Virus record (IMG/VR): IMGVR_UViG_3300042356_001581
Direction: 5' to 3' (one strand)
From: an uncultured virus (IMG/VR IMGVR_UViG_3300042356_001581)
Lineage: Duplodnaviria > Heunggongvirae > Uroviricota > Caudoviricetes
Length of the DNA stretch: 20,000 bases
Shown here: positions 1 to 20,000 of the stretch, in pieces
How the letters are laid out: each line of letters begins with the position of its first letter
How positions within the stretch are numbered: position 1 is the stretch's first letter
Program-made: the position numbers and the translations under genes
The notes under the pieces: generated by a model
What the model was told of the DNA's origin: nothing
Seen by the model: only the letters and a program-made list of their open reading frames with translations
The model's database searches: none

Positions 1-206
1 ATACCTCCATTTTCGGCTTTAAAATTAGGAAGCACAGTAAATCCTTTTGTTTTTTCAGGATTGGCGCAAATAAGTTTTCTTTGAGAAAAGTAAAACTCTT
101 TGTCTGTCATTTTATCCTTGCAATGCTCTATTACAAAAGGAGTTGTTGTTTGAGAAAATGCGCTTATAGAAATAAGCAATAGTAAATTCAATAATAATTT
201 TTTCAT
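1..206 (-). CDS. Secreted hypothetical protein (3' end runs off the window)
   Basis: Read manually: ATG at 206 gives MKKLLLNLLLLISISAFSQTTTPFVIEHCKDKMTD..., open to position 1; Sec signal-peptide pattern (AFS|Q). Confidence 0.75.
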   Translation of the reverse strand, partial: MKKLLLNLLLLISISAFSQTTTPFVIEHCKDKMTDKEFYFSQRKLICANPEKTKGFTVLPNFKAENGG

Positions 207-221
207 TGTTTTTTTTTAAAT

Positions 222-446
222 TTAATTGTTTTTTAGTTTTTTGGATTTTTCAATTTCAGTAGAAGCGAAGTGTGTCAATCCAAAACCAACTCCGCTTATA
301 AGGCTAACTTCAATAAAATTTTTTAATTCAGGGTATTGTAAATAACCATTGATGTAATAGTCAAATAAGACTATTAAAATGATTAAACTTGCAGAAATAA
401 GCACTCCAACAAAGTAATGATAAAGTGCTTTTTTAAATACGTCCAT
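222..446 (-). CDS. Small two-TM membrane protein
   Basis: 74 aa ORF with two hydrophobic segments; promoter directly upstream. Confidence 0.7.
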   Translation of the reverse strand: MDVFKKALYHYFVGVLISASLIILIVLFDYYINGYLQYPELKNFIEVSLISGVGFGLTHFASTEIEKSKKLKNN

Positions 447-465
447 AGTGTTTTTTTTTGTTTGT

Positions 466-497
466 CAAACTTACAACATATTACTTATAATATCAAA
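466..497 (-). promoter_or_regulatory. Bacteroidota sigma70-type promoter (-33 TTTG, -7 TAAGTTTG)
   Basis: Minus strand reads TTTG (497-494), 20 nt spacer, TAAGTTTG (473-466), matching the TTTG-N19-21-TAnnTTTG consensus, 20 bp upstream of the ATG at 446. Confidence 0.7.
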
Positions 498-531
498 TAT
501 TTTATATATTATTTTTTATTATAAATATTTT

Positions 532-1605
532 CTAAAAAGTTTCCTTAAACTCATCAGCTTCTTTAATGTCTATCATAGCCTTATTTATCAAATCTCTCAA
601 ATTTTGAGGTACAATAAAGTACAATACCGCTTCCAAAGCAGTCTTGGCAATAGCATATCTTTTTTTAAGAGTTTCGTACTCTGAACGATTGACCATTATA
701 ATATCTTCGTTTTTAGTTTGAGGTCTTGTAAGTATGGTAACAGGAATTGGCGGAGCAGGTGGTTGAATCGGTTCTGAAATTGAAGCAGGTGTAGGCGTTT
801 GTTTTGCTTGTTGCTTGAGTTGTTTTATTTCTTGTGCTTTCTTCTCGTTCTGCTTTTTAAGGGCTTCATTTTCTTTTGCTAATTTCTCTTGCGCTTTTAA
901 GTATTCTGTTTTCCTAAAAATTAAATCGTTCATTAAAGAATCAAATTTAGACTGTTCGGTTTCTGTAGTTAGAATTAAATCGGTTTCAGAATTGTAAAAC
1001 TGCTTGTATTCAACAATCTGTAATCTTCTCTCTTGAAACAACTTTTGCTTTCTATCATTTTCTAAACGCTCTTCCTCAACTCTCAATGCTTCGGCTTTTT
1101 TGCTTTCTAAAGAGAATTTTGCGCCATTCAATATAGTCGTAAACGCTTCTTCTGTAATCAAGTCTAATTGAATTGAATTTGGGTCAATAACTTCTTTGTA
1201 CGGTTCTAACAATTTAGTTCTATCAGCTTTTAACTGAATACGCTTATTTTGCTCTATAATTTCAACAAACTTTTCTTGAAGTTCCAAATGCTTTTCTGCG
1301 GGTTCAATAAGACCTGTTAGATACTTTGCAACACTATCAATTAATCTGCCCTCGCTTAAAGATTGCTCTTTTAGAGATTTTCTTTTTTTCTCTATCTCAA
1401 TTCTTTTAGCTTTAAGCAATAATCTACCCTCTCTTGCCTCCGACATTAACTCTTTTTGAGTTTCGTCTGTTACGACTATCGCATTAGCTTTTTTAGACCA
1501 CTCTTCAACTGCTTGTGTGAAGTCTTGAAACTCTTGTCTAATGTAGTCCCCTTTTGTTTTTTCGATTAATCCTGCGTTTATTAACGCATCTATTTCTTGG
1601 CTCAT
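532..1605 (-). CDS. Coiled-coil phage protein, function unknown
   Basis: 357 aa, long E/K-rich helical runs and a Pro-rich linker. Confidence 0.75.
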   Translation of the reverse strand: MSQEIDALINAGLIEKTKGDYIRQEFQDFTQAVEEWSKKANAIVVTDETQKELMSEAREGRLLLKAKRIEIEKKRKSLKEQSLSEGRLIDSVAKYLTGLIEPAEKHLELQEKFVEIIEQNKRIQLKADRTKLLEPYKEVIDPNSIQLDLITEEAFTTILNGAKFSLESKKAEALRVEEERLENDRKQKLFQERRLQIVEYKQFYNSETDLILTTETEQSKFDSLMNDLIFRKTEYLKAQEKLAKENEALKKQNEKKAQEIKQLKQQAKQTPTPASISEPIQPPAPPIPVTILTRPQTKNEDIIMVNRSEYETLKKRYAIAKTALEAVLYFIVPQNLRDLINKAMIDIKEADEFKETF

Positions 1606-1614
1606 TTTTTTTAT

Positions 1615-2043
1615 TTATTTTGATGTTTTAAAATTGTTTTTTAAATAATCTGCAATATCACTTAAATATGATTTTATAAACAAATCAGTTACCTTATTAT
1701 CCAAATCATTTATCATCATTTCTAGTTTTTTCAATTTTTGCTTTGTGGTTACTCTTGGGGGTAATTTTTTTGGCTGATTATTAGTTAAATCCCATTCAAT
1801 AGAATTTACACCAGTTATACTACATTTACGAACACTTACTTCGTAAATTACACCAAGCTCTCTCAATTCAGTAAGCCTTGTAGGTTCGATTTTAACAACA
1901 GGAATTCTTGCAAATATCTCTCTTGCTGTTGACGGTTTATTTAGATTATATAAAGTTTCGTAAACTTTAAACCTGCTTTTAGATAAAGAACCGCTATTTT
2001 TTATTTGATTAAAACAATCAATCGAAGTTTTTCTTGTACTCAT
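1615..2043 (-). CDS. Hypothetical protein, possible winged-helix DNA-binding domain
   Basis: 142 aa; TAREI...RLTELRELGVIYEV pattern resembles a wHTH. Confidence 0.55.
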   Translation of the reverse strand: MSTRKTSIDCFNQIKNSGSLSKSRFKVYETLYNLNKPSTAREIFARIPVVKIEPTRLTELRELGVIYEVSVRKCSITGVNSIEWDLTNNQPKKLPPRVTTKQKLKKLEMMINDLDNKVTDLFIKSYLSDIADYLKNNFKTSK

Positions 2044-2048
2044 AACTT

Positions 2049-2786
2049 TTATTTTAAAATCGTTCTTAATTTAGCTTTTGTTTCTTCTGGGAAGTCGCTA
2101 TTAAGCACCCAATTCAAGTAGGCAGTATCTTTCGTTACAGGATTGTTAGCGTTCTTTCCGATTGACCAGCAAACCTCTCCGTTTGCGTTCAAATAAGTTT
2201 TACCGCTTATATCAAAACGCTTTCTCTCCCCTTGACACATTAAATCAATTTCTTGCGGTGTAAGGTCTTCTTTTCCGTGTTTCTGCAATTGACACATCAA
2301 AACCTCAAAAGTCGCTCTAATGTCATTCAGCGCATCGTGCGCACCCTCTAAAGCTTTTCCAGTGTATCTCTTGTAAACTTCTTCTAGCTTATTTGAGTTC
2401 AGCATACGTTCAAACTTCAAAACATCGACTAAATTTAATTCCCAAGTAGGAAATTCAATTCCGCATCTGCTAAACTCTTTCATTAAAAGAGGTACATCGT
2501 AGTAATCAGAATTAAAACCTGCAATATCACAGTTTTCAAAGTAGGTAAATAGAGATTTTGAAATTTGCTTGAATGTAGGCGCATCGACTACCATTTCATC
2601 TGTAATACCGTGTATGTCTGATGCTTCTTTTGGAATCATCATTTCAGGGTTAATTAAGATTTTTTTTTCTGTGGTTTTGCCTTCTAAATCTATTTTAAGC
2701 GTTGCGATAGATACGGCTCTGTCCTTTGATAAATCAAGTCCCGTCGTCTCCAAATCAAAAAATACAATTGGTCTTGTAATGTTCAT
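2049..2786 (-). CDS. DEDDh 3'-5' exonuclease (DnaQ / Pol III epsilon-like)
   Basis: ExoI FFDLETTG, IHGIT, ExoII FNSDYYD, ExoIII HDALND. Confidence 0.92.
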   Translation of the reverse strand: MNITRPIVFFDLETTGLDLSKDRAVSIATLKIDLEGKTTEKKILINPEMMIPKEASDIHGITDEMVVDAPTFKQISKSLFTYFENCDIAGFNSDYYDVPLLMKEFSRCGIEFPTWELNLVDVLKFERMLNSNKLEEVYKRYTGKALEGAHDALNDIRATFEVLMCQLQKHGKEDLTPQEIDLMCQGERKRFDISGKTYLNANGEVCWSIGKNANNPVTKDTAYLNWVLNSDFPEETKAKLRTILK

Positions 2787-2790
2787 AGTG

Positions 2791-3057
2791 TTATTTTTTT
2801 TGTTTTATAATTCTTGGTGGATAATAATTTTCTTTGAGCCATTTTGGAAGAGAATGAAAAATATCTGTAGGCATATCATCGTATTTATCAAGATATTTAT
2901 CCATTATTTTATCCCAAGTCACCACACCTTTCTTAATACTGTCGTTATGGAATCGTGTCTTACATTCTACGGAGCAATACTTTTTATTAGTTCTTTCAAA
3001 ACTTCCGACTATATCAGCACATTTTGGATTCGCACATTTTCTAATTTTAATTGCCAT
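2791..3057 (-). CDS. Small Cys-rich (putative Zn-binding) hypothetical protein
   Basis: CANPKC...KYCSVEC motif. Confidence 0.65.
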   Translation of the reverse strand: MAIKIRKCANPKCADIVGSFERTNKKYCSVECKTRFHNDSIKKGVVTWDKIMDKYLDKYDDMPTDIFHSLPKWLKENYYPPRIIKQKK

Positions 3058-3146
3058 AAAATATGTATTTTAAAATTGCTGTTATAATCAAAAAAGTTAC
3101 AAGCCAAGCGGTAAATTCTATTAAAGAGTTTTTTATTTTTTTCATT

Positions 3147-3485
3147 TTAATTATCTTTACATATTTCTAATTCGTCTTCATTAAACCATTCAAAACTATC
3201 AGATTCTCCAACTTGAACAGTAATGGGGAAATCTAATTTATTATTTTCGATGTCAACCACGAACAATTTATATTGATTTAAGTGTTCATAAGCATTACCT
3301 TTTTTTACTTTGACTTCTTTGTGAATCCATTTTTCTTTAAAGTCACAGTCTTGGCAAATAATAATATCTTTCTTGTCTATATTTGTAAATTCATCTACAA
3401 CAACAACTAGCCTTATTAAATTAACTTCCGTTGAGTGATACATAAATTCTTCATTGCATCTTGGACAAACTGTTACAGTGTGCAT
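3147..3485 (-). CDS. Hypothetical protein with CxxC...CxxC
   Basis: CPRC and CQDC motifs; in line with neighbouring genes. Confidence 0.65.
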   Translation of the reverse strand: MHTVTVCPRCNEEFMYHSTEVNLIRLVVVVDEFTNIDKKDIIICQDCDFKEKWIHKEVKVKKGNAYEHLNQYKLFVVDIENNKLDFPITVQVGESDSFEWFNEDELEICKDN

Positions 3486-3491
3486 AATTAA

Positions 3492-3869
3492 TTATTTATG
3501 AAATTCAACAAAATTCCCATCAGAAATCAAAATTCTCAAAGTAGAATCTTCATCAAATAACTGTAACGCTACTTTTTTACCATTTTCGTCATCAATGCAA
3601 ATTATAATTTGATAAGCTTCTCCTGATTTAGTTTTGTCTTTTGTTACATCGCCAACTTGATGAAATCTTTTAACGTTTCCGTTTGTGTAATAAAAAACAA
3701 TATCGCCTGTGTCTGTTTCATTAAAAACAACAGTAATCGAAATGGTTTCCCATTTACCTAAAATACCTGCTTTTTCTGCAATAACAGAATTGTACTTATT
3801 TACGAAAGTTTGTGAAAATGACACAACTGAAAGCATCAAAAGTAATACTGATAAAAATAGTTTTTTCAT
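3492..3869 (-). CDS. Secreted hypothetical protein
   Basis: Signal peptide MKKLFLSVLLLMLSVVSFS|Q. Confidence 0.75.
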   Translation of the reverse strand: MKKLFLSVLLLMLSVVSFSQTFVNKYNSVIAEKAGILGKWETISITVVFNETDTGDIVFYYTNGNVKRFHQVGDVTKDKTKSGEAYQIIICIDDENGKKVALQLFDEDSTLRILISDGNFVEFHK

Positions 3870-3875
3870 TGTTTT

Positions 3876-4214
3876 CTATAGTGTTTTTTTATCCTTTTTA
3901 TTTAATTCAGCAATAAGACTGTCAGCATCTATACCAAAATCAATATTGGCTTTAGTCAAACAAACCATTAAAAGAGCAAGTGTTAATTTAGATAACCTCA
4001 TTTTTTGGTCAGTTATTAATTCAGAATATGGTTTTTCCTCGCTTTCTTCAAAACGTCTTACATTTATAACTGTAGTTTCGTCTTCGAGGTATCTAAAGAT
4101 TATTTCTCTATCTTCGGTTTCAAGACGAAAGTTTTTTAAAACTTTTAATTCCCCATCAAGAGTGGTTACAATACCCAATTCGTTTTCGATTTTTTCTTCT
4201 TTTTCTTTCGACAT
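3876..4214 (-). CDS. Hypothetical protein
   Basis: 112 aa ORF in tight gene packing. Confidence 0.7.
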   Translation of the reverse strand: MSKEKEEKIENELGIVTTLDGELKVLKNFRLETEDREIIFRYLEDETTVINVRRFEESEEKPYSELITDQKMRLSKLTLALLMVCLTKANIDFGIDADSLIAELNKKDKKTL

Positions 4215-4227
4215 AATTTTAAGCTTT

Positions 4228-4247
4228 AAAAGGGGCTTTTCAGCCCC
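4228..4247 (-). terminator. Putative intrinsic terminator
   Basis: Minus strand GGGGCT-GAAA-AGCCCC followed by TTTT, just after the stop of 4255..5172. Confidence 0.55.
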
Positions 4248-4254
4248 GATTATT

Positions 4255-5172
4255 TTATACAGTAGTTACTAATGTTGGTAACGCATCAACAATGATGTTG
4301 TAGGCGTTTAAGTTCTTTCTATAACCCGAACCAACCATTACATTTTCCAGCCCTTTATCTTCTTTTACATCTTGATGGTTAGTTTTCCAAGTTACTGCAT
4401 TAAAAAGACCCCATAAAGTTTGACCGTGAGAGTTTAGTTCTGATTCAAGTATTTTGCTGAATTTAGCGATGTCGTTTACTTTTTTAGTAGAAAAGTCTTT
4501 AGTTTCTTTATCAAAATCTTCTTCGGAAAATTTGAATAAATCAGCAATAACTTTTTTGGTAACTGCGGTATTGATTTTAGTATCAGCCATACGCTTGTAG
4601 TTATCCATAAGACTGCTTTCCGCTTTTAACACTCTTCTAATTTCTTCTCTAGCCAATTCAACTCTTTGTTGAGCAGAAGCACTGTGTCTAAATCGGTTTA
4701 CTTCTTTCATAGCCATATAGAATGTATTTTGACAAACTACAACAGTATTGGTAAATCCAAAACCGATTGAAGAAGAACCATCGTGACTGTTTAAACCAGT
4801 GATATATCTTTTAATTGTATCGTTAGCGATTTGAGTATCTAACAACTGTGCTTGGTAATAAACTTTCTTACCACCGTAAAGCTCTCCACCTCTAAATTTT
4901 TCACTAATATCCATTGATGCTTCGATGATGTTTTCAGCCAAAGTAGCGTTCTGCATCATTTCGTAAGTTTTACCAACAGTACCTAACCATTTGTTATTAT
5001 CATTACGGTAAATACCAAATGATTCAGTAGGATAGCCGTCAGGACAAGCTAAAGGTTTTTTTGTAACACCCCAAGTAGTTTTGGTGTCAGATAATAACTC
5101 AAAAGTTTTGTTGTAGATTTCTGTTTTGTCAACTACCACTTCTTGTGTTTGTGCGGTTTGAATTGCTTCCAT
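4255..5172 (-). CDS. DUF932/DUF945-family phage/plasmid protein
   Basis: Motifs LGTVGKTY...QN, NSHDGSSS, VVCQNT, RHS and TLWGLFNAVT are characteristic of this family (recognised from memory). Confidence 0.8.
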   Translation of the reverse strand: MEAIQTAQTQEVVVDKTEIYNKTFELLSDTKTTWGVTKKPLACPDGYPTESFGIYRNDNNKWLGTVGKTYEMMQNATLAENIIEASMDISEKFRGGELYGGKKVYYQAQLLDTQIANDTIKRYITGLNSHDGSSSIGFGFTNTVVVCQNTFYMAMKEVNRFRHSASAQQRVELAREEIRRVLKAESSLMDNYKRMADTKINTAVTKKVIADLFKFSEEDFDKETKDFSTKKVNDIAKFSKILESELNSHGQTLWGLFNAVTWKTNHQDVKEDKGLENVMVGSGYRKNLNAYNIIVDALPTLVTTV

Positions 5173-5209
5173 AGTTTTAAGAATTTGTTGTTATTAAGTT
5201 TCTTGAGTA

Positions 5210-5217
5210 CAAATATA
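5210..5217 (-). promoter_or_regulatory. Bacteroidota -7 promoter element TATATTTG
   Basis: TAnnTTTG match 38 bp upstream of the DUF932 start, in an AT-rich intergenic region. Confidence 0.55.
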
Positions 5218-5310
5218 AAAACTTATTTAGAATAAAAAAACTTATTTATAATATTTTTATATTTTTTTTTATTTTTATTAAAATGGACAATGTTCTTTTT
5301 TGGGAATCAA

Positions 5311-5502
5311 TTATAATTTACTTCTTAAAAAATTAAGTGAATAAAATTTACTCGCAACAACATAACCTATTGTACTTCCTTTTAATATTTGCTTGATTAA
5401 CTTGCCAGACTGTAAATTGTAACACAATCCGCATTTTGTAAACACGTAATTTGTAGCGAAATTTAAACGGTAGTTTGCAATATAATTTACAGTAATAGTC
5501 AT
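5311..5502 (-). CDS. Small hypothetical protein (weak NUMOD4/HNH N-terminus-like)
   Basis: 63 aa; YVFTKCGLCYNLQSGKLIK pattern. Confidence 0.5.
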   Translation of the reverse strand: MTITVNYIANYRLNFATNYVFTKCGLCYNLQSGKLIKQILKGSTIGYVVASKFYSLNFLRSKL

Positions 5503-5526
5503 AGTTAATTGTGTATTAAAGTTACT

Positions 5527-5548
5527 GTTAGCGGATAGTTAGCGGATA
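5527..5548 (+). repeat. Tandem GTTAGCGGATA x2 at the array start; candidate attI-like entry site
   Basis: Exact 11 bp direct repeat; the first cassette core GTTA (5538) has no preceding hairpin. Confidence 0.5.
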
Positions 5549-5592
5549 TGGCAGTAGAACCGAAGAACTACCGCCAAATCCAAGTAACAAGA

Positions 5593-5811
5593 TTACTTTT
5601 TAAAAGAAAACTTATCTCCTAAAATCTCTAATCTTTGACCTAAAACTTGCAAATACTCATTCATCAATCTTGATTGTTTGTAAAGCAAATCTTTGTTTTG
5701 TCGGTCTAAATCAACAAAAGCCTGTGTACGCATAAAATCATTTAAGGAATTTGTTTTAGTTGCCAATTCTTGCGCTTCAATAAGAAGTCTGTCGTAAAAT
5801 GAATCTCCCAT
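5593..5811 (-). CDS. Cassette 1: small helical phage protein (crAss001_48-like)
   Basis: RL..E..EL......L..F.....F..L.....LL..Q...M..Y..VL..R pattern recalled from that family. Confidence 0.6.
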   Translation of the reverse strand: MGDSFYDRLLIEAQELATKTNSLNDFMRTQAFVDLDRQNKDLLYKQSRLMNEYLQVLGQRLEILGDKFSFKK

Positions 5812-5869
5812 AATATTTGTGTTTGGGTTTTATAACTCCGCCCAGAAGTTTAGTGGAAGCCACATCCGC

Positions 5870-5994
5870 TAACAGCTTGTATAGTTAATGCGGTCTATGG
5901 CTTAATTTATTGTTCAGTTTGCACTTGGATTGTTCGGTCTTGAATGGAATTATTCGGCTTATTTTTCCGCACTAACCATATAAGCGAACCGTTA
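5870..5994 (+). repeat. Hairpin site A1
   Basis: TAAC-agcttgtatagttaatgcgg ... ccgcactaaccatataagc-gaacc-GTTA. Confidence 0.85.
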
Positions 5995-6008
5995 TATACA
6001 ATAAAAAT

Positions 6009-6386
6009 TTACCATCGCTCTTTTTTGAATATAATTTGTTTATCTAATTTTATTTGATGTATGGTGTGAAATGTCCGTTCTTTTACATATTTTTTAAATG
6101 TGTTGAAAACTTCTTCCGATACCATTTTACTTTTCACATAATAAATATATGGACTTTTACCACTCATATCATCTCTCCACATATTAAAACCATATCTTTC
6201 CCCATTAGGAAAATTATGTCTATGTTCGTGAATTAAATTATATTTTTTTGATTTAGCTTTATATGGTTTAAATTTACTAATAGCATCTACCATTAATTTA
6301 ATATTCTCAATATCATTTTCATCCACATCTGATTTAAGATATGTGAAATCACCATCATTTGTATCAACTTTTATATTTATTATCAT
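6009..6386 (-). CDS. Cassette 2: hypothetical protein
   Basis: 125 aa ORF bounded by IR gttatatacaataaaaat / atttttactgtatataac. Confidence 0.7.
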   Translation of the reverse strand: MIINIKVDTNDGDFTYLKSDVDENDIENIKLMVDAISKFKPYKAKSKKYNLIHEHRHNFPNGERYGFNMWRDDMSGKSPYIYYVKSKMVSEEVFNTFKKYVKERTFHTIHQIKLDKQIIFKKERW

Positions 6387-6428
6387 AATATTATTTTAAA
6401 ATTATCCAACGCACATTTTTACTGTATA

Positions 6429-6476
6429 TAACAAAGTGTAAAAAACATTAAAACGATTTTTTACACTCAACCGTTA
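6429..6476 (+). repeat. Hairpin site A2 (shortest, 48 bp)
   Basis: TAAC-aaagtgtaaaaaa ... ttttttacact-caacc-GTTA. Confidence 0.8.
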
Positions 6477-6485
6477 TGTGCAAGG

Positions 6486-7292
6486 CTACGAAACTGCATC
6501 TAAACGACTATTCGTTATTTCAATAGCCATTGGATTAATGTCGCAACCTATAAAATTTCGGTTCAGTTCTTTACAAACTACTGCTGTTGTTCCCGAACCT
6601 AAATAGTAATCTGCAACTGTATCACCTTCATTTGAACTTGCTTTTATTATTCGTTCTATTAATGCTTTTGGCTTTTGGGTTGGGTATTTTGAATACTCTT
6701 TTGAATTGCCTTTAAGTGTGTGTATTACCATCCAATCTTCCATAATTTTACCTCCGTTTTTAGATAAAGGGCTGTCGGCTTTACCCATCATTGAGTTACT
6801 TCCATACTTACCTCTTTCTTTACTACTTTCGGAATAATCTGTTAATACGCTTTGCCAATTAAATGTATAATCTTTAGTTTTTGCGTAAGAAAATATATTA
6901 TCGTGTTTTGCATTAAATCTCCTTTTGTTGTTGTTTGGCATAGTGTAGCACCATATAATTTCATTTACAAAATTATCATACCCAAAAATATCATCCATTA
7001 TCAACCTAATCCAATGGGATATTCTATAATCCATTTGTAAATAGATAGTACCTGTGCTTTTTAATACTCGGTGCATTTCTTTTAATCGTGGTAAATAATG
7101 TGCTTCAATTTCACTTCTAATCGGTTTTAAGTCTTGGTAATCTCCAAAGTTTCTGCCAGTTCCATAAAGAATATCACAATAAATCAAATCTACACTTTCA
7201 TCAGGTTGCGACAAAAGGAGTTCAAGGTTATCAACCGCCCTGCACATAACACGGGTTTGGCAAAATGGCTGTTCAGTAATTCTATCAATCAT
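6486..7292 (-). CDS. Cassette 3: N6-adenine/N4-cytosine DNA methyltransferase (beta class)
   Basis: Motif IV-like CDILYG at the N-terminus, YPTQKP, motif I DYYLGSGTT, FIGCDIN. Confidence 0.88.
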   Translation of the reverse strand: MIDRITEQPFCQTRVMCRAVDNLELLLSQPDESVDLIYCDILYGTGRNFGDYQDLKPIRSEIEAHYLPRLKEMHRVLKSTGTIYLQMDYRISHWIRLIMDDIFGYDNFVNEIIWCYTMPNNNKRRFNAKHDNIFSYAKTKDYTFNWQSVLTDYSESSKERGKYGSNSMMGKADSPLSKNGGKIMEDWMVIHTLKGNSKEYSKYPTQKPKALIERIIKASSNEGDTVADYYLGSGTTAVVCKELNRNFIGCDINPMAIEITNSRLDAVS

Positions 7293-7366
7293 TCGTTTTT
7301 AATTTTAAAGTTTAGTAATTCTATTTAGCTTCGGGTTCAGCCACTTCACCAAGCCCGATAACGTTA
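7247..7366 (+). repeat. Hairpin site A3 (contains start codon of 6486..7292)
   Basis: TAAC-acgggtttggcaaaatggctg ... cagccacttcaccaagcccg-ataac-GTTA. Confidence 0.88.
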
Positions 7367-7597
7367 GGTGTAATGCCACTCCGCCACTTCACTTCTATCA
7401 AAATGTGTTTGACGTGAAAAATGTTTAGTCCACCAAGCAAAGGCACGAAATGAACCTCCCCATAAATGCTCATAATATCCTCGATACCATTTTTCACCTA
7501 CTTTAAATTTTAACTCGTAATATGATGAAGGCACTACACCTAACAGCACATTGCCAAAAGTGGGGGTTATCGTTTTTAAATCAGCTTTTACACTCAT
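7364..7597 (-). CDS. Cassette 4: hypothetical protein
   Basis: 77 aa; stop codon is the TTA of the GTTA core; start lies in hairpin A4. Confidence 0.65.
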   Translation of the reverse strand: MSVKADLKTITPTFGNVLLGVVPSSYYELKFKVGEKWYRGYYEHLWGGSFRAFAWWTKHFSRQTHFDRSEVAEWHYT

Positions 7598-7666
7598 ATC
7601 AAATTTTGTATTTCAATTAAAGTTTAGTGGTATAAAGCCCCACCTTCGGCAATCTGCAAAACGTTA
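7541..7666 (+). repeat. Hairpin site A4
   Basis: TAAC-agcacattgccaaaagtgggg ... ccccaccttcggcaatctgc-aaaac-GTTA. Confidence 0.88.
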
Positions 7667-7681
7667 GCAGTAATATTGTGG

Positions 7682-7921
7682 CTACTTACCAATAGGTCTA
7701 TTGCAAGTTGCACAGATATAACTACCATTCATTAAATAACATTGAGATTGTTGACAGCCACAATACATACTGCTAACATCGGCTATACGCAAGTTTTTTG
7801 CTTCCGTTAGTCGGTTAATAACATTGTTTGCCTCTATCAACATTTCAATCAATTTGTCTTTTTCTACCATTTGATACATCTCTACTTTTTCAGAGTGTGT
7901 CATTTCAATTACTTGCATCAT
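7682..7921 (-). CDS. Cassette 5: small protein with Cys-rich C-terminus
   Basis: 79 aa; CGC...C...CATC at the C-terminus; first ~49 aa encoded within hairpin A5. Confidence 0.6.
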   Translation of the reverse strand: MMQVIEMTHSEKVEMYQMVEKDKLIEMLIEANNVINRLTEAKNLRIADVSSMYCGCQQSQCYLMNGSYICATCNRPIGK

Positions 7922-7981
7922 ATATTTTAATTTTAGTGTTTCAAATTCGCAAAAAACCTGACGTATAGCCGAGAACCGTTA
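7774..7981 (+). repeat. Hairpin site A5 (longest, 208 bp)
   Basis: TAAC-atcggctatacgcaagttttttgc ... gcaaaaaacctgacgtatagccga-gaacc-GTTA. Confidence 0.85.
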
Positions 7982-7984
7982 TGG

Positions 7985-8287
7985 TTAATATTTGTATTCT
8001 GCTATTTTAGAAGCTAATCCCCAACTTTGCAACTTACCACCGTAGTTAGATATAAATCTAAATACATCGCCCATATAAGTAGGTTCAGATGGTGTATAAA
8101 TATAAGTTCCTGCAATAGTTTCTAATCGTAATTTCCAAGTATGATTATCTTTAAAAACTTTCGCATCGAAACCCATACATAGTTTTAATTCTTCTGCAAT
8201 TAAATTACATTTTTCTTCATTAAACATACTAACCATAACACTCGTTTGGCTCAATGCCTTATTTTCGTTTATATCGTTTTTCATCAC
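7985..8287 (-). CDS. Cassette 6: hypothetical protein
   Basis: 100 aa; start (GTG 8287 or ATG 8284) in hairpin A6. Confidence 0.65.
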   Translation of the reverse strand: MMKNDINENKALSQTSVMVSMFNEEKCNLIAEELKLCMGFDAKVFKDNHTWKLRLETIAGTYIYTPSEPTYMGDVFRFISNYGGKLQSWGLASKIAEYKY

Positions 8288-8352
8288 GTTTTATTTTTAA
8301 TTAGATAATTTAGTTTTCATAACTCGGCACTAAGCCAAGCGAGGGAACGTTA
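8236..8352 (+). repeat. Hairpin site A6
   Basis: TAAC-actcgtttggctcaatgcc ... ggcactaagccaagcgag-ggaac-GTTA. Confidence 0.88.
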
Positions 8353-8571
8353 GCAACTATGCTCTAATTTGTATATTTTCTCTATTTCATCTACTCTTAA
8401 TGGGTCACAATATCTACCTCTTTGATAATTAACAACTCTAAATATGTATTTTTCGGTTAATTTATGTCTTTCTTCCCAATTGACTTTATTCCACCAAGCA
8501 ATAGCACAATTGCTAACAGCATTTTGTGGCAATTGCGGGGTTTGGATTTCTTTTTCCATTTTAGTTTTCAA
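8350..8571 (-). CDS. Cassette 7: hypothetical protein (likely ATG at 8559)
   Basis: Stop codon is the TTA of the core; start in hairpin A7. Confidence 0.6.
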   Translation of the reverse strand: MKTKMEKEIQTPQLPQNAVSNCAIAWWNKVNWEERHKLTEKYIFRVVNYQRGRYCDPLRVDEIEKIYKLEHSC

Positions 8572-8643
8572 TTTAAAGATTAGTATTTTTTTGTATGGTA
8601 TGTGTTAATTCGTCCGCAACTAACCACAAGATGCAAAACGTTA
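8514..8643 (+). repeat. Hairpin site A7
   Basis: TAAC-agcattttgtggcaattgcgg ... ccgcaactaaccacaagatgc-aaaac-GTTA. Confidence 0.85.
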
Positions 8644-8647
8644 TGCC

Positions 8648-8947
8648 TTATTTTGAAGAACGAGACGAACCAAAAGTTAAGATACCTGCTCCAAGAACAA
8701 AACCGAAGTTATACCAACCTCCATTGTTATTATAAGCATAAAATGCAATATCATCAGAAAATAAACTACCAATAAATGAAATTGGCGCAACTATTCCGTG
8801 CCATAAACCGCCCCAAAATCCATAAGGAGAACTTGTAATACAATCTTGTACGTGTGGGCTTACATCGGCACAAGAAGTTAAAGAAAGAAAAACAAGGCAT
8901 AACAGCCATTTGGCAAGATTGCGGGTTAATTTTGTGTTTTGAAACAT
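8648..8947 (-). CDS. Cassette 8: putative lipoprotein/membrane protein
   Basis: Lipobox-like LTSC after a hydrophobic stretch; GFWGGLWHG and GWYNFGF hydrophobic segments. Confidence 0.75.
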   Translation of the reverse strand: MFQNTKLTRNLAKWLLCLVFLSLTSCADVSPHVQDCITSSPYGFWGGLWHGIVAPISFIGSLFSDDIAFYAYNNNGGWYNFGFVLGAGILTFGSSRSSK

Positions 8948-9029
8948 AGTTTTTAAATTTAAAGATTAGTAATATTTTGCGTGTTTGGGTCTTGAATCGT
9001 CCGCAACCTCGCCAAGTGGCAGGACGTTA
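8900..9029 (+). repeat. Hairpin site A8
   Basis: TAAC-agccatttggcaagattgcgg ... ccgcaacctcgccaagtggc-aggac-GTTA. Confidence 0.88.
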
Positions 9030-9038
9030 GGCGCAATG

Positions 9039-9215
9039 CTAATCCAAGACACCTGCCAACCAAATTGGACAAAATATAAGCCAGTACAAAAATCGTTCTT
9101 GTAAACTGACTGCTAAGTTGTCTTTACCTATTGTTTTGCAATCATTCCTCCAAATCAAATAGAATGGAATAAAAAGAACTATTTGCAGTAATACACATAT
9201 CAATATTTTGTTCAT
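9039..9215 (-). CDS. Cassette 9: 58 aa two-TM membrane protein (not in the ORF track)
   Basis: Read manually: MNKILICVLLQIVLFIPFYLIWRNDCKTIGKDNLAVSLQERFLYWLIFCPIWLAGVLD*; fills cassette 9026-9249. Confidence 0.7.
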   Translation of the reverse strand: MNKILICVLLQIVLFIPFYLIWRNDCKTIGKDNLAVSLQERFLYWLIFCPIWLAGVLD

Positions 9216-9245
9216 TTTGTTTCAATTTGTGAGAAGCACTGCACC

Positions 9246-9333
9246 TAACAGCACATAGGCAATAGTTGCCAGAAACCTCTCGGTTAATAATTTAATTTAT
9301 CGTAGGCAACCATCGCCTATCTGCAAAACGTTA
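9246..9333 (+). repeat. Hairpin site A9
   Basis: TAAC-agcacataggcaatagttgcc ... ggcaaccatcgcctatctgc-aaaac-GTTA. Confidence 0.88.
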
Positions 9334-9552
9334 TGGTTTATGCTTCGATTGGTTTTCATAAGAACTTATATTTTTGCTCATATTGAAATAAATAATTGTA
9401 AAAACAATTGCTCCAAATGTTACGATTCCCCAATCTCCAATTTTATCAGATGCTTTATATGTAAATAATGCCGTTCCAAACCAACACATAATCGAACACC
9501 ATTTCATTTGTCTTTTAAAGTTTTTCGCTTCTTTAATAAATTCTTCACTCAT
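9331..9552 (-). CDS. Cassette 10: small two-TM membrane protein
   Basis: 73 aa, two hydrophobic helices; stop codon is the TTA of the core. Confidence 0.7.
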   Translation of the reverse strand: MSEEFIKEAKNFKRQMKWCSIMCWFGTALFTYKASDKIGDWGIVTFGAIVFTIIYFNMSKNISSYENQSKHKP

Positions 9553-9583
9553 TACGTTTTCGTTTTATGAACCGCACTAACCA

Positions 9584-9710
9584 TAACAAGTGTTTGGCAA
9601 AAAAGCGGGTTCGGTTATTAATTTAAAATTTGTTTTGTGTCTTTATAATTCAGGCTTAATCGAAGTTTTATGCTTTCTTAATCGCTTCTTCGCCAAGCAC
9701 TCGAACGTTA
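9584..9710 (+). repeat. Hairpin site A10
   Basis: TAAC-aagtgtttggcaaaaaagcg ... cgcttcttcgccaagcact-cgaac-GTTA. Confidence 0.85.
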
Positions 9711-10502
9711 GTGGCAATACTCCGAAGCCCTCCGAACAGCGACATCGTAATATTGTTTTTCCTTTTCTATTCCAATTGATTTGCGATTTAATTTGATACA
9801 AGCCAAGTTTGTTGTACCGCTTCCTGTTGTGTTATCCAATACCATATCACCTTCATTAGTATATGATTTCACAAGCATTTCAAGTAAAGCAAGTGGTTTC
9901 TGTGTTGGGTGTATCGTTCCATCAAGTTTTGTTTTTTGTTTATCTGAAGCAAAAACTTGTACACTTCTTGGGTATCTGTCAGTTTCTCCGCCACCGCTTA
10001 CATCTTGCTTTACTTTTCCATACACTTCTGTTTTATTGCAAACTTCGGCTTTCTTGGTATAGGTATTTACAGGCTTATGTCCTTCTGTTTTTTGTGGATT
10101 AAACTTTGGTGTTTTATTGTAAAATACTAAAATGTTTTCGTGTGCTTTCATAGGCATTTTCTTTGCATTAAAATATCCTGTTGCTTGTGTTTTCTCCCAA
10201 ATCCATTCGTATTTTAACCATTCCAAATTTGAGCAACCAAGCACTTTATCAAATGGTGTTTGTGCAAATAAAATTACCACCCCATTATAATTTAGTATTC
10301 GTTTATATTGTTCCCAAAGTTTATTCAAATCCAAAACAGAATCCCATTTGCAGTTAGTAGTACCATAAGGCAAATCGCAAATAATAGCATCAATTGATTT
10401 ATCCTCAATAAAAGGAAAAACATCGAAACAATCTGCGTTCACAAAAGTACTGCCACTAACACGGGTTTGGCAAAATGGCTGTTCAGTAATTCTATCAATC
10501 AT
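9708..10502 (-). CDS. Cassette 11: N6-adenine/N4-cytosine DNA methyltransferase (beta class)
   Basis: ICDLPYG, YEWIWEK, HPTQKP, LDNTTGSGTT, IGIE. Confidence 0.92.
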   Translation of the reverse strand: MIDRITEQPFCQTRVSGSTFVNADCFDVFPFIEDKSIDAIICDLPYGTTNCKWDSVLDLNKLWEQYKRILNYNGVVILFAQTPFDKVLGCSNLEWLKYEWIWEKTQATGYFNAKKMPMKAHENILVFYNKTPKFNPQKTEGHKPVNTYTKKAEVCNKTEVYGKVKQDVSGGGETDRYPRSVQVFASDKQKTKLDGTIHPTQKPLALLEMLVKSYTNEGDMVLDNTTGSGTTNLACIKLNRKSIGIEKEKQYYDVAVRRASEYCH

Positions 10503-10527
10503 TAGTTTTTAATTTAAAGATTAGTTT
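10457..10527 (+). repeat. Truncated hairpin site A11 (left half, copy of A3)
   Basis: First 47 nt identical to 7247-7293; right arm and GTTA core absent. Confidence 0.75.
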
Positions 10528-10854
10528 TTACTTAGTCGTTATCCGTAACAACAAAATACACCACCCGACTTTATCCGACTTCATAAAATCTTGTATTTCA
10601 GAAATTAGTTGCTCTTTAGTTTCAGTTACAAATTCTTGCCTTCCATCAGGTTGTGGATTTCCATTATTCATTTTGTAGGCAAACCAAATTTTAGCATAAT
10701 ATTCACTACTTTCTTCATCAGGATTTTCCACTATACAAGATTTTATTCTACTATCAAGCGAAGTTATCTCATCAGAAGTAACTGCACCTAACAGTGGTTT
10801 TGACTTATTGCCACATTCGGCTTCATTTAATGATTGTTTTGTACTTGTATTCAT
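10528..10854 (-). CDS. Cassette 12: hypothetical protein
   Basis: 108 aa; start in hairpin A12. Confidence 0.65.
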   Translation of the reverse strand: MNTSTKQSLNEAECGNKSKPLLGAVTSDEITSLDSRIKSCIVENPDEESSEYYAKIWFAYKMNNGNPQPDGRQEFVTETKEQLISEIQDFMKSDKVGWCILLLRITTK

Positions 10855-10917
10855 TGGTTTTTAATTTAAAGATTAGGTCTTATTTTATTGGCAACAAGAC
10901 AAAGCCACCAAACGTTA
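10789..10917 (+). repeat. Hairpin site A12
   Basis: TAAC-agtggttttgacttattgcca ... tggcaacaagacaaagccac-caaac-GTTA. Confidence 0.85.
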
Positions 10918-10926
10918 TGAGCAAGT

Positions 10927-11229
10927 TTACTGACCGTCTTCGTAAAGACTCATTTCAAAACCGTGAGAGTAAAAATCTCCAAGTCCACCCGCATCAATAA
11001 CTATTTTGAAATTATAATCTTCGTGAGAAACTACAATTTGAGTTCCTTCATCATCTTCTATGTTTTCAGTTGGTATTCCAACACATTCTATAAAGTGTTG
11101 CATACTTTGATTATTATCCATACTCATATTATCATTTTCATTAATAATACGATATGATGTTTCTCCTTTTGCAAATTCATCAAACATTTGTGTTATCGAA
11201 TTTGGTATCTCATAAATTTCTGTTTTCAT
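10927..11229 (-). CDS. Cassette 13: acidic hypothetical protein
   Basis: 100 aa ORF; IR gttatgagcaagtt / aacctgctcataac. Confidence 0.7.
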   Translation of the reverse strand: MKTEIYEIPNSITQMFDEFAKGETSYRIINENDNMSMDNNQSMQHFIECVGIPTENIEDDEGTQIVVSHEDYNFKIVIDAGGLGDFYSHGFEMSLYEDGQ

Positions 11230-11263
11230 AATAATATTTTGTTTAAATTACACAACCTGCTCA

Positions 11264-11391
11264 TAACAGCAATTTGGCAATATGTCGGTTTTGGTCTTTA
11301 ATTTAATAGTTGTTTTGTACTTGTAGAAATTCGGTATTTCCGAATGTATTAGCTTCCTTAAACCGACACATCGTCAAGTTGCATAACGTTA
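11264..11391 (+). repeat. Hairpin site A13
   Basis: TAAC-agcaatttggcaatatgtcggttt ... aaaccgacacatcgtcaagttgc-ataac-GTTA. Confidence 0.88.
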
Positions 11392-11400
11392 GTAGCAAGA

Positions 11401-11625
11401 CTACGTTTTATCTTTCAAAGACAAAACCTTGAATGTTGGGTAGCCTTTAGGTATTCCAAAACCAAAACCAATATAAACAGAATGATGTCCCCAACATAAA
11501 CCTATTCCGTAAACACTTACGATTTCTAATATAGTCAATACTCCAAATAAATATGGTGTAATTGCAAAATCTTCTTTATTTAATTTGGTATTTTGATAAC
11601 CTCCTATAATTTTTGGTTTTCTCAT
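11401..11625 (-). CDS. Cassette 14: small hydrophobic hypothetical protein
   Basis: 74 aa ORF filling the cassette. Confidence 0.65.
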   Translation of the reverse strand: MRKPKIIGGYQNTKLNKEDFAITPYLFGVLTILEIVSVYGIGLCWGHHSVYIGFGFGIPKGYPTFKVLSLKDKT

Positions 11626-11662
11626 TTCAATAATATTTAGTTTTAATAATCCGTCCAGCTAC

Positions 11663-11735
11663 TAACACACGTTTGTAGCTAGTGGAGGAATCTACACTTC
11701 CGAATACGCCACCATCTACAAGCGTTGGAAGGTTA
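11663..11735 (+). repeat. Hairpin site A14
   Basis: TAAC-acacgtttgtagctagtgg ... ccaccatctacaagcgt-tggaag-GTTA. Confidence 0.8.
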
Positions 11736-11742
11736 GCAGTAA

Positions 11743-11937
11743 TTATTCCCAATCTTCCTTATCAGCTTGAGTTTCTGCCATTACAGCTATTATTTGCCTT
11801 TCACGTTCTGTAAATTCAAACCAATTAGTTTGCCAATCGTAAGGAACGTAATTTCTCCAATCGTGAACTTTTCCTTTTTCTTCAAACTTTGGATTTTCAA
11901 TATCTATTAATTCTGTAAAATTTTCAAATATGTTCAT
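11743..11937 (-). CDS. Cassette 15: hypothetical protein
   Basis: ATG at 11937 (MNIFENF...) preferred to TTG at 11967; HDWRNYVP motif. Confidence 0.65.
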   Translation of the reverse strand: MNIFENFTELIDIENPKFEEKGKVHDWRNYVPYDWQTNWFEFTERERQIIAVMAETQADKEDWE

Positions 11938-11961
11938 CTCGTTTAGTATTATAACTACTGC

Positions 11962-12087
11962 TAACAACGGTTATACAATAGTTGGGTTAATTGTTTAATT
12001 TAAAGTCTGTTTTGTGTCGAGATAATTTGTGTTAATCGGAAAATTACGGCTATCTTATCCCAACCATCGTATAGCCGTCAAACGTTA
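11962..12087 (+). repeat. Hairpin site A15
   Basis: TAAC-aacggttatacaatagttggg ... cccaaccatcgtatagccgt-caaac-GTTA. Confidence 0.88.
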
Positions 12088-12096
12088 GCAGTAATA

Positions 12097-12993
12097 CTAT
12101 ATTCCATCTCCGAATGAAGTCACTACATTAAAATCTTTTTCTTTTCTTTTTTCTTCCACCCTCTTTAAAGAAATATTAAAATAATCCATATTATTCTCAA
12201 TTCCGATAAAGTTCCTATTTGTGTTTATACAGGCAATTCCTGTTGTCATTGAGCCACCAAACATATCTAAAACAGTTTGATATTCTTTTGTGAAAGTTTT
12301 TATTAAGTTTTCCATTAGTTTTAACGGCTTTTGGGTTTCGTGTAACTTGTCTGAAATATGCGAACTTTCTTCAATTAAATTTGTTTTGTAAATTTCAGAA
12401 GAAAAAGTACCTGTACCATACTTCAAATAACAATCTGTAATAGTTCCACCAATCTTATATGGCTTAAACATATACACAATTGGTTCTACTATTGGTGCTA
12501 AATTACCCAATCTTCTATTATCGCTATAATCTGAATTTCTTTTACCTATTACTTGACCTATCCTTTGTGCTTTAAATGGTGCTTTTTTCTTATTCCAACT
12601 AATTACATCTTTTAATATTAGACCGCTATTTTCTCCTGCAACCGTAAACCTATGTTGATATTGCCTTCCTGTAAAACATAATATTGGAGACGCAGGTTTC
12701 ATAATTCGATAACACTCTTTTAAAAAACTTTCGCAAAATATTTGAAATTCAATACTTATTTGCTTGTCTTTATCACTCCATCCATTTTTAGGCTTACCTC
12801 TACTTTTAAATATTTTACTATTTTGTTGCGCAGGGGAACTCCCTAATAATGCAGTATTGGTATTAGAATGTTTAACATCCCAATCACTAAATGAAATCCC
12901 ATAAGGAATATCTGAAATTATAGCATCAATACTTTCATCTGCTATCAATTTCATTTGTTCTATTGCATCTCCGTATCTTAAATCTATTGTCAT
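12097..12993 (-). CDS. Cassette 16: N6-adenine/N4-cytosine DNA methyltransferase (beta class)
   Basis: ISDIPYG, HETQKP, LDMFGGSMTT, FIGIE. Confidence 0.9.
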   Translation of the reverse strand: MTIDLRYGDAIEQMKLIADESIDAIISDIPYGISFSDWDVKHSNTNTALLGSSPAQQNSKIFKSRGKPKNGWSDKDKQISIEFQIFCESFLKECYRIMKPASPILCFTGRQYQHRFTVAGENSGLILKDVISWNKKKAPFKAQRIGQVIGKRNSDYSDNRRLGNLAPIVEPIVYMFKPYKIGGTITDCYLKYGTGTFSSEIYKTNLIEESSHISDKLHETQKPLKLMENLIKTFTKEYQTVLDMFGGSMTTGIACINTNRNFIGIENNMDYFNISLKRVEEKRKEKDFNVVTSFGDGI

Positions 12994-13087
12994 AATTTTA
13001 TTTTAATATTTTGCCATCGCTTTAAAAAAGAAAAGAAAAAGGTTCAGTTCTCCGAATGAGCATTTGTGGTTAATTACCGTACTACTG

Positions 13088-13148
13088 TAACACCACCTAT
13101 ACGCAAGTTTTGTGAAAAACAAAACCTGACGTATAGCTGTAAACGTTA
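13088..13148 (+). repeat. Hairpin site A16
   Basis: TAAC-accacctatacgcaagttttgt ... acaaaacctgacgtatag-ctgtaaac-GTTA; arms related to A5. Confidence 0.8.
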
Positions 13149-13152
13149 GCCG

Positions 13153-13605
13153 TCATTCTAAAACGACCGCATCCAACGACTTTAATCTGTTTAAAATATA
13201 AAGGTTTGGTCTTATGTATTTATTTTCTCTTCTGAATTGTTCTTTGTCGATTTCTGACAAAAATTTATCATACAAAAAAGTTGCAACCGCACCGCTTCGA
13301 GAAATTCCAGCAGAACAATGAACCATAAATACTGACTTTTCTTTATGTTTTTCGATAAAATCAACTATTTCTTTTAGTTCTTTATCATTTGGTTTTTCAT
13401 ATTTTAACTCACCATTTTCATATAAATCTTCTTCAATATCCCACATTTTAACTTGCAGAAAATTGTCTATTGATTTATCAAATTTTTGCTCGTTATTATC
13501 AATATCGAGTATTGAAATAAAACAAGCATAGTCGTAATATTTAAACTCTTTATCAGTAAAGTTTTTATCGAAAACTAATTTTGGTATTGCTTTTATTTGC
13601 TTCAT
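13153..13605 (-). CDS. Cassette 17: protein-tyrosine/dual-specificity phosphatase-like protein
   Basis: Catalytic HCxxGxxRS motif (VHCSAGISRS) and a C-terminal PN motif. Confidence 0.85.
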   Translation of the reverse strand: MKQIKAIPKLVFDKNFTDKEFKYYDYACFISILDIDNNEQKFDKSIDNFLQVKMWDIEEDLYENGELKYEKPNDKELKEIVDFIEKHKEKSVFMVHCSAGISRSGAVATFLYDKFLSEIDKEQFRRENKYIRPNLYILNRLKSLDAVVLE

Positions 13606-13638
13606 TTTAAATTATTTAGTGGAAAAAGAACGAACGGC

Positions 13639-13756
13639 TAAAAAAGTGTATAAGCAATAACCGTTAGGCGTTTTTAACTATTGCGGTTGTTAATATTTAT
13701 TTTATATTTCTAATCAAGTTTTGTGTTCGGCAACTTCGCCAAGCCTACAAAAGTTA
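13639..13756 (+). repeat. Degenerate hairpin site A17
   Basis: Core reads TAAA instead of TAAC; right end acttcgccaag-cctacaaaa-GTTA does not pair with the left arm. Confidence 0.55.
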
Positions 13757-13972
13757 TAAAGCATTTAAAGCTGTAACTATTTTATTCGCCATTTCATCAC
13801 AATATTCTTCGCCGTTATCATAAACTAAATGGCAAACCACTTTATTCATATCGTTGTCTATAATTGCGAATAAAGCAAAGTCAGCTACAATTACTTTATT
13901 GATAGAAAAACGGCTTATAACAGCGGTTTTTCCGTATTGTGGAATTTGGGTATTTTTTAAAAGCTTAGTCAT
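13754..13972 (-). CDS. Cassette 18: hypothetical protein
   Basis: 72 aa; stop codon is the TTA of the core; start lies in the half-site beginning at TAAC 13918. Confidence 0.65.
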   Translation of the reverse strand: MTKLLKNTQIPQYGKTAVISRFSINKVIVADFALFAIIDNDMNKVVCHLVYDNGEEYCDEMANKIVTALNAL

Positions 13973-13990
13973 AACTTTAAAATTTAATTA

Positions 13991-15745
13991 TTATTTGTTT
14001 TTTATTTTAATGAACGGTAAAAAATCTTCTAATTCTTTAATCATATCGAACTCCACTTGCTTTGTTTTTGGAAAGCACTTAGAAATATCTTTTAAGGTAT
14101 TCCTAATATCCCTACCGCTAAAAGGCTTGTATTTTGCCCATAGTTTTTCAATAGTAGGCGTTTCAATCGTCATACCGAAGTTTTCAGAAAGTATATTCCA
14201 TAACTGAACCGTTTCTTCAAAAGTTGGTAAATCATACTTGATATGTAATGTAACCCTTGATATTATAGCATCATCAATTGTGTCAGGTCTATTTGAGGTT
14301 AAAAATAAAATCCCGTTGTAGTATTCCATTAATCGTAGAAACGTTCCTACTATGCAATTTTGAAGTATATCGTTGCCTCTTTTGTAAATATAACTATCTG
14401 CTTCGTCAATAAGTAAAACTGCGTCCCACTTTTCGGCACGATACAGTATCTTATTTAGATTATTTTCTATGTCAGCAACACTTATACCAAGTTGTGATGA
14501 TTGAACGCAATACAGCGGTTTTTTCATCACCTCCGAATAAACTTCAGCAGTAAGTGTTTTTCCAAGACCCGATTCTCCTGTGCTTAAAATTACGATACCG
14601 CCACTTTTTCCTGAAATTAAATCTTCAAAATTATTTTTAGAACCGATTAACGATGAAAGTATTTTTTTTCTTTGCTGACTAATAACAAGCTTATCTATGA
14701 TTTCGGAGTTGTAAACGTAGGGCAAAATATTATTGACGTGAACTATTGCATATCTAAAAGAAGTAATGTCGTAAGTTAAAACGTATGGGTGTTCAGGTAT
14801 CTCAACAGTACCAAAACTGTCACTAGAAACAGTATAAGTCAAAGACGCACTTTTAAGGTTATCTACAACAAGTTTGTTTGACTTATTTTCATCATTCAAA
14901 TCTTTCCAGCTTCTAATACCACCCTTGCTATCTGAAATAACATAGCCTTTAGTTTCACAAGTGTAAACCTTACCTATTTGTTTGGAAACCAAATTAGCTT
15001 TTTCTAAATCTTTTTGGTAAACATCAAAGTAATCGTCATCCATTAGCATAATGTTTTTTCCTGCTAATATTTTAGACAATAAAAAACTATCTTTTTTGTT
15101 TATAGTTTTTGCTTTTAGCTTCTTTTTACTTTTATCATCGTCATCGTCATCGTCATCATTTTGATTAGATAAAGTATATTCGTTAAACTCCTCTTCGCTA
15201 ATTAAAGTAATGTCGCTTTTATAGAAATTTATATTTTTGGATTGCTTGTCTTTTTTTATTTCAGAATCACTATTCCAATGACTGTTTGATTCGATTGAAA
15301 TGTAAGTAAAACCCAAACTCATATAAGCATCATCATCTCTACTTCTTGCTTTATATTTTACAGACGTTACTGCGCAAGGAACTACCATACCGTCAGGATT
15401 CATTTTTAAAACCCATTTGTATTTCGAGTTTTTGAAAATTGATATTAGGGTTTTCTCCAACTGCGGTAATGAAGTGATTATTGCATCTTTTGGATTGCTT
15501 AGATTCTTAATCCAATTGTTTAGTGTGGAAATGGTTTTCCCATTACACTTTTTCTCGACAAGCAACTTTTCCAATAGTTCGCAATCTTCTTTTTTAACTT
15601 CAGATAAATCTAAGTAAACAGACTGGGCTTTGTCATAGTTTTTTTGACTTAAAGAGTCCCTAACAGACCAACTTAAATGATTGTTTAAAAAGTTAGCAGA
15701 AACTCTTAATTCGTCAATAATTGATAGGCTTAATGTTATATTCAT
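13991..15745 (-). CDS. AAA+ ATPase (single C-terminal AAA module, long N-terminal domain)
   Basis: Walker A GESGLGKT, Walker B LLIDEAD, sensor-1 LTSNR, D.AIISR; ATG 15745 preferred because the TTG at 15772 overlaps the promoter. Confidence 0.88.
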   Translation of the reverse strand: MNITLSLSIIDELRVSANFLNNHLSWSVRDSLSQKNYDKAQSVYLDLSEVKKEDCELLEKLLVEKKCNGKTISTLNNWIKNLSNPKDAIITSLPQLEKTLISIFKNSKYKWVLKMNPDGMVVPCAVTSVKYKARSRDDDAYMSLGFTYISIESNSHWNSDSEIKKDKQSKNINFYKSDITLISEEEFNEYTLSNQNDDDDDDDDKSKKKLKAKTINKKDSFLLSKILAGKNIMLMDDDYFDVYQKDLEKANLVSKQIGKVYTCETKGYVISDSKGGIRSWKDLNDENKSNKLVVDNLKSASLTYTVSSDSFGTVEIPEHPYVLTYDITSFRYAIVHVNNILPYVYNSEIIDKLVISQQRKKILSSLIGSKNNFEDLISGKSGGIVILSTGESGLGKTLTAEVYSEVMKKPLYCVQSSQLGISVADIENNLNKILYRAEKWDAVLLIDEADSYIYKRGNDILQNCIVGTFLRLMEYYNGILFLTSNRPDTIDDAIISRVTLHIKYDLPTFEETVQLWNILSENFGMTIETPTIEKLWAKYKPFSGRDIRNTLKDISKCFPKTKQVEFDMIKELEDFLPFIKIKNK

Positions 15746-15769
15746 AGTGTTTTTTTTGTTTCTTGTTTG

Positions 15770-15777
15770 CAAATATA
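15770..15777 (-). promoter_or_regulatory. Bacteroidota -7 promoter element TATATTTG
   Basis: TAnnTTTG match 25 bp upstream of ATG 15745; the leader AAAAAAACACTATG is shared with the gene starting at 446. Confidence 0.6.
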
Positions 15778-15830
15778 GTATTATTATTTAAAATAATTAT
15801 TATTTTAAATAATAATATTAATTTTTAATC

Positions 15831-16124
15831 TTAACCCTCTTTTTGTTTATATTTTTCAGGAACTATGTCGTTGTGATGATGAAACAAAGAAGCCCAAACC
15901 AAACTATTTGCTATGGTTATGGTTCTTGCTAAATATTCTTGATTTATTGCCTTTTCAAGCAAACCAATCAAGTAATCAAAATTAGCTTCCAAGTCTTCGC
16001 ACAATTCTAAAATGGTCTTTACATTGTAATTTATAAATTGCTCGTCAAAAAGCAATGAATTAGGCTCTCTATTCATACAGTAAATCAAAACTTGTTCGTT
16101 GTGATATTTCGGCTTTTTAGTCAT
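15831..16124 (-). CDS. Hypothetical protein
   Basis: 97 aa ORF in operon packing. Confidence 0.65.
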   Translation of the reverse strand: MTKKPKYHNEQVLIYCMNREPNSLLFDEQFINYNVKTILELCEDLEANFDYLIGLLEKAINQEYLARTITIANSLVWASLFHHHNDIVPEKYKQKEG

Positions 16125-16128
16125 TTGA

Positions 16129-16638
16129 TTATTTGTTAGGTGAACCTATTTCTTTTAATGCGGTTTCGGTAAGTTTTATTGAGTCAAACTTTGCTAAAGA
16201 TTCGATATTAGTTAATCCTGAACTTAACCCCCAAGTTTGAGTAATCTTGTCAAGCCAGAACAAATGAATTAAACCCGAAACATCTGAAATTGATTTTGAG
16301 TAAGCAATTCCATTATTTACATCAACAACCTTAAAATCTTTAATTAAAACACGTTCTTTTGCTTCGTTGTATTTTTCTAAATTATACAACCAATCTTTTG
16401 CGTTTTGCTCTTCAGTACAATCTGCGTAATGTTCTTGCAATGGCTCTTCTAAAAAATTACCGAATTCATCGCAAGGAACAACCATTCCAATTTCAATATC
16501 TTTAAGTAAGAAGTCTGCATATTTTTGAATCAAATAAAATCTTCTTGTTCGGTCTGATTGCTGATGACCGATTGACTGAATTTCCATTCCAATATTTCCT
16601 AGCTTCTTTACGAAGCTAATCATAGGTATTAATTTCAT
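16129..16638 (-). CDS. Hypothetical phage protein, paralog of 16635..17159
   Basis: Shared KYA..L......M.VPC...G...E.P block. Confidence 0.75.
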   Translation of the reverse strand: MKLIPMISFVKKLGNIGMEIQSIGHQQSDRTRRFYLIQKYADFLLKDIEIGMVVPCDEFGNFLEEPLQEHYADCTEEQNAKDWLYNLEKYNEAKERVLIKDFKVVDVNNGIAYSKSISDVSGLIHLFWLDKITQTWGLSSGLTNIESLAKFDSIKLTETALKEIGSPNK

Positions 16639-17159
16639 AATCGTATTTGTTTTTTAAAGTTGTCGGTTAGTTTAAATTCGACACCTGTTTTTAATAAATC
16701 TTCAATAGTATTAATAGGCGTTTGAATATTTTTAATTGCTTCAATAAACATCGCAGGTTTACCATCACGAAAGTATATTACATTATCTTCAAAAATAACC
16801 TCGTTTCTAATTCCTGTTTCAACTCCTGAAAGACTATTGATAAAAAATCCCCAACCTTGAAATAAAACCGTATTACAGGCTTCTTCATATTCTGAATTTT
16901 GACCATAACAACCCTCGATACTGCATTTACCTCCTATACAATAATCAATAGGACTGCAAGACTTTTTACAAGGTTTTGGCTTTTCCATAATATCTCCATT
17001 TGACTGACAAGGAACAAACATATTTTTTTTAATTGGTTGCTTTAATATTTTAGCATATTTAACAACTCTGTCAATGTATAAGCTTTCGGTTATTTGGTCT
17101 GTAAATAACAAATCAAATTGTTTAATATTAAAATCCGTTGTGCTAATTAAATTTTCCAT
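16635..17159 (-). CDS. Hypothetical phage protein, paralog of 16129..16638
   Basis: Same blocks plus a Cys-rich insert; 4 bp ATGA overlap with the downstream gene. Confidence 0.75.
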   Translation of the reverse strand: MENLISTTDFNIKQFDLLFTDQITESLYIDRVVKYAKILKQPIKKNMFVPCQSNGDIMEKPKPCKKSCSPIDYCIGGKCSIEGCYGQNSEYEEACNTVLFQGWGFFINSLSGVETGIRNEVIFEDNVIYFRDGKPAMFIEAIKNIQTPINTIEDLLKTGVEFKLTDNFKKQIRL

Positions 17160-17162
17160 AAT

Positions 17163-17468
17163 TTACTTTATTGATTTTCCTCGCTTATTCATAGAAGCGT
17201 AGGGGATTAATTTATCGGTGTTATTTTGTTCTACAAATTGCACAACATTTAATCGCTCTGCAATACGAATCATTTGTGATTGATGACCGAGTTTATCGAA
17301 GAAAGTTTTACATACAATTTCCTCACCGTTTATTGATGCTTTGTGGCAAACAAAATAACTTTGTTTTTCGGCGATTTCATTTAATAAATCTTTCGCTCTT
17401 TTTGGACTAACTATTCGGTCTTTTGACAATAGACAGTTATGACAACATTCTTTATAAACTTTTAGCAT
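17163..17468 (-). CDS. Cys/His-containing hypothetical phage protein
   Basis: CCHNC...F.CHK...C pattern; ATG 17468 avoids overlap with the upstream gene. Confidence 0.65.
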   Translation of the reverse strand: MLKVYKECCHNCLLSKDRIVSPKRAKDLLNEIAEKQSYFVCHKASINGEEIVCKTFFDKLGHQSQMIRIAERLNVVQFVEQNNTDKLIPYASMNKRGKSIK

Positions 17469-17484
17469 AAATTTACGATTAATA

Positions 17485-17679
17485 TTAATTAGAAATAACC
17501 CCGTATTGTTCGGCAAAACTACCGCCTTTTTTTATCAGAAAAACAAACTCTTCGTAAGTCAAATTTACACCGCCACACATACGCATTGCTAACTTGTGCC
17601 AACCACTAACATCGTCCATTCTTTTCAAGTAGTTTTCGTAAAGTTTTTTAAGTTCTTTTTTTGTTTTTAATTTAGCCAT
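17485..17679 (-). CDS. Hypothetical protein
   Basis: 64 aa ORF with A-rich start context. Confidence 0.6.
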   Translation of the reverse strand: MAKLKTKKELKKLYENYLKRMDDVSGWHKLAMRMCGGVNLTYEEFVFLIKKGGSFAEQYGVISN

Positions 17680-17704
17680 TTTCTTTTTTAAATTTTTCTT
17701 ATAA

Positions 17705-17926
17705 TTACTTATAACTTTTTATTATTTCCGTGATACTTTTTTTATCGACAGGCATAGCGTGTACACCTCCGATAAAAGGGTCGGAATCATAAAACTGCAT
17801 TTTACCGTTTGGGTCGTAATCAACAAAGCCATTAATACGGTTATGTTGATTCATAATTTGCAATACTCTTTCCCAATCTTTTTTTTCTATAGGAGGAAAT
17901 AAATTTTTATCCGTTGATTGTTCCAT
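17705..17926 (-). CDS. Hypothetical protein
   Basis: 73 aa ORF in operon packing. Confidence 0.6.
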   Translation of the reverse strand: MEQSTDKNLFPPIEKKDWERVLQIMNQHNRINGFVDYDPNGKMQFYDSDPFIGGVHAMPVDKKSITEIIKSYK

Positions 17927-17928
17927 AA

Positions 17929-18603
17929 TTATTCAAAACTAATTGCTTGTAATTCTTCTAACTTTTCTTGAATCCATTCCGATAGTAATTCTTGACGTTT
18001 TTCTTCAATGAAATTTTCGGCATCATCTTCCCATCCATCAATATCAGTATTTAAACTTTGTTCATCGGCAATAGCCTGTTTAAGTTCTTCTTCGTCTTGT
18101 TCTTCGTAATCGAAATCAATACTTTCAATTTCGCTAATAGCACTTTCAAGAGAATCAACTCTTTCTTGAAGCAAATCTGCCGTTGGAGAATACTGTAAAT
18201 TTTCTGGCATATTATCATAAGATTCCTGCGTAGTATCTCGCAAGTCTTCCAACTCTTCTTTTATGCTTTCAGCGAAATCATTTAATTCCTCTGATGAATC
18301 GGTTGAAAAATCTTCGATTTGCTCTGCGATTGAATACAAAGTGGAATAGTATGCGCTTTGAGTTAATTCCGATGCTCTCGGACGAGTTTTACCGTATTGT
18401 TTTGGAGAATTTTGGAATTGCCACCAATAATAACTTTCGCCCCTTGCTATAAAAATAGTATCGGTATCATCTCTCGGAATTGTTCTATCGGTTTTAGATA
18501 AAGTTTGCCCTTGTCTTTTACCTTTTTTGCTAACGTACTCTACTCGCTTTCCGTAATTGAAAATGTCTTTCTGTGCTTTGTTTACAAAATTTGCTCTTGC
18601 CAT
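17929..18603 (-). CDS. Hypothetical phage protein (basic N-terminus, acidic helical C-terminus)
   Basis: 224 aa; GESYYWW and NMPENLQ motifs. Confidence 0.75.
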   Translation of the reverse strand: MARANFVNKAQKDIFNYGKRVEYVSKKGKRQGQTLSKTDRTIPRDDTDTIFIARGESYYWWQFQNSPKQYGKTRPRASELTQSAYYSTLYSIAEQIEDFSTDSSEELNDFAESIKEELEDLRDTTQESYDNMPENLQYSPTADLLQERVDSLESAISEIESIDFDYEEQDEEELKQAIADEQSLNTDIDGWEDDAENFIEEKRQELLSEWIQEKLEELQAISFE

Positions 18604-18611
18604 TTTATTTA

Positions 18612-18854
18612 TTATTTATTATCTATTATAAATTTTACATTAAATATTTCTTTTACTTCTCTGAATTTTTTCACCCCGTTATAACTCATTTTATTTTCTT
18701 TTGCGTAATCTGGTATAGTTTTTAAATTAAGACACTTTCCACATTGTTCAATAAATTGCACTAAGTCGTTATTCGTAAAATTACCATCGTACATTTTATC
18801 ATCTAAAAAAGACAATAATTTTTGTCCGTTGCTTGATATTATTGGCTTTTCCAT
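18612..18854 (-). CDS. Small hypothetical protein, possible HTH
   Basis: TIPDYAKENKMSYNGVKK; ATG at 18854. Confidence 0.6.
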   Translation of the reverse strand: MEKPIISSNGQKLLSFLDDKMYDGNFTNNDLVQFIEQCGKCLNLKTIPDYAKENKMSYNGVKKFREVKEIFNVKFIIDNK

Positions 18855-18889
18855 TTGGTTCAATTTATTGAATGGTGCTTAGTAAATAG

Positions 18890-19090
18890 TTATGCAACAG
18901 TTTGCGAAAGAGTAAACCGAGTAAATTTTGTTTCTAAATCTTCTTCAGTTGTGTATTTAAAATTTATAGAATCTAGTAATTTTTTAAAGTTTTCGGCATC
19001 AGAAGACAATAAGCGAATAGTCTTTTTTTCTTGGAATAGCTCAAGCGTTTTACCCCAGCTTGGATTTGGTATTATAGTTGTGATTTTCAT
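18890..19090 (-). CDS. Cassette 19: hypothetical protein
   Basis: 66 aa; stop codon is the TTA of the core. Confidence 0.6.
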   Translation of the reverse strand: MKITTIIPNPSWGKTLELFQEKKTIRLLSSDAENFKKLLDSINFKYTTEEDLETKFTRFTLSQTVA

Positions 19091-19124
19091 TTCGTTTACG
19101 TTTACGTTTAAAAAACCGATTGCA

Positions 19125-19251
19125 TAACAATATATTGTAGCAATTAAGGCTTTGGTTATTAATTTATTTATGTTCTTGTACTTGGTTTTATTGGGTCTTT
19201 AATCGAAGCATAAGGCTTTCTTATCCTTAACTGCTACAATAATGAACGTTA
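19125..19251 (+). repeat. Hairpin site A19
   Basis: TAAC-aatatattgtagcaattaagg ... ccttaactgctacaata-atgaac-GTTA. Confidence 0.85.
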
Positions 19252-19263
19252 GAGGTAATTTGT

Positions 19264-19485
19264 TTACGCATCTAACCACCTTTCAATTTCATTTGGTTTA
19301 TATGTTTTACCTGCAAGTGCTACCCAAAATTGGTTATGTTTATTAAATTTTAATGGTTGTCTAACCCCATCAGCATAACATATAAACCAAAGATTTTCGG
19401 TAGGTGTTCTATCGTCACCATTAACCCACAAACTACCGCTAACAGCAGGTTTATTCAATGCGGATTTTTCGTTATTATTGTTCAT
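19264..19485 (-). CDS. Cassette 20: hypothetical protein
   Basis: 73 aa; start in hairpin A20. Confidence 0.65.
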   Translation of the reverse strand: MNNNNEKSALNKPAVSGSLWVNGDDRTPTENLWFICYADGVRQPLKFNKHNQFWVALAGKTYKPNEIERWLDA

Positions 19486-19564
19486 TTCTGCTTCTATTTA
19501 ATTTTTTTATTAGTTTGAAATATTGTGCTTCTAAGTCCACACTAAATAAACCTGCGAACCGTTA
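19440..19564 (+). repeat. Hairpin site A20
   Basis: TAAC-agcaggtttattcaatgcgga ... tccacactaaataaacctgc-gaacc-GTTA. Confidence 0.88.
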
Positions 19565-19573
19565 GCAGTAATA

Positions 19574-20000
19574 CTACATTCCATCTACGAATGAAGTTAC
19601 TACGTTAAATTCTTTTTCTTTTCTTTTTTCTTCCACCCTCTTTTTTGAAGTATTGAAATAGTTTTCATCTAATTCAATACCAATGAAATTACGTTTTGTA
19701 TTCATACAGGCAATTCCAGTTGAGCAACTACCCATAGTCAAATCAACAACTAAATTACCCTCGTTGCTGAAAGTCTTTATCAAATCTTCTAAAAGCAATA
19801 TCGGTTTTTGTGTTGGGTGTAATCCATCATAATCTTTTTTGTATTCCAAAACATTGCTTTTAAACTTACCACCTTCCCATAAGTTGAATGTTGCTCTATA
19901 TTTTAAATCCATTTTTTCTATTTCATCAAATGGTTTCAAAAAATAACCAGTAATGCTTAATTTTTCATAATGTTTTTTTATTGGAAAAGCCCATTGCTTT
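19574..20000 (-). CDS. Cassette 21: DNA methyltransferase, C-terminal part (5' end outside the window)
   Basis: Frame open to the window edge; HPTQKP, VDLTMGSCST, FIGIELD. Confidence 0.88.
   Translation of the reverse strand, partial: KQWAFPIKKHYEKLSITGYFLKPFDEIEKMDLKYRATFNLWEGGKFKSNVLEYKKDYDGLHPTQKPILLLEDLIKTFSNEGNLVVDLTMGSCSTGIACMNTKRNFIGIELDENYFNTSKKRVEEKRKEKEFNVVTSFVDGM

What the first reader, a model, noticed from the sequence alone, without database searches (positions are those of the whole stretch)
5538..13990. Integron-like gene-cassette array in a Bacteroidota phage-like region, with no integrase in view
Seen: 18 consecutive segments each carry exactly one gene, begin GTTA and end TAAC (cassette 12 lacks its GTTA end; cassette 17 ends TAAA). 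They are separated by imperfect hairpins TAAC...GTTA: A1 5870-5994, A2 6429-6476, A3 7247-7366, A4 7541-7666, A5 7774-7981, A6 8236-8352, A7 8514-8643, A8 8900-9029, A9 9246-9333, A10 9584-9710, A12 10789-10917, A13 11264-11391, A14 11663-11735, A15 11962-12087, A16 13088-13148. Hairpin sequences differ but structure is conserved, and I saw no such motif in flanking genes (1-5500, 14000-18880). Established: integron attC sites are sequence-variable, structure-conserved hairpins bounded by RYYYAAC...GTTRRRY. Inference: a phage-borne system for capturing and shuffling accessory genes, using a tyrosine recombinase encoded elsewhere in the phage or by the host.
Basis: partly seen in the sequence, partly recalled or inferred. 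Interest (0 to 1): 0.95.

Follow-up and report, generated by a model that had tools for sequence, protein, structure and literature searches.

The report
Integron-like gene-cassette array in a phage
This stretch of a lake-water flavobacterial-type phage is a row of 18 single-gene cassettes joined by folded DNA recombination sites, a phage version of a bacterial integron that lets such phages swap accessory genes such as DNA methylases.

Summary
I found two decayed ones in the array (10449-10549, 13650-13764) and two in a second array (19125-19251, 19440-19564). They are far beyond chance and covary strongly (94.5% of cells paired; 16 of 18 stem pairs change on both sides).

Near-identical Baltic Flavobacterium phages gain, lose, replace and move single cassettes exactly at the TAAC box. 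Of 136 in-array breakpoints, 94 lie within 5 nt of a TAAC, against 7.4% expected.

The same site family fills arrays in many uncultured phages and in Flavobacteriaceae chromosomes. In a minority of these a short Xer-like tyrosine recombinase sits at one fixed end of the array. It lacks the extra domain of integron integrases.

This window has no recombinase, and neither does a complete Muminvirus genome, so the enzyme probably acts in trans. That step is inferred.

In phage arrays the genes lie on the folding strand, so each hairpin precedes its gene. In 9 of 19 cases the hairpin holds the start codon.

Qi et al. 2023 reported phage CALINs, including one phage with this site family. This scan has met the system before on other DNA.

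Verdict: a real, integron-like array and a new variant of a known kind. The recombinase and its activity are untested.

The parts
5538..5541 (-). Terminal TAAC of array 1, followed by TATCCGCTAACAGTAAC and no hairpin; candidate attI-like end
   Evidence: Read. Homology to the G015 cassette ends exactly here. Compared with other array ends.
5593..5811 (-). Cassette 18 gene, crAss001_48-related protein
   Evidence: Pfam PF21825, 3.8e-15. The same cassette is 88.5% identical in the unrelated phage record G015.
5870..5994 (-). Hairpin A1
   Evidence: R1 94.6 bits (trained); fold.
6009..6386 (-). Cassette 17 gene, unknown
   Evidence: no family.
6429..6476 (-). Hairpin A2, short class
   Evidence: R1 31.9 bits, untrained. 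Its loop resembles a Polaribacter phage P12002L site.
6486..7292 (-). Cassette 16 gene, N6/N4 DNA methyltransferase; ATG lies inside hairpin A3
   Evidence: PF01555, 4e-52. In L142 a 64% identical homologue with the same N-terminus is the last cassette before a recombinase.
7247..7366 (-). Hairpin A3
   Evidence: R1 104 bits (trained).
7364..7597 (-). Cassette 15 gene, unknown; start inside A4
7541..7666 (-). Hairpin A4
   Evidence: R1 106.6 bits. DNA fold z = -3.5 on the minus strand, -1.7 on the plus strand.
7682..7921 (-). Cassette 14 gene, unknown; start and first ~48 codons lie inside the A5 loop
7774..7981 (-). Hairpin A5, 208 nt with a long loop
   Evidence: Arm fold -21 kcal/mol. Missed by R1.
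7985..8287 (-). Cassette 13 gene, unknown; start inside A6
8236..8352 (-). Hairpin A6
   Evidence: R1 96.3 bits.
8350..8571 (-). Cassette 12 gene, unknown; start inside A7
8514..8643 (-). Hairpin A7
   Evidence: R1 111.3 bits.
8648..8947 (-). Cassette 11 gene, phrog_30702 membrane-like protein; start inside A8
   Evidence: PHROG 2.4e-36.
8900..9029 (-). Hairpin A8
   Evidence: R1 108.4 bits.
9039..9215 (-). Cassette 10 gene, small hydrophobic protein
9246..9333 (-). Hairpin A9, 88 nt
   Evidence: R1 62.7 bits, untrained. z = -5.8 on the minus strand, -2.6 on the plus strand.
9331..9552 (-). Cassette 9 gene, small membrane-like protein
   Evidence: 89% identical protein in IMG/VR locus L047.
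9584..9710 (-). Hairpin A10
   Evidence: R1 125.6 bits.
9708..10502 (-). Cassette 8 gene, N6/N4 DNA methyltransferase; start inside the half-site
   Evidence: PF01555, 2e-32. Relatives sit in Muminvirus arrays.
10449..10549 (-). Half hairpin: the 3' arm is identical to that of A3 and the 5' arm is lost
   Evidence: R1 32 bits; read.
10528..10854 (-). Cassette 7 gene, unknown; start inside A12
10789..10917 (-). Hairpin A12
   Evidence: R1 121.2 bits.
10927..11229 (-). Cassette 6 gene, unknown
11264..11391 (-). Hairpin A13
   Evidence: R1 113.4 bits.
11401..11625 (-). Cassette 5 gene, unknown
11663..11735 (-). Hairpin A14, short (TAACC variant)
   Evidence: R1 44.5 bits, untrained.
11743..11967 (-). 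Cassette 4 gene, phrog_9546 (annotated RecX-like filament modulator)
   Evidence: PHROG 7e-11.
11962..12087 (-). Hairpin A15
   Evidence: R1 116.6 bits.
12097..12993 (-). Cassette 3 gene, N6/N4 DNA methyltransferase
   Evidence: PF01555, 4.6e-35. The cassette 12081-13150 matches Flavobacterium phage mymlan6-1 in two pieces (91-95% identical), bounded TAAC to TAAC.
13088..13148 (-). Hairpin A16, 61 nt
   Evidence: R1 38 bits, untrained. z = -6.2.
13153..13605 (-). Cassette 2 gene, dual-specificity phosphatase-like
   Evidence: PF00782, 5e-8, just under its cut-off; PF00102 above its cut-off.
13650..13764 (-). Decayed hairpin
   Evidence: R1 25.8 bits, E = 0.007.
13754..13972 (-). Cassette 1 gene, unknown; preceded only by a lone GTTA
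18889..18892 (-). Terminal TAAC of a second array (TAAC then TATTTAC, no hairpin)
   Evidence: Read.
18890..19090 (-). Second array, last cassette gene
19125..19251 (-). Second-array hairpin
   Evidence: R1 83.6 bits.
19264..19485 (-). Second-array cassette gene; start inside its hairpin
19440..19564 (-). Second-array hairpin
   Evidence: R1 101.6 bits.
19574..20000 (-). Second-array methyltransferase gene, cut by the window end
   Evidence: PF01555, 4.7e-21.

Best explanation
The region is an integron-like cassette array in a phage. Each unit is a structure-conserved, sequence-variable imperfect hairpin followed by one gene. The hairpin reads 5'-YTAAC, then a GTT-N bulge, a 4-bp stem, a 1x1 mismatch, a stem of about 14 bp, a loop, the returning stem and TGTTA-3'. 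The coding (minus) strand is the one that folds. Two fixed G:T pairs and most other wobble pairs favour that strand. Site-specific recombination crosses over in the TAAC box of the 5' arm of the folded strand. That position is geometrically the same as the AA|C cleavage in the bottom strand of a classical attC. Units of hairpin plus downstream gene are thereby excised, inserted, replaced and moved to a hairpin-less terminal TAAC site at the downstream end of the array. The likely enzyme is a short Xer/XerA-like tyrosine recombinase, found at that same end of such arrays in some phages and in Flavobacteriaceae chromosomes. This window has none, so the enzyme would act in trans, from elsewhere in the phage, a co-infecting phage or the host. 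Because phage cassette genes lie on the folding strand, the hairpin sits in front of its gene and its AT-rich loop supplies the translation start. In 9 of 19 cases the loop holds the ATG itself, and the protein is read through the 3' arm and the GTTA. Cargo includes four DNA methyltransferases, which suggests a store of anti-restriction and other accessory genes. Shown here: the sites, their covariation, the breakpoints on TAAC, cassette movement between near-identical isolates, and the linkage of a recombinase in a subset. Inferred: the folded single-strand mechanism, which enzyme acts on this array, and expression from the loop.
For: Strand asymmetry: 13 of 15 window hairpins fold better on the minus strand, and 5 of 5 do so with the fold tool. 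R1 gives plus-strand scores of 24 bits or less, against 26-126 bits on the minus strand. G:T pairs are fixed in 26 of 27 sequences at two alignment columns.

Breakpoints were taken from 12 loci of Baltic Flavobacterium phages whose backbones are 98-100% identical. Of 136 in-array HSP-end clusters, 94 lie within 5 nt of a coding-strand TAAC, 108 within 10 nt and 129 within 25 nt. Random positions give 7.4%, 14.5% and 31.7%. Outside the arrays, 0 of 39 clusters lie within 10 nt.

Individual events support the same unit. Between mymlan6-1 and mumin6-1 a methyltransferase was replaced and a 500-bp cassette inserted, and all four junctions sit at TAACG. Compared with lillamy9-1, lillamy9-7 has lost a 288-nt-gene cassette precisely from mid-array and carries it at the terminal TAAC|TACAAT site. 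The pairs sniff9-1/9-2 and mumin6-1/6-3 each differ by one cassette.

The window's own cassettes travel. The stretch 12081-13150 matches mymlan6-1 from TAAC to TAAC. The crAss001_48 and methyltransferase cassettes recur in the otherwise unrelated complete phage record G015, in the opposite order.

Spread: R1 gives 308 hits at E<=1e-3 in 80 IMG/VR loci. It hits 101 of 151 sampled genomes of a Flavobacteriaceae-family sample at E<=1e-5. Chromosomal arrays carry more than 20 sites per 20 kb.

Recombinase: 6 of 71 array-bearing virus records have a 270-298-aa Xer-like recombinase directly after the last cassette, on the hairpin strand. A relative lies at the same end of 5 of 8 bacterial array ends examined. 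The catalytic R, K, HxxR, H and Y residues are invariant in the 7 phage proteins.

Published support: Qi et al. 2023 (PMC9892861, passages read) showed that IntI1 recombines the bottom strand of P12002L_attC2. The intergenic hairpins of that phage belong to this site family by inspection and give only weak R1 scores.
Against: No recombinase lies in this 20-kb window. The rest of the genome could not be found.

A complete Muminvirus genome has none either. Most virus records that are at least 90% complete and carry arrays also lack one: 11 of 17 have no PF00589 hit.

A minority of breakpoints lie at the 3' GTTA box instead. These are 7 of 136 clusters, the A3/half-site pair in the window, and the upstream edge of the crAss001_48 cassette. 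A single crossover point does not explain them.

The 136 clusters collapse to far fewer independent junctions. There are 68 unique contexts among all 175 clusters, and HSP ends are only approximate.

R1 was trained on these sites, so trained hits carry no weight.

The G:T-rich stems would also fold in the mRNA, so an RNA-level role is not excluded.

Among the 79 closest recombinase loci found in species-representative genomes, only 3 had R1 sites nearby.
Confidence: 0.77

Rival explanations
1. The hairpins are mainly RNA-level or expression elements: translation control that sequesters the start codon, RNA processing or stabilising stem-loops, or weak terminators. On this view cassette shuffling is a by-product of homologous or illegitimate recombination between similar linker sequences, as proposed for the promoter-stem-loop linkers of T4-type phages (recalled, not checked here).
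For: The stems fold best on the transcribed strand and are rich in G:T pairs, which are G:U in RNA. They start right after stop codons, and 9 of 19 contain the next start codon. No recombinase lies in the window or in mumin6-1.
Against: Breakpoints fall on a 4-7-nt core, not across the longer similar arms. One cassette was excised precisely and re-inserted at a hairpless terminal TAAC site. In bacterial arrays the same sites sit on the strand opposite the genes: across 7 loci, 8 ORFs lie on the hairpin strand and 111 on the other. An mRNA role therefore cannot be the common function. A dedicated recombinase sits at a fixed array end in a subset. The array has no terminator-like site, against 3.8 expected. 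IntI1 recombines a site from a phage whose hairpins belong to this family.
Confidence: 0.1
2. It is an ordinary CALIN: true attC sites made and moved by a canonical integron integrase (IntI with its extra domain) of the host, and merely carried by the phage.
For: The AAC...GTT cores, the imperfect hairpin and the strand bias all fit. IntI1 recombined P12002L_attC2 in E. coli (PMC9892861). Qi et al. already call such clusters CALINs.
Against: Every recombinase found beside these arrays, 7 from phages and 4 from bacteria, scores below the integron-integrase cut-off: TIGR02249 gives 86-213 bits against 265. The match comes in two pieces that skip the IntI-specific segment. About 43 residues are missing relative to VchIntIA. 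The IntegronFinder 2.0 preprint reports only In0 elements and one complete integron in Bacteroidetes (passage). Phage cassette genes are inverted relative to the classical attC orientation, 335 against 3.
Confidence: 0.08
3. The hairpins are ends or remnants of small hairpin-dependent transposable elements of the IS200/IS605 or REP/RAYT type, moved by a Y1 HUH transposase.
For: Those elements also use single-strand hairpins and a tetranucleotide cleavage site (recalled).
Against: Eighteen array-bearing phage records, 17 of them at least 92% complete, give 0 hits to Y1_Tnp PF01797. There is one hairpin per gene, not paired ends. A tyrosine recombinase is the linked enzyme.
Confidence: 0.02

Closest known systems
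Integrons and CALINs (attC-bounded cassette arrays; IntI, attI, Pc), including sedentary chromosomal integrons
   Same: One gene per cassette. Sites are sequence-variable and structure-conserved imperfect hairpins with AAC...GTT cores. One strand is favoured for folding. The crossover lies in the AAC box of the 5' arm of the folded strand. Excised cassettes re-insert at a hairpin-less site at one end of the array. The recombinase gene sits at that end, and in phages it lies on the folded strand, as intI does in class 1 integrons (that geometry is from established knowledge). Host chromosomes carry very long arrays with near-identical sites.
   Different: The associated recombinase lacks the IntI-specific extra domain and scores as Xer/XerA-like. 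In phage arrays the genes lie on the folding strand, so the site precedes its gene and often contains its start codon. The site has a fixed GTT-N bulge and two fixed G:T pairs rather than the described extrahelical bases. Some breakpoints fall at the 3' GTTA box. No Pc promoter was identified.
Phage CALINs of Qi et al. 2023 (Front Microbiol 14:1091391; PMC9892861), notably Polaribacter phage P12002L
   Same: That phage's methyltransferase region carries short hairpins of this same family. One has nearly the same loop as window site A2. Its cargo is also methyltransferases. One of its sites was recombined by IntI1 (passages).
   Different: The paper reports 17 CALINs found with classical attC models. 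The words Flavobacterium, Bacteroidetes and Xer do not occur in its main text. It does not describe the scale of the family, cassette turnover between isolates, a linked recombinase or starts inside hairpins. I did not read its supplementary tables, which may list further phages.
Xer recombinases and the mobile units they move (XerC/D-dif, archaeal XerA, pdif modules; recalled)
   Same: The linked enzymes align end to end with XerA and XerC-like structures: 4a8e at 1.4e-44 and 5hxy at 1e-30. Their best NCBIfam model is XerA_Arch, at 144-232 bits.
   Different: Most score below that model's cut-off; 2 of 11 pass. They sit beside hairpin arrays rather than acting at a single chromosomal dif site, and the sites are long hairpins rather than 28-bp duplex sites.
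Promoter-stem-loop linkers (PeSLs) of hyperplastic regions in T4-type phages (recalled, not checked here)
   Same: Stem-loops between small accessory genes in phage plastic regions, proposed to mediate modular shuffling.
   Different: Those are thought to work by homologous recombination between conserved linkers. Here the stems covary, the breakpoints sit on a 4-nt core, and a recombinase is linked.

Membership tests
Integron (complete) | An integron integrase (IntI): a tyrosine recombinase with the IntI-specific additional domain, next to the array | tested here: not met
   No PF00589 hit among the window's ORFs. Recombinases beside related arrays score 86-213 bits on TIGR02249, against a cut-off of 265, in two pieces that skip the insert. 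About 43 residues are missing relative to VchIntIA.
Integron / CALIN | attC sites: imperfect hairpins with R''/R' cores (AAC...GTT), conserved in structure and variable in sequence | tested here: met
   All 27 aligned sites have TAAC and GTTA. 94.5% of cells pair, and 16 of 18 stem pairs covary. Bacterial relatives have YAAC...GTTR cores.
Integron / CALIN | Strand-selective folded site with unpaired spacer and extrahelical bases | tested here: inconclusive
   An asymmetric 4-nt bulge, a 1x1 mismatch and two fixed G:T pairs give strand bias. These are not the described extrahelical bases. Which strand is recombined was not tested.
Integron / CALIN | Cassette boundaries, meaning crossover in the AAC/GTT core | tested here: met
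   94 of 136 breakpoints lie within 5 nt of TAAC, against 7.4% expected. Single junctions were read.
Integron | An attI site where cassettes are inserted, next to the integrase | tested here: inconclusive
   A hairpin-less TAAC plus AT-rich sequence ends every array looked at. One cassette moved there in lillamy9-7. The motif is only loosely conserved.
Integron | Cassette ORFs promoterless, on the top strand, expressed from Pc | tested here: not met
   Phage cassette ORFs lie on the folding strand, 335 against 3, with some overlapping loci counted twice. Each has an AT-rich leader or an ATG in its own hairpin. Pc was not searched for.
CALIN (IntegronFinder definition) | At least two attC sites called by IntegronFinder's attC model, with no intI nearby | not testable with these tools
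   IntegronFinder and its attC model are not available here, and Rfam has no matching family (0 hits).
Xer-type recombinase (for the linked enzyme, not present in this window) | Full-length match to a XerA, XerC or XerD model above its cut-off | tested here: inconclusive
   XerA_Arch scores 144-232 bits against a cut-off of 220, and 2 of 11 proteins pass. XerC and XerD scores are far below their cut-offs.
IS200/IS605 or REP/RAYT hairpin elements | A linked Y1 HUH transposase | tested here: not met
   0 of 18 array-bearing phage records have a hit.

The most novel reading that the evidence does not exclude
Flavobacteriia and their phages share one non-IntI, Xer-like integron system, and the phages have turned it inside out. 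In host chromosomes the genes lie opposite the folding strand, as in classical integrons. In phage arrays every cassette is inverted. The recombination hairpin then becomes the 5' expression module, holding the leader, the start codon and sometimes the first residues of whatever gene lands behind it. Phages without the enzyme borrow it in trans during infection. They would use it to reshuffle anti-defence cargo such as methyltransferases within a single bloom season. The cassette differences between Baltic isolates, and their reported link to plating efficiency (PMC7077304, passage), suggest this.
Probability: 0.45. Interest if true: 0.9.

Novelty: new variant of a known kind. Interest (0 to 1): 0.8.

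Why it matters
Integrons are regarded as bacterial devices, rare in Bacteroidota and built around IntI. Here the same logic appears in two places. It occurs in phages that infect abundant aquatic Flavobacteriia. It also occurs in about two thirds of a sample of host-family genomes (101 of 151 with at least one site). In both places the linked recombinase is different and Xer-like.

The system offers a mechanism for the fast turnover of phage accessory and anti-restriction genes. A culturable test bed exists in the Baltic Flavobacterium phages and their hosts LMO6 and LMO9, where cassette differences between isolates are already in GenBank.

It also offers a natural case of a recombination site that doubles as a gene's start. 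That bears on how new cassettes and new N-termini arise. Finally, it implies that surveys based on IntI and classical attC models miss a large class of cassette arrays.

Tried and rejected
- **Rfam:** a scan of the window at E<=1 gave 0 hits.
- **Whole genome:** none is held for the window.
- **Relatives of the window's backbone:** the AAA ATPase found none in viral contigs.
- **The window's own contig:** a 46-base string from the window end was absent from viral contigs and metagenome contigs. The rest of this phage, and whether it has a recombinase, remain unknown.
- **Sequencing runs:** 24 lake-water metagenome runs hold 96-100% of the array's sampled words, all kept as contigs and many possibly the source. 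There is therefore no read-level test of excision or polymorphism.
- **Recombinase search in species-representative genomes:** this gave 79 loci, but only 3 had R1 sites within 8 kb (L153, L157, L160). My TAAC...GTTA scan found few arrays there. The host link came instead from scanning genomes with R1.
- **Sigma-70 promoter scan:** not enriched, 51 found against 43 +/- 7 expected, and not suited to Bacteroidota.
- **Y1 HUH transposase:** 0 of 18 records.
- **Cassette proteins elsewhere:** most of the window's small cassette proteins have no relative in the loci I held. 15 of 20 had no hit at >=60% coverage.
- **R1 sensitivity:** it is tuned to the ~125-nt class. It scores the short class weakly and missed A5.
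- **Literature:** searches found no description of a Xer-like cassette system in Bacteroidota or of these arrays in Flavobacterium phages. The Baltic phage paper has no occurrence of hairpin, integrase or palindrom.

Full report
**What is in the window.** The 20-kb window is AT-rich (about 31% G+C), and all its genes lie on the minus strand. Its flanks look like a tailed phage of Bacteroidota. They carry an RNase_T-type exonuclease, DUF932, a crAss001_48-related protein, an AAA ATPase, and many PHROG families of unknown function. Twenty-four lake-water metagenome runs hold the array almost word for word.

Between 13972 and 5538 lie 18 single-gene segments. They include three N6/N4 DNA methyltransferases, a dual-specificity phosphatase-like protein and a protein matching a PHROG annotated as a RecX-like modulator. 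The rest are mostly small proteins with no family. A fourth methyltransferase and two more cassettes form a second array from 18889 to the window end.

**The observation.** Read on the coding strand, each intergenic region starts with YTAAC right after, or overlapping, the upstream stop codon. It ends with TGTTA, and the two ends pair. My scan for TAAC...GTTA pairs with foldable arms finds 15 sites at <=-9.5 kcal/mol. Thirteen are in the array and two in the second array. Twenty dinucleotide shuffles give 0-3 each.

I aligned 27 sites of the ~125-nt class, 12 from the window and 15 from Baltic phages. They show a fixed architecture:
- TAAC(G) paired with (T)GTTA;
- a 4-nt bulge (TT-N-N) on the 5' side;
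- a 4-bp helix;
- a 1x1 mismatch;
- a helix of about 14 bp;
- a loop of about 80 nt.

In this alignment 94.5% of cells pair. Shuffling gives 66.9%, and sliding the partners gives 37-50%. Sixteen of 18 variable pairs change on both sides. Two positions are G:T in 26 of 27 sequences.

A covariance model built from this alignment (R1) was run with filters off over the window and the whole genome of Flavobacterium phage mumin6-1. In the window it finds 18 sites at E<0.01, all on the minus strand. Six of them were untrained, among them the half-site at 10449-10549 and a decayed site at 13650-13764. In mumin6-1 it finds 11 sites at E<1e-7, all within 2335-8243. Only weaker hits, at E>=0.017, lie elsewhere in that 38.5-kb genome. 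R1 misses A5, which has a long loop.

Plus-strand scores stay at or below 24 bits. Thirteen of 15 sites by my scan, and 5 of 5 with the fold tool, fold better on the minus strand. The array has no intrinsic-terminator-like site, against 3.8 expected.

**The decisive comparison.** A megablast of the window against GenBank phages gave only cassette-sized matches, all to Baltic Sea Flavobacterium phages. These phages (Muminvirus, Lillamyvirus, Hattifnattvirus; Nilsson et al. 2020, PMC7077304) have the same kind of array near the left end of their genomes.

Their backbones are 98-100% identical, so differences can be read base by base.
- Between mymlan6-1 and mumin6-1, one methyltransferase cassette is replaced and a 500-bp cassette is present or absent. 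All four junctions lie at CTAACG or TAACGTT.
- Lillamy9-7 differs from lillamy9-1 by the move of one cassette, a hairpin plus a 288-nt gene. It left mid-array precisely and sits at the array's end, next to the conserved junction TATAAC|TACAATATTACATG, which has no hairpin.
- The pairs sniff9-1/9-2 and mumin6-1/6-3 each differ by one cassette.

Over all ordered pairs of 12 loci I collected 136 in-array breakpoint clusters. Ninety-four lie within 5 nt of a coding-strand TAAC, 108 within 10 nt and 129 within 25 nt. Random positions give 7.4%, 14.5% and 31.7%. Outside the arrays, 0 of 39 lie within 10 nt.

These clusters are not independent events. The same junction recurs in several genomes: all 175 clusters give 68 distinct contexts. 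HSP ends are also approximate.

Seven clusters sit at the 3' GTTA box instead. So do two cases in the window. One is the pair A3 and the half-site, which share an identical 3' arm and diverge right after GTTA. The other is the upstream edge of the crAss001_48 cassette. I cannot explain this minority. Rare recombination of the other strand, or a second strand exchange, are possibilities.

**The window's own cassettes move.** The stretch 12081-13150 covers hairpin A16, a methyltransferase gene and the next TAAC. It matches mymlan6-1 in two pieces (91-95% identical). The homology begins at GCTAAC and ends at TAACGTT.

A complete 35.6-kb virus record (G015, direct terminal repeats, no tyrosine recombinase) shares nothing with the window except cassettes and hairpins. 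It carries the crAss001_48 cassette (5538-5864, 88.5%, ending exactly on the terminal TAAC) and the methyltransferase cassette (6469-7366). They stand in the opposite order.

**How widespread the sites are.** R1 finds 308 sites at E<=1e-3 in the 80 loci fetched, on contigs from 5 to 310 kb.

In a sample of 151 genomes from the family of a Mariniflexile genome (Flavobacteriaceae), 101 have at least one R1 hit at E<=1e-5. Fetched regions show chromosomal arrays with more than 20 sites on one strand in 20 kb. Their sites are near-identical and have YAAC...GTTR cores.

**The recombinase.** The window has none. The complete mumin6-1 genome has none, with 0 hits at E<=1 and a control of 14 of 14.

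Among 71 array-bearing virus records, 10 have a PF00589 hit. In six of them (G017, G026, G009, G042, G060, G052) it is a 270-298-aa protein directly downstream of the last cassette, on the same strand as hairpins and genes. In a seventh (G051) a relative lies 11 kb away. Three hits are unrelated integrases. In G017 the last cassette before the recombinase is a 64% identical homologue of the window's 6486-7292 methyltransferase, and it has the same N-terminus.

The seven proteins keep R, K, HxxR, H and Y. Their best family is XerA_Arch, at 144-207 bits against a cut-off of 220. The integron-integrase model TIGR02249 scores 86-165 bits against a cut-off of 265, and matches in two pieces. Against VchIntIA (2a3v), residues 18-174 and 202-274 align with 17-177 and 248-319. 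About 43 residues of IntI, the region of its specific insert, are therefore absent. The alignments to XerA and a XerC-like protein are continuous.

In bacteria, a relative with an extra 100-120 N-terminal residues lies at the same array end in 5 of 8 ends examined, but on the opposite strand. These are G165, G216, G214, G219 (truncated before the catalytic Tyr) and G191 (about 8 kb away).

Database names for close relatives are XerD or integrase. No Y1 HUH transposase occurs in 18 array-bearing phage records, 17 of them at least 92% complete.

**Geometry.** Take the folding strand as the reference. In classical integrons (established knowledge) the folded bottom strand reads 5'-RYYYAA|C...GTTRRRY-3' and is cut in its 5' arm. 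Cassettes enter at attI at the downstream end of that strand, and intI lies beyond attI on that strand. The cassette genes lie on the other strand.

The phage arrays match this in crossover position, insertion end, and recombinase position and strand. They differ in gene orientation. Within arrays of at least 3 sites, 335 ORFs lie on the hairpin strand and 3 on the other. Some overlapping loci are counted twice, and one pair of loci is the mumin phage itself.

The bacterial arrays have the classical gene orientation, with 8 ORFs on the R1 strand and 111 on the other across 7 loci. The strand call there rests on R1.

In phages, therefore, each site precedes its gene. In the window, 9 of 19 hairpin-preceded ORFs start inside the hairpin and are read through the 3' arm and GTTA, in two of the three frames. 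Two unrelated methyltransferases share the hairpin-encoded N-terminus MIDRITEQPFCQTRV. The loops carry an AT-rich leader such as CTAATCTTTAAATTAAAAAC before the ATG. That the loop drives expression is inference.

**What is in print.** Qi et al. 2023 (PMC9892861; passages read, supplements not) screened 10,705 phage genomes with IntegronFinder and HattCI. They reported 3 complete integrons, one In0 and 17 CALINs. One CALIN, with two methyltransferases, is in Polaribacter phage P12002L. IntI1 recombined the bottom strand of P12002L_attC2 with attI1 at frequencies like those of attCaadA7, and no recombinants were obtained for its top strand.

The intergenic hairpins of that phage belong to the family described here. 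One has almost the same loop as window site A2. I could not tell which of them is attC2.

That paper's main text has no occurrence of Flavobacterium, Bacteroidetes or Xer. The Baltic phage paper links methyltransferase content to plating efficiency but has no occurrence of hairpin, integrase or palindrom. The IntegronFinder 2.0 preprint reports only In0 elements and one complete integron in Bacteroidetes (passage). Four searches found no description of a Xer-like cassette system in Bacteroidota.

Earlier notes of this scan describe the same system on other genomes. They gave me the leads to the Xer-like recombinase and to Qi et al., both of which I then checked. The strand bias and the starts inside hairpins I had already seen before reading them.

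**Verdict.** The array is real, large and mostly intact: 15 good sites and 2 decayed ones, plus a second array. It is a recombinase-less member of an integron-like system shared by Flavobacteriia and their phages.

It works like an integron but fails the membership test on the integrase and on cassette orientation. Still open are which enzyme acts on this array, whether the folded single strand is the substrate, what the GTTA-side breakpoints mean, and whether the rest of this phage encodes the recombinase.

Noticed in passing
window 18889-20000: A second cassette array begins upstream of the backbone block 14000-18880. It has two hairpins, two small genes and a methyltransferase cut by the window end. 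The C-terminus of that methyltransferase resembles that of the 12097-12993 enzyme. This phage therefore has at least two arrays separated by about 5 kb of conserved genes.
   Followed up: partly
window 13991-15772: A 593-aa AAA ATPase (phrog_29662, annotated ATP-dependent protease) has a run of nine aspartates in its N-terminal half. It lies directly upstream of the first cassette. No relative was found in viral contigs.
   Followed up: partly
L144 2270-2545 (virus record G009): Between the last full hairpin and the terminal TAAC lies a 25-nt unit, itself a small inverted repeat bounded by GTTA...TAAC. It looks like an empty cassette.
   Followed up: no
L263, L258, L255 (genomes G165, G170, G191): Chromosomal array sites in three different Flavobacteriaceae genomes are about 90% identical to one another by eye. 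All include an inner perfect stem-loop (CTGAAAATCC....GGATTTTCAG). This resembles the homogeneous repeats of sedentary chromosomal integrons.
   Followed up: no
L257 10732-11832 and L252 7033-7812: Two array-linked recombinase genes in bacterial genomes look broken. One ends just before the catalytic tyrosine. The other loses the C-terminal catalytic region.
   Followed up: no
G075 (Aureispira MAG) and G076 (MAG labelled Saccharimonadales): R1 sites occur outside Flavobacteriaceae: 18 hits on 7 contigs of a Saprospiraceae-type MAG and 12 hits on 3 contigs of a 1.2-Mb MAG labelled Saccharimonadales. The latter may be mis-binned phage contigs. One carries a recombinase 71% identical to the phage type.
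   Followed up: partly
L032 and L089 (IMG/VR loci): These loci have R1 sites on both strands, which suggests two arrays in opposite orientation on one contig.
   Followed up: no
L005 versus L003 (hattifnatt9-1 versus mumin6-1): Two multi-gene blocks (129/168/297-nt genes and 171/156/228/~105-nt genes) stand in opposite order in the two phages. Units larger than one gene therefore also move.
   Followed up: no

Follow-up and report, generated by a model that had tools for sequence, protein, structure and literature searches.

Small genes of a Flavobacterium-type phage are swappable cassettes whose two ends pair into a 15-base stem

Integron recombination sites (attC) are the textbook case of a recombinase that reads the shape of DNA instead of its sequence. 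To our knowledge, it is seldom discussed how much duplex the integron enzyme requires beyond the 7-bp core. Xer-type recombinases can also act on a single-stranded hairpin: XerCD integrates the folded single-stranded genome of the CTX phage by exchanging one strand. That hairpin site imitates dif, and it is read by its sequence. Clusters of attC sites that lack an integrase have been described in lytic phages, where they carry DNA methyltransferase cassettes (Qi et al. 2023, PMC9892861). Also, clusters known as rAID-1 in gut Bacteroidales have the gene for a XerD-family tyrosine recombinase at the 5' end of co-oriented arrays, and the available text describes their repetitive intergenic sequences as reminiscent of integrons (Ross et al. 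2019, bioRxiv 10.1101/471110).

Here we describe a 20,000-nt stretch of DNA (the window) from a Flavobacterium-type phage. Its small genes are swappable cassettes, and the two ends of each cassette pair into a 15-base stem. With the GTTA and TAAC cores and the intervening hairpins as landmarks, we delimited 18 units within positions 5538–13921 (Table 1). We write the cassette border within the core as G/TTA.

Table 1. Cassette units of the window. Units are given on the + strand; genes are on the minus strand. Matches are ungapped own-end matches out of 10.
Feature	Span	Arms	Hairpin	Gene	Matches	Remarks
Unit 1	5538..5994 (+)	5538-5552, 5859-5873	5870-5994	5593-5811, crAss001_48-related (PF21825)	10	
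Unit 2	5991..6476 (+)	5991-6005, 6418-6432	6429-6476 (short)	6009-6386	10	
Unit 3	6473..7366 (+)	6473-6487, 7236-7250	7247-7366	6486-7292, N6/N4 DNA methyltransferase (PF01555)	9	Longest ORF begins inside the hairpin loop; matches to other contigs stop exactly at 7366
Unit 4	7363..7666 (+)	7363-7377, 7530-7544	7541-7666	7364-7597	10	Gene starts within the loop and stops within the GTTA core; whole unit (7360-7674) 93% identical to unrelated contig L183
Unit 5	7663..7981 (+)	7663-7681, 7759-7777	7774-7981	7682-7921	7	Arms ~19 bp, extra base at position 11; 145-nt hairpin loop contains most of the gene
Unit 6	7978..8352 (+)	7978-7992, 8225-8239	8236-8352	7985-8287	9	
Unit 7	8349..8643 (+)	8349-8363, 8503-8517	8514-8643	8350-8571	9	
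Unit 8	8640..9029 (+)	8640-8654, 8889-8903	8900-9029	8648-8947, phrog_30702	10	Gene starts in the loop; 8640-9041 94% identical to L184
Unit 9	9026..9333 (+)	9026-9040, 9235-9249	9246-9333	9039-9215	9	
Unit 10	9330..9710 (+)	9330-9344, 9573-9587	9584-9710	9331-9552	8	9326-9710 89% identical to L151
Unit 11	9707..10541 (+)	9707-9721, 10446-10460	10457-10541	9708-10502, methyltransferase (PF01555)	10	Hairpin truncated, second arm missing; remnant folds at only -1.9 kcal/mol
Unit 12	10538..10917 (+)	decayed	10789-10917	10528-10854	4	Private stem absent from whole-cassette folds
Unit 13	10914..11391 (+)	10914-10928, 11253-11267	11264-11391	10927-11229	9	Exactly 10914-11391 94% identical to L144
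Unit 14	11388..11735 (+)	11388-11402, 11652-11666	11663-11735	11401-11625	8	Phage mymlan6-1 carries a cassette with the same arm sequences
Unit 15	11732..12087 (+)	11732-11746, 11951-11965	11962-12087	11743-11967, phrog_9546, RecX-like	10	
Unit 16	12084..13148 (+)	12084-12098, 13077-13091	13088-13148 (short)	12097-12993, methyltransferase	0	Far arm lost one base; 12081-13150 matches mymlan6-1 at 91-95%, with both arms intact there
Unit 17	13145..13756 (+)	13145-13159, ~13627-13641	13638-13756 (degenerate)	13153-13605, dual-specificity phosphatase-like (Pfam: DSPc 33.2 bits, just missing the cut-off of 33.5; Y_phosphatase 24.0 bits, above cut-off)	7	Far arm has one indel; core is TAAA
Unit 18	13753..13921 (+)	13753-13767, 13907-13921	first hairpin arm only, after the arms	13754-13972	7	
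Second, separate cassette run	18889..20000 (+)	private arms at 19248 and 19440	19125-19251, 19440-19564			
Methyltransferase fragment in second run	19574-19999 (minus)			PF01555		

The initial annotation had proposed that each cassette end is complementary to the far end of its own cassette, not to the adjacent hairpin, and all six of its example pairs are present at the coordinates it gave. We scored positions 5–15 after GTTA, without position 11, as 10 variable positions with no gaps. Own ends matched at 8.1 positions on average. Cross pairings matched at 3.7 positions when all were counted, and the 17 neighbors in the array at 3.8. In 15 of 18 units, no other end was a better partner than the own end; units 5, 16, and 17 are shifted by one indel and unit 12 is degenerate. 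The observed sum was reached in none of 100,000 permutations, so own ends pair better than randomly chosen ends.

As an independent set, we took the intervals between consecutive hairpins as cassettes, which makes no use of the complementarity of the ends. Among 253 bacterial and 385 viral intervals (638 in all), the own ends matched at 9 or more of 11 positions in 156 and 215 cases, respectively. The in-array partner reached this level in just 10 bacterial and 7 viral intervals, and random pairs did so in 157/12,602 bacterial and 162/19,202 viral cases.

The independent set has the same 15-position profile as the window. Identity between own ends is 58–85% across positions 4–9 and 12–15 (69–79% in bacteria and 58–85% in viruses), 55–59% at position 10, and 4–6% at position 11, and it is at background from position 16 onwards. 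The stem had been proposed to extend to 14–20 bp. It is indeed longer than the 7-bp core, but because complementarity ends sharply after position 15, its length is 15 bp instead of a range.

Position 11 is a fixed non-pair, A·C on the + strand and T·G on the minus strand. In the window, the GTTA side has A in 18/18 units and the reverse complement of the TAAC side has G in 16/18. In the independent set, the base at the cassette start is A in 168/168 and 245/245 cassettes, Watson-Crick pairs are absent (0%), and G·T forms in 85–86% of cassettes on the minus (bottom) strand but never (0%) on the other. At positions 5–7, 9, 13, and 14, all four types of Watson-Crick pair occur, which implies that the pairing is conserved rather than the sequence. 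In 17 pairs of homologous cassettes, we counted 14 one-sided changes in the arms and only two compensatory ones, so these changes give no direct support for selection that maintains pairing.

The sites between the cassettes are integron attC-like hairpins of a Bacteroidota type. As in integrons, 15 of the 17 junctions in the window have an imperfect attC-type hairpin flanked by TAAC and GTTA (the other two are degenerate), the cassette border is at G/TT of the 3' core, and on the top strand the hairpin closes the cassette at its 3' end. A duplex scan found 16 sites in the window and a covariance model with 24 base pairs found 15; in related loci, the model had 243 and 271 matches. As in a CALIN, a cluster of attC sites with no integrase, there are at least two attC-type sites close together and no integrase within the 20 kb window. 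The same family of hairpins is found at over 133 loci in Bacteroidota genomes and at over 124 viral loci, both of which are lower bounds. This type of hairpin is common in Bacteroidota and their phages, yet it is hardly described. In Flavobacterium arrays, the hairpins sit directly after co-oriented genes, and in Flavobacterium chromosomes they are near-identical and 126 nt long.

Comparisons between genomes show the borders of the units that move. Between mymlan6-1 and mumin6-1, one cassette was replaced and another was inserted, with the breaks at GTTA. Five whole cassettes from the window are found at 89–95% identity in otherwise unrelated contigs; each is bounded by one GTTA and the next and carries its hairpin on the high-coordinate side. 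In all, seven comparisons break at the GTTA core, where the position of the crossover can be narrowed down to six bases (C-G-T-T-A-G) and no further.

We then folded the junctions as single strands, with each cassette circularized in silico, as the initial annotation had suggested. The private repeats are two halves of one stem that is split at or next to G/TTA, and joining a cassette's own end to its own start restores it. On the + strand, folding energies were -17.8 kcal/mol for circle junctions, -13.7 for array junctions, and -13.5 for shuffled pairings (circle lower in 17/17 cases). On the minus strand, they were -22.1, -16.2, and -15.8 kcal/mol (circle lower in 16/17). Thus, circle junctions are 4–6 kcal/mol more stable than array junctions and better than shuffled pairings, while array junctions fold no better than shuffled pairings on either strand.

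The same annotation had held that only the excised circle can form the full stem. This is not supported by folds in which each whole cassette, flanked by its two hairpins, was treated as a single strand. Counting a stem if at least 10 of its 15 pairs formed, the private stem is in the predicted minimum-energy structure of 11/15 cassettes on the minus strand and 7/15 on the + strand, with the body of the cassette looped out. In the junction folds, the minus strand is 4.3 kcal/mol more stable. It folds better because the non-Watson-Crick positions are G·T wobbles on this strand, including a nearly invariant T·G at arm position 11, and A·C mismatches on the + strand.

We found no tyrosine recombinase in the 20 kb window, either among the 39 open reading frames (using Pfam) or with tblastn. 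Among the loci listed, a site has a tyrosine recombinase homolog within 97–1,897 nt in 17 of the 55 genome loci that are 8 kb or longer (14 distinct regions) and in 12 of the 68 viral loci (11 distinct). This array-adjacent enzyme is a compact XerA/IntI-like tyrosine recombinase. It aligns to the integron integrase model TIGR02249 in two stretches that skip model positions 179–239 (124–209 bits, with a cut-off of 265), and its best match is to NF040815 (XerA-like; 171–222 bits, with a cut-off of 220). The additional domain that is specific to IntI, and is expected in an integron, is absent from the array-adjacent enzyme in related loci, and the window has no recombinase.

Our preferred explanation, which we regard as likely, is that each pair of private inverted repeats makes up the outer arm of an attC-like recombination hairpin, the arm that the recombinase binds, with one half at each end of the cassette. 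On the + strand, a cassette reads TTA with 11 private bases, the antisense gene, 11 private bases with TAAC, the inner hairpin, and G. Strand exchange at or beside G/TTA would leave 12 of the 15 arm bases of one side with the start of the cassette and the bases that pair with them at the far end. The full arm of 15 bp would be restored when the cassette is a circle or when the whole cassette is single-stranded. By analogy with IntI on attC, a compact XerA/IntI-like tyrosine recombinase may act on the folded minus strand, and it may require the full-length duplex arm. For the phage in the window, the recombinase would come from the host or from another phage.

A more far-reaching proposal, which we put forward only tentatively, is that an undescribed integron-like system uses the 15-bp private arm, including the T at position 11 that never pairs, as its recognition code, and that its compact Xer-type recombinase reads folded single strands without the IntI domain. 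As the arm is predicted to close in array single strands as well, a cassette might loop itself out between its two hairpins and thereby mark its own borders, which would allow autonomous excision with no dependence on mismatched hybrid sites. In the inverted units of phages, the stems and hairpins might also fold in the transcript, with the start codon in a loop.

Another idea, which we think is unlikely, is that the stems act mainly in RNA: the ends of a cistron would pair (with G·U at position 11) and so serve in processing, stability, or translational control, and the pattern in DNA would be secondary. Integrons have their genes co-oriented with the top strand of attC and expressed from one shared promoter, but in the window 9/9 scorable cassette genes are antisense to the site, as are 210/215 in viral contigs. 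These phage genes are therefore on the strand that folds better, by the 4.3 kcal/mol given above, and start codons are located in hairpin loops, as an RNA function might predict. However, the wobble asymmetry tracks the orientation of the site and not that of the gene. In bacterial arrays with the same family of hairpins, 130/156 cassettes carry sense genes, so that their transcripts would have A·C mismatches, yet these cassettes share the pattern at position 11. Also, a role in RNA does not explain the replacement and insertion of cassettes at GTTA.

In T4-type phages, cassettes with promoters and stem-loops have been proposed to shuffle by homologous recombination between intergenic repeats. 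If conserved intergenic repeats recombined in this way in the window, the private repeats would be incidental. The conserved stretches of the hairpins (TTGGCAA and CGCCAAG) could act as short homologies, and the lack of a recombinase in the window fits too. But exchange by homology would not give rise to 11 private complementary bases in each cassette, nor would it preserve them, and it would scatter the breakpoints instead of placing them at the GTTA core in seven comparisons. Furthermore, neighboring hairpins in the window are often unlike each other. We consider this explanation very improbable. Finally, it is hardly credible that each unit is a small transposon-like element: the inverted repeats around each gene do end in fixed GTTA/TAAC, as if read by a transposase, but the repeat differs between units while its pairing is kept with all four pair types (which points to recognition of structure over sequence), target duplications are lacking, each border falls within a larger hairpin, and relatives have a tyrosine recombinase as the associated enzyme.

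Hairpins of this family occur in hundreds of Bacteroidota and phage loci. Their outer arm has a set length of 15 bp and a fixed wobble, and the neighboring cassette carries most of one of its sides. The arm offers a mutable handle on the choice of strands and sites by a Xer-like enzyme that lacks the IntI domain, and on whether insertion of a cassette is easier than its excision, a bias that the initial annotation had put forward as a possibility. It is also a handle on how lytic phages exchange methyltransferases and other counter-defense genes. Tools that are based on classical models of attC and IntI under-call such arrays.

The window has much in common with integrons of class 1 and of Vibrio. 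In both, an imperfect hairpin is bounded by AAC...GTT cores, the border is at or next to G/TT, the bases that follow the core are part of the next cassette, with whose own far end they pair, one strand folds better, and the arrays consist of one-gene units. Vibrio integron repeats are near-identical, like the 126-nt hairpins of Flavobacterium. In contrast to the Vibrio IntIA array, where own ends pair over 8–11 bp (15 cassettes tested), the phage-type sites pair over 15 bp, as the proposal of an extended stem implied, and have a fixed wobble at position 11. Unlike integron attC, they also carry 4 nt of extra unpaired bases immediately behind the core, in the 5' arm of the strand that folds well. 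The recombinase linked to such arrays in relatives does not have the insertion specific to IntI, and the phage cassette genes are antisense to the site.

The window's array shares three features with the clusters of Qi et al. (PMC9892861), as the available text describes them: it is integrase-less, phage-borne, and carries methyltransferase cassettes. One of their phages, Polaribacter phage P12002L, has the same family of hairpins and private arms as the window. The available text of that paper reports two sites in P12002L, versus 18 units in the window's array, and does not mention extended own-end pairing. As described there, P12002L_attC1 was tested in its array form with 7-bp cores, and it was the only one of six sites without verified recombinants of IntI1. 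It is the one experimentally tested site of the window's hairpin family in that text, and this result counts against the explanation that we prefer.

The resemblance to rAID-1 is one of description; the available text (bioRxiv 10.1101/471110) does not describe hairpin anatomy, crossover points, or arrays in phages. Unlike the site of the CTX phage, the arms in the window have a sequence that is private to each cassette, and only their pairing is conserved.

We delimited 18 units between positions 5538 and 13921 of the window. On the + strand, every unit has GTTA at its start and TAAC at its end, and the space between each TAAC and the next GTTA is an imperfect hairpin of 48-208 nt. The initial annotation had proposed that the bases after each GTTA pair with the bases before the TAAC at the far end of the same unit (its own end), and all six of its example arm pairs were found where it placed them. 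Across positions 5-15 after GTTA (excluding position 11), an arm matches its own far end at an average of 8.1 of 10 positions, as compared to 3.7 for all cross pairings and 3.8 for the 17 in-array neighbours. In 15 of the 18 units, no other end is a better partner than the own end. No permutation out of 100,000 reached the observed sum. Chance and composition are ruled out as the source of the pairing by the permutation and random-pair controls. Own-end pairing is real and strong. In units 5 (7663-7981), 16 (12084-13148), and 17 (13145-13756), the arm match is shifted by one indel, and unit 12 (10538-10917) is decayed.

The proposed stem of ~14-20 bp was correct in that pairing extends past the core, but the length was not, as pairing ends after position 15. 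At position 11, all 18 units have A on the GTTA side, and 16/18 have G on the TAAC side when this is read as its reverse complement. As a result, the + strand has an A.C mismatch here and the minus strand a T.G wobble.

As to its content, the window is phage DNA, with almost all ORFs on the minus strand. It encodes a DnaQ-type exonuclease, a DUF932 protein, an AAA ATPase, three and a half N6/N4 DNA methyltransferases, and numerous small proteins with PHROG matches only. At the DNA level, the closest named relatives are Muminvirus phages of Flavobacterium, whose matches are to single cassettes and nothing more. Phages of this genus carry arrays of the same kind. The stretch is present, as contigs, in 24 lake-water sequencing runs. 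An exact-match search of viral and metagenome contigs with the window's end gave no match, no relatives of the 593-aa ATPase (a synteny anchor) were confirmed in viral contigs, and no Rfam family matched the window at gathering scores. The same cassettes form a second run at 18889-20000, separated from the first by 5 kb that includes the 593-aa AAA ATPase gene and other genes not in cassettes. This run includes a methyltransferase fragment (19574-19939) whose C-terminal residues are nearly those of the methyltransferase at 12097-12993.

To define the cassette borders, we compared two phages, mymlan6-1 and mumin6-1, whose sequences are 99.8-99.9% identical in the DNA that surrounds one replaced methyltransferase unit and one extra unit. 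On the low side, identity is lost at ...AACGTTAG; on the high side, it is regained at GTTAGC. This resolves the crossover to the six bases CGTTAG and no finer. The extra unit is inserted between G and TTA. Also, five whole window units (Table) were found again, with an identity of 89-95%, in contigs that have no other match. Each of these spans one GTTA to the following one and takes in the hairpin at the high-coordinate side. The breakpoints and the whole-unit matches together imply that the mobile unit is, on the + strand, TTA-arm, gene, arm-TAAC, hairpin, and G. A classical integron cassette has the same plan, and its top strand corresponds to the + strand here. We had guessed from arm lengths that the hairpin downstream of a gene (in the gene's sense) was part of that gene's cassette; the phage comparisons show the opposite.

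Window coordinates of hairpins with a start codon in the loop and of whole units that recur in other contigs
Feature	Coordinates
Hairpin with ATG in loop	7247-7366
Hairpin with ATG in loop	7541-7666
Hairpin with ATG in loop	7774-7981
Hairpin with ATG in loop	8236-8352
Hairpin with ATG in loop	8514-8643
Hairpin with ATG in loop	8900-9029
Hairpin with ATG in loop	10457-10541
Hairpin with ATG in loop	10789-10917
Recurring whole unit	7360-7674
Recurring whole unit	8640-9041
Recurring whole unit	9326-9710
Recurring whole unit	10914-11391
Recurring whole unit	12081-13150

At the start of the array (5521-5552), there is a partial tandem duplication of the first core and arm, as GTTAGCGGATA and then GTTAGCGGATATGGC, with GTTACT before them. 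A recombination scar could explain this, as could an attI-like end. Within 10457-10549, the hairpin after unit 11 lacks a second arm and is followed by GTTATCCGTAAC, in which two cores are separated by eight bases. The first arm and the loop of this hairpin are near-identical to those of the hairpin at 7247-7366; each of these two hairpins heads a methyltransferase gene, and the first 15 codons are the same.

We then folded the junctions in silico, with each cassette hairpin followed by the start of its own cassette (circle), of the next one (array), or of others. Folding energies on the + strand were -17.8 kcal/mol for the circle, -13.7 for the array, and -13.5 for other starts; on the minus strand they were -22.1, -16.2, and -15.8. 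The circle junction was lower than the array junction in 17/17 cases on the + strand and 16/17 on the minus strand. The minus strand was more stable than the + strand in 16/17 junctions, and A.C mismatches in the inner stems on the + strand are G.T pairs on the minus strand. The suggestion that the full stem forms only in the excised circle was not supported by folding. When 15 whole cassettes were each folded as one strand with both flanking hairpins, the private stem appeared in the minimum-energy folds as well (11/15 on the minus strand and 7/15 on the + strand). These models predict that the private stem requires either circularity or a fully single-stranded cassette. The initial annotation had also suggested that mismatched outer arms in the array could favour integration over excision.

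To see how widespread these sites are, we built a hairpin pattern from four window hairpins and searched Bacteroidota genomes and viral contigs. We found at least 133 loci in the genomes (Flavobacterium, Chryseobacterium, Chitinophagaceae, Saprospiraceae, and others) and at least 124 viral contigs. The hairpins of Flavobacterium chromosomes are 126-nt repeats that are near-identical and directly follow co-oriented genes. A rigid pair-count scan found 153 sites, versus 271 model matches at the same 55 loci, and we used a duplex-energy scan instead. As test cassettes, we took the non-redundant intervals between consecutive hairpins, ignoring the arms (253 bacterial and 385 viral). Own-end identity at positions 4-9 and 12-15 was 58-85% (69-79% in bacteria and 58-85% in viruses), and undetected sites within an interval can lower the own-end figures, at these and other positions, but not raise them. 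Identity was 55-59% at position 10, 4-6% at position 11, and at background from position 16 onward. In-array and random partners had 25-84% identity, with high values at the conserved position 4 alone. Own ends matched at 9 or more of 11 positions in 156/253 bacterial and 215/385 viral intervals, as compared to 10/253 and 7/385 for array partners and ~1% for random pairs.

Among intervals with at least 8/11 own-end matches (168 bacterial and 245 viral), all four Watson-Crick pairs are used at positions 5-7, 9, 13, and 14. Position 11 is Watson-Crick in none of them: the cassette-start base is A in every cassette, and there is a G.T pair on the bottom strand in 85-86% and on the top strand in 0. 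Arm changes among close homologues were compensatory in 2 cases and one-sided in 14, but these 17 pairs are too few to be informative.

In the window array and loci L005-L256, gene orientation relative to the site is opposite in hosts and phages. Of 156 bacterial cassettes, 130 have the gene sense to the site, 15 antisense, and 11 are unscorable; the 215 viral cassettes include 210 antisense, 4 sense, and 1 unscorable. At eight window hairpins (Table), the longest ORF of the adjoining gene begins at an ATG within the loop, crosses the hairpin arm and the GTTA/TAAC core, and continues into the body of the cassette. Immediately before the ATG, these loops have a common motif close to TAATCTTTAAATTAAAAAC. 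Across the viral contigs, 80/210 antisense cassettes begin in the hairpin. The body of unit 5 is just 115 nt, and its 79-codon ORF lies mostly within a 145-nt hairpin loop.

No tyrosine recombinase is encoded in the window, in mymlan6-1, or in the marine Polaribacter phage P12002L. Using the array-adjacent recombinase of Flavobacterium difficile as the query, we found homologues 97-1897 nt from a site at 17/55 genome loci (of at least 8 kb only; 14 distinct regions) and 12/68 viral loci (11 distinct). These array-linked recombinases have Phage_integrase and SAM-like domains, and their top model is the XerA-type NF040815 (171-222 bits, versus a cut-off of 220). The integron-integrase model matches them in two pieces only, skipping the IntI-specific part. 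The linkage suggests such a tyrosine recombinase as the enzyme that acts at these sites. The phage versions have 267-293 amino acids; the one from Flavobacterium celericrescens (L258, 556-2334) has 592, with ~300 extra N-terminal residues that lack a Pfam match.

The consulted portions of Qi et al. 2023 (PMC9892861) describe virulent phages with integrase-less attC clusters, including P12002L, and report that P12002L_attC1 (array form, with 7-bp cores) was the sole site of six without verified IntI1 recombinants. P12002L carries the same hairpin family with private arms. At 29237-30065 and 38000-39122, it has a two-base non-pair at arm positions 10-11 (AA against TT), and some of its arms run over 20 bp around a small internal bubble; these are a variant geometry of the same arm. 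In gut Bacteroidales, Ross et al. 2019 (bioRxiv 10.1101/471110) describe, in the sections considered here, arrays linked to an XerD-type recombinase with integron-like repeats, which we compare to our system by description, not by homology. The Muminvirus phages were isolated by Nilsson et al. 2020 (PMC7077304), and the parts of that paper considered here do not mention a hairpin, cassette, or integrase. Our literature searches found no account of an extended own-end pairing or arm, or of this phage system. Own-end pairing is the signature left by crossover within an attC-like site with a long, wobble-marked arm, which belongs to an integron-like system of Bacteroidota.

In classical integrons, own-end pairing is established as 7 bp. 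Our classical comparison was an IntIA array with 16 sites and 15 cassettes, from the Vibrio anguillarum prophage record that Qi et al. name. Own-end identity in this array is 100% up to position 8, falls to 80% at position 9 and to 53% at positions 10-11, and is at background farther on. Thus, even for this array, 7 bp is slightly short. As compared to the Vibrio IntIA array, arms of the Bacteroidota type are clearly longer, and both their end and their wobble are defined.

Follow-up and report, generated by a model that had tools for sequence, protein, structure and literature searches.

The window analyzed here, a 20,000-nucleotide stretch of a Caudoviricetes lake phage record, carries gene cassettes separated by long hairpin sites. 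These sites have two predicted recombinase-binding boxes, one outer and one inner; in either box an A faces a C at position 11, and the two mismatches occupy mirror positions. We favor, with moderate confidence, the reading that these fixed A·C mismatches are a strand mark by which a compact, nonclassical, Xer-like tyrosine recombinase of Bacteroidota would be directed to cleave the minus strand.

Cassette arrays and mismatches in the window

The first array opens at a bare attI-like start (5522 to 5552; core G 5538, position-11 A 5548) whose left arm has T-16, T-15, C-13, T-9 and A-8; an 11-bp tandem duplication is present there (5527-5548). It continues through sites A1 to A18, which, like all sites of the window, are given on the + strand. 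Site A1 (5859 to 6005; TAAC end 5873, core G 5991) has its outer C at 5863, inner A at 5888, inner C at 5972 and outer A at 6001, and A4 (7530 to 7677; TAAC end 7544, G 7663) has the same bases at 7534, 7559, 7644 and 7673. A2 (6418 to 6487; TAAC end 6432, G 6473) belongs to a short-loop class, and A3 (7236 to 7377; TAAC end 7250, G 7363) shares its left inner arm with A11 (10446 to 10490; TAAC end 10460), which has lost its right arm. The inner stems of A5 (7763 to 7992; TAAC end 7777, G 7978) and A7 (8503 to 8654; TAAC end 8517, G 8640) contain a 1-nt bulge, and in A5 the outer partner is shifted by one base. Further sites of this array are A6 (8225 to 8363; TAAC end 8239, G 8349), A8 (8889 to 9040; TAAC end 8903, G 9026), A9 (9235 to 9344; TAAC end 9249, G 9330), A10 (9573 to 9721; TAAC end 9587, G 9707), A12 (10778 to 10928; TAAC end 10792, G 10914), A13 (11253 to 11402; TAAC end 11267, G 11388), A14 (11652 to 11746; TAAC end 11666, G 11732) and A15 (11951 to 12098; TAAC end 11965, G 12084), the last with an 83% copy at C1:14483-14330. 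A16 (13077 to 13159; TAAC end 13091, G 13145) is short and lacks one base of its outer arm, A17 (13628 to 13767; core TAAA ending at 13642, G 13753) is decayed or chimeric, and A18 (13907 to 13950; TAAC end 13921) has a left arm only. The second array has a bare attI-like start (18873 to 18903; G 18889, position-11 A 18899) with T-16, T-9 and A-8, followed by A19 (19114 to 19262; TAAC end 19128, G 19248) and A20 (19429 to 19575; TAAC end 19443, G 19561).

All cassette ORFs of the first array (5593 to 13972) lie on the minus strand. By Pfam they encode three N6/N4 DNA methyltransferases (6486-7292, 9708-10502 and 12097-12993), a crAss001_48-like protein (5593-5811) and a phosphatase-like protein (13153-13605); the remaining ORFs of this array had no Pfam match. 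The second array (18890 to 19999, also minus strand) carries ORFs at 18890-19090 and 19264-19485 and a methyltransferase-like ORF truncated by the contig end. Cassette gene starts in this phage fall within hairpin loops, and the start of the methyltransferase ORF at 6486-7292 lies inside site A3. With 20 attC-type sites and no integrase found nearby, the locus has the makeup of a CALIN; no PF00589 match was obtained across the 139,577-nt record at E values up to 1. Rfam families, including the Flavo-1 RNA motif (RF01705), gave no match at the gathering score in the window, in the phage or in G000, G306 and G307.

The outer stem was assessed in 19 two-ended cassettes (18 plus one starting at 18889). 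The near-invariant A against C at outer position 11 described in the earlier note was recovered: all 19 have A at position 11, counted from the core G, and in 15 an in-register C lies opposite. In the other four (ends A5, A16, A17 and A19) it is one base off, and these are the cassettes 5, 16, 17 and 19 named previously. Base composition predicts 0.054 A·C per cassette, giving a probability of about 3e-16 for 15 of 19, a figure that treats nonindependent cassettes as independent. Positions 5 to 10 and 12 to 15 are cassette specific: outer arms pair with their own ends at 83%, extending to 15 bp, compared with 37% for the ends of other cassettes (0 of 100,000 permutations reached 83%). In the inner stem, where the same mismatch had been reported at +15 after TAAC, the left arm has A in 20/20. 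Of the 14 sites that align with the usual offset of 4 nt, 12 have A·C (four sites with other offsets were skipped). In the two exceptions, A5 and A7, A·C appears past the bulge, and A19 also shows A·C.

We also carried out the tabulation of mismatch types that had been proposed. On the + strand the window totals are 26 A·C versus 12 G·T in the inner stems and 19 versus 0 in the outer stems, so that the window stems are enriched in G:T on the bottom strand, as in classical integrons. Outer position 11 and inner +15 are indeed minus-strand G·T wobbles. However, inner +6 has the opposite polarity, being G·T on the + strand in 10/14 sites.

Conservation of the mismatch and gene orientation

The pattern persists outside the window. 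In a four-arm logo of 275 non-seed sites from Bacteroidota and their viruses, position 11 is A on the top strand in 255/275 (R') and 256/275 (L'') and G on the bottom strand in 212/275 (R'') and 226/275 (L'), making the A more invariant than its partner (93% versus 77 to 82%). The four arms share the register, with T at position 3 and mostly G at position 8, and they covary as base pairs over loops of 40 to 200 nt and over whole cassettes. The inner +6 G·T of the top strand also recurs (142/275).

A frozen accident, with functionless bases retained from an ancestral site, would account for some of this uniformity, since all sites share ancestry and the site pairs and cassettes counted are not independent. 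We nevertheless regard it as very improbable: positions 5 to 7 and 12 to 14 vary freely with compensation (the commonest base at positions 5 to 7 reaches only 30 to 50%), whereas position 11 is constant at 93%, and Watson-Crick repair is rare (2/126 non-seed cassettes and 9/275 inner boxes).

In this phage and in 52/58 viral cassettes, the strand that carries the wobble is also the coding one. This could suggest that the wobble is kept as G·U in the mRNA for translation start, termination or stability, an alternative raised in the earlier note and one that the gene starts within hairpin loops would fit. However, chromosomal cassettes are mostly sense to the top strand, as in classical integrons (78/92), and these sense cassettes keep A·C on the mRNA strand at outer position 11 in 69/78 and at inner +15 in 68/78. 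The position of the mismatch does not follow gene orientation. Moreover, the outer pair spans an entire cassette or links the ends of different cassettes. The chromosomal counts contradict selection in the mRNA, the least probable of the explanations that we considered. The cassette genes of this phage, like those of the 52 viral cassettes, are inverted in sites of normal polarity; all ORFs being on the minus strand, they appear, as previously suggested, to be co-oriented with phage transcription, the strand of which is judged from the ORFs only. RNA runs contained 5 to 13% of the sequence words.

Crossover, polarity and choice of strand

Hairpins are linked to the cassette on their left. In pairs of sites that have only the upstream cassette in common, the hairpin is kept, with a mean identity of 0.82 (at least 0.8 in 17/26) and divergence past GTT(A). 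When only the downstream cassette is in common, hairpin identity is 0.55 (2/20 at 0.8 or above), and it is 0.47 in unrelated pairs. The cassette end and hairpin of A9 recur in L331, and those of A10 in L167, in each case before another cassette; the cassettes after A20 and A15 begin alike, with identity starting at the core. The AAC/GTT triplets are conserved and the crossover lies in the GTT of R', as in classical integrons. A bare attI-like GTT begins arrays at the left and does not end them. Because of the hairpin-cassette linkage, the crossover position, the bare starts at the left and the C before GTT, all independent of the wobble, the data support a + polarity of the arrays, with minus as the bottom strand and the cassette genes antisense. 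The same polarity had been deduced earlier from the wobble. Neither circle junctions nor joints at G|TT with a cassette skipped were found over 5200-12050 in four lake-metagenome contig sets; such contigs lose rare forms, and the underlying runs may be where this DNA comes from.

In classical integrons the bottom strand is cleaved at AA|C of R' (PMC5027507), and with the top strand in use the crossover lies in R'' instead (PMC2727003). Given where the crossover falls here and the chemistry of tyrosine recombinases, we infer that the minus strand is the one cut; crossover position and modeled folding together suggest recombination of a folded bottom strand. Use of the top (+) strand, with the unpaired A·C flipped out in the role of the classical extrahelical bases, would be compatible with the mirror symmetry of A·C in the top fold, the greater invariance of the A, the +6 G·T, and the placement of P12002L_attC1 in the opposite polarity by HattCI. 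We consider it improbable, as cleavage by the outer-box monomer would then move the crossover to the TAAC arm and make each hairpin travel with the cassette on its right, whereas hairpins are seen to stay with the left one; moreover, bare GTT opens arrays rather than closing them.

In the wider set, 25 of 106 recombinase genes are followed, at a distance of 49 to 311 nt, by a co-oriented attI-like site. An attI entry site next to the integrase gene is known from classical integrons; this integrase-less phage has none. A downstream site of the same polarity is present at 33/106 genes, or 22/90 when loci picked for holding a site are left out. The left arms (n = 25) have T-16 in 18, T-15 in 17, G-14 in 12, C-13 in 16, T-9 in 21 and A-8 in 23, mirroring the right arm. 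The attI-like sites thus carry A:T at position 11 in both arms (left 18/25, right 25/25, where the base is A). T-16 is enriched over a 29% background (p=1e-5) and is a preference rather than an invariant (72% in hosts, 62% in viruses; G in 4/25). Among 29 bare starts from viral contigs, a separate set, 18 have T-16, 2 have C-16 and 25 have A-8 (p=0.005), and the divergent attI-like cases comprise seven distinct sites scoring 13/14 or better. The three bare starts of the phage score moderately on the host attI matrix (ranks 8, 12 and 31 of 1368 GTTA sites, the first array start being 31 and the second 12), and two of them are homologous to each other.

Folding of both strands was modeled for 17 circle junctions and 17 array hybrids. 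The bottom strand is more stable in 17/17 junctions (mean -3.9 kcal/mol) and in 12/17 hybrids, in agreement with the earlier preference for minus. The description of minus as "the folding strand" was too strong: the two strands differ only modestly in energy, and the + strand folds as well, the same core pair reaching a probability of at least 0.93 in 14/17 junctions. These energies would also suit a purely thermodynamic explanation, in which the same strand is used and the wobbles just stabilize the bottom hairpin with no base read out; classical attC sites likewise have a mean of 1.24 G:T on the bottom strand versus 0.39 on the top (PMC5027507). We find this unlikely, since stability requires neither a constant position nor a constant orientation (A on the left, C on the right), nor mirror symmetry, nor T in the attI arms; in addition, the top core still folds, and +6 favors the top strand.

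According to the strand-mark reading, the recombinase would read the position-11 T in the outer and the inner box alike. From sequence the base read could be T or its complement A, and T is favored only via the strand assignment. The T would be supplied by T:A in the double-stranded attI-like site and by T·G only in the folded minus strand; because the attI-like arms have A:T there, the minus-strand fold alone would keep T at both places. Only G as the partner would keep the bottom T paired and also place a C there when the top strand folds, as well as in one arm of every double-stranded half-site. With A as the partner the strands would be equivalent, and C or T would leave the T unpaired. 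With A at all left ends and C at all right ends, the wobble would re-form in any hybrid after shuffling. The phage, which has sites and no recombinase, would borrow the enzyme of a host or co-infecting phage in trans, its cassettes having sites of normal polarity and inverted genes co-directional with phage transcription.

The candidate recombinase and related systems

Arrays adjoin a single recombinase gene, mostly upstream of and co-oriented with attI in hosts. Its products score 155 to 192 bits on TIGR02249 (cutoff 265), in two stretches, and lack a counterpart to about 36 residues of VchIntIA (2a3v), that is, the I2 insertion. The best profile is NF040815 and the best structure match 4a8e, and the fold is Xer. 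The enzyme is thus likely not a classical IntI, nor does this phage appear to encode it; the adjacent I2-less recombinase is the presumed acting enzyme and reader of T. In a tree of 46 rows, from which frameshifted, partial, duplicate and short-flank loci had been dropped, array-adjacent recombinases stand apart from three chromosomal XerC/D-like proteins. Recombinases with attI showed no clustering in this tree (368/500 shuffles as low, with noisy labels, several "none" rows having arrays), which speaks neither for nor against a dedicated clade. The earlier note overlooked the mirror boxes, the A:T match in attI, the likely nonclassical enzyme and its absence from the phage.

XerA and XerC/XerD with dif/pdif resemble this system in the Xer fold lacking the IntI insertion and in an inverted pair of arms whose inner edge is of the TTA type. 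The dif/pdif module is a 28-bp double-stranded site (11-6-11) with the crossover in the 6-nt center. The sites here are instead long hairpins in cassette arrays, with covarying stems and an asymmetric spacer. Double-stranded use of asymmetric A-type and C-type arms by two recombinases or in two modes could explain why + strand half-sites read C(-11)...core...A(+11) and why the central region of the R''-L'' half is 6 nt, and it would suit a Xer-like enzyme. It is nonetheless improbable, marginally less so than top-strand use: the crossover is at R', where the central region would be 10 nt, the stem covariation would be needless, and only one recombinase gene is found at arrays.

The strand-marked sites share with classical attC/IntI (Bouvier 2009, PMC2727003; Nivina 2016, PMC5027507; Mukhortava 2019, PMC6393395) the AAC...GTT hairpins between cassettes, the right-arm GTT crossover, the C before GTT, the unpaired central spacer and variable loop, an attI-like entry site near a tyrosine recombinase, the bottom-strand G:T enrichment and sense host genes. 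However, the outer box is about 15 bp and cassette specific rather than a 7-bp R box (GTTRRRY / RYYYAAC), and inner stems are mostly gapless at the 4-nt offset, whereas classical sites have two or three extrahelical bases in the R''-L'' arm; the 4 extra nucleotides here sit in the spacer of the L'-R' arm. In addition, the wobbles occupy fixed mirror positions instead of forming a statistical bias, the recombinase lacks I2 and in most hosts lies upstream of attI in the same orientation, and phage cassette genes are antisense. Outside subscription papers, a full-text literature search found neither the site family beyond one P12002L site nor fixed mirror wobbles, a lack of fixed extrahelical bases or an I2-less recombinase.

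The published view (PMC7790495) is that integron single-strand recombination arose with the I2 helix docking extrahelical bases. Tentatively, and with somewhat less than even confidence, we propose that Bacteroidota and their phages have a second, independent single-strand cassette recombination, in which an I2-less Xer-like enzyme reads the T of mirror T·G wobbles instead of extrahelical bases. This may resemble a pre-I2 ancestor, and the phages would maintain a separate stock of inverted cassettes for it. An I2-less enzyme with fixed-wobble sites in a widespread cassette system would be a direct test of the I2 view, strand choice being predicted from one base at two positions. If true, the proposal would account for arrays escaping integron searches and for Bacteroidota phages stocking methyltransferases and other small genes.

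Among the phage CALINs described by Qi et al. (2023; PMC9892861), that of the Bacteroidota phage P12002L (Polaribacter) is notably similar, with attC clusters that lack an integrase and with orphan DNA methyltransferases. P12002L_attC1 belongs to the site family described here, in the short-loop class like A2; the paper took it for a classical attC in the opposite polarity, and the sections consulted mention neither a fixed wobble nor a cognate enzyme nor an attI. There it is the sole one of six sites without reported IntI1 recombination, and the proposal, if true, would account for the absent recombinants at the only family member tried. One P12002L cassette has A·A at position 11.

Recurrent A.C mismatches in both boxes of the hairpin sites

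The hairpin sites between the gene cassettes (A1-A20, TAAC...GTTA; n=20, 5538-19575) were examined for the A.C mismatches described in the earlier note. All 19 cassettes with both ends carry A at position 11 of the outer box, counted from the core G of the left end; opposite it stands C in 15 cassettes, and in the other 4 the partner is displaced by one base, as had been claimed. The positions flanking 11 are cassette-specific, with pairing to the cassette's own other end at 83% versus 37%. The same mismatch at inner +15 (the 15th base after TAAC) was also borne out, with A in 20/20 left arms and A.C in 12/14 sites aligned in register; the remaining two have A.C after a 1-nt bulge. A third, weaker A.C lies at inner +12 (7/14 sites). 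However, tabulating mismatch types also revealed one recurrent exception, inner +6, which is G.T on the + strand in 10/14 sites and is the sole recurrent mismatch of the opposite direction. In a recurring end variant, an additional base before the position-11 partner moves the partner to 12 (18889-19128 and 13145-13642; also loci L187, L289, and L331).

The right-arm motif matched 123 loci in genomes of prokaryotes and 55 in viral contigs; of the prokaryote loci, 80 were listed, and nearly all of these are from Bacteroidota. Sites were called by stem identity and a 4-nt spacer asymmetry, and mismatch type was not used. With seed matches included, position 11 was A in 137 of 138 cassettes and A.C in 111, and inner +15 was A.C in 263/303 sites, so the mismatch did not prove unconserved in a larger set. 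Removing 117 seed sites and adding later loci gave a set of 275 non-seed sites. Watson-Crick repair to A:T was rare (2/126 non-seed cassettes and 9/275 inner boxes). The cultured Flavobacterium phage tooticki6-1 has seven such cassettes, with A.C at 11 in all and genes antisense; one cassette of Polaribacter phage P12002L has A.A at 11. The mismatch is real and general to the site family.

A second box spans inner +5 to +19 and mirrors the outer one in register: position 1 is G, 3 is T, 8 is G, and the mismatch falls at 11. In the 275 sites, with each arm read outwards, position 11 is A on the top strand in 255 (R') and 256 (L'') and G on the bottom strand in 212 (R'') and 226 (L'), the A, R, and L labels following integron usage. 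The outer and inner mismatches are one feature. A bottom-strand fold yields T.G at 11 of both boxes, and a top-strand fold yields C.A there.

Polarity and strand choice

Among 459 sites, pairs sharing the upstream cassette body alone kept the hairpin (mean identity, 0.82; 17/26 at ≥0.8), compared with an identity of 0.55 (2/20 at ≥0.8) for pairs sharing the downstream body alone and 0.47 for unrelated pairs; the pairs are not independent. Divergence in the upstream-sharing pairs begins past GTT or GTTA, and the phage's A9 and A10 cassette ends have different next cassettes in loci L331 and L167. Arrays open with a bare GTT, preceded mostly by A, versus C in hairpin arms. Because the hairpin goes with the upstream cassette and arrays begin with a bare GTT, the crossover lies within the GTT of the right arm. 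Tyrosine recombinases cleave the strand that reads box and then spacer. At classical sites, the bottom strand is reported to be cut between AA and C of R' (PMC5027507), and using the top strand moves the crossover to R'' (PMC2727003). From the crossover position and these cutting rules, we infer that the minus strand is the substrate and that the polarity is +. The polarity proposed in the earlier note thus stands independently of the wobble, but folding does not single out the minus strand, since the top strand folds the core too. The genes are antisense to the array, as proposed, with every long ORF of the window on the minus strand.

The suggestion that the wobble is selected in the mRNA was contradicted by host cassettes. 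Viral cassettes (n=58; 31 intervals dropped) were antisense in 52 cases, sense in none, and unclear in 6, and chromosomal cassettes (n=92; 41 intervals dropped because their ends did not match) were sense in 78, antisense in 13, and unclear in 1. The sense chromosomal cassettes keep A.C on the top strand, which is there the mRNA strand, in 69/78 outer and 68/78 inner boxes; the wobble tracks the polarity of the site and not that of the transcript. Among chromosomal loci, antisense cassettes occurred at L008, L010, L016, L038, L044, L048, and L073.

A DNA-level role could operate as follows. In attI, position 11 is an A:T pair in both boxes, its T belonging to the strand running towards the core. 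The bottom-strand fold retains that T, paired with G, and C occupies position 11 in the top fold and in one arm of each double-stranded half-site; G is the sole partner giving both. The rarity of A:T repair is expected if repair would remove strand choice. Folding of both strands favoured the bottom strand in 17/17 modelled circle junctions, which join a cassette's own two ends (mean, -3.9 kcal/mol), and in 12/17 array hybrids, which join the ends of neighbouring cassettes (-1.9 kcal/mol). However, the top strand still formed the core pair at ≥0.93 in 14/17 circle junctions, so stability alone fits less well as an explanation. From sequence comparison, the best reading of the A.C mismatches is that they mark the DNA strand in an integron-like system. 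The outer stem past position 11 formed in circle junctions but was almost absent from array hybrids (in 15/17, bottom-strand pairing of position 13 was ≤0.03), a modelled difference that would favour insertion over excision. The +6 mismatch is position 2 of the inner box, beside the would-be cut site, and may, speculatively, keep that box inactive. Against the strand-mark reading stand the top-strand preference of +6, the incomplete conservation of T-16 in attI-like arms (below), the many recombinase genes without a detected array together with a tree that does not set array-bearing ones apart, the A.A of one P12002L cassette, and four lake-metagenome contig sets, compared over 5200-12050, in which no excision joint was found.

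Candidate recombinase and relation to integrons

Bacteroidota arrays adjoin a tyrosine recombinase gene. Among 106 recombinase genes with at least 1.5 kb of downstream DNA, most without a detected array, same-polarity sites lay downstream of 33 and opposite-polarity sites downstream of 3; with loci chosen for holding a site removed, the former were found for 22/90. In 25/106, a bare start (GTTA without a hairpin, attI-like) lies 49 to 311 nt downstream, its 15-mer pairing with the first cassette's far end. Seven further cases, five viral, have recombinase and bare start divergent. In some phages (L150, L157, L158, L160, L320, L321, and L331), an own recombinase of the same family is divergent from the array top strand. 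Most viral recombinases in the tree fall in one supported branch of 8; the tree did not set array-bearing enzymes apart.

The left arm of the 25 starts mirrors the right, with T-16 (18), T-15 (17), G-14 (12), C-13 (16), T-9 (21), and A-8 (23), and A is at +11 in 25/25. T-16 is a preference only; 29 viral bare starts have T-16 in 18 and C-16 in 2. All three bare starts of the phage, two of them homologous, have T-16, T-9, and A-8; among 1368 GTTA sites, they rank 8, 12, and 31.

Three membership tests for classical integrons were negative for this system. The array-adjacent recombinase scores below the integron-integrase cut-off, matches in two stretches, and lacks ~36 residues of VchIntIA. Classical attC sites are reported to have a G:T excess on bottom strands (1.24 versus 0.39; PMC5027507), with strand choice set chiefly by extrahelical bases (PMC2727003, PMC6393395), which the I2 helix docks in classical integrases (PMC7790495). 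Qi et al. (2023) described a CALIN in P12002L (PMC9892861); the attC1 site of that cluster belongs to the window's site family, as a member with a short loop. As cloned there, attC1 had 7-nt outer arms; it was depicted with reversed polarity and, alone among six sites, gave no IntI1 recombinants (PMC9892861); this is weak evidence because it concerns a single site with its arms cut. PMC8618304 names Bacteroidota among integron-bearing phyla, without detail. In the text of openly available full-text papers, no description of the site family was found beyond the P12002L site.

Array layout in the phage

The window forms the final 20 kb of virus record G000 (139,577 nt), which was detected in lake-water metagenomes. 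The nearest cultured relatives of its methyltransferase cassettes are in Cellulophaga, Flavobacterium, and Polaribacter phages (52 to 57%), which points to a Bacteroidota host. No tyrosine recombinase was found in the whole record, and Rfam scans of the window and record gave zero matches.

The window's two bare GTTA starts are at 5538 and 18889. At the array start (5527-5548) is an exact 11-bp tandem duplication, each copy opening with core GTTAG; the second copy alone can pair along its full length with the far end of the first cassette. Two bare array starts (18853-18895 and G000:C1:15115-15073) share a 43-nt element (84%) that contains, ahead of the attI-like arm on its upstream side, a palindrome of 14 nt. 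At G000 C1:14330-15090, the minus strand carries a small third array in a decayed state, also with antisense genes. The array is decaying in places (10460-10790, 13642-13753, and 13921): the right arm is missing from A11 and A18, the decayed A17 consists of arms of two different sites, and the cassette ending at A12 has no left end.

Start codons and N termini of several cassette genes sit within hairpin loops (7250-7363, 8517-8640, 8903-9026, 10460-10520, and 10792-10914). These loops have AT-rich motifs in common (families D4 and D8-D10), perhaps promoters or translation signals. A DUF932 protein (4255-5172) lies ahead of the first array, and an AAA ATPase with a weak IteA-like match (13991-15772) lies between arrays. 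A long minus-strand block (G000:C1:35360-105082) carries numerous small ORFs of membrane type; it also has a P-loop ORF (63771-64586) and ORFs of 1300 to 2460 aa.

What the first reader, a model, noticed from the sequence alone, without database searches (positions are those of the whole stretch)
7247..10854. Recombination-site hairpins encode the start codon and N-terminus of the cassette gene
Seen: 10 genes start inside the hairpin to their right and read through the core (starts at 7292, 7597, 7921, 8284/8287, 8559/8571, 8947, 10502, 10854, 13972, 19485). Starts are usually preceded by an A-rich TTTAAA(A)TTAAAAA-type context in the loop. The MTase 9708..10502 has no alternative ATG before its DLPY motif, so the hairpin start appears required. 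Two frames cross the core: GTT=Val (RV, DV, SV, AV; 7 genes) and TTA=Leu (LL; 3 genes), and each leader is in frame with its own gene. Inference: the site doubles as a portable translation-initiation and leader module, unlike typical integron cassettes where the ORF starts downstream of the core.
Basis: partly seen in the sequence, partly recalled or inferred. Interest (0 to 1): 0.88.

Follow-up and report, generated by a model that had tools for sequence, protein, structure and literature searches.

The report
Phage cassettes that start inside hairpins
In this lake-water Flavobacterium-type phage, many small swappable genes begin inside the folded DNA recombination site that travels in front of them, a flipped version of the bacterial integron cassette that I could not find described in print.

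Summary
The window is a Flavobacterium-phage-like contig with about 20 attC-like hairpins on the gene (minus) strand. They read TAAC, 4-5 unpaired nt, a ~20-bp stem, a large A-rich loop, the return stem, GTTA. Covariation is strong: 17 of 24 pairs compensatory, 97% paired against 69% in shuffles. Ten claimed genes do start in the loop and read through the 3' arm and core, though two sit in half-sites that lack the 5' arm. The same hairpin family fills cassette arrays beside Xer-like recombinases in Bacteroidota chromosomes, where genes lie on the opposite strand (96 opposite, 12 same). In viral contigs they lie on the same strand (60 same, 1 opposite). Units conserved between phages run from one TAAC to the next. 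So the hairpin belongs to the gene behind it, and recombination does not swap the leader. Even so, the same leader types precede unrelated proteins, and leaderless homologues align only from just past the core. Use of the loop start codons is inferred, not shown. Two genes also have an in-frame ATG in the core. I rate this a new variant of integron-like cassettes.

The parts
5870..5994 (-). Complete hairpin site (125 nt). The downstream gene 5593..5811 starts 62 nt after the 3' core.
6429..6476 (-). Short hairpin site (48 nt). Gene 6009..6386 starts 46 nt after the core. By eye it resembles the published P12002L_attC1.
7247..7366 (-). Hairpin site with ATG 7292 in the loop. N6/N4 DNA methylase A (6486..7292) reads through the 3' arm and core. 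A second in-frame ATG lies in the core at 7247. The TAA of TAAC is the stop of gene 7364..7597.
7541..7666 (-). Hairpin site with ATG 7597 in the loop (gene 7364..7597, Leu frame across the core).
7774..7981 (-). Long hairpin site (208 nt). Its arms resemble those of the short site 13088-13148. ATG 7921 lies 48 codons before the core (gene 7682..7921).
8236..8352 (-). Hairpin site with ATG 8284 (GTG 8287) in the loop (gene 7985..8287). An in-frame ATG lies in the core at 8236.
8514..8643 (-). Hairpin site with ATG 8559 in the loop (gene 8350..8559/8571). No in-frame ATG, GTG or TTG at or after the core.
8640..9029 (-). One complete cassette: hairpin 8900-9029 plus the predicted lipoprotein gene 8648..8947 (ATG 8947 in the loop; the positively charged start of the signal peptide is encoded by the 3' arm; no alternative start). 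The same unit occurs in two other viral contigs with unrelated flanks.
9246..9333 (-). Hairpin site (88 nt). Gene 9039..9215 starts 34 nt after the core.
9584..9710 (-). Hairpin site. Gene 9331..9552 starts 35 nt after the core. The TAA of TAAC is the stop of methylase B.
10457..10542 (-). Half-site with a 5' core remnant, loop, 3' arm and 3' core; the 5' arm is missing. ATG 10502 of methylase B (9708..10502) lies in it. The intact version stands in Flavobacterium phage mumin6-1.
10789..10917 (-). Hairpin site with ATG 10854 in the loop (gene 10528..10854). The leader includes a loop motif that is non-coding in sites 11264-11391 and 19125-19251.
11264..11391 (-). Hairpin site. Gene 10927..11229 starts 38 nt after the core.
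11663..11735 (-). Short hairpin site with the 5' core TAACC. Gene 11401..11625 starts downstream of the core.
11962..12087 (-). Hairpin site. The gene (ATG 11937, RecX-like PHROG) starts 28 nt after the core.
12084..13148 (-). Cassette: short hairpin 13088-13148 plus methylase C (12097..12993, start 98 nt after the core). It is 91-95% identical to phage mymlan6-1, with homology ending at both 5' cores.
13575..13666 (-). Decayed site: 5' core and 5' arm, loop with ATG 13605 of a phosphatase-like gene (13153..13605), no clear 3' core.
13918..13990 (-). Half-site with loop, 3' arm and 3' core only. ATG 13972 of gene 13754..13972 lies in it.
19125..19251 (-). Hairpin site. Gene 18890..19090 starts 38 nt after the core.
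19440..19564 (-). Hairpin site with ATG 19485 in the loop (gene 19264..19485).

Best explanation
What it is. The region is an integrase-less array of integron-like gene cassettes in an uncultured Flavobacterium-type phage. Each cassette consists of a folding recombination site followed by its own gene.

The site. On the gene strand it reads TAAC, 4-5 unpaired nt, a ~20-bp imperfect stem, a loop of 8 to about 150 nt, the return stem, 0-2 nt, GTTA, plus about 10 further nt that pair with the cassette's own 3' end.

Relation to bacteria. The sites are homologous to those of chromosomal cassette arrays of Bacteroidota, which lie beside Xer-like tyrosine recombinases. There the gene precedes its site on the other strand. 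In phages the gene lies on the better-folding strand, so the site sits at the gene's 5' end.

Consequence. In about half of the cassettes the loop has become the translation initiation region (an A-rich tract plus ATG). The 3' arm, core and post-core are then read as the first 14-25 codons, fused in frame to a protein body that begins where leaderless homologues begin. The stop codon lies 0-16 nt before, or in, the next TAAC.

Shown by comparison: the structure, the family, the orientation and the unit boundaries.

Inferred: that a host Xer-like recombinase moves the cassettes by cutting at the 5' core, and that ribosomes start at the loop ATG.
For: Structure.
- 17 of 24 pairs are compensatory, and 0 of 500 shuffles reach the observed values.
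- G.T to A.C mispair ratios on the gene strand are 32:10 (window), 192:59 (viral loci) and 360:147 (bacterial loci).
- The DNA folding energy is lower for the gene strand in 12 of 16 sites.

Family.
- One arm pattern hit more than 135 loci, nearly all Bacteroidota.
- Arrays of near-identical sites occur in F. difficile and other genomes.
- In 3 of 5 genomes searched, the best integron-integrase-like gene lies beside the array. It is Xer-like: 189.5 bits against a cut-off of 265 for TIGR02249.

Orientation.
- Bacterial loci: 96 opposite, 12 same, 45 ambiguous.
- Viral loci: 49 same, 1 opposite, 35 ambiguous.
- Window: 11 same, 0 opposite, 4 ambiguous.

Unit boundaries.
- The lipoprotein cassette is shared by the window, L018 and L007 from TAAC|G to ...CATAAC, with unrelated flanks.
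- blastn matches (HSPs) that cover more than one element end at successive 5' cores in 4 of 4 cases, against L018, L007, L001 and L002.
- The mumin/mymlan replacement and insertion show the same boundaries.

Start in the loop.
- 36 of 55 against 30 of 110.
- Genes 8559 and 8947 have no alternative start, and 7597, 7921, 10854 and 19485 have only distant GTG/TTG/ATG alternatives.
- Half-sites keep the loop, ATG and 3' arm after losing the 5' arm.
- The n-region of the signal peptide is encoded by the arm.
- The ATG lies in the large loop of the predicted fold.
- GenBank places the mumin6-1 gp006 start at the loop ATG.

Leader is foreign to the protein.
Against: - No recombinase is encoded in the window (39 ORFs), and 4 of 5 related phage records lack PF00589. 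No recombination event was observed.
[quoted passage not shown] In classical attC sites the extrahelical bases lie opposite it (passages of PMC5027507).
- Many inter-contig matches are hairpin-only and end at both cores. One hairpin (96.7% identical) precedes two different methylases. So exchange or conversion at the 3' core also happens.
- IntI1 did not recombine P12002L_attC1, a site of this look (PMC9892861 section 3.4 and Table S3).
- Translation from the loop ATG is untested. Genes 7292 and 8284 have an in-frame ATG in the core, which would give a methylase A N-terminus within 2 residues of the P12002L homologue's length. Methylase B has a GTG at codon 21.
- My finder counts G.T as a pair and sets strand by spacer asymmetry, which biases the mispair ratio somewhat.
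Confidence: 0.7

Rival explanations
1. The sites have classical polarity, so each hairpin belongs to the cassette upstream of it. Recombination cuts at the 3' core (G|TTA), so a cassette gene receives its start codon and leader from whichever site it lands behind.
For: - Hairpin-only homology ends at the 3' core, and the same hairpin and leader stand before methylases A and B.
- The same leader types precede different bodies.
- The unpaired bases lie on the AAC arm of the gene strand, which in classical attC marks the top strand.
Against: - All 4 conserved multi-element units end at successive 5' cores, none at successive 3' cores.
- The mumin insertion carries its own upstream hairpin, while the hairpin before the next methylase is unchanged.
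- By homology with bacterial arrays, the gene strand of the phage is the strand that is antisense to genes there.
- Three crossing frames occur (18, 14 and 4 cases). Free swapping would often break genes.
Confidence: 0.12
2. The loop ATGs are not used. Translation starts at or downstream of the core, and the upstream open frames are by-products of stop-poor arms.
For: - In-frame ATGs lie in the core at 7247 and 8236, and GTG or TTG at codons 19-22 in 10502, 7597 and 19485.
- 27% of non-gene frames also have a hairpin ATG open to the core.
- Seven complete sites shown in the table have ordinary downstream starts.
Against: - Genes 8559 and 8947 have no start at or after the core. Genes 7921 and 10854 would lose 51 and 41 codons.
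- Enrichment is 36 of 55 against 30 of 110.
- Half-sites retain the loop and ATG.
- The core ATG lies in the stem without an A-rich context.
Confidence: 0.1
3. The hairpins are only RNA or regulatory elements of phage transcripts (processing, stability or translational control), and cassette-like variation arises from ordinary homologous recombination at conserved repeats. This would resemble the promoter stem-loops of T4-type phages, which I recall from memory.
For: - The gene strand folds better and carries invariant G.U pairs.
- In viral loci the hairpin polarity matched the flanking coding strand in 60 of 61 clear cases (35 more ambiguous), so it would usually be transcribed.
- Most phages lack a recombinase.
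Against: - The same family is antisense to genes in 96 of 108 clear bacterial cases and lies beside a tyrosine recombinase.
- Unit boundaries are sharp at TAAC.
- Each cassette's end is complementary to its own post-core over about 14 nt, which only makes sense in an excised or folded cassette.
- There is no Rfam match.
Confidence: 0.06

Closest known systems
Integron gene cassettes and attC sites, including integrase-less clusters (CALINs) reported in phages (Qi et al. 2023, PMC9892861: abstract, section 3.4 and supplement part 1 read)
   Same: - One-gene units separated by imperfect hairpins bounded by ..AAC and GTT.. cores.
- The cassette end is complementary to its own start.
- Arrays without an integrase occur in virulent phages, and orphan DNA methylases are frequent cargo. 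The Polaribacter phage P12002L methylases are 45-52% identical to two in the window.
   Different: - The site lies 5' of its gene, and the gene starts inside it.
- The unpaired bases lie on the AAC arm instead of the extrahelical bases opposite it.
- The R box is extended to about 14 nt.
- The associated bacterial recombinase is Xer-like and scores below the integron-integrase cut-off.
- The published paper does not mention start codons (0 occurrences) or a reversed layout beyond 'divergent directions'.
rAID-1 clusters of gut Bacteroidales (Ross et al., bioRxiv 10.1101/471110: passages read)
   Same: A XerD-family recombinase followed by co-directional small genes with repetitive intergenic sequences 'reminiscent of integrons'. 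This matches the layout of the F. difficile array.
   Different: - Those are chromosomal and carry immunity genes.
- Neither phage arrays, hairpin structure, reversed genes nor start codons in the repeats appear in the passages I saw.
- Sequence relatedness to the sites here was not tested.
ORF-11 / ORF-18 of attI1 and cassettes that lack their own initiation region (review PMC8876359: passages read)
   Same: A recombination site supplies translation signals for a cassette gene.
   Different: - There a short separate ORF in attI helps by translational coupling, and only for the first cassette.
- Here the protein itself starts in the site and is fused in frame, and this can occur at any position in the array.
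Promoter-early stem-loops (PeSL) of T4-type phages (recalled from memory, no call)
   Same: Repeated intergenic stem-loops with expression signals that flank small accessory genes and mark shuffling points in phage genomes.
   Different: - As I recall, those act through homologous exchange and carry promoters.
- They have no relation to bacterial recombinase-linked arrays and no coding through the stem.

Membership tests
Classical integron cassette / attC site | Imperfect palindrome bounded by inverse core RYYYAAC and core GTTRRRY | tested here: inconclusive
   TAAC and GTTA are invariant in 12 of 12 aligned sites. The neighbouring positions do not follow the R/Y rule: among 96 sites the base before TAAC is A or C in 80, and the base after GTTA is T or G in 84.
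Classical integron cassette / attC site | Extrahelical bases on the arm opposite the AAC of the recombined (bottom) strand | tested here: not met
   The 4-5 unpaired nt lie next to the AAC on the strand that folds better and at which units end. The rule is taken from passages of PMC5027507.
Classical integron cassette / attC site | Mobile unit = one gene plus one site, with boundaries in the core and the cassette end complementary to its own start | tested here: met
Classical integron cassette / attC site | The site lies 3' of its gene, and the gene starts downstream of the preceding core | tested here: not met
   The site lies 5' of its gene. Eleven genes start inside a site or the remnant of one.
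Classical integron cassette / attC site | An integron integrase (IntI with its specific extra segment) next to the array | tested here: not met
   There is no recombinase among the 39 window ORFs. In bacterial relatives the neighbour scores 189.5 bits against a cut-off of 265, in two stretches that leave model positions 179-239 unmatched.
Classical integron cassette / attC site | Recombination by IntI at G|TT | not testable with these tools
   The only published test of a look-alike site (P12002L_attC1 with IntI1) gave no recombinants.
CALIN (cluster of attC sites lacking an integrase) | Two or more sites close together with no integrase nearby | tested here: met
   There are 17 complete sites in 20 kb and no recombinase. 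Whether IntegronFinder's attC model would score them could not be tested.
Xer-associated cassette arrays of Bacteroidota (rAID-1-like) | Xer-family recombinase followed by co-directional genes separated by repeated sequences | tested here: met
   This is met for the bacterial relatives (F. difficile locus L094). The window itself has the repeats but no recombinase. Identity to the B. fragilis recombinase was not tested.
attI1 ORF-11-type translational coupling | A short separate ORF in the site that ends near the cassette start codon | tested here: not met
   The frames that start in the loops continue into the full proteins.

The most novel reading that the evidence does not exclude
Phages of Flavobacteriia keep their own pool of inverted integron-like cassettes, in which the recombinogenic strand is also the mRNA strand. 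One ~120-nt element would then serve four roles: recombination site, 5' untranslated region, ribosome landing pad (an A-rich loop suited to Shine-Dalgarno-poor Bacteroidota) and N-terminal coding sequence. New genes would be made expressible by in-frame fusion to a ready-made site. Cassettes would be moved by the hosts' Xer-like recombinases, a recombinase class outside the classical integron integrases.
Probability: 0.45. Interest if true: 0.85.

Novelty: new variant of a known kind. Interest (0 to 1): 0.7.

Why it matters
- Integron cassettes are usually described as promoterless genes followed by their site, with expression depending on position in the array. Here every cassette would bring its own initiation signals inside the recombination site, so it could be expressed wherever it lands in a phage operon.
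- It is an unusually clear case of DNA under three constraints at once: a fold, a recombinase target and a reading frame.
- It points to a gene-exchange system shared by Bacteroidota and their phages. The phage cargo seen here and in relatives is rich in orphan DNA methylases, which are often anti-restriction genes. The associated recombinase scores below the curated integron-integrase cut-off, and published IntegronFinder surveys report few integrons in Bacteroidetes.
- Cultured relatives exist (Muminvirus phages on Flavobacterium sp. LMO6/LMO9), so the start sites and the recombination can be tested directly.

Tried and rejected
- Whole-genome searches were not possible because no genome is held for this window.
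- A relative search with the AAA ATPase in viral contigs found nothing.
- My first hairpin finder was too lenient: shuffles gave 0-13 hits. I tightened it by fixing the spacer ranges (0-2 hits per shuffled locus).
- I first thought that complementarity between a cassette's end and the post-core would show which hairpin belongs to which gene. Both models predict it, so I dropped it as a discriminator.
They say nothing about expression.
- There were no Rfam families and no tRNAs in the window.
- I did not scan for Bacteroidota promoter motifs in the loops, because the available scanner covers sigma-70 types only.
- I did not use structure prediction, complex prediction or the protein atlas, since no claim here depends on them.
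- Literature searches for a description of starts inside attC sites or reversed phage cassettes found none. The library is incomplete and the searches match exact words only.

Full report
WHAT THE WINDOW IS

The window has 31% G+C, and all credible genes lie on the minus strand.

Pfam and PHROG matches point to a phage. They include:
- a DnaQ-type exonuclease;
- DUF932;
- a crAss001_48-like protein;
- an AAA ATPase/protease-like protein;
- four N6/N4 DNA methylases.

Megablast finds only the methylase cassettes, at 82-94% identity, in Flavobacterium phages of the genus Muminvirus. No recombinase is among the 39 ORFs scanned. The stretch 5800-13800 is held almost whole by 18 lake-water metagenome runs.

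THE HAIRPINS

Between the small genes at 5.8-13.7 kb and 19.1-19.6 kb lie 17 complete hairpins, two half-sites and one decayed site.

On the gene strand each complete hairpin has this layout:
- TAAC;
- 4-5 unpaired nt, usually starting with G;
- a stem of 4 bp, a 1x1 mismatch and about 15 bp;
- a loop;
- the return stem;
- 0-2 nt;
- GTTA.

Twelve sites of similar length were aligned:
- 24 consensus pairs are predicted, 17 with changes on both sides.
- 97.2% of cells are paired, against 68.6% in shuffles (0 of 500 shuffles reach the observed value) and 34-46% when partners are slid.
- Two G.U pairs are invariant in 12 of 12.

The structure is therefore under selection. No Rfam family matches.

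- Eight of the ten named starts lie in the loops of complete hairpins and stay open through the 3' arm and core: 7292, 7597, 7921, 8284, 8559, 8947, 10854 and 19485.
- The other two, 10502 and 13972, lie in half-sites that have the loop, 3' arm and core but no 5' arm.
- The site at 13605 is a further, decayed case.
- The frames (Val 7, Leu 3) and the A-rich contexts are as stated.
- Seven complete sites shown in the table have ordinary starts 28-98 nt past the core.

THE FAMILY

The same hairpins stand in the cultured phages mumin6-1 and mymlan6-1. In mumin6-1, GenBank places the start of gp006 at the loop ATG.

A loop motif found 29 viral loci, many with arrays; one has 15 sites.

These include arrays of near-identical sites in F. 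difficile, Arundinibacter and others.

In 3 of the 5 genomes searched, the best match to the integron-integrase model lies beside the array. The F. difficile protein is Xer-like:
- NF040815 212.7 bits (cut-off 220);
- TIGR02249 189.5 bits (cut-off 265), in two stretches that leave model positions 179-239 unmatched;
- the best solved relatives are an archaeal XerA-like protein and V. cholerae IntI4, with similar scores.

Four of 5 phage records with arrays have no tyrosine recombinase.

WHICH GENE DOES A HAIRPIN BELONG TO?

The spacer asymmetry defines a polarity for each hairpin, and I compared it with the flanking coding strand. Non-redundant counts (Fisher p 2e-32, optimistic because the sites are related):

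| Source | Coding strand opposite | Same | Ambiguous |
|---|---|---|---|
| Bacterial loci | 96 | 12 | 45 |
| Viral loci | 1 | 49 | 35 |
| Window | 0 | 11 | 4 |

In F. difficile each gene is followed by its site, and the recombinase lies upstream in the same direction. This is the layout reported for rAID-1 clusters (passages of 10.1101/471110).

Phage cassettes are therefore flipped: the gene lies on the strand that is antisense to genes in bacteria. That strand also folds better. The G.T to A.C ratios are 32:10, 192:59 and 360:147 (with some detection bias). The DNA folding energy is lower in 12 of 16 sites.

Conserved units confirm this:
- The lipoprotein cassette is shared by the window and two viral contigs exactly from TAAC|G to ...CATAAC, with unrelated flanks.
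- All four multi-element blastn matches (HSPs) end at successive 5' cores.
- In mumin versus mymlan, a replaced methylase and an inserted gene each carry their own upstream hairpin.

MODULARITY IS STILL REAL AT THE EVOLUTIONARY SCALE

Similar hairpins and leaders precede unrelated bodies:
- one leader type before four different bodies;
- another type before four different bodies;
- the methylase A/B pair in the window, with 87% identity over 82 nt ending at the core.

Many inter-contig matches are hairpin-only and end at both cores. This could reflect the building of cassettes from a limited stock of sites, conversion between sites, or some exchange at the 3' core. I cannot tell which.

IS THE LOOP ATG USED?

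For:
- An in-frame hairpin ATG open to the core occurs in 36 of 55 gene frames, against 30 of 110 other frames and 82 of 357 frames of bacterial sites.
- Genes 8559 and 8947 have no start at or after the core. Four others would lose 18-51 codons.
- The predicted lipoprotein needs the arm-encoded basic residues before its hydrophobic core and lipobox.
- Half-sites keep the loop and ATG.
- In predicted folds the ATG and its A-rich upstream tract lie in the big loop.

The leader is foreign to the proteins:
- P12002L methylases align from window residues 18 and 23 to their residues 5 and 8.
- Of the 150 best library hits to methylase B, the match starts at residues 18-24 in 106, at 14-17 in 15, at 13 or below in 8 (only one at residue 1, and that protein has the same leader), and later in 21 (my count from the table).

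Against:
- Nothing here measures translation.
- Genes 7292 and 8284 have an in-frame ATG within the core.
- Methylase B has a GTG at codon 21.

That A-rich tracts such as TAAAA serve as ribosome-binding signals in Flavobacterium is recalled knowledge, not checked by any search.

MECHANISM PROPOSED

Steps inferred:
- A host Xer-like recombinase acts on the folded gene-strand hairpin and exchanges strands at TAA|C.
- This moves units made of hairpin plus gene.
- In phage operons the hairpin is transcribed, and its open loop offers an unstructured A-rich landing site.
- Fusing the body in frame to the site removes the spacer and places the start where it is accessible.

COMPARISON WITH PRINT

- Phage CALINs with methylase cargo are published (PMC9892861; abstract, section 3.4 and supplement part 1 read). 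That paper includes a P12002L site of this look, which IntI1 failed to recombine.
- IntegronFinder surveys report few integrons in Bacteroidetes (passages of PMC9024848).
- Translational help from attI1 is known (passages of PMC8876359).
- I found no description of genes starting inside attC-type sites, or of inverted phage cassettes.
- The Muminvirus paper (PMC7077304) was seen only in search listings.

EARLIER NOTES OF THIS SCAN

Earlier AI notes on other genomes reached the same reading. I treated them as leads. The orientation, the boundaries and the recombinase were tested independently here.

LIMITS

- No genome is held for the window.
- My hairpin finder is pattern-based.
- The statistical tests treat related sites as independent.

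Noticed in passing
L094:1-14617 (F. difficile contig), also L050, L084, L075: These are chromosomal arrays of 4-11 near-identical ~122-nt sites of the same family. The genes lie on the opposite strand. In F. difficile and two other genomes (not L075's) a Xer-like recombinase lies upstream in the same direction. It scores below the integron-integrase cut-off, and published IntegronFinder surveys report few integrons in Bacteroidetes.
   Followed up: partly
window 10457-10542 and 13918-13990: Both are half-sites: the 5' arm is deleted but the loop, ATG, 3' arm and core are kept. They look like cassettes fused to their upstream neighbour and no longer able to fold.
   Followed up: partly
window 7774-7981 versus 13088-13148: Two sites have nearly the same arms, but one has about 145 extra nt in its loop. 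That insert encodes the first 48 residues of a 79-aa Cys-rich protein.
   Followed up: no
window 6486-7292, 9708-10502, 12097-12993, 19574-20000: One 20-kb stretch holds four N6/N4 DNA methylase genes of different subfamilies, each a cassette. The 3' ends at 12080-12183 and 19557-19660 are 89% identical, and the identity stops at the 5' core.
   Followed up: partly
alignment A1, columns 5/128 and 24/114: Two G.U (G.T) pairs are invariant in 12 of 12 sites, and a 1x1 mismatch sits after the fourth stem pair. On the other strand these would be A.C mismatches. They may be recognition features.
   Followed up: no
pre-core and post-core of all sites: The 10 nt before TAAC of one site and the 10 nt after GTTA of the preceding site are inverted repeats. 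They contain a conserved T.G position (T in 89 of 96 sites, G in 73 of 96).
   Followed up: partly
L026 (viral contig of 430 kb): A jumbo-sized viral record with direct terminal repeats carries an array of at least six such sites and has no tyrosine recombinase.
   Followed up: no
window 13153-13605: A dual-specificity phosphatase-like gene sits as a cassette behind a decayed site.
   Followed up: no
window 10822-10862, 11298-11338, 19159-19199, 5902-5942: A loop motif is shared by four sites. It is translated as part of the leader in one site (10854) and is non-coding in the other three.
   Followed up: partly

Follow-up and report, generated by a model that had tools for sequence, protein, structure and literature searches.

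Hairpin-bounded gene cassettes in Flavobacterium-type phages as candidate sites of an integron-like recombinase distinct from host XerCD

A 20,000-nucleotide stretch of DNA from an uncultured Caudoviricetes virus (IMG/VR record IMGVR_UViG_3300042356_001581; the whole stretch is called the window here) contains a long run of small genes separated by hairpins, and the question raised by this locus is which enzyme, if any, recombines them. The first-pass annotation of this DNA had read the two ends of the hairpin at 7239-7374 as dif-like junctions, compared them with the folded single-stranded attP of CTXphi, and suggested that they are recombined either by a host Xer-type enzyme or by an atypical integron-like integrase. 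In this study, we analyzed the hairpins, their relatives in other phages and in host chromosomes, and the recombinases that accompany them.

Judging from DNA matches, the window is lake phage DNA with a Flavobacterium-type host, since it matches Flavobacterium and Cellulophaga phages. The stretch is present in 24 lake-water sequencing runs, of which 20 are flagged as potential sources, and its gene content is phage-type (methyltransferases, DUF932, exonuclease, AAA ATPase). Between approximately 5527 and 14000, and again from 18870, TAAC...GTTA hairpins separate small genes of the minus strand. All array ORFs are located on the strand opposite to the top-strand reading direction, and about half of them (approximately 10 of 20) have their start inside a hairpin loop. 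Four methyltransferase genes are found within the 20 kb. The main features are as follows.

5527..14000, plus strand: main array; its genes, three for methyltransferases and about 15 small ones, are all minus-strand
Main-array hairpins, first part: 5870-5994, 6429-6476, 7247-7366, 7541-7666, 7774-7981, 8236-8352, 8514-8643, 8900-9029
Main-array hairpins, remainder: 9246-9333, 9584-9710, 10789-10917, 11264-11391, 11663-11735, 11962-12087, 13088-13148
Main-array half-sites: left halves alone at 10457 and 13918; right half at 13753
5510..5549, plus strand: left end of the array, with the first D arm as tandem 11-bp copies (G at 5527 and 5538) and a weak attI-like score (1.8, training median 9.0)
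18870..19564, plus strand: second cassette run, with a start core (G at 18889, weak attI-like score 1.1), hairpins at 19125-19251 and 19440-19564, then a methyltransferase gene toward the window edge
6474..7363, plus strand: the 890-bp cassette owning the 7239-7374 hairpin, with homologues behind 12 other upstream neighbours, including attI-like sites adjoining a recombinase
6486..7292, minus strand: DNA methyltransferase gene (phrog_67), inverted relative to the attC convention, with its start inside the hairpin loop

All 17 complete hairpins of the window are on one strand. A geometry scan returned 17 rows, corresponding to 16 array hairpins and a chance pair at 4322. A trained matrix, for which window sites were among the seeds, found 14 sites on the plus strand (5870-5994 included), none on the minus strand and none in each of 20 block shuffles; the matrices used for detection were trained on phage sites and miss divergent ones. 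The array is an insertion in this lineage, because two related contigs are syntenic with the window on both flanks and have no array. Five relatives found via the DUF932 gene contained neither hairpins nor a recombinase in the stretches examined.

Several details of the array deserve mention. The D-arm stack at 5527-5549 has counterparts in two other loci (L075 and L034), where similar short stacked cores precede a cassette; these stacks are possibly scars of repeated integration and excision. The left half-sites at 10457-10527 and 13918-13990, like those of many seeded loci, have lost the right half just past an A-rich translation start and still provide the start codon of a gene. At 13628-13756 is a decayed hairpin, whose TAAC core is mutated to TAAA and whose halves are not complementary. 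Two methyltransferase cassettes have starts that are 89% identical (12080-12183 and 19557-19660) and different hairpins in front. Other cassette genes encode a dual-specificity phosphatase-like protein (13153-13605, at the Pfam cut-off) and a crAss001_48-related protein (5593-5811).

The arm-6-arm and arm-10-arm parse of the junctions was borne out. The junctions that had been quoted are located at 7239-7266 and 11954-11981 (TAAC) and at 7343-7374 and 9006-9037 (GTTA), and the long spacer measures 10 nt in 14 of the complete window hairpins, 9 nt in two and 8 nt in one. The hairpin at 7239-7374 is organized as follows.

7239..7249, plus strand: arm A, outer, ends in TAA; complements the opening bases of its own cassette (6474)
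7250..7255, plus strand: 6-nt spacer CACGGG; putative minor crossover at the TAAC(A) core
7256..7266, plus strand: arm B, inner; fold partner of arm C
7267..7342, plus strand: stem extension and loop, with the A-rich translation start and ATG (7292, minus strand) of the methyltransferase gene
7343..7353, plus strand: arm C, inner; fold partner of arm B
7354..7363, plus strand: 10-nt spacer CCCGATAACG; putative main crossover in the GTTA core at its right end (G at 7363)
7364..7374, plus strand: arm D, outer; opens the next cassette and is complementary to arm A at 7533-7543

Read outward, the arm consensus sequences are TTAnnnGnnGt (A), nTtnnnnnaAt (B), cTtnnnGnngn (C) and TTAtnngnaAt (D). That the arm truly spans 11 bp is evident from inner-arm positions 2 and 10, which are invariant in all 19 left halves of the window. 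The recurring 1x5 internal loop that had been noticed near the core is the prevailing geometry as well: 135 unique TAAC/GTTA pairs have it, against 28 with a 1x4 loop and 1-7 at any one of six further offsets, counting those in which 8 or all 9 stem positions pair, over the window and 140 loci (L001-L140) that were seeded by the left arm of this hairpin, so that its variants are over-represented.

Pairing spans the whole element: the two outer arms pair, as do the two inner ones (B-C). A single TAAC junction is not a dyad by itself; arms A and B pair in 41.6% of cells versus 42.6% in shuffles, and there is no covariation. Across 240 adjacent pairs, arm A complements the D arm of its own cassette (5.58/8) far better than that of the next one (2.88/8). 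These comparisons show that a cassette consists of a GTTA core, an inverted gene and the hairpin with its TAAC, its two outer arms being complementary. We abandoned the view of the hairpin as a free, MITE-like insert, since arm A follows the start of its own cassette. Searches of Rfam with the whole window and with 5400-20000 gave nothing meaningful at E up to 5. The Flavo-1 RNA motif (RF01705), considered as the identity of the repeat, was rejected: there was no match at the gathering score or at E up to 5, and the alignment rows differ. Immediately left of TAAC, three bases of arm A differ between two otherwise identical phages (L128, 5351-5355; L130, 4845-4849); in one phage they complement the start of the arm's own cassette, and in the other they do not.

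No recombinase gene or remnant was found in the window by tblastn and HMM searches. Cultured genomes of Muminvirus, Lillamyvirus and Hattifnattvirus have the same arrays, and a tyrosine recombinase is encoded in 4 of the 10 phage records searched, in two of which (P0001 and P0002) it is located at an array end. With the protein sequence of this recombinase alone, we retrieved 79 viral loci, a few of them duplicates. Among the 57 with at least 1 kb of upstream sequence, 29 have hairpins upstream of the integrase gene, on the opposite strand as expected (75 sites in 232 kb), and 28 have no hairpin site there. Downstream, hairpins occur in one of 76 loci (2 sites in 365 kb), and the other strand has none. 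In 46 of 56 candidates, counted without a shuffle control, the start of the recombinase gene is 40-53 bp from a GTT core that adjoins a D arm; on the bottom strand, the commonest phage version of this attI-like core reads TAA^CTACTATATGTA. In two of the viral loci (L161 and L171), the first cassette starts like the cassette owning the 7239-7374 hairpin. Small ORFs at 5311-5502 and 18612-18863 of the window and at 1397-1594 of L128 occupy the position of the recombinase in related phages (respectively, 63 aa without a family match, phrog_18952 and mumin gp003).

The same family is encoded in 48 of 81 Flavobacterium genomes and in 89 of 121 Flavobacteriaceae genomes. The chromosomal proteins (L279-L308 and L363-L392) have approximately 350-400 residues, including an N-terminal extension, and their arrays are downstream of the gene; the phage proteins have 265-290 residues and upstream arrays, a layout that was seen in none of 20 chromosomal loci. 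An attI-like core that reads much like the phage core is found downstream of the gene in 25 of the 30 best Flavobacterium loci, at 103-106 bp in 14 of these (no shuffle control). The first downstream hairpin has a 10-nt spacer in 13 of 14 Flavobacterium cases and an 8-9-nt spacer in 16 of 16 cases of the family sample. No hairpin was found within 1.5 kb downstream in 17 of the 30 Flavobacterium loci, a strict scan found sites in just 5 of 18 longer chromosomal stretches, and a loose IUPAC pattern matched the 81 Flavobacterium genomes no more often than a reversed control. Chromosomal copies of cassettes, judged by eye, have their genes in the conventional direction.

These proteins could be distinguished from the XerC and XerD of the same hosts, which form a separate branch (support 100/99, midpoint root), and the tree did not split phage, chromosomal and IS-linked members into clades; L183, L188 and L357 are IS-linked recombinases without a clear array. 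The family scores below the XerC, XerD and IntI cut-offs (TIGR02249 matches in two pieces, under its cut-off), and its best NCBIfam match is NF040815 (206 and 166 bits, cut-off 220). The best fold matches are XerA (5hxy, 4a8e) and IntI4 (2a3v). Relative to IntI, the recombinases are approximately 45 residues short; the motifs KG.K.R and HxxRH are 54 residues apart, against 66 in one host Xer and 100-101 in two IntI proteins, and alignment with IntI4 leaves a gap. The IntI-specific insertion (I2) is absent. On an Acinetobacter indicus plasmid, p80-1-2-tetX3 (L356, 3480-5560), a member of the family that is shortened and sister to L177 precedes a GTTA core and D-like arm (4317); then come tet(X3) and, at 5523, a TAAC with a weak left-half score of 1.5. 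Its layout recalls the first cassette of the chromosomal form, and the same protein is found on many Acinetobacter plasmids.

By adjacency, then, the suggested alternative of an atypical integron-like integrase fits: a distinct tyrosine recombinase adjoins an attI-like site and hairpins with matching geometry. The existence of a dedicated family also explains the missing local intI without Xer. We consider it likely that cassettes recombine at this element as part of an integron-like system in Bacteroidota and their phages, served by a dedicated, I2-less recombinase.

A first rival is that host XerC and XerD recombine the folded hairpins, as they do CTXphi attP(+). The overall geometry is indeed that of CTX attP, whose spacers, according to a portion of PMC3089051, are 12 and 7 or 6 nt, and the part of the earlier reading that concerned the substrate stands: four arms fold from one strand, with unequal spacers. 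The choice of enzyme does not, as the arms are unlike host dif. We read host dif from two Flavobacterium genomes, in agreement with a Flavobacterium dif prediction in the supplement of PMC3025954, and scored the arms against the dif of locus L310. Beyond TTA, the outer arms match the host XerC arm at 1.59/8 for A (null 2.31) and 2.64/8 for D, barely above chance, and no arm class resembles the XerC arm. Against the host XerD arm, the inner arms reach 5.7/11 (B) and 4.0/11 (C) with a null of 3.4, essentially none reaching at least 9/11.

Arms B (5.71/11, null 3.41) and D (3.57/8, null 2.45) are above chance against the XerD arm, and this excess favours host Xer. It is driven by T2 and A10 (0.90-0.98), with G5 and T6 at only 0.19-0.46. 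The XerD core TTATGT is absent from all 346 inner arms (0/168 B and 0/178 C), and occurs in 11 of 169 A arms and 15 of 221 D arms; in attI arms read with a 5-nt spacer, TATGT is found in 13 of 48. The arms counted come from related sequences and do not represent independent events. The base after the cut is C in the hairpin sites and T on both strands of host dif, a difference that is partly built in because AAC belongs to the site definition used. Passages of PMC3089051 state that CTX integration requires base pairing with the dif spacer; next to the cut such pairing was not found here, the sites reading CG after TAA and the host dif spacer TTT or TAT. By our own count from the same source, CTX attP arms match dif1 at 10-11/11 and 8/11.

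The earlier impression of likeness to dif was inflated because E. coli dif was used for the comparison and because the quoted example is among the most dif-like in the window (8/11 on two arms, window means 3.1-6.6). The XerC arm of E. coli dif matches the outer arms at 2.9/8 (null 1.7), better than the XerC arm of the host does. The annotation had named an absence of any likeness beyond TAA/TTA as the outcome that would speak against Xer. Comparison of the arm classes with host dif did not strictly give that outcome, because T2, A10 and a trailing AAT are common to both. What the arms and dif have in common is a loose TT......AT frame, and a single loose consensus runs across all four arms instead of one C arm and one D arm. 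The resemblance appears to be that of one recombinase family and not that of a XerC/XerD pair.

Two further observations favour host XerCD: Mumin6-1 has no tyrosine recombinase, yet its relatives shuffle cassettes, and proviruses at dif-like sites in Bacteroidetes are described in part of PMC3091885. The lack of a recombinase of its own, expected of a Xer-exploiting element, holds for the window and for mumin6-1 and is not true of many related phages and hosts. Against host XerCD, the arrays adjoin a different recombinase, and no matrix-scored site was found at eight host XerC/D loci (approximately 1.1-1.5 kb per side). We therefore regard recombination by host XerCD as very unlikely, and as unlikely even if a helper role for these proteins is allowed. 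It is the least likely part of the earlier reading; the enzyme cutting the hairpins is most probably a different recombinase, little described so far and encoded in many hosts and related phages.

Comparison of phage genomes suggests where the cassettes are exchanged. In 10 cultured Flavobacterium phages, 42 of 51 junction pairs (not independent events) fall within the GTTA core; of the other nine, three are at most 14 nt from it, two are just left of a TAAC, and four are in loops. The near-duplicates mumin6-2, 6-4 and 9-3, three of the 13 phage records, were left out of this count. Near-identical isolates differ by clean single-cassette indels of 506, 439 and 342 bp, whose ends have only 6-12 nt in common, and one fixed site in the cultured phages is followed by six different cassettes in the first position. 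Comparison shows cassette gain, loss and reordering at the GTTA core in cultured phages that have no integrase.

Across the viral loci, identity profiles switch sharply at both cores. The hairpins upstream of a cassette differ in 23 of 24 families of cassette starts seen at least twice, and the hairpins at gene ends differ in 16 of 40 gene families seen at least twice; both counts concern related sequences and not independent events. Because of these proportions and the junction counts, GTTA, the junction with the 10-nt spacer, is read as the main crossover and TAAC as a secondary, less frequent one, the cut position being resolved to 4-12 shared bases. Site orientation is the same throughout the window and eight cultured phages; TAAC swaps would therefore be either top-by-top events or homologous exchange at the arms. 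They would also alter N-termini, since about half of the array genes start in a loop. Open left flanks of the seeded hairpin were found in 15 of 24 cases with a leader versus 18 of 43 without, a reading-frame test that does not discriminate.

Some of these data could be seen differently: the hairpins might be expression or processing elements (translation starts, RNA stems), and the mosaic might result from homologous or microhomology recombination of phages at conserved cores. The gene starts in loops, the half-sites that persist without partners and the four junction pairs inside loops are in keeping with this idea, and core homology could also account for some of the TAAC-side swaps. However, the 6-12 nt common to indel ends, the complementary ends kept by each cassette, the recombinase with an attI-like core at a fixed distance, and the lack of an Rfam family match all speak against it, and we give it only a slim chance. 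Also very unlikely, finally, is a mixed synapse in which the dedicated recombinase cuts and host XerD occupies the non-cleaving arm, at least at attI: in phage attI, (A)TATGTA is frequent in the platform arm, one base nearer the cut than in dif, but this motif is kept neither in chromosomal attI of Flavobacterium (TATA plus variable bases) nor in the inner arms of the hairpins, and common ancestry with Xer is the simpler account.

Returning to an integron-like system with a dedicated recombinase, the two strands of the sites do not fold equally well. The bottom strand folds better in 198 of 220 sites, with a mean core pairing probability of 0.66 versus 0.25 for the top strand, because A.C pairs on the top strand correspond to G.T pairs on the bottom strand at arm positions 10 and 7. 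Position 10 has this arrangement in 79% of 374 inner and 81% of 139 outer stems, and position 7 in 54%; the first inner pair is reversed in 65%. These conserved mismatches favour folding of the strand that is presumably cut, a substrate choice to which the crossovers point. No extrahelical base was found in 374 sites, which pair in register over 16 positions (the first nine were used for site selection). A portion of PMC5027507 reports the same G.T bias in attC and that loss of extrahelical bases favours top-strand recombination, and TAAC swaps fit here for the latter reason.

We propose that the minus (bottom) strand folds into a four-arm site with the 1x5 loop and that a single-subunit-type tyrosine recombinase of the XerA/IntI-related group without the IntI insertion, linked to these sites by adjacency, cuts 5'-TAA^C. 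One strand would be exchanged with an attI-like duplex or another hairpin, and replication would resolve the junction. The cut, the single-strand exchange and the replicative resolution are modelled on integron and CTX biology as given in part of PMC4792948. The 4-nt bulge and the A.C mismatch at the first inner-arm pair may hinder a second cut, replacing extrahelical bases in this function. Less often, two top strands might recombine at TAAC, moving a hairpin with its start codon and a short leader onto another gene. For the window, the enzyme could act in trans, supplied by the host chromosome, by a co-infecting phage or by another part of this phage's own genome; alternatively, the array could now be idle. 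With no recombinase, no good attI and two orphan left halves, this array may be partly domesticated.

How does this system compare with known ones? Like integrons and CALINs, it has AAC/GTT cores, crossover at the GTT end, complementary cassette ends, the bottom-strand fold bias with G.T pairs (PMC5027507, in part), a recombinase by an attI-like site (in relatives, not in the window) and a fixed first position for new cassettes. It departs from them in several ways: the arms are 11 bp long with a 6/10-nt spacer pair, the recombinase has no IntI insertion, the first 16 stem pairs are free of extrahelical bases, the TAAC end exchanges frequently, phage genes are inverted and often start in the hairpin loop, and chromosomal arrays are downstream of the recombinase gene. 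It thus seems to work like an integron and fails IntI membership.

With CTXphi attP(+) and other IMEX, the hairpins have in common a pair of inverted 11-n-11 sites whose spacers differ in length. The pair folds into a single duplex-like site that has a bulge and no extrahelical bases, and the longer spacer is on the strand that is presumably cut here. The hairpins differ in that the arms are not host dif, the partner would be an attI-like site or a hairpin and not dif, there are many tandem sites, and the recombinase is a dedicated one. Close to the present family are also NF040815, its best NCBIfam match, and the "integron-like" subgroup of simple tyrosine recombinases of 10.1101/542381, which notes IS91/IS3-linked members without the IntI insertion; in the portion of that source available, insertion-less members are assigned neither cassette arrays nor Bacteroidota hairpin sites. 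In the arrays described here, as in pdif modules, gene modules are located between short Xer-like sites. In the pdif modules of Acinetobacter, the sites are 11-6-11 duplexes that alternate in orientation and have true XerC and XerD arms, whereas the present sites are co-oriented hairpins (14 on plus, 0 on minus) with a 10-nt spacer on one side and no dyad covariation.

Escudero et al. 2016 are said to have imagined an intermediate between Xer-exploiting phages and integrons. A tentative possibility, which we hold to be somewhat less probable than its opposite, is that the present system is a living form of it, with an I2-less recombinase and CTX-like, bulge-only hairpins. Both strands would be used, as strand choice rests only on wobble pairs and spacer asymmetry: bottom cuts would shuffle cassettes, and top cuts would graft a hairpin and start codon, building new cassettes. 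Lytic phages that lack the enzyme would borrow it from their host, and exchange partners would be limited by spacer length, which is 10 nt in Flavobacterium and 8-9 nt in the remaining family loci that were sampled. The same system may have first captured tet(X3).

We found no description of this cassette system in the literature searched, which left most subscription journals outside. In the main text of PMC7077304, the words "cassette" and "integrase" occur zero times. The hairpins might be contained in the MITE lists of the PMC11602168 supplements; parts of PMC9723704 and of the supplement of PMC2864571 were further sources on prior knowledge. What the present analysis adds is the test against host dif, the wobble asymmetry and the matching chromosomal geometry in Flavobacterium.

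The sections of PMC13700133, PMC11523902 and PMC10013915 consulted call Bacteroidota genomes integron-free by standard screens, and an excerpt of PMC8618304 lists Bacteroidota among the phyla with integrons. The recombinase described here is found in most Flavobacteriaceae genomes sampled, despite the integron-free reports. The phage cassettes are rich in DNA methyltransferases, and part of PMC7077304 reports that methyltransferase content tracks plating efficiency in cultured phages that carry the arrays; for these reasons, the system could tune host range. Since cultured phages and hosts exist, the claim is testable now. If the system works as proposed, it would represent folded-strand cassette recombination without an I2 domain or extrahelical bases, and would bear on the origin of integrons and on the making of new cassettes.

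Follow-up and report, generated by a model that had tools for sequence, protein, structure and literature searches.

The window studied here (20,000 nt) lies at the very end of a virus record of 139,577 nt and raises the question of how two divergent genes come to begin with exactly the same DNA. The ORFs concerned (6486–7292 and 9708–10502, both on the minus strand) both begin MIDRITEQPFCQTRV and code for N4/N6 methyltransferases, scoring 177.8 and 113.3 bits against PF01555 (gathering cut-off 26.7) with the whole domain covered. An earlier note on this DNA had described the two bodies as divergent, and their products are indeed 28% identical (70/249 aa). The shared start is a 47-mer at 7247–7293 and 10457–10503; as had been reported, the identity is exact, and it does not extend on either side. 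When the window was block-shuffled 100 times, exact repeats reached at most 19 nt. Read on the minus strand, the 47-mer is the ATG plus 15-residue leader of both methyltransferases. The earlier note had also held that identity stops at the TAAC core. This is correct for the side facing the bodies, where it ends at the T, but at the other end, the ATG, one changed base interrupts the match and there is no junction.

The two copies differ in what surrounds them (Table 1). An identical hairpin leader had been proposed for both; copy 1 does belong to a full hairpin, with a 4-nt one-sided bulge and the better fold on the bottom (minus) strand, but copy 2 has no right arm, no GTT, no hairpin fold and no left end of a next cassette. 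Its loop continues with small changes to about position 10527 and then abuts the stop codon of ORF 10528–10854, which is now fused to cassette B with no site between. This ORF had neither a Pfam nor a PHROG match, and a search for an undeleted relative gave no DNA match and four protein matches that were weak or confined to the leader region; its hairpin sits on another body in locus L255. Twenty nucleotides of the copy 2 loop (10505–10524) are the same as in the loop of the next hairpin (10857–10876). Since 18 DNA runs hold 93–99% of the words of 9600–11000 (14 flagged as a possible source, 4 not), copy 2 is unlikely to be a misassembly. Its right arm was lost at a later stage, and it is predicted to be immobile on its own.

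Table 1. Features of the attC-like array and of methyltransferase cassettes A and B (window coordinates)
Feature	Position	Strand	Remarks
Main array	5871..13147	+	15 complete attC-like sites plus copy 2 half site; genes on minus strand
Two further sites of the same kind	19126..19563	+	
GTT and left end, cassette A	6473..6485	+	Putative canonical crossover at G|TT
Methyltransferase A, 268 aa, PF01555	6486..7292	-	Start codon inside hairpin loop
Outer arm, cassette A	7238..7247	+	9/10 bases complementary to 6476-6485
Copy 1 of 47-mer: TAAC core, left arm, first part of loop	7247..7293	+	Minus strand: ATG and 15 leader codons
Complete hairpin site, cassette A	7247..7366	+	Core 7247-7250, right arm 7338-7358, GTT 7363-7365
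GTT and left end, cassette B	9707..9719	+	Overlaps stop codon
Methyltransferase B, 264 aa, PF01555	9708..10502	-	Start codon within loop remnant
Outer arm, cassette B	10448..10457	+	9/10 bases complementary to 9710-9719
Copy 2 of 47-mer	10457..10503	+	Core, left arm and partial loop only
Copy 2 loop remnant, AT-rich	10504..10527	+	On minus strand, upstream of ATG
108-aa ORF	10528..10854	-	Started in loop of site 10790-10916

The 47-mer belongs, as left arm, to a widespread family of attC-like sites, in which the predicted start codon of the cassette gene lies on the opposite strand. Scanning the 139.6-kb genome for strict geometry revealed 16 sites on the plus strand, all within 13.6 kb (125.4–139.0 kb), and one on the minus strand; a looser listing contains 17 complete sites in the window. 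A site consists of an outer arm, AAC, a single A, an arm, an AT-rich loop, the second arm, a bulge of 4–5 nt and GTT. In the predicted folds the bulge is one-sided and accompanied by a 1×1 mismatch, and there are no single extrahelical bases. The copy 1 site by itself folds only weakly better than its shuffles (z = −1.18; 23 of 200 shuffles do as well); the case for a hairpin rests on the site family. An Rfam covariance-model search of the window returned no match at E values up to 1.

The ten bases preceding AAC are complementary, at 7–9 positions, to the ten following the preceding GTT in 14 of the 16 window cassettes; of the other two, one probably has a 1-nt deletion and one is a non-adjacent pair. 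That the outer arm pairs with the left end of its own cassette, which had been noticed before and is borne out for A and B alike, is therefore what the ordinary integron rule predicts (PMC5027507). Among the fetched loci, with left ends counted from adjacent sites, own-end complementarity reached at least 8/10 in 129 of 180 adjacent pairs, compared with 5/180 for the end of the next cassette. At position 8, outer arms mostly have G (296 of 348) and left ends A (319 of 348), a combination that forms a G·T pair on the bottom strand only, and the bottom strand gives the better fold for 14 of 15 sites in circular form. Viral and host loci differ in gene arrangement: in viral loci, a bottom-strand ORF runs from the loop through TAAC into the body at 134 of 237 sites, whereas 13 of 24 host sites are associated with top-strand genes and five show the viral arrangement. 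Multi-site loci are mostly single-oriented (77/86).

Several other features of this virus deserve mention. The site at 7775–7980 is 206 nt long, its loop holds most of a 79-aa ORF, and its right arm has 17 nt in common with the short site 13089–13147. A third N4/N6 methyltransferase is encoded at 12097–12993 and a 121-aa C-terminal fragment of a relative at 19574–19939; the left ends of these two cassettes have 104 nt in common at 89%. A dual-specificity phosphatase-like ORF (13153–13605) adjoins a degenerate site with its GTT near 13663. Outside the window, the region 35000–75000 of the virus genome (L384) is rich in small membrane-anchored ORFs and also encodes a 271-aa ATPase whose only matches are weak (phrog_2666, E 3e-5); no capsid family was found among the five proteins scanned.

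How widely the arm is distributed was assessed with a 25-nt piece of it as query, which matched at least 122 IMG/VR stretches (about 140 estimated) and 17 genome-contig stretches. From the 126 matches, 123, 119 or 116 distinct rows were used after loci with insufficient flank had been left out; locus L199, a CRISPR spacer, does not enter the body counts. Among the matches listed, the arm is joined to 46 clusters of body ends in 119 distinct loci, and 19 of these clusters (85 rows) have a methyltransferase motif, as called with regular expressions that we take to describe such motifs, cytosine-C5-type motifs included. The leader is thus not tied to one methyltransferase lineage, and divergence is abrupt at the core rather than gradual, in both respects as the earlier note had supposed. 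Within the same set of listed matches, the exact 47-mer recurs in 48 of 116 loci outside the window and in 20 of 45 clusters.

This distribution bears on gene conversion between the two copies, which had been offered as an alternative source of their identity. The copies lie 3.2 kb apart in a RecT-encoding genome, and the 20 nt shared by the copy 2 loop and the loop of the next site fit such a process. Nevertheless, A and B occur with this hairpin apart from each other in other genomes (16 and 26 loci, respectively, among the matches listed), B being present in cultured Muminvirus phages, and with so many exact 47-mers elsewhere conversion within the window becomes unnecessary. We therefore regard it as very improbable; it is largely refuted for the 47-mer, and could explain the 20-nt loop match. 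Most likely, cassettes A and B came separately, the commonest hairpin already being attached to each. Thirteen GenBank records of cultured Muminvirus phages match the stretch from TAAC to GTT at 96.7%; in the three records opened, the hairpin heads a B-type methyltransferase, and the Flavobacterium hosts of these phages carry the hairpin too. The 170-kb contig IMGVR_UViG_3300043411_001575 has at least six A- or B-type cassettes (L004, L016, L017, L039, L128, L161), with B on two different hairpin families. The contigs from RNA runs are 85–99% relatives from other organisms, in which strand and start are not visible.

Owing to a 1-nt indel in the loop, a second leader exists whose frame differs, so that one and the same arm is read in two frames. 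In 30 of the 32 classes with a single frame, the loop and the body are in the same frame (23, 2, 0, 7; p 1e-5). Of the 50 cluster/frame classes, 14 lack a long open frame through the join, and several bodies of this kind have a start of their own. A functional, conserved leader peptide was rejected on account of the two reading frames and these 14 classes. The idea of an exchangeable hairpin/leader module is supported, with the qualification that the unit is the whole hairpin and not the peptide.

The reverse view is provided by the B end, which as sole query matched 41 viral and at least 122 metagenome stretches, corresponding to 149 distinct rows. In these 149 listed loci it occurs on at least nine hairpin families, represented by 106, 19, 13, 6, 1, 1, 1, 1 and 1 loci; eight of the nine supply an in-frame Met, and the site at 8237 in the window belongs to one of the nine. 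For the A end, 23 of 26 loci have the main family, two other families occur once each, and the remaining locus has a deletion. Considering all strict sites, 11 of the 27 body ends seen at least twice have at least two families (15/27 by a looser count), and at six of these 11 the bodies are ≥83% identical over 150 nt. In 14 of 21 pairs of B families, only one nucleotide after AAC, the single A, is identical; in the cleanest body–hairpin joins TAACA is the sole common sequence, and the new stems pair starting with their first bases. Loci L150 and L162 have unrelated hairpins despite 98.6% identity across 700 nt, and L144 and L350, identical in 321 of 321 nt, also differ in their hairpins. Since crossover is possible in the conserved first 20–60 nt of B, such near-identical pairs do not count as separate core events. 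What remains is a minimum of eight core joins for B and two for A.

Taken together, the arm on 46 body ends and the B end on nine hairpins, both among the matches listed, provide reciprocal evidence for the exchange at TAAC that the earlier note had suggested: hairpins and gene bodies probably re-assort at this core. The sequences show two points of re-assortment, a frequent, canonical one at GTT, where a body together with its own hairpin meets a new neighbour, and a rarer one within TAACA, at which bodies change their hairpin; neither alters the 13-bp inverted ends of the body. Canonical GTT shuffling cannot give the reciprocal pattern, because body and hairpin stay together. In pairs with the same body and hairpin, which are not independent of one another, the right neighbour was different 4193 times and the same 8 times, and a pure hairpin swap with both flanks kept is represented by one ambiguous pair only. 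Frequent inversion of bodies between hairpins was rejected, as the asymmetry at position 8 is preserved. The B-type methyltransferases themselves (L123–L163, L259–L380) are conserved in the first ~35 and the last ~10 residues and highly variable in the middle, which suggests that a specificity region may be exchanged between fixed cassette ends.

The combinations would require no swap if a hairpin were attached anew whenever a cassette is born, the B end having been captured several times; such an origin is assumed for the uniform attC families of sedentary chromosomal integrons. One hairpin on many unrelated bodies is a known pattern of chromosomal integrons (PMC5027507), and cassette genesis has no accepted model (PMC4792948; this and the other papers are cited from the parts of their texts that were available). 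Yet the same body end and outer arm, with a 9/10 left-end match where visible, recur under different hairpins, at least six body ends are found on different hairpins, and identical cassette ends would need to be rebuilt each time. On balance, repeated birth seems improbable to us.

Assembly chimeras at repeated hairpins might also produce apparent combinations; most loci are metagenomic contigs, and five of the nine B families are known from a single contig. An overlap of 5 nt is insufficient for k-mer assembly misjoins. Three of the alternative B families are each known from several distinct loci (19, 13 and 6), and the region 9600–11000 is represented in the 18 DNA runs mentioned above, including the four not flagged as possible source. 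Chimeras are thus the explanation to which we attach the least credence.

For the joining itself, our preferred reading, to which we assign a probability of roughly 0.57, is that an IntI-like tyrosine recombinase of the host re-joins hairpins and bodies at the TAAC core, using the second side of the folded site. The bottom strand would fold, and the host enzyme would usually cut at AAC opposite GTT, the other arm being cut at lower frequency. Body i would then receive the hairpin of cassette j in one of two ways, by two folded sites undergoing a second strand exchange or by top-strand recombination at the TAAC core, with orientation and inverted ends kept. As viral genes start inside the loop, a swap would give the body a different leader and ribosome-binding region, and selection would keep in-frame fusions; translation from the loop ATG is predicted. 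Against this route, the virus has no PF00589 match, i.e., no tyrosine recombinase, but encodes RecT, and the role of the enzyme is one that we infer.

RecT is also the basis of another reading, in which RecT or replication slippage causes microhomology crossovers anywhere in the sites, and selection for a stem and an in-frame start makes the survivors cluster at TAAC. It gains plausibility from hairpins with mismatched arms, which show homologous crossovers inside their loops (L025, L064, L072/L200, L197 and, probably, copy 2); besides, some swaps have 3–5 nt or more in common after AAC, and identical outer arms are in mild excess within hairpin families (1.9%, or 6.4% without the main family, vs 0.6% between). 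However, many joins share TAACA only, as in the 14 B family pairs described above, and the main hairpin bears many different outer arms. Overall, outer arms from one family resemble each other hardly more than those from different families (2.18 vs 2.05 of 6 variable positions), indicating that long homology is not required. The persistence of broken-stem hybrids in the data argues that selection against broken stems is not strict. Microhomology is unlikely to account for the pattern, though of the competing readings it is the foremost.

A candidate for the enzyme of the preferred, recombinase-based reading is encoded by a Bacteroidetes MAG (G001), in which cassette A is part of an array of top-strand genes on the chromosome (L206). 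A gene for a 544-aa tyrosine recombinase (L220), with the same orientation, is located some 17 kb upstream of it. L220 scores 194.5 bits on TIGR02249 (cut-off 265). Its best solved relative is VchIntI4, and at the position of the IntI insertion L220, the one enzyme aligned, has 21 residues vs 64 (about 43 aa shorter). Relatives were found in 49 of 151 genomes of the same phylum at E 1e-60. Among 30 loci of L220-type recombinases, 16 have an attC-like site within ~1.5 kb; ten sites are downstream on the same strand and five upstream on the opposite strand, and one further locus has a site without an intact motif. No site was found within ~1.5 kb in the other 14 loci, including L225, where the array starts ~17 kb away. 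Control tyrosine recombinases had a nearby site in 0 of 8 cases, with flanks that were shorter (200–900 nt downstream). Shorter relatives of ~280–320 aa (L236, L242, L245, L253, L254) have their sites upstream on the opposite strand, as in the classical integron layout, and the longer host recombinases with a site have it mostly downstream on the same strand. Bacteroidota as hosts are supported by a CRISPR spacer in a Bacteroidales MAG (L199:7995–8030, minus strand) which matches the TAAC junction, the left arm and an outer arm; a spacer against a common hairpin would target many unrelated viruses simultaneously.

Tentatively, an insertion-less recombinase of Bacteroidota might complete both strand exchanges on folded sites, the hairpin with its site, ribosome-binding region, start and leader being the mobile part. 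In classical integrons, cassette and attC stay together, and there is an active block on the second strand exchange (PMC4792948); natural re-assortment at the other core would point to an integrase that kept, or never lost, the second exchange. If so, viruses would build genes combinatorially and tune methyltransferase expression, and any gene between 13-bp inverted boxes would become a cassette by gaining a hairpin, which would be a route of cassette genesis. This offers a testable handle on how genes acquire their sites, a step for which no model has been accepted so far (PMC4792948). For the viruses, it would mean a common pool of gene starts and anti-restriction methyltransferase bodies that moves between 38-kb siphoviruses, 140–220-kb viruses and host chromosomes.

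Phage attC clusters carrying methyltransferases are already known; the reciprocal exchange of hairpins and bodies is what is new here. Qi et al. (2023; PMC9892861) described attC-like clusters without integrase in lytic phages, which carry orphan methyltransferases; the CALIN of Polaribacter phage P12002L, for example, contains two methyltransferase cassettes. The virus studied here resembles them in having at least two sites and no integrase, and methyltransferases A and B have close known counterparts among the orphan phage N4/N6 methyltransferases (PF01555, phrog_67). The available text of that paper does not mention genes that start within a site, fused leaders or an exchange of hairpins. 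In Riemerella anatipestifer, homology-independent gene uptake involves a downstream attC-like stem-loop (PMC13148043): here, too, a Bacteroidota gene moves with a hairpin of ~140 nt downstream and without flanking homology. The gene of that system is on the top strand, and no enzyme is named in the accessible part of the paper; the likeness is one of description. Muminvirus gp006 shares the leader, the hairpin and the B-type ends. The methyltransferase content of these phages has been linked to plating efficiency (PMC7077304), and the portion of text on the methyltransferase region does not describe cassettes or hairpin sites. Neither hairpin exchange nor this Bacteroidota system was described in the literature searched, which comprised few subscription journals and no supplements, and the available parts of PMC13616975, PMC12901181, PMC8946536 and PMC8138268 contain nothing on hairpin exchange.

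The closest relatives in organization are the classical integrons (IntI; class 1, Vibrio). Both have inverted AAC...GTT cores, cassette ends that are complementary in the circular form, a more stable bottom strand with G·T pairs, a change of neighbour at G|TT, and one family of sites common to unrelated genes. Classical attC sites have an unpaired spacer of 5–6 nt on both arms and 2–3 extrahelical bases near the L box (PMC5027507), whereas the predicted folds of the viral sites show a one-sided bulge of 4–5 nt and no single extrahelical bases. Unlike attC, the viral sites also have a 13-bp outer box with a fixed mismatch. The classical cassette gene is located on the top strand and ends before the site, the viral genes are on the bottom strand and start in the loop, and a second point of re-assortment, at the TAAC core, distinguishes the viral arrays. 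Classical IntI carries an insertion, which is missing from the enzyme linked here (L220, the one aligned). In IntI, the second cut is blocked by the I2 domain together with the extrahelical bases (PMC4792948, PMC3458562), and loss of the latter favours top-strand recombination (PMC5027507). Given predicted folds without single extrahelical bases and an aligned enzyme without the insertion, these brakes on the second cut seem to be missing here. In assays of IntI1, top-strand and L-box events are rare (PMC5027507, PMC4792948). Like the viral swaps, these events would have their crossover on the TAAC side of the site; they stem, however, from attI × attC laboratory assays and yield inverted cassettes, whereas in the viral swaps the orientation is kept and the products are common in nature.
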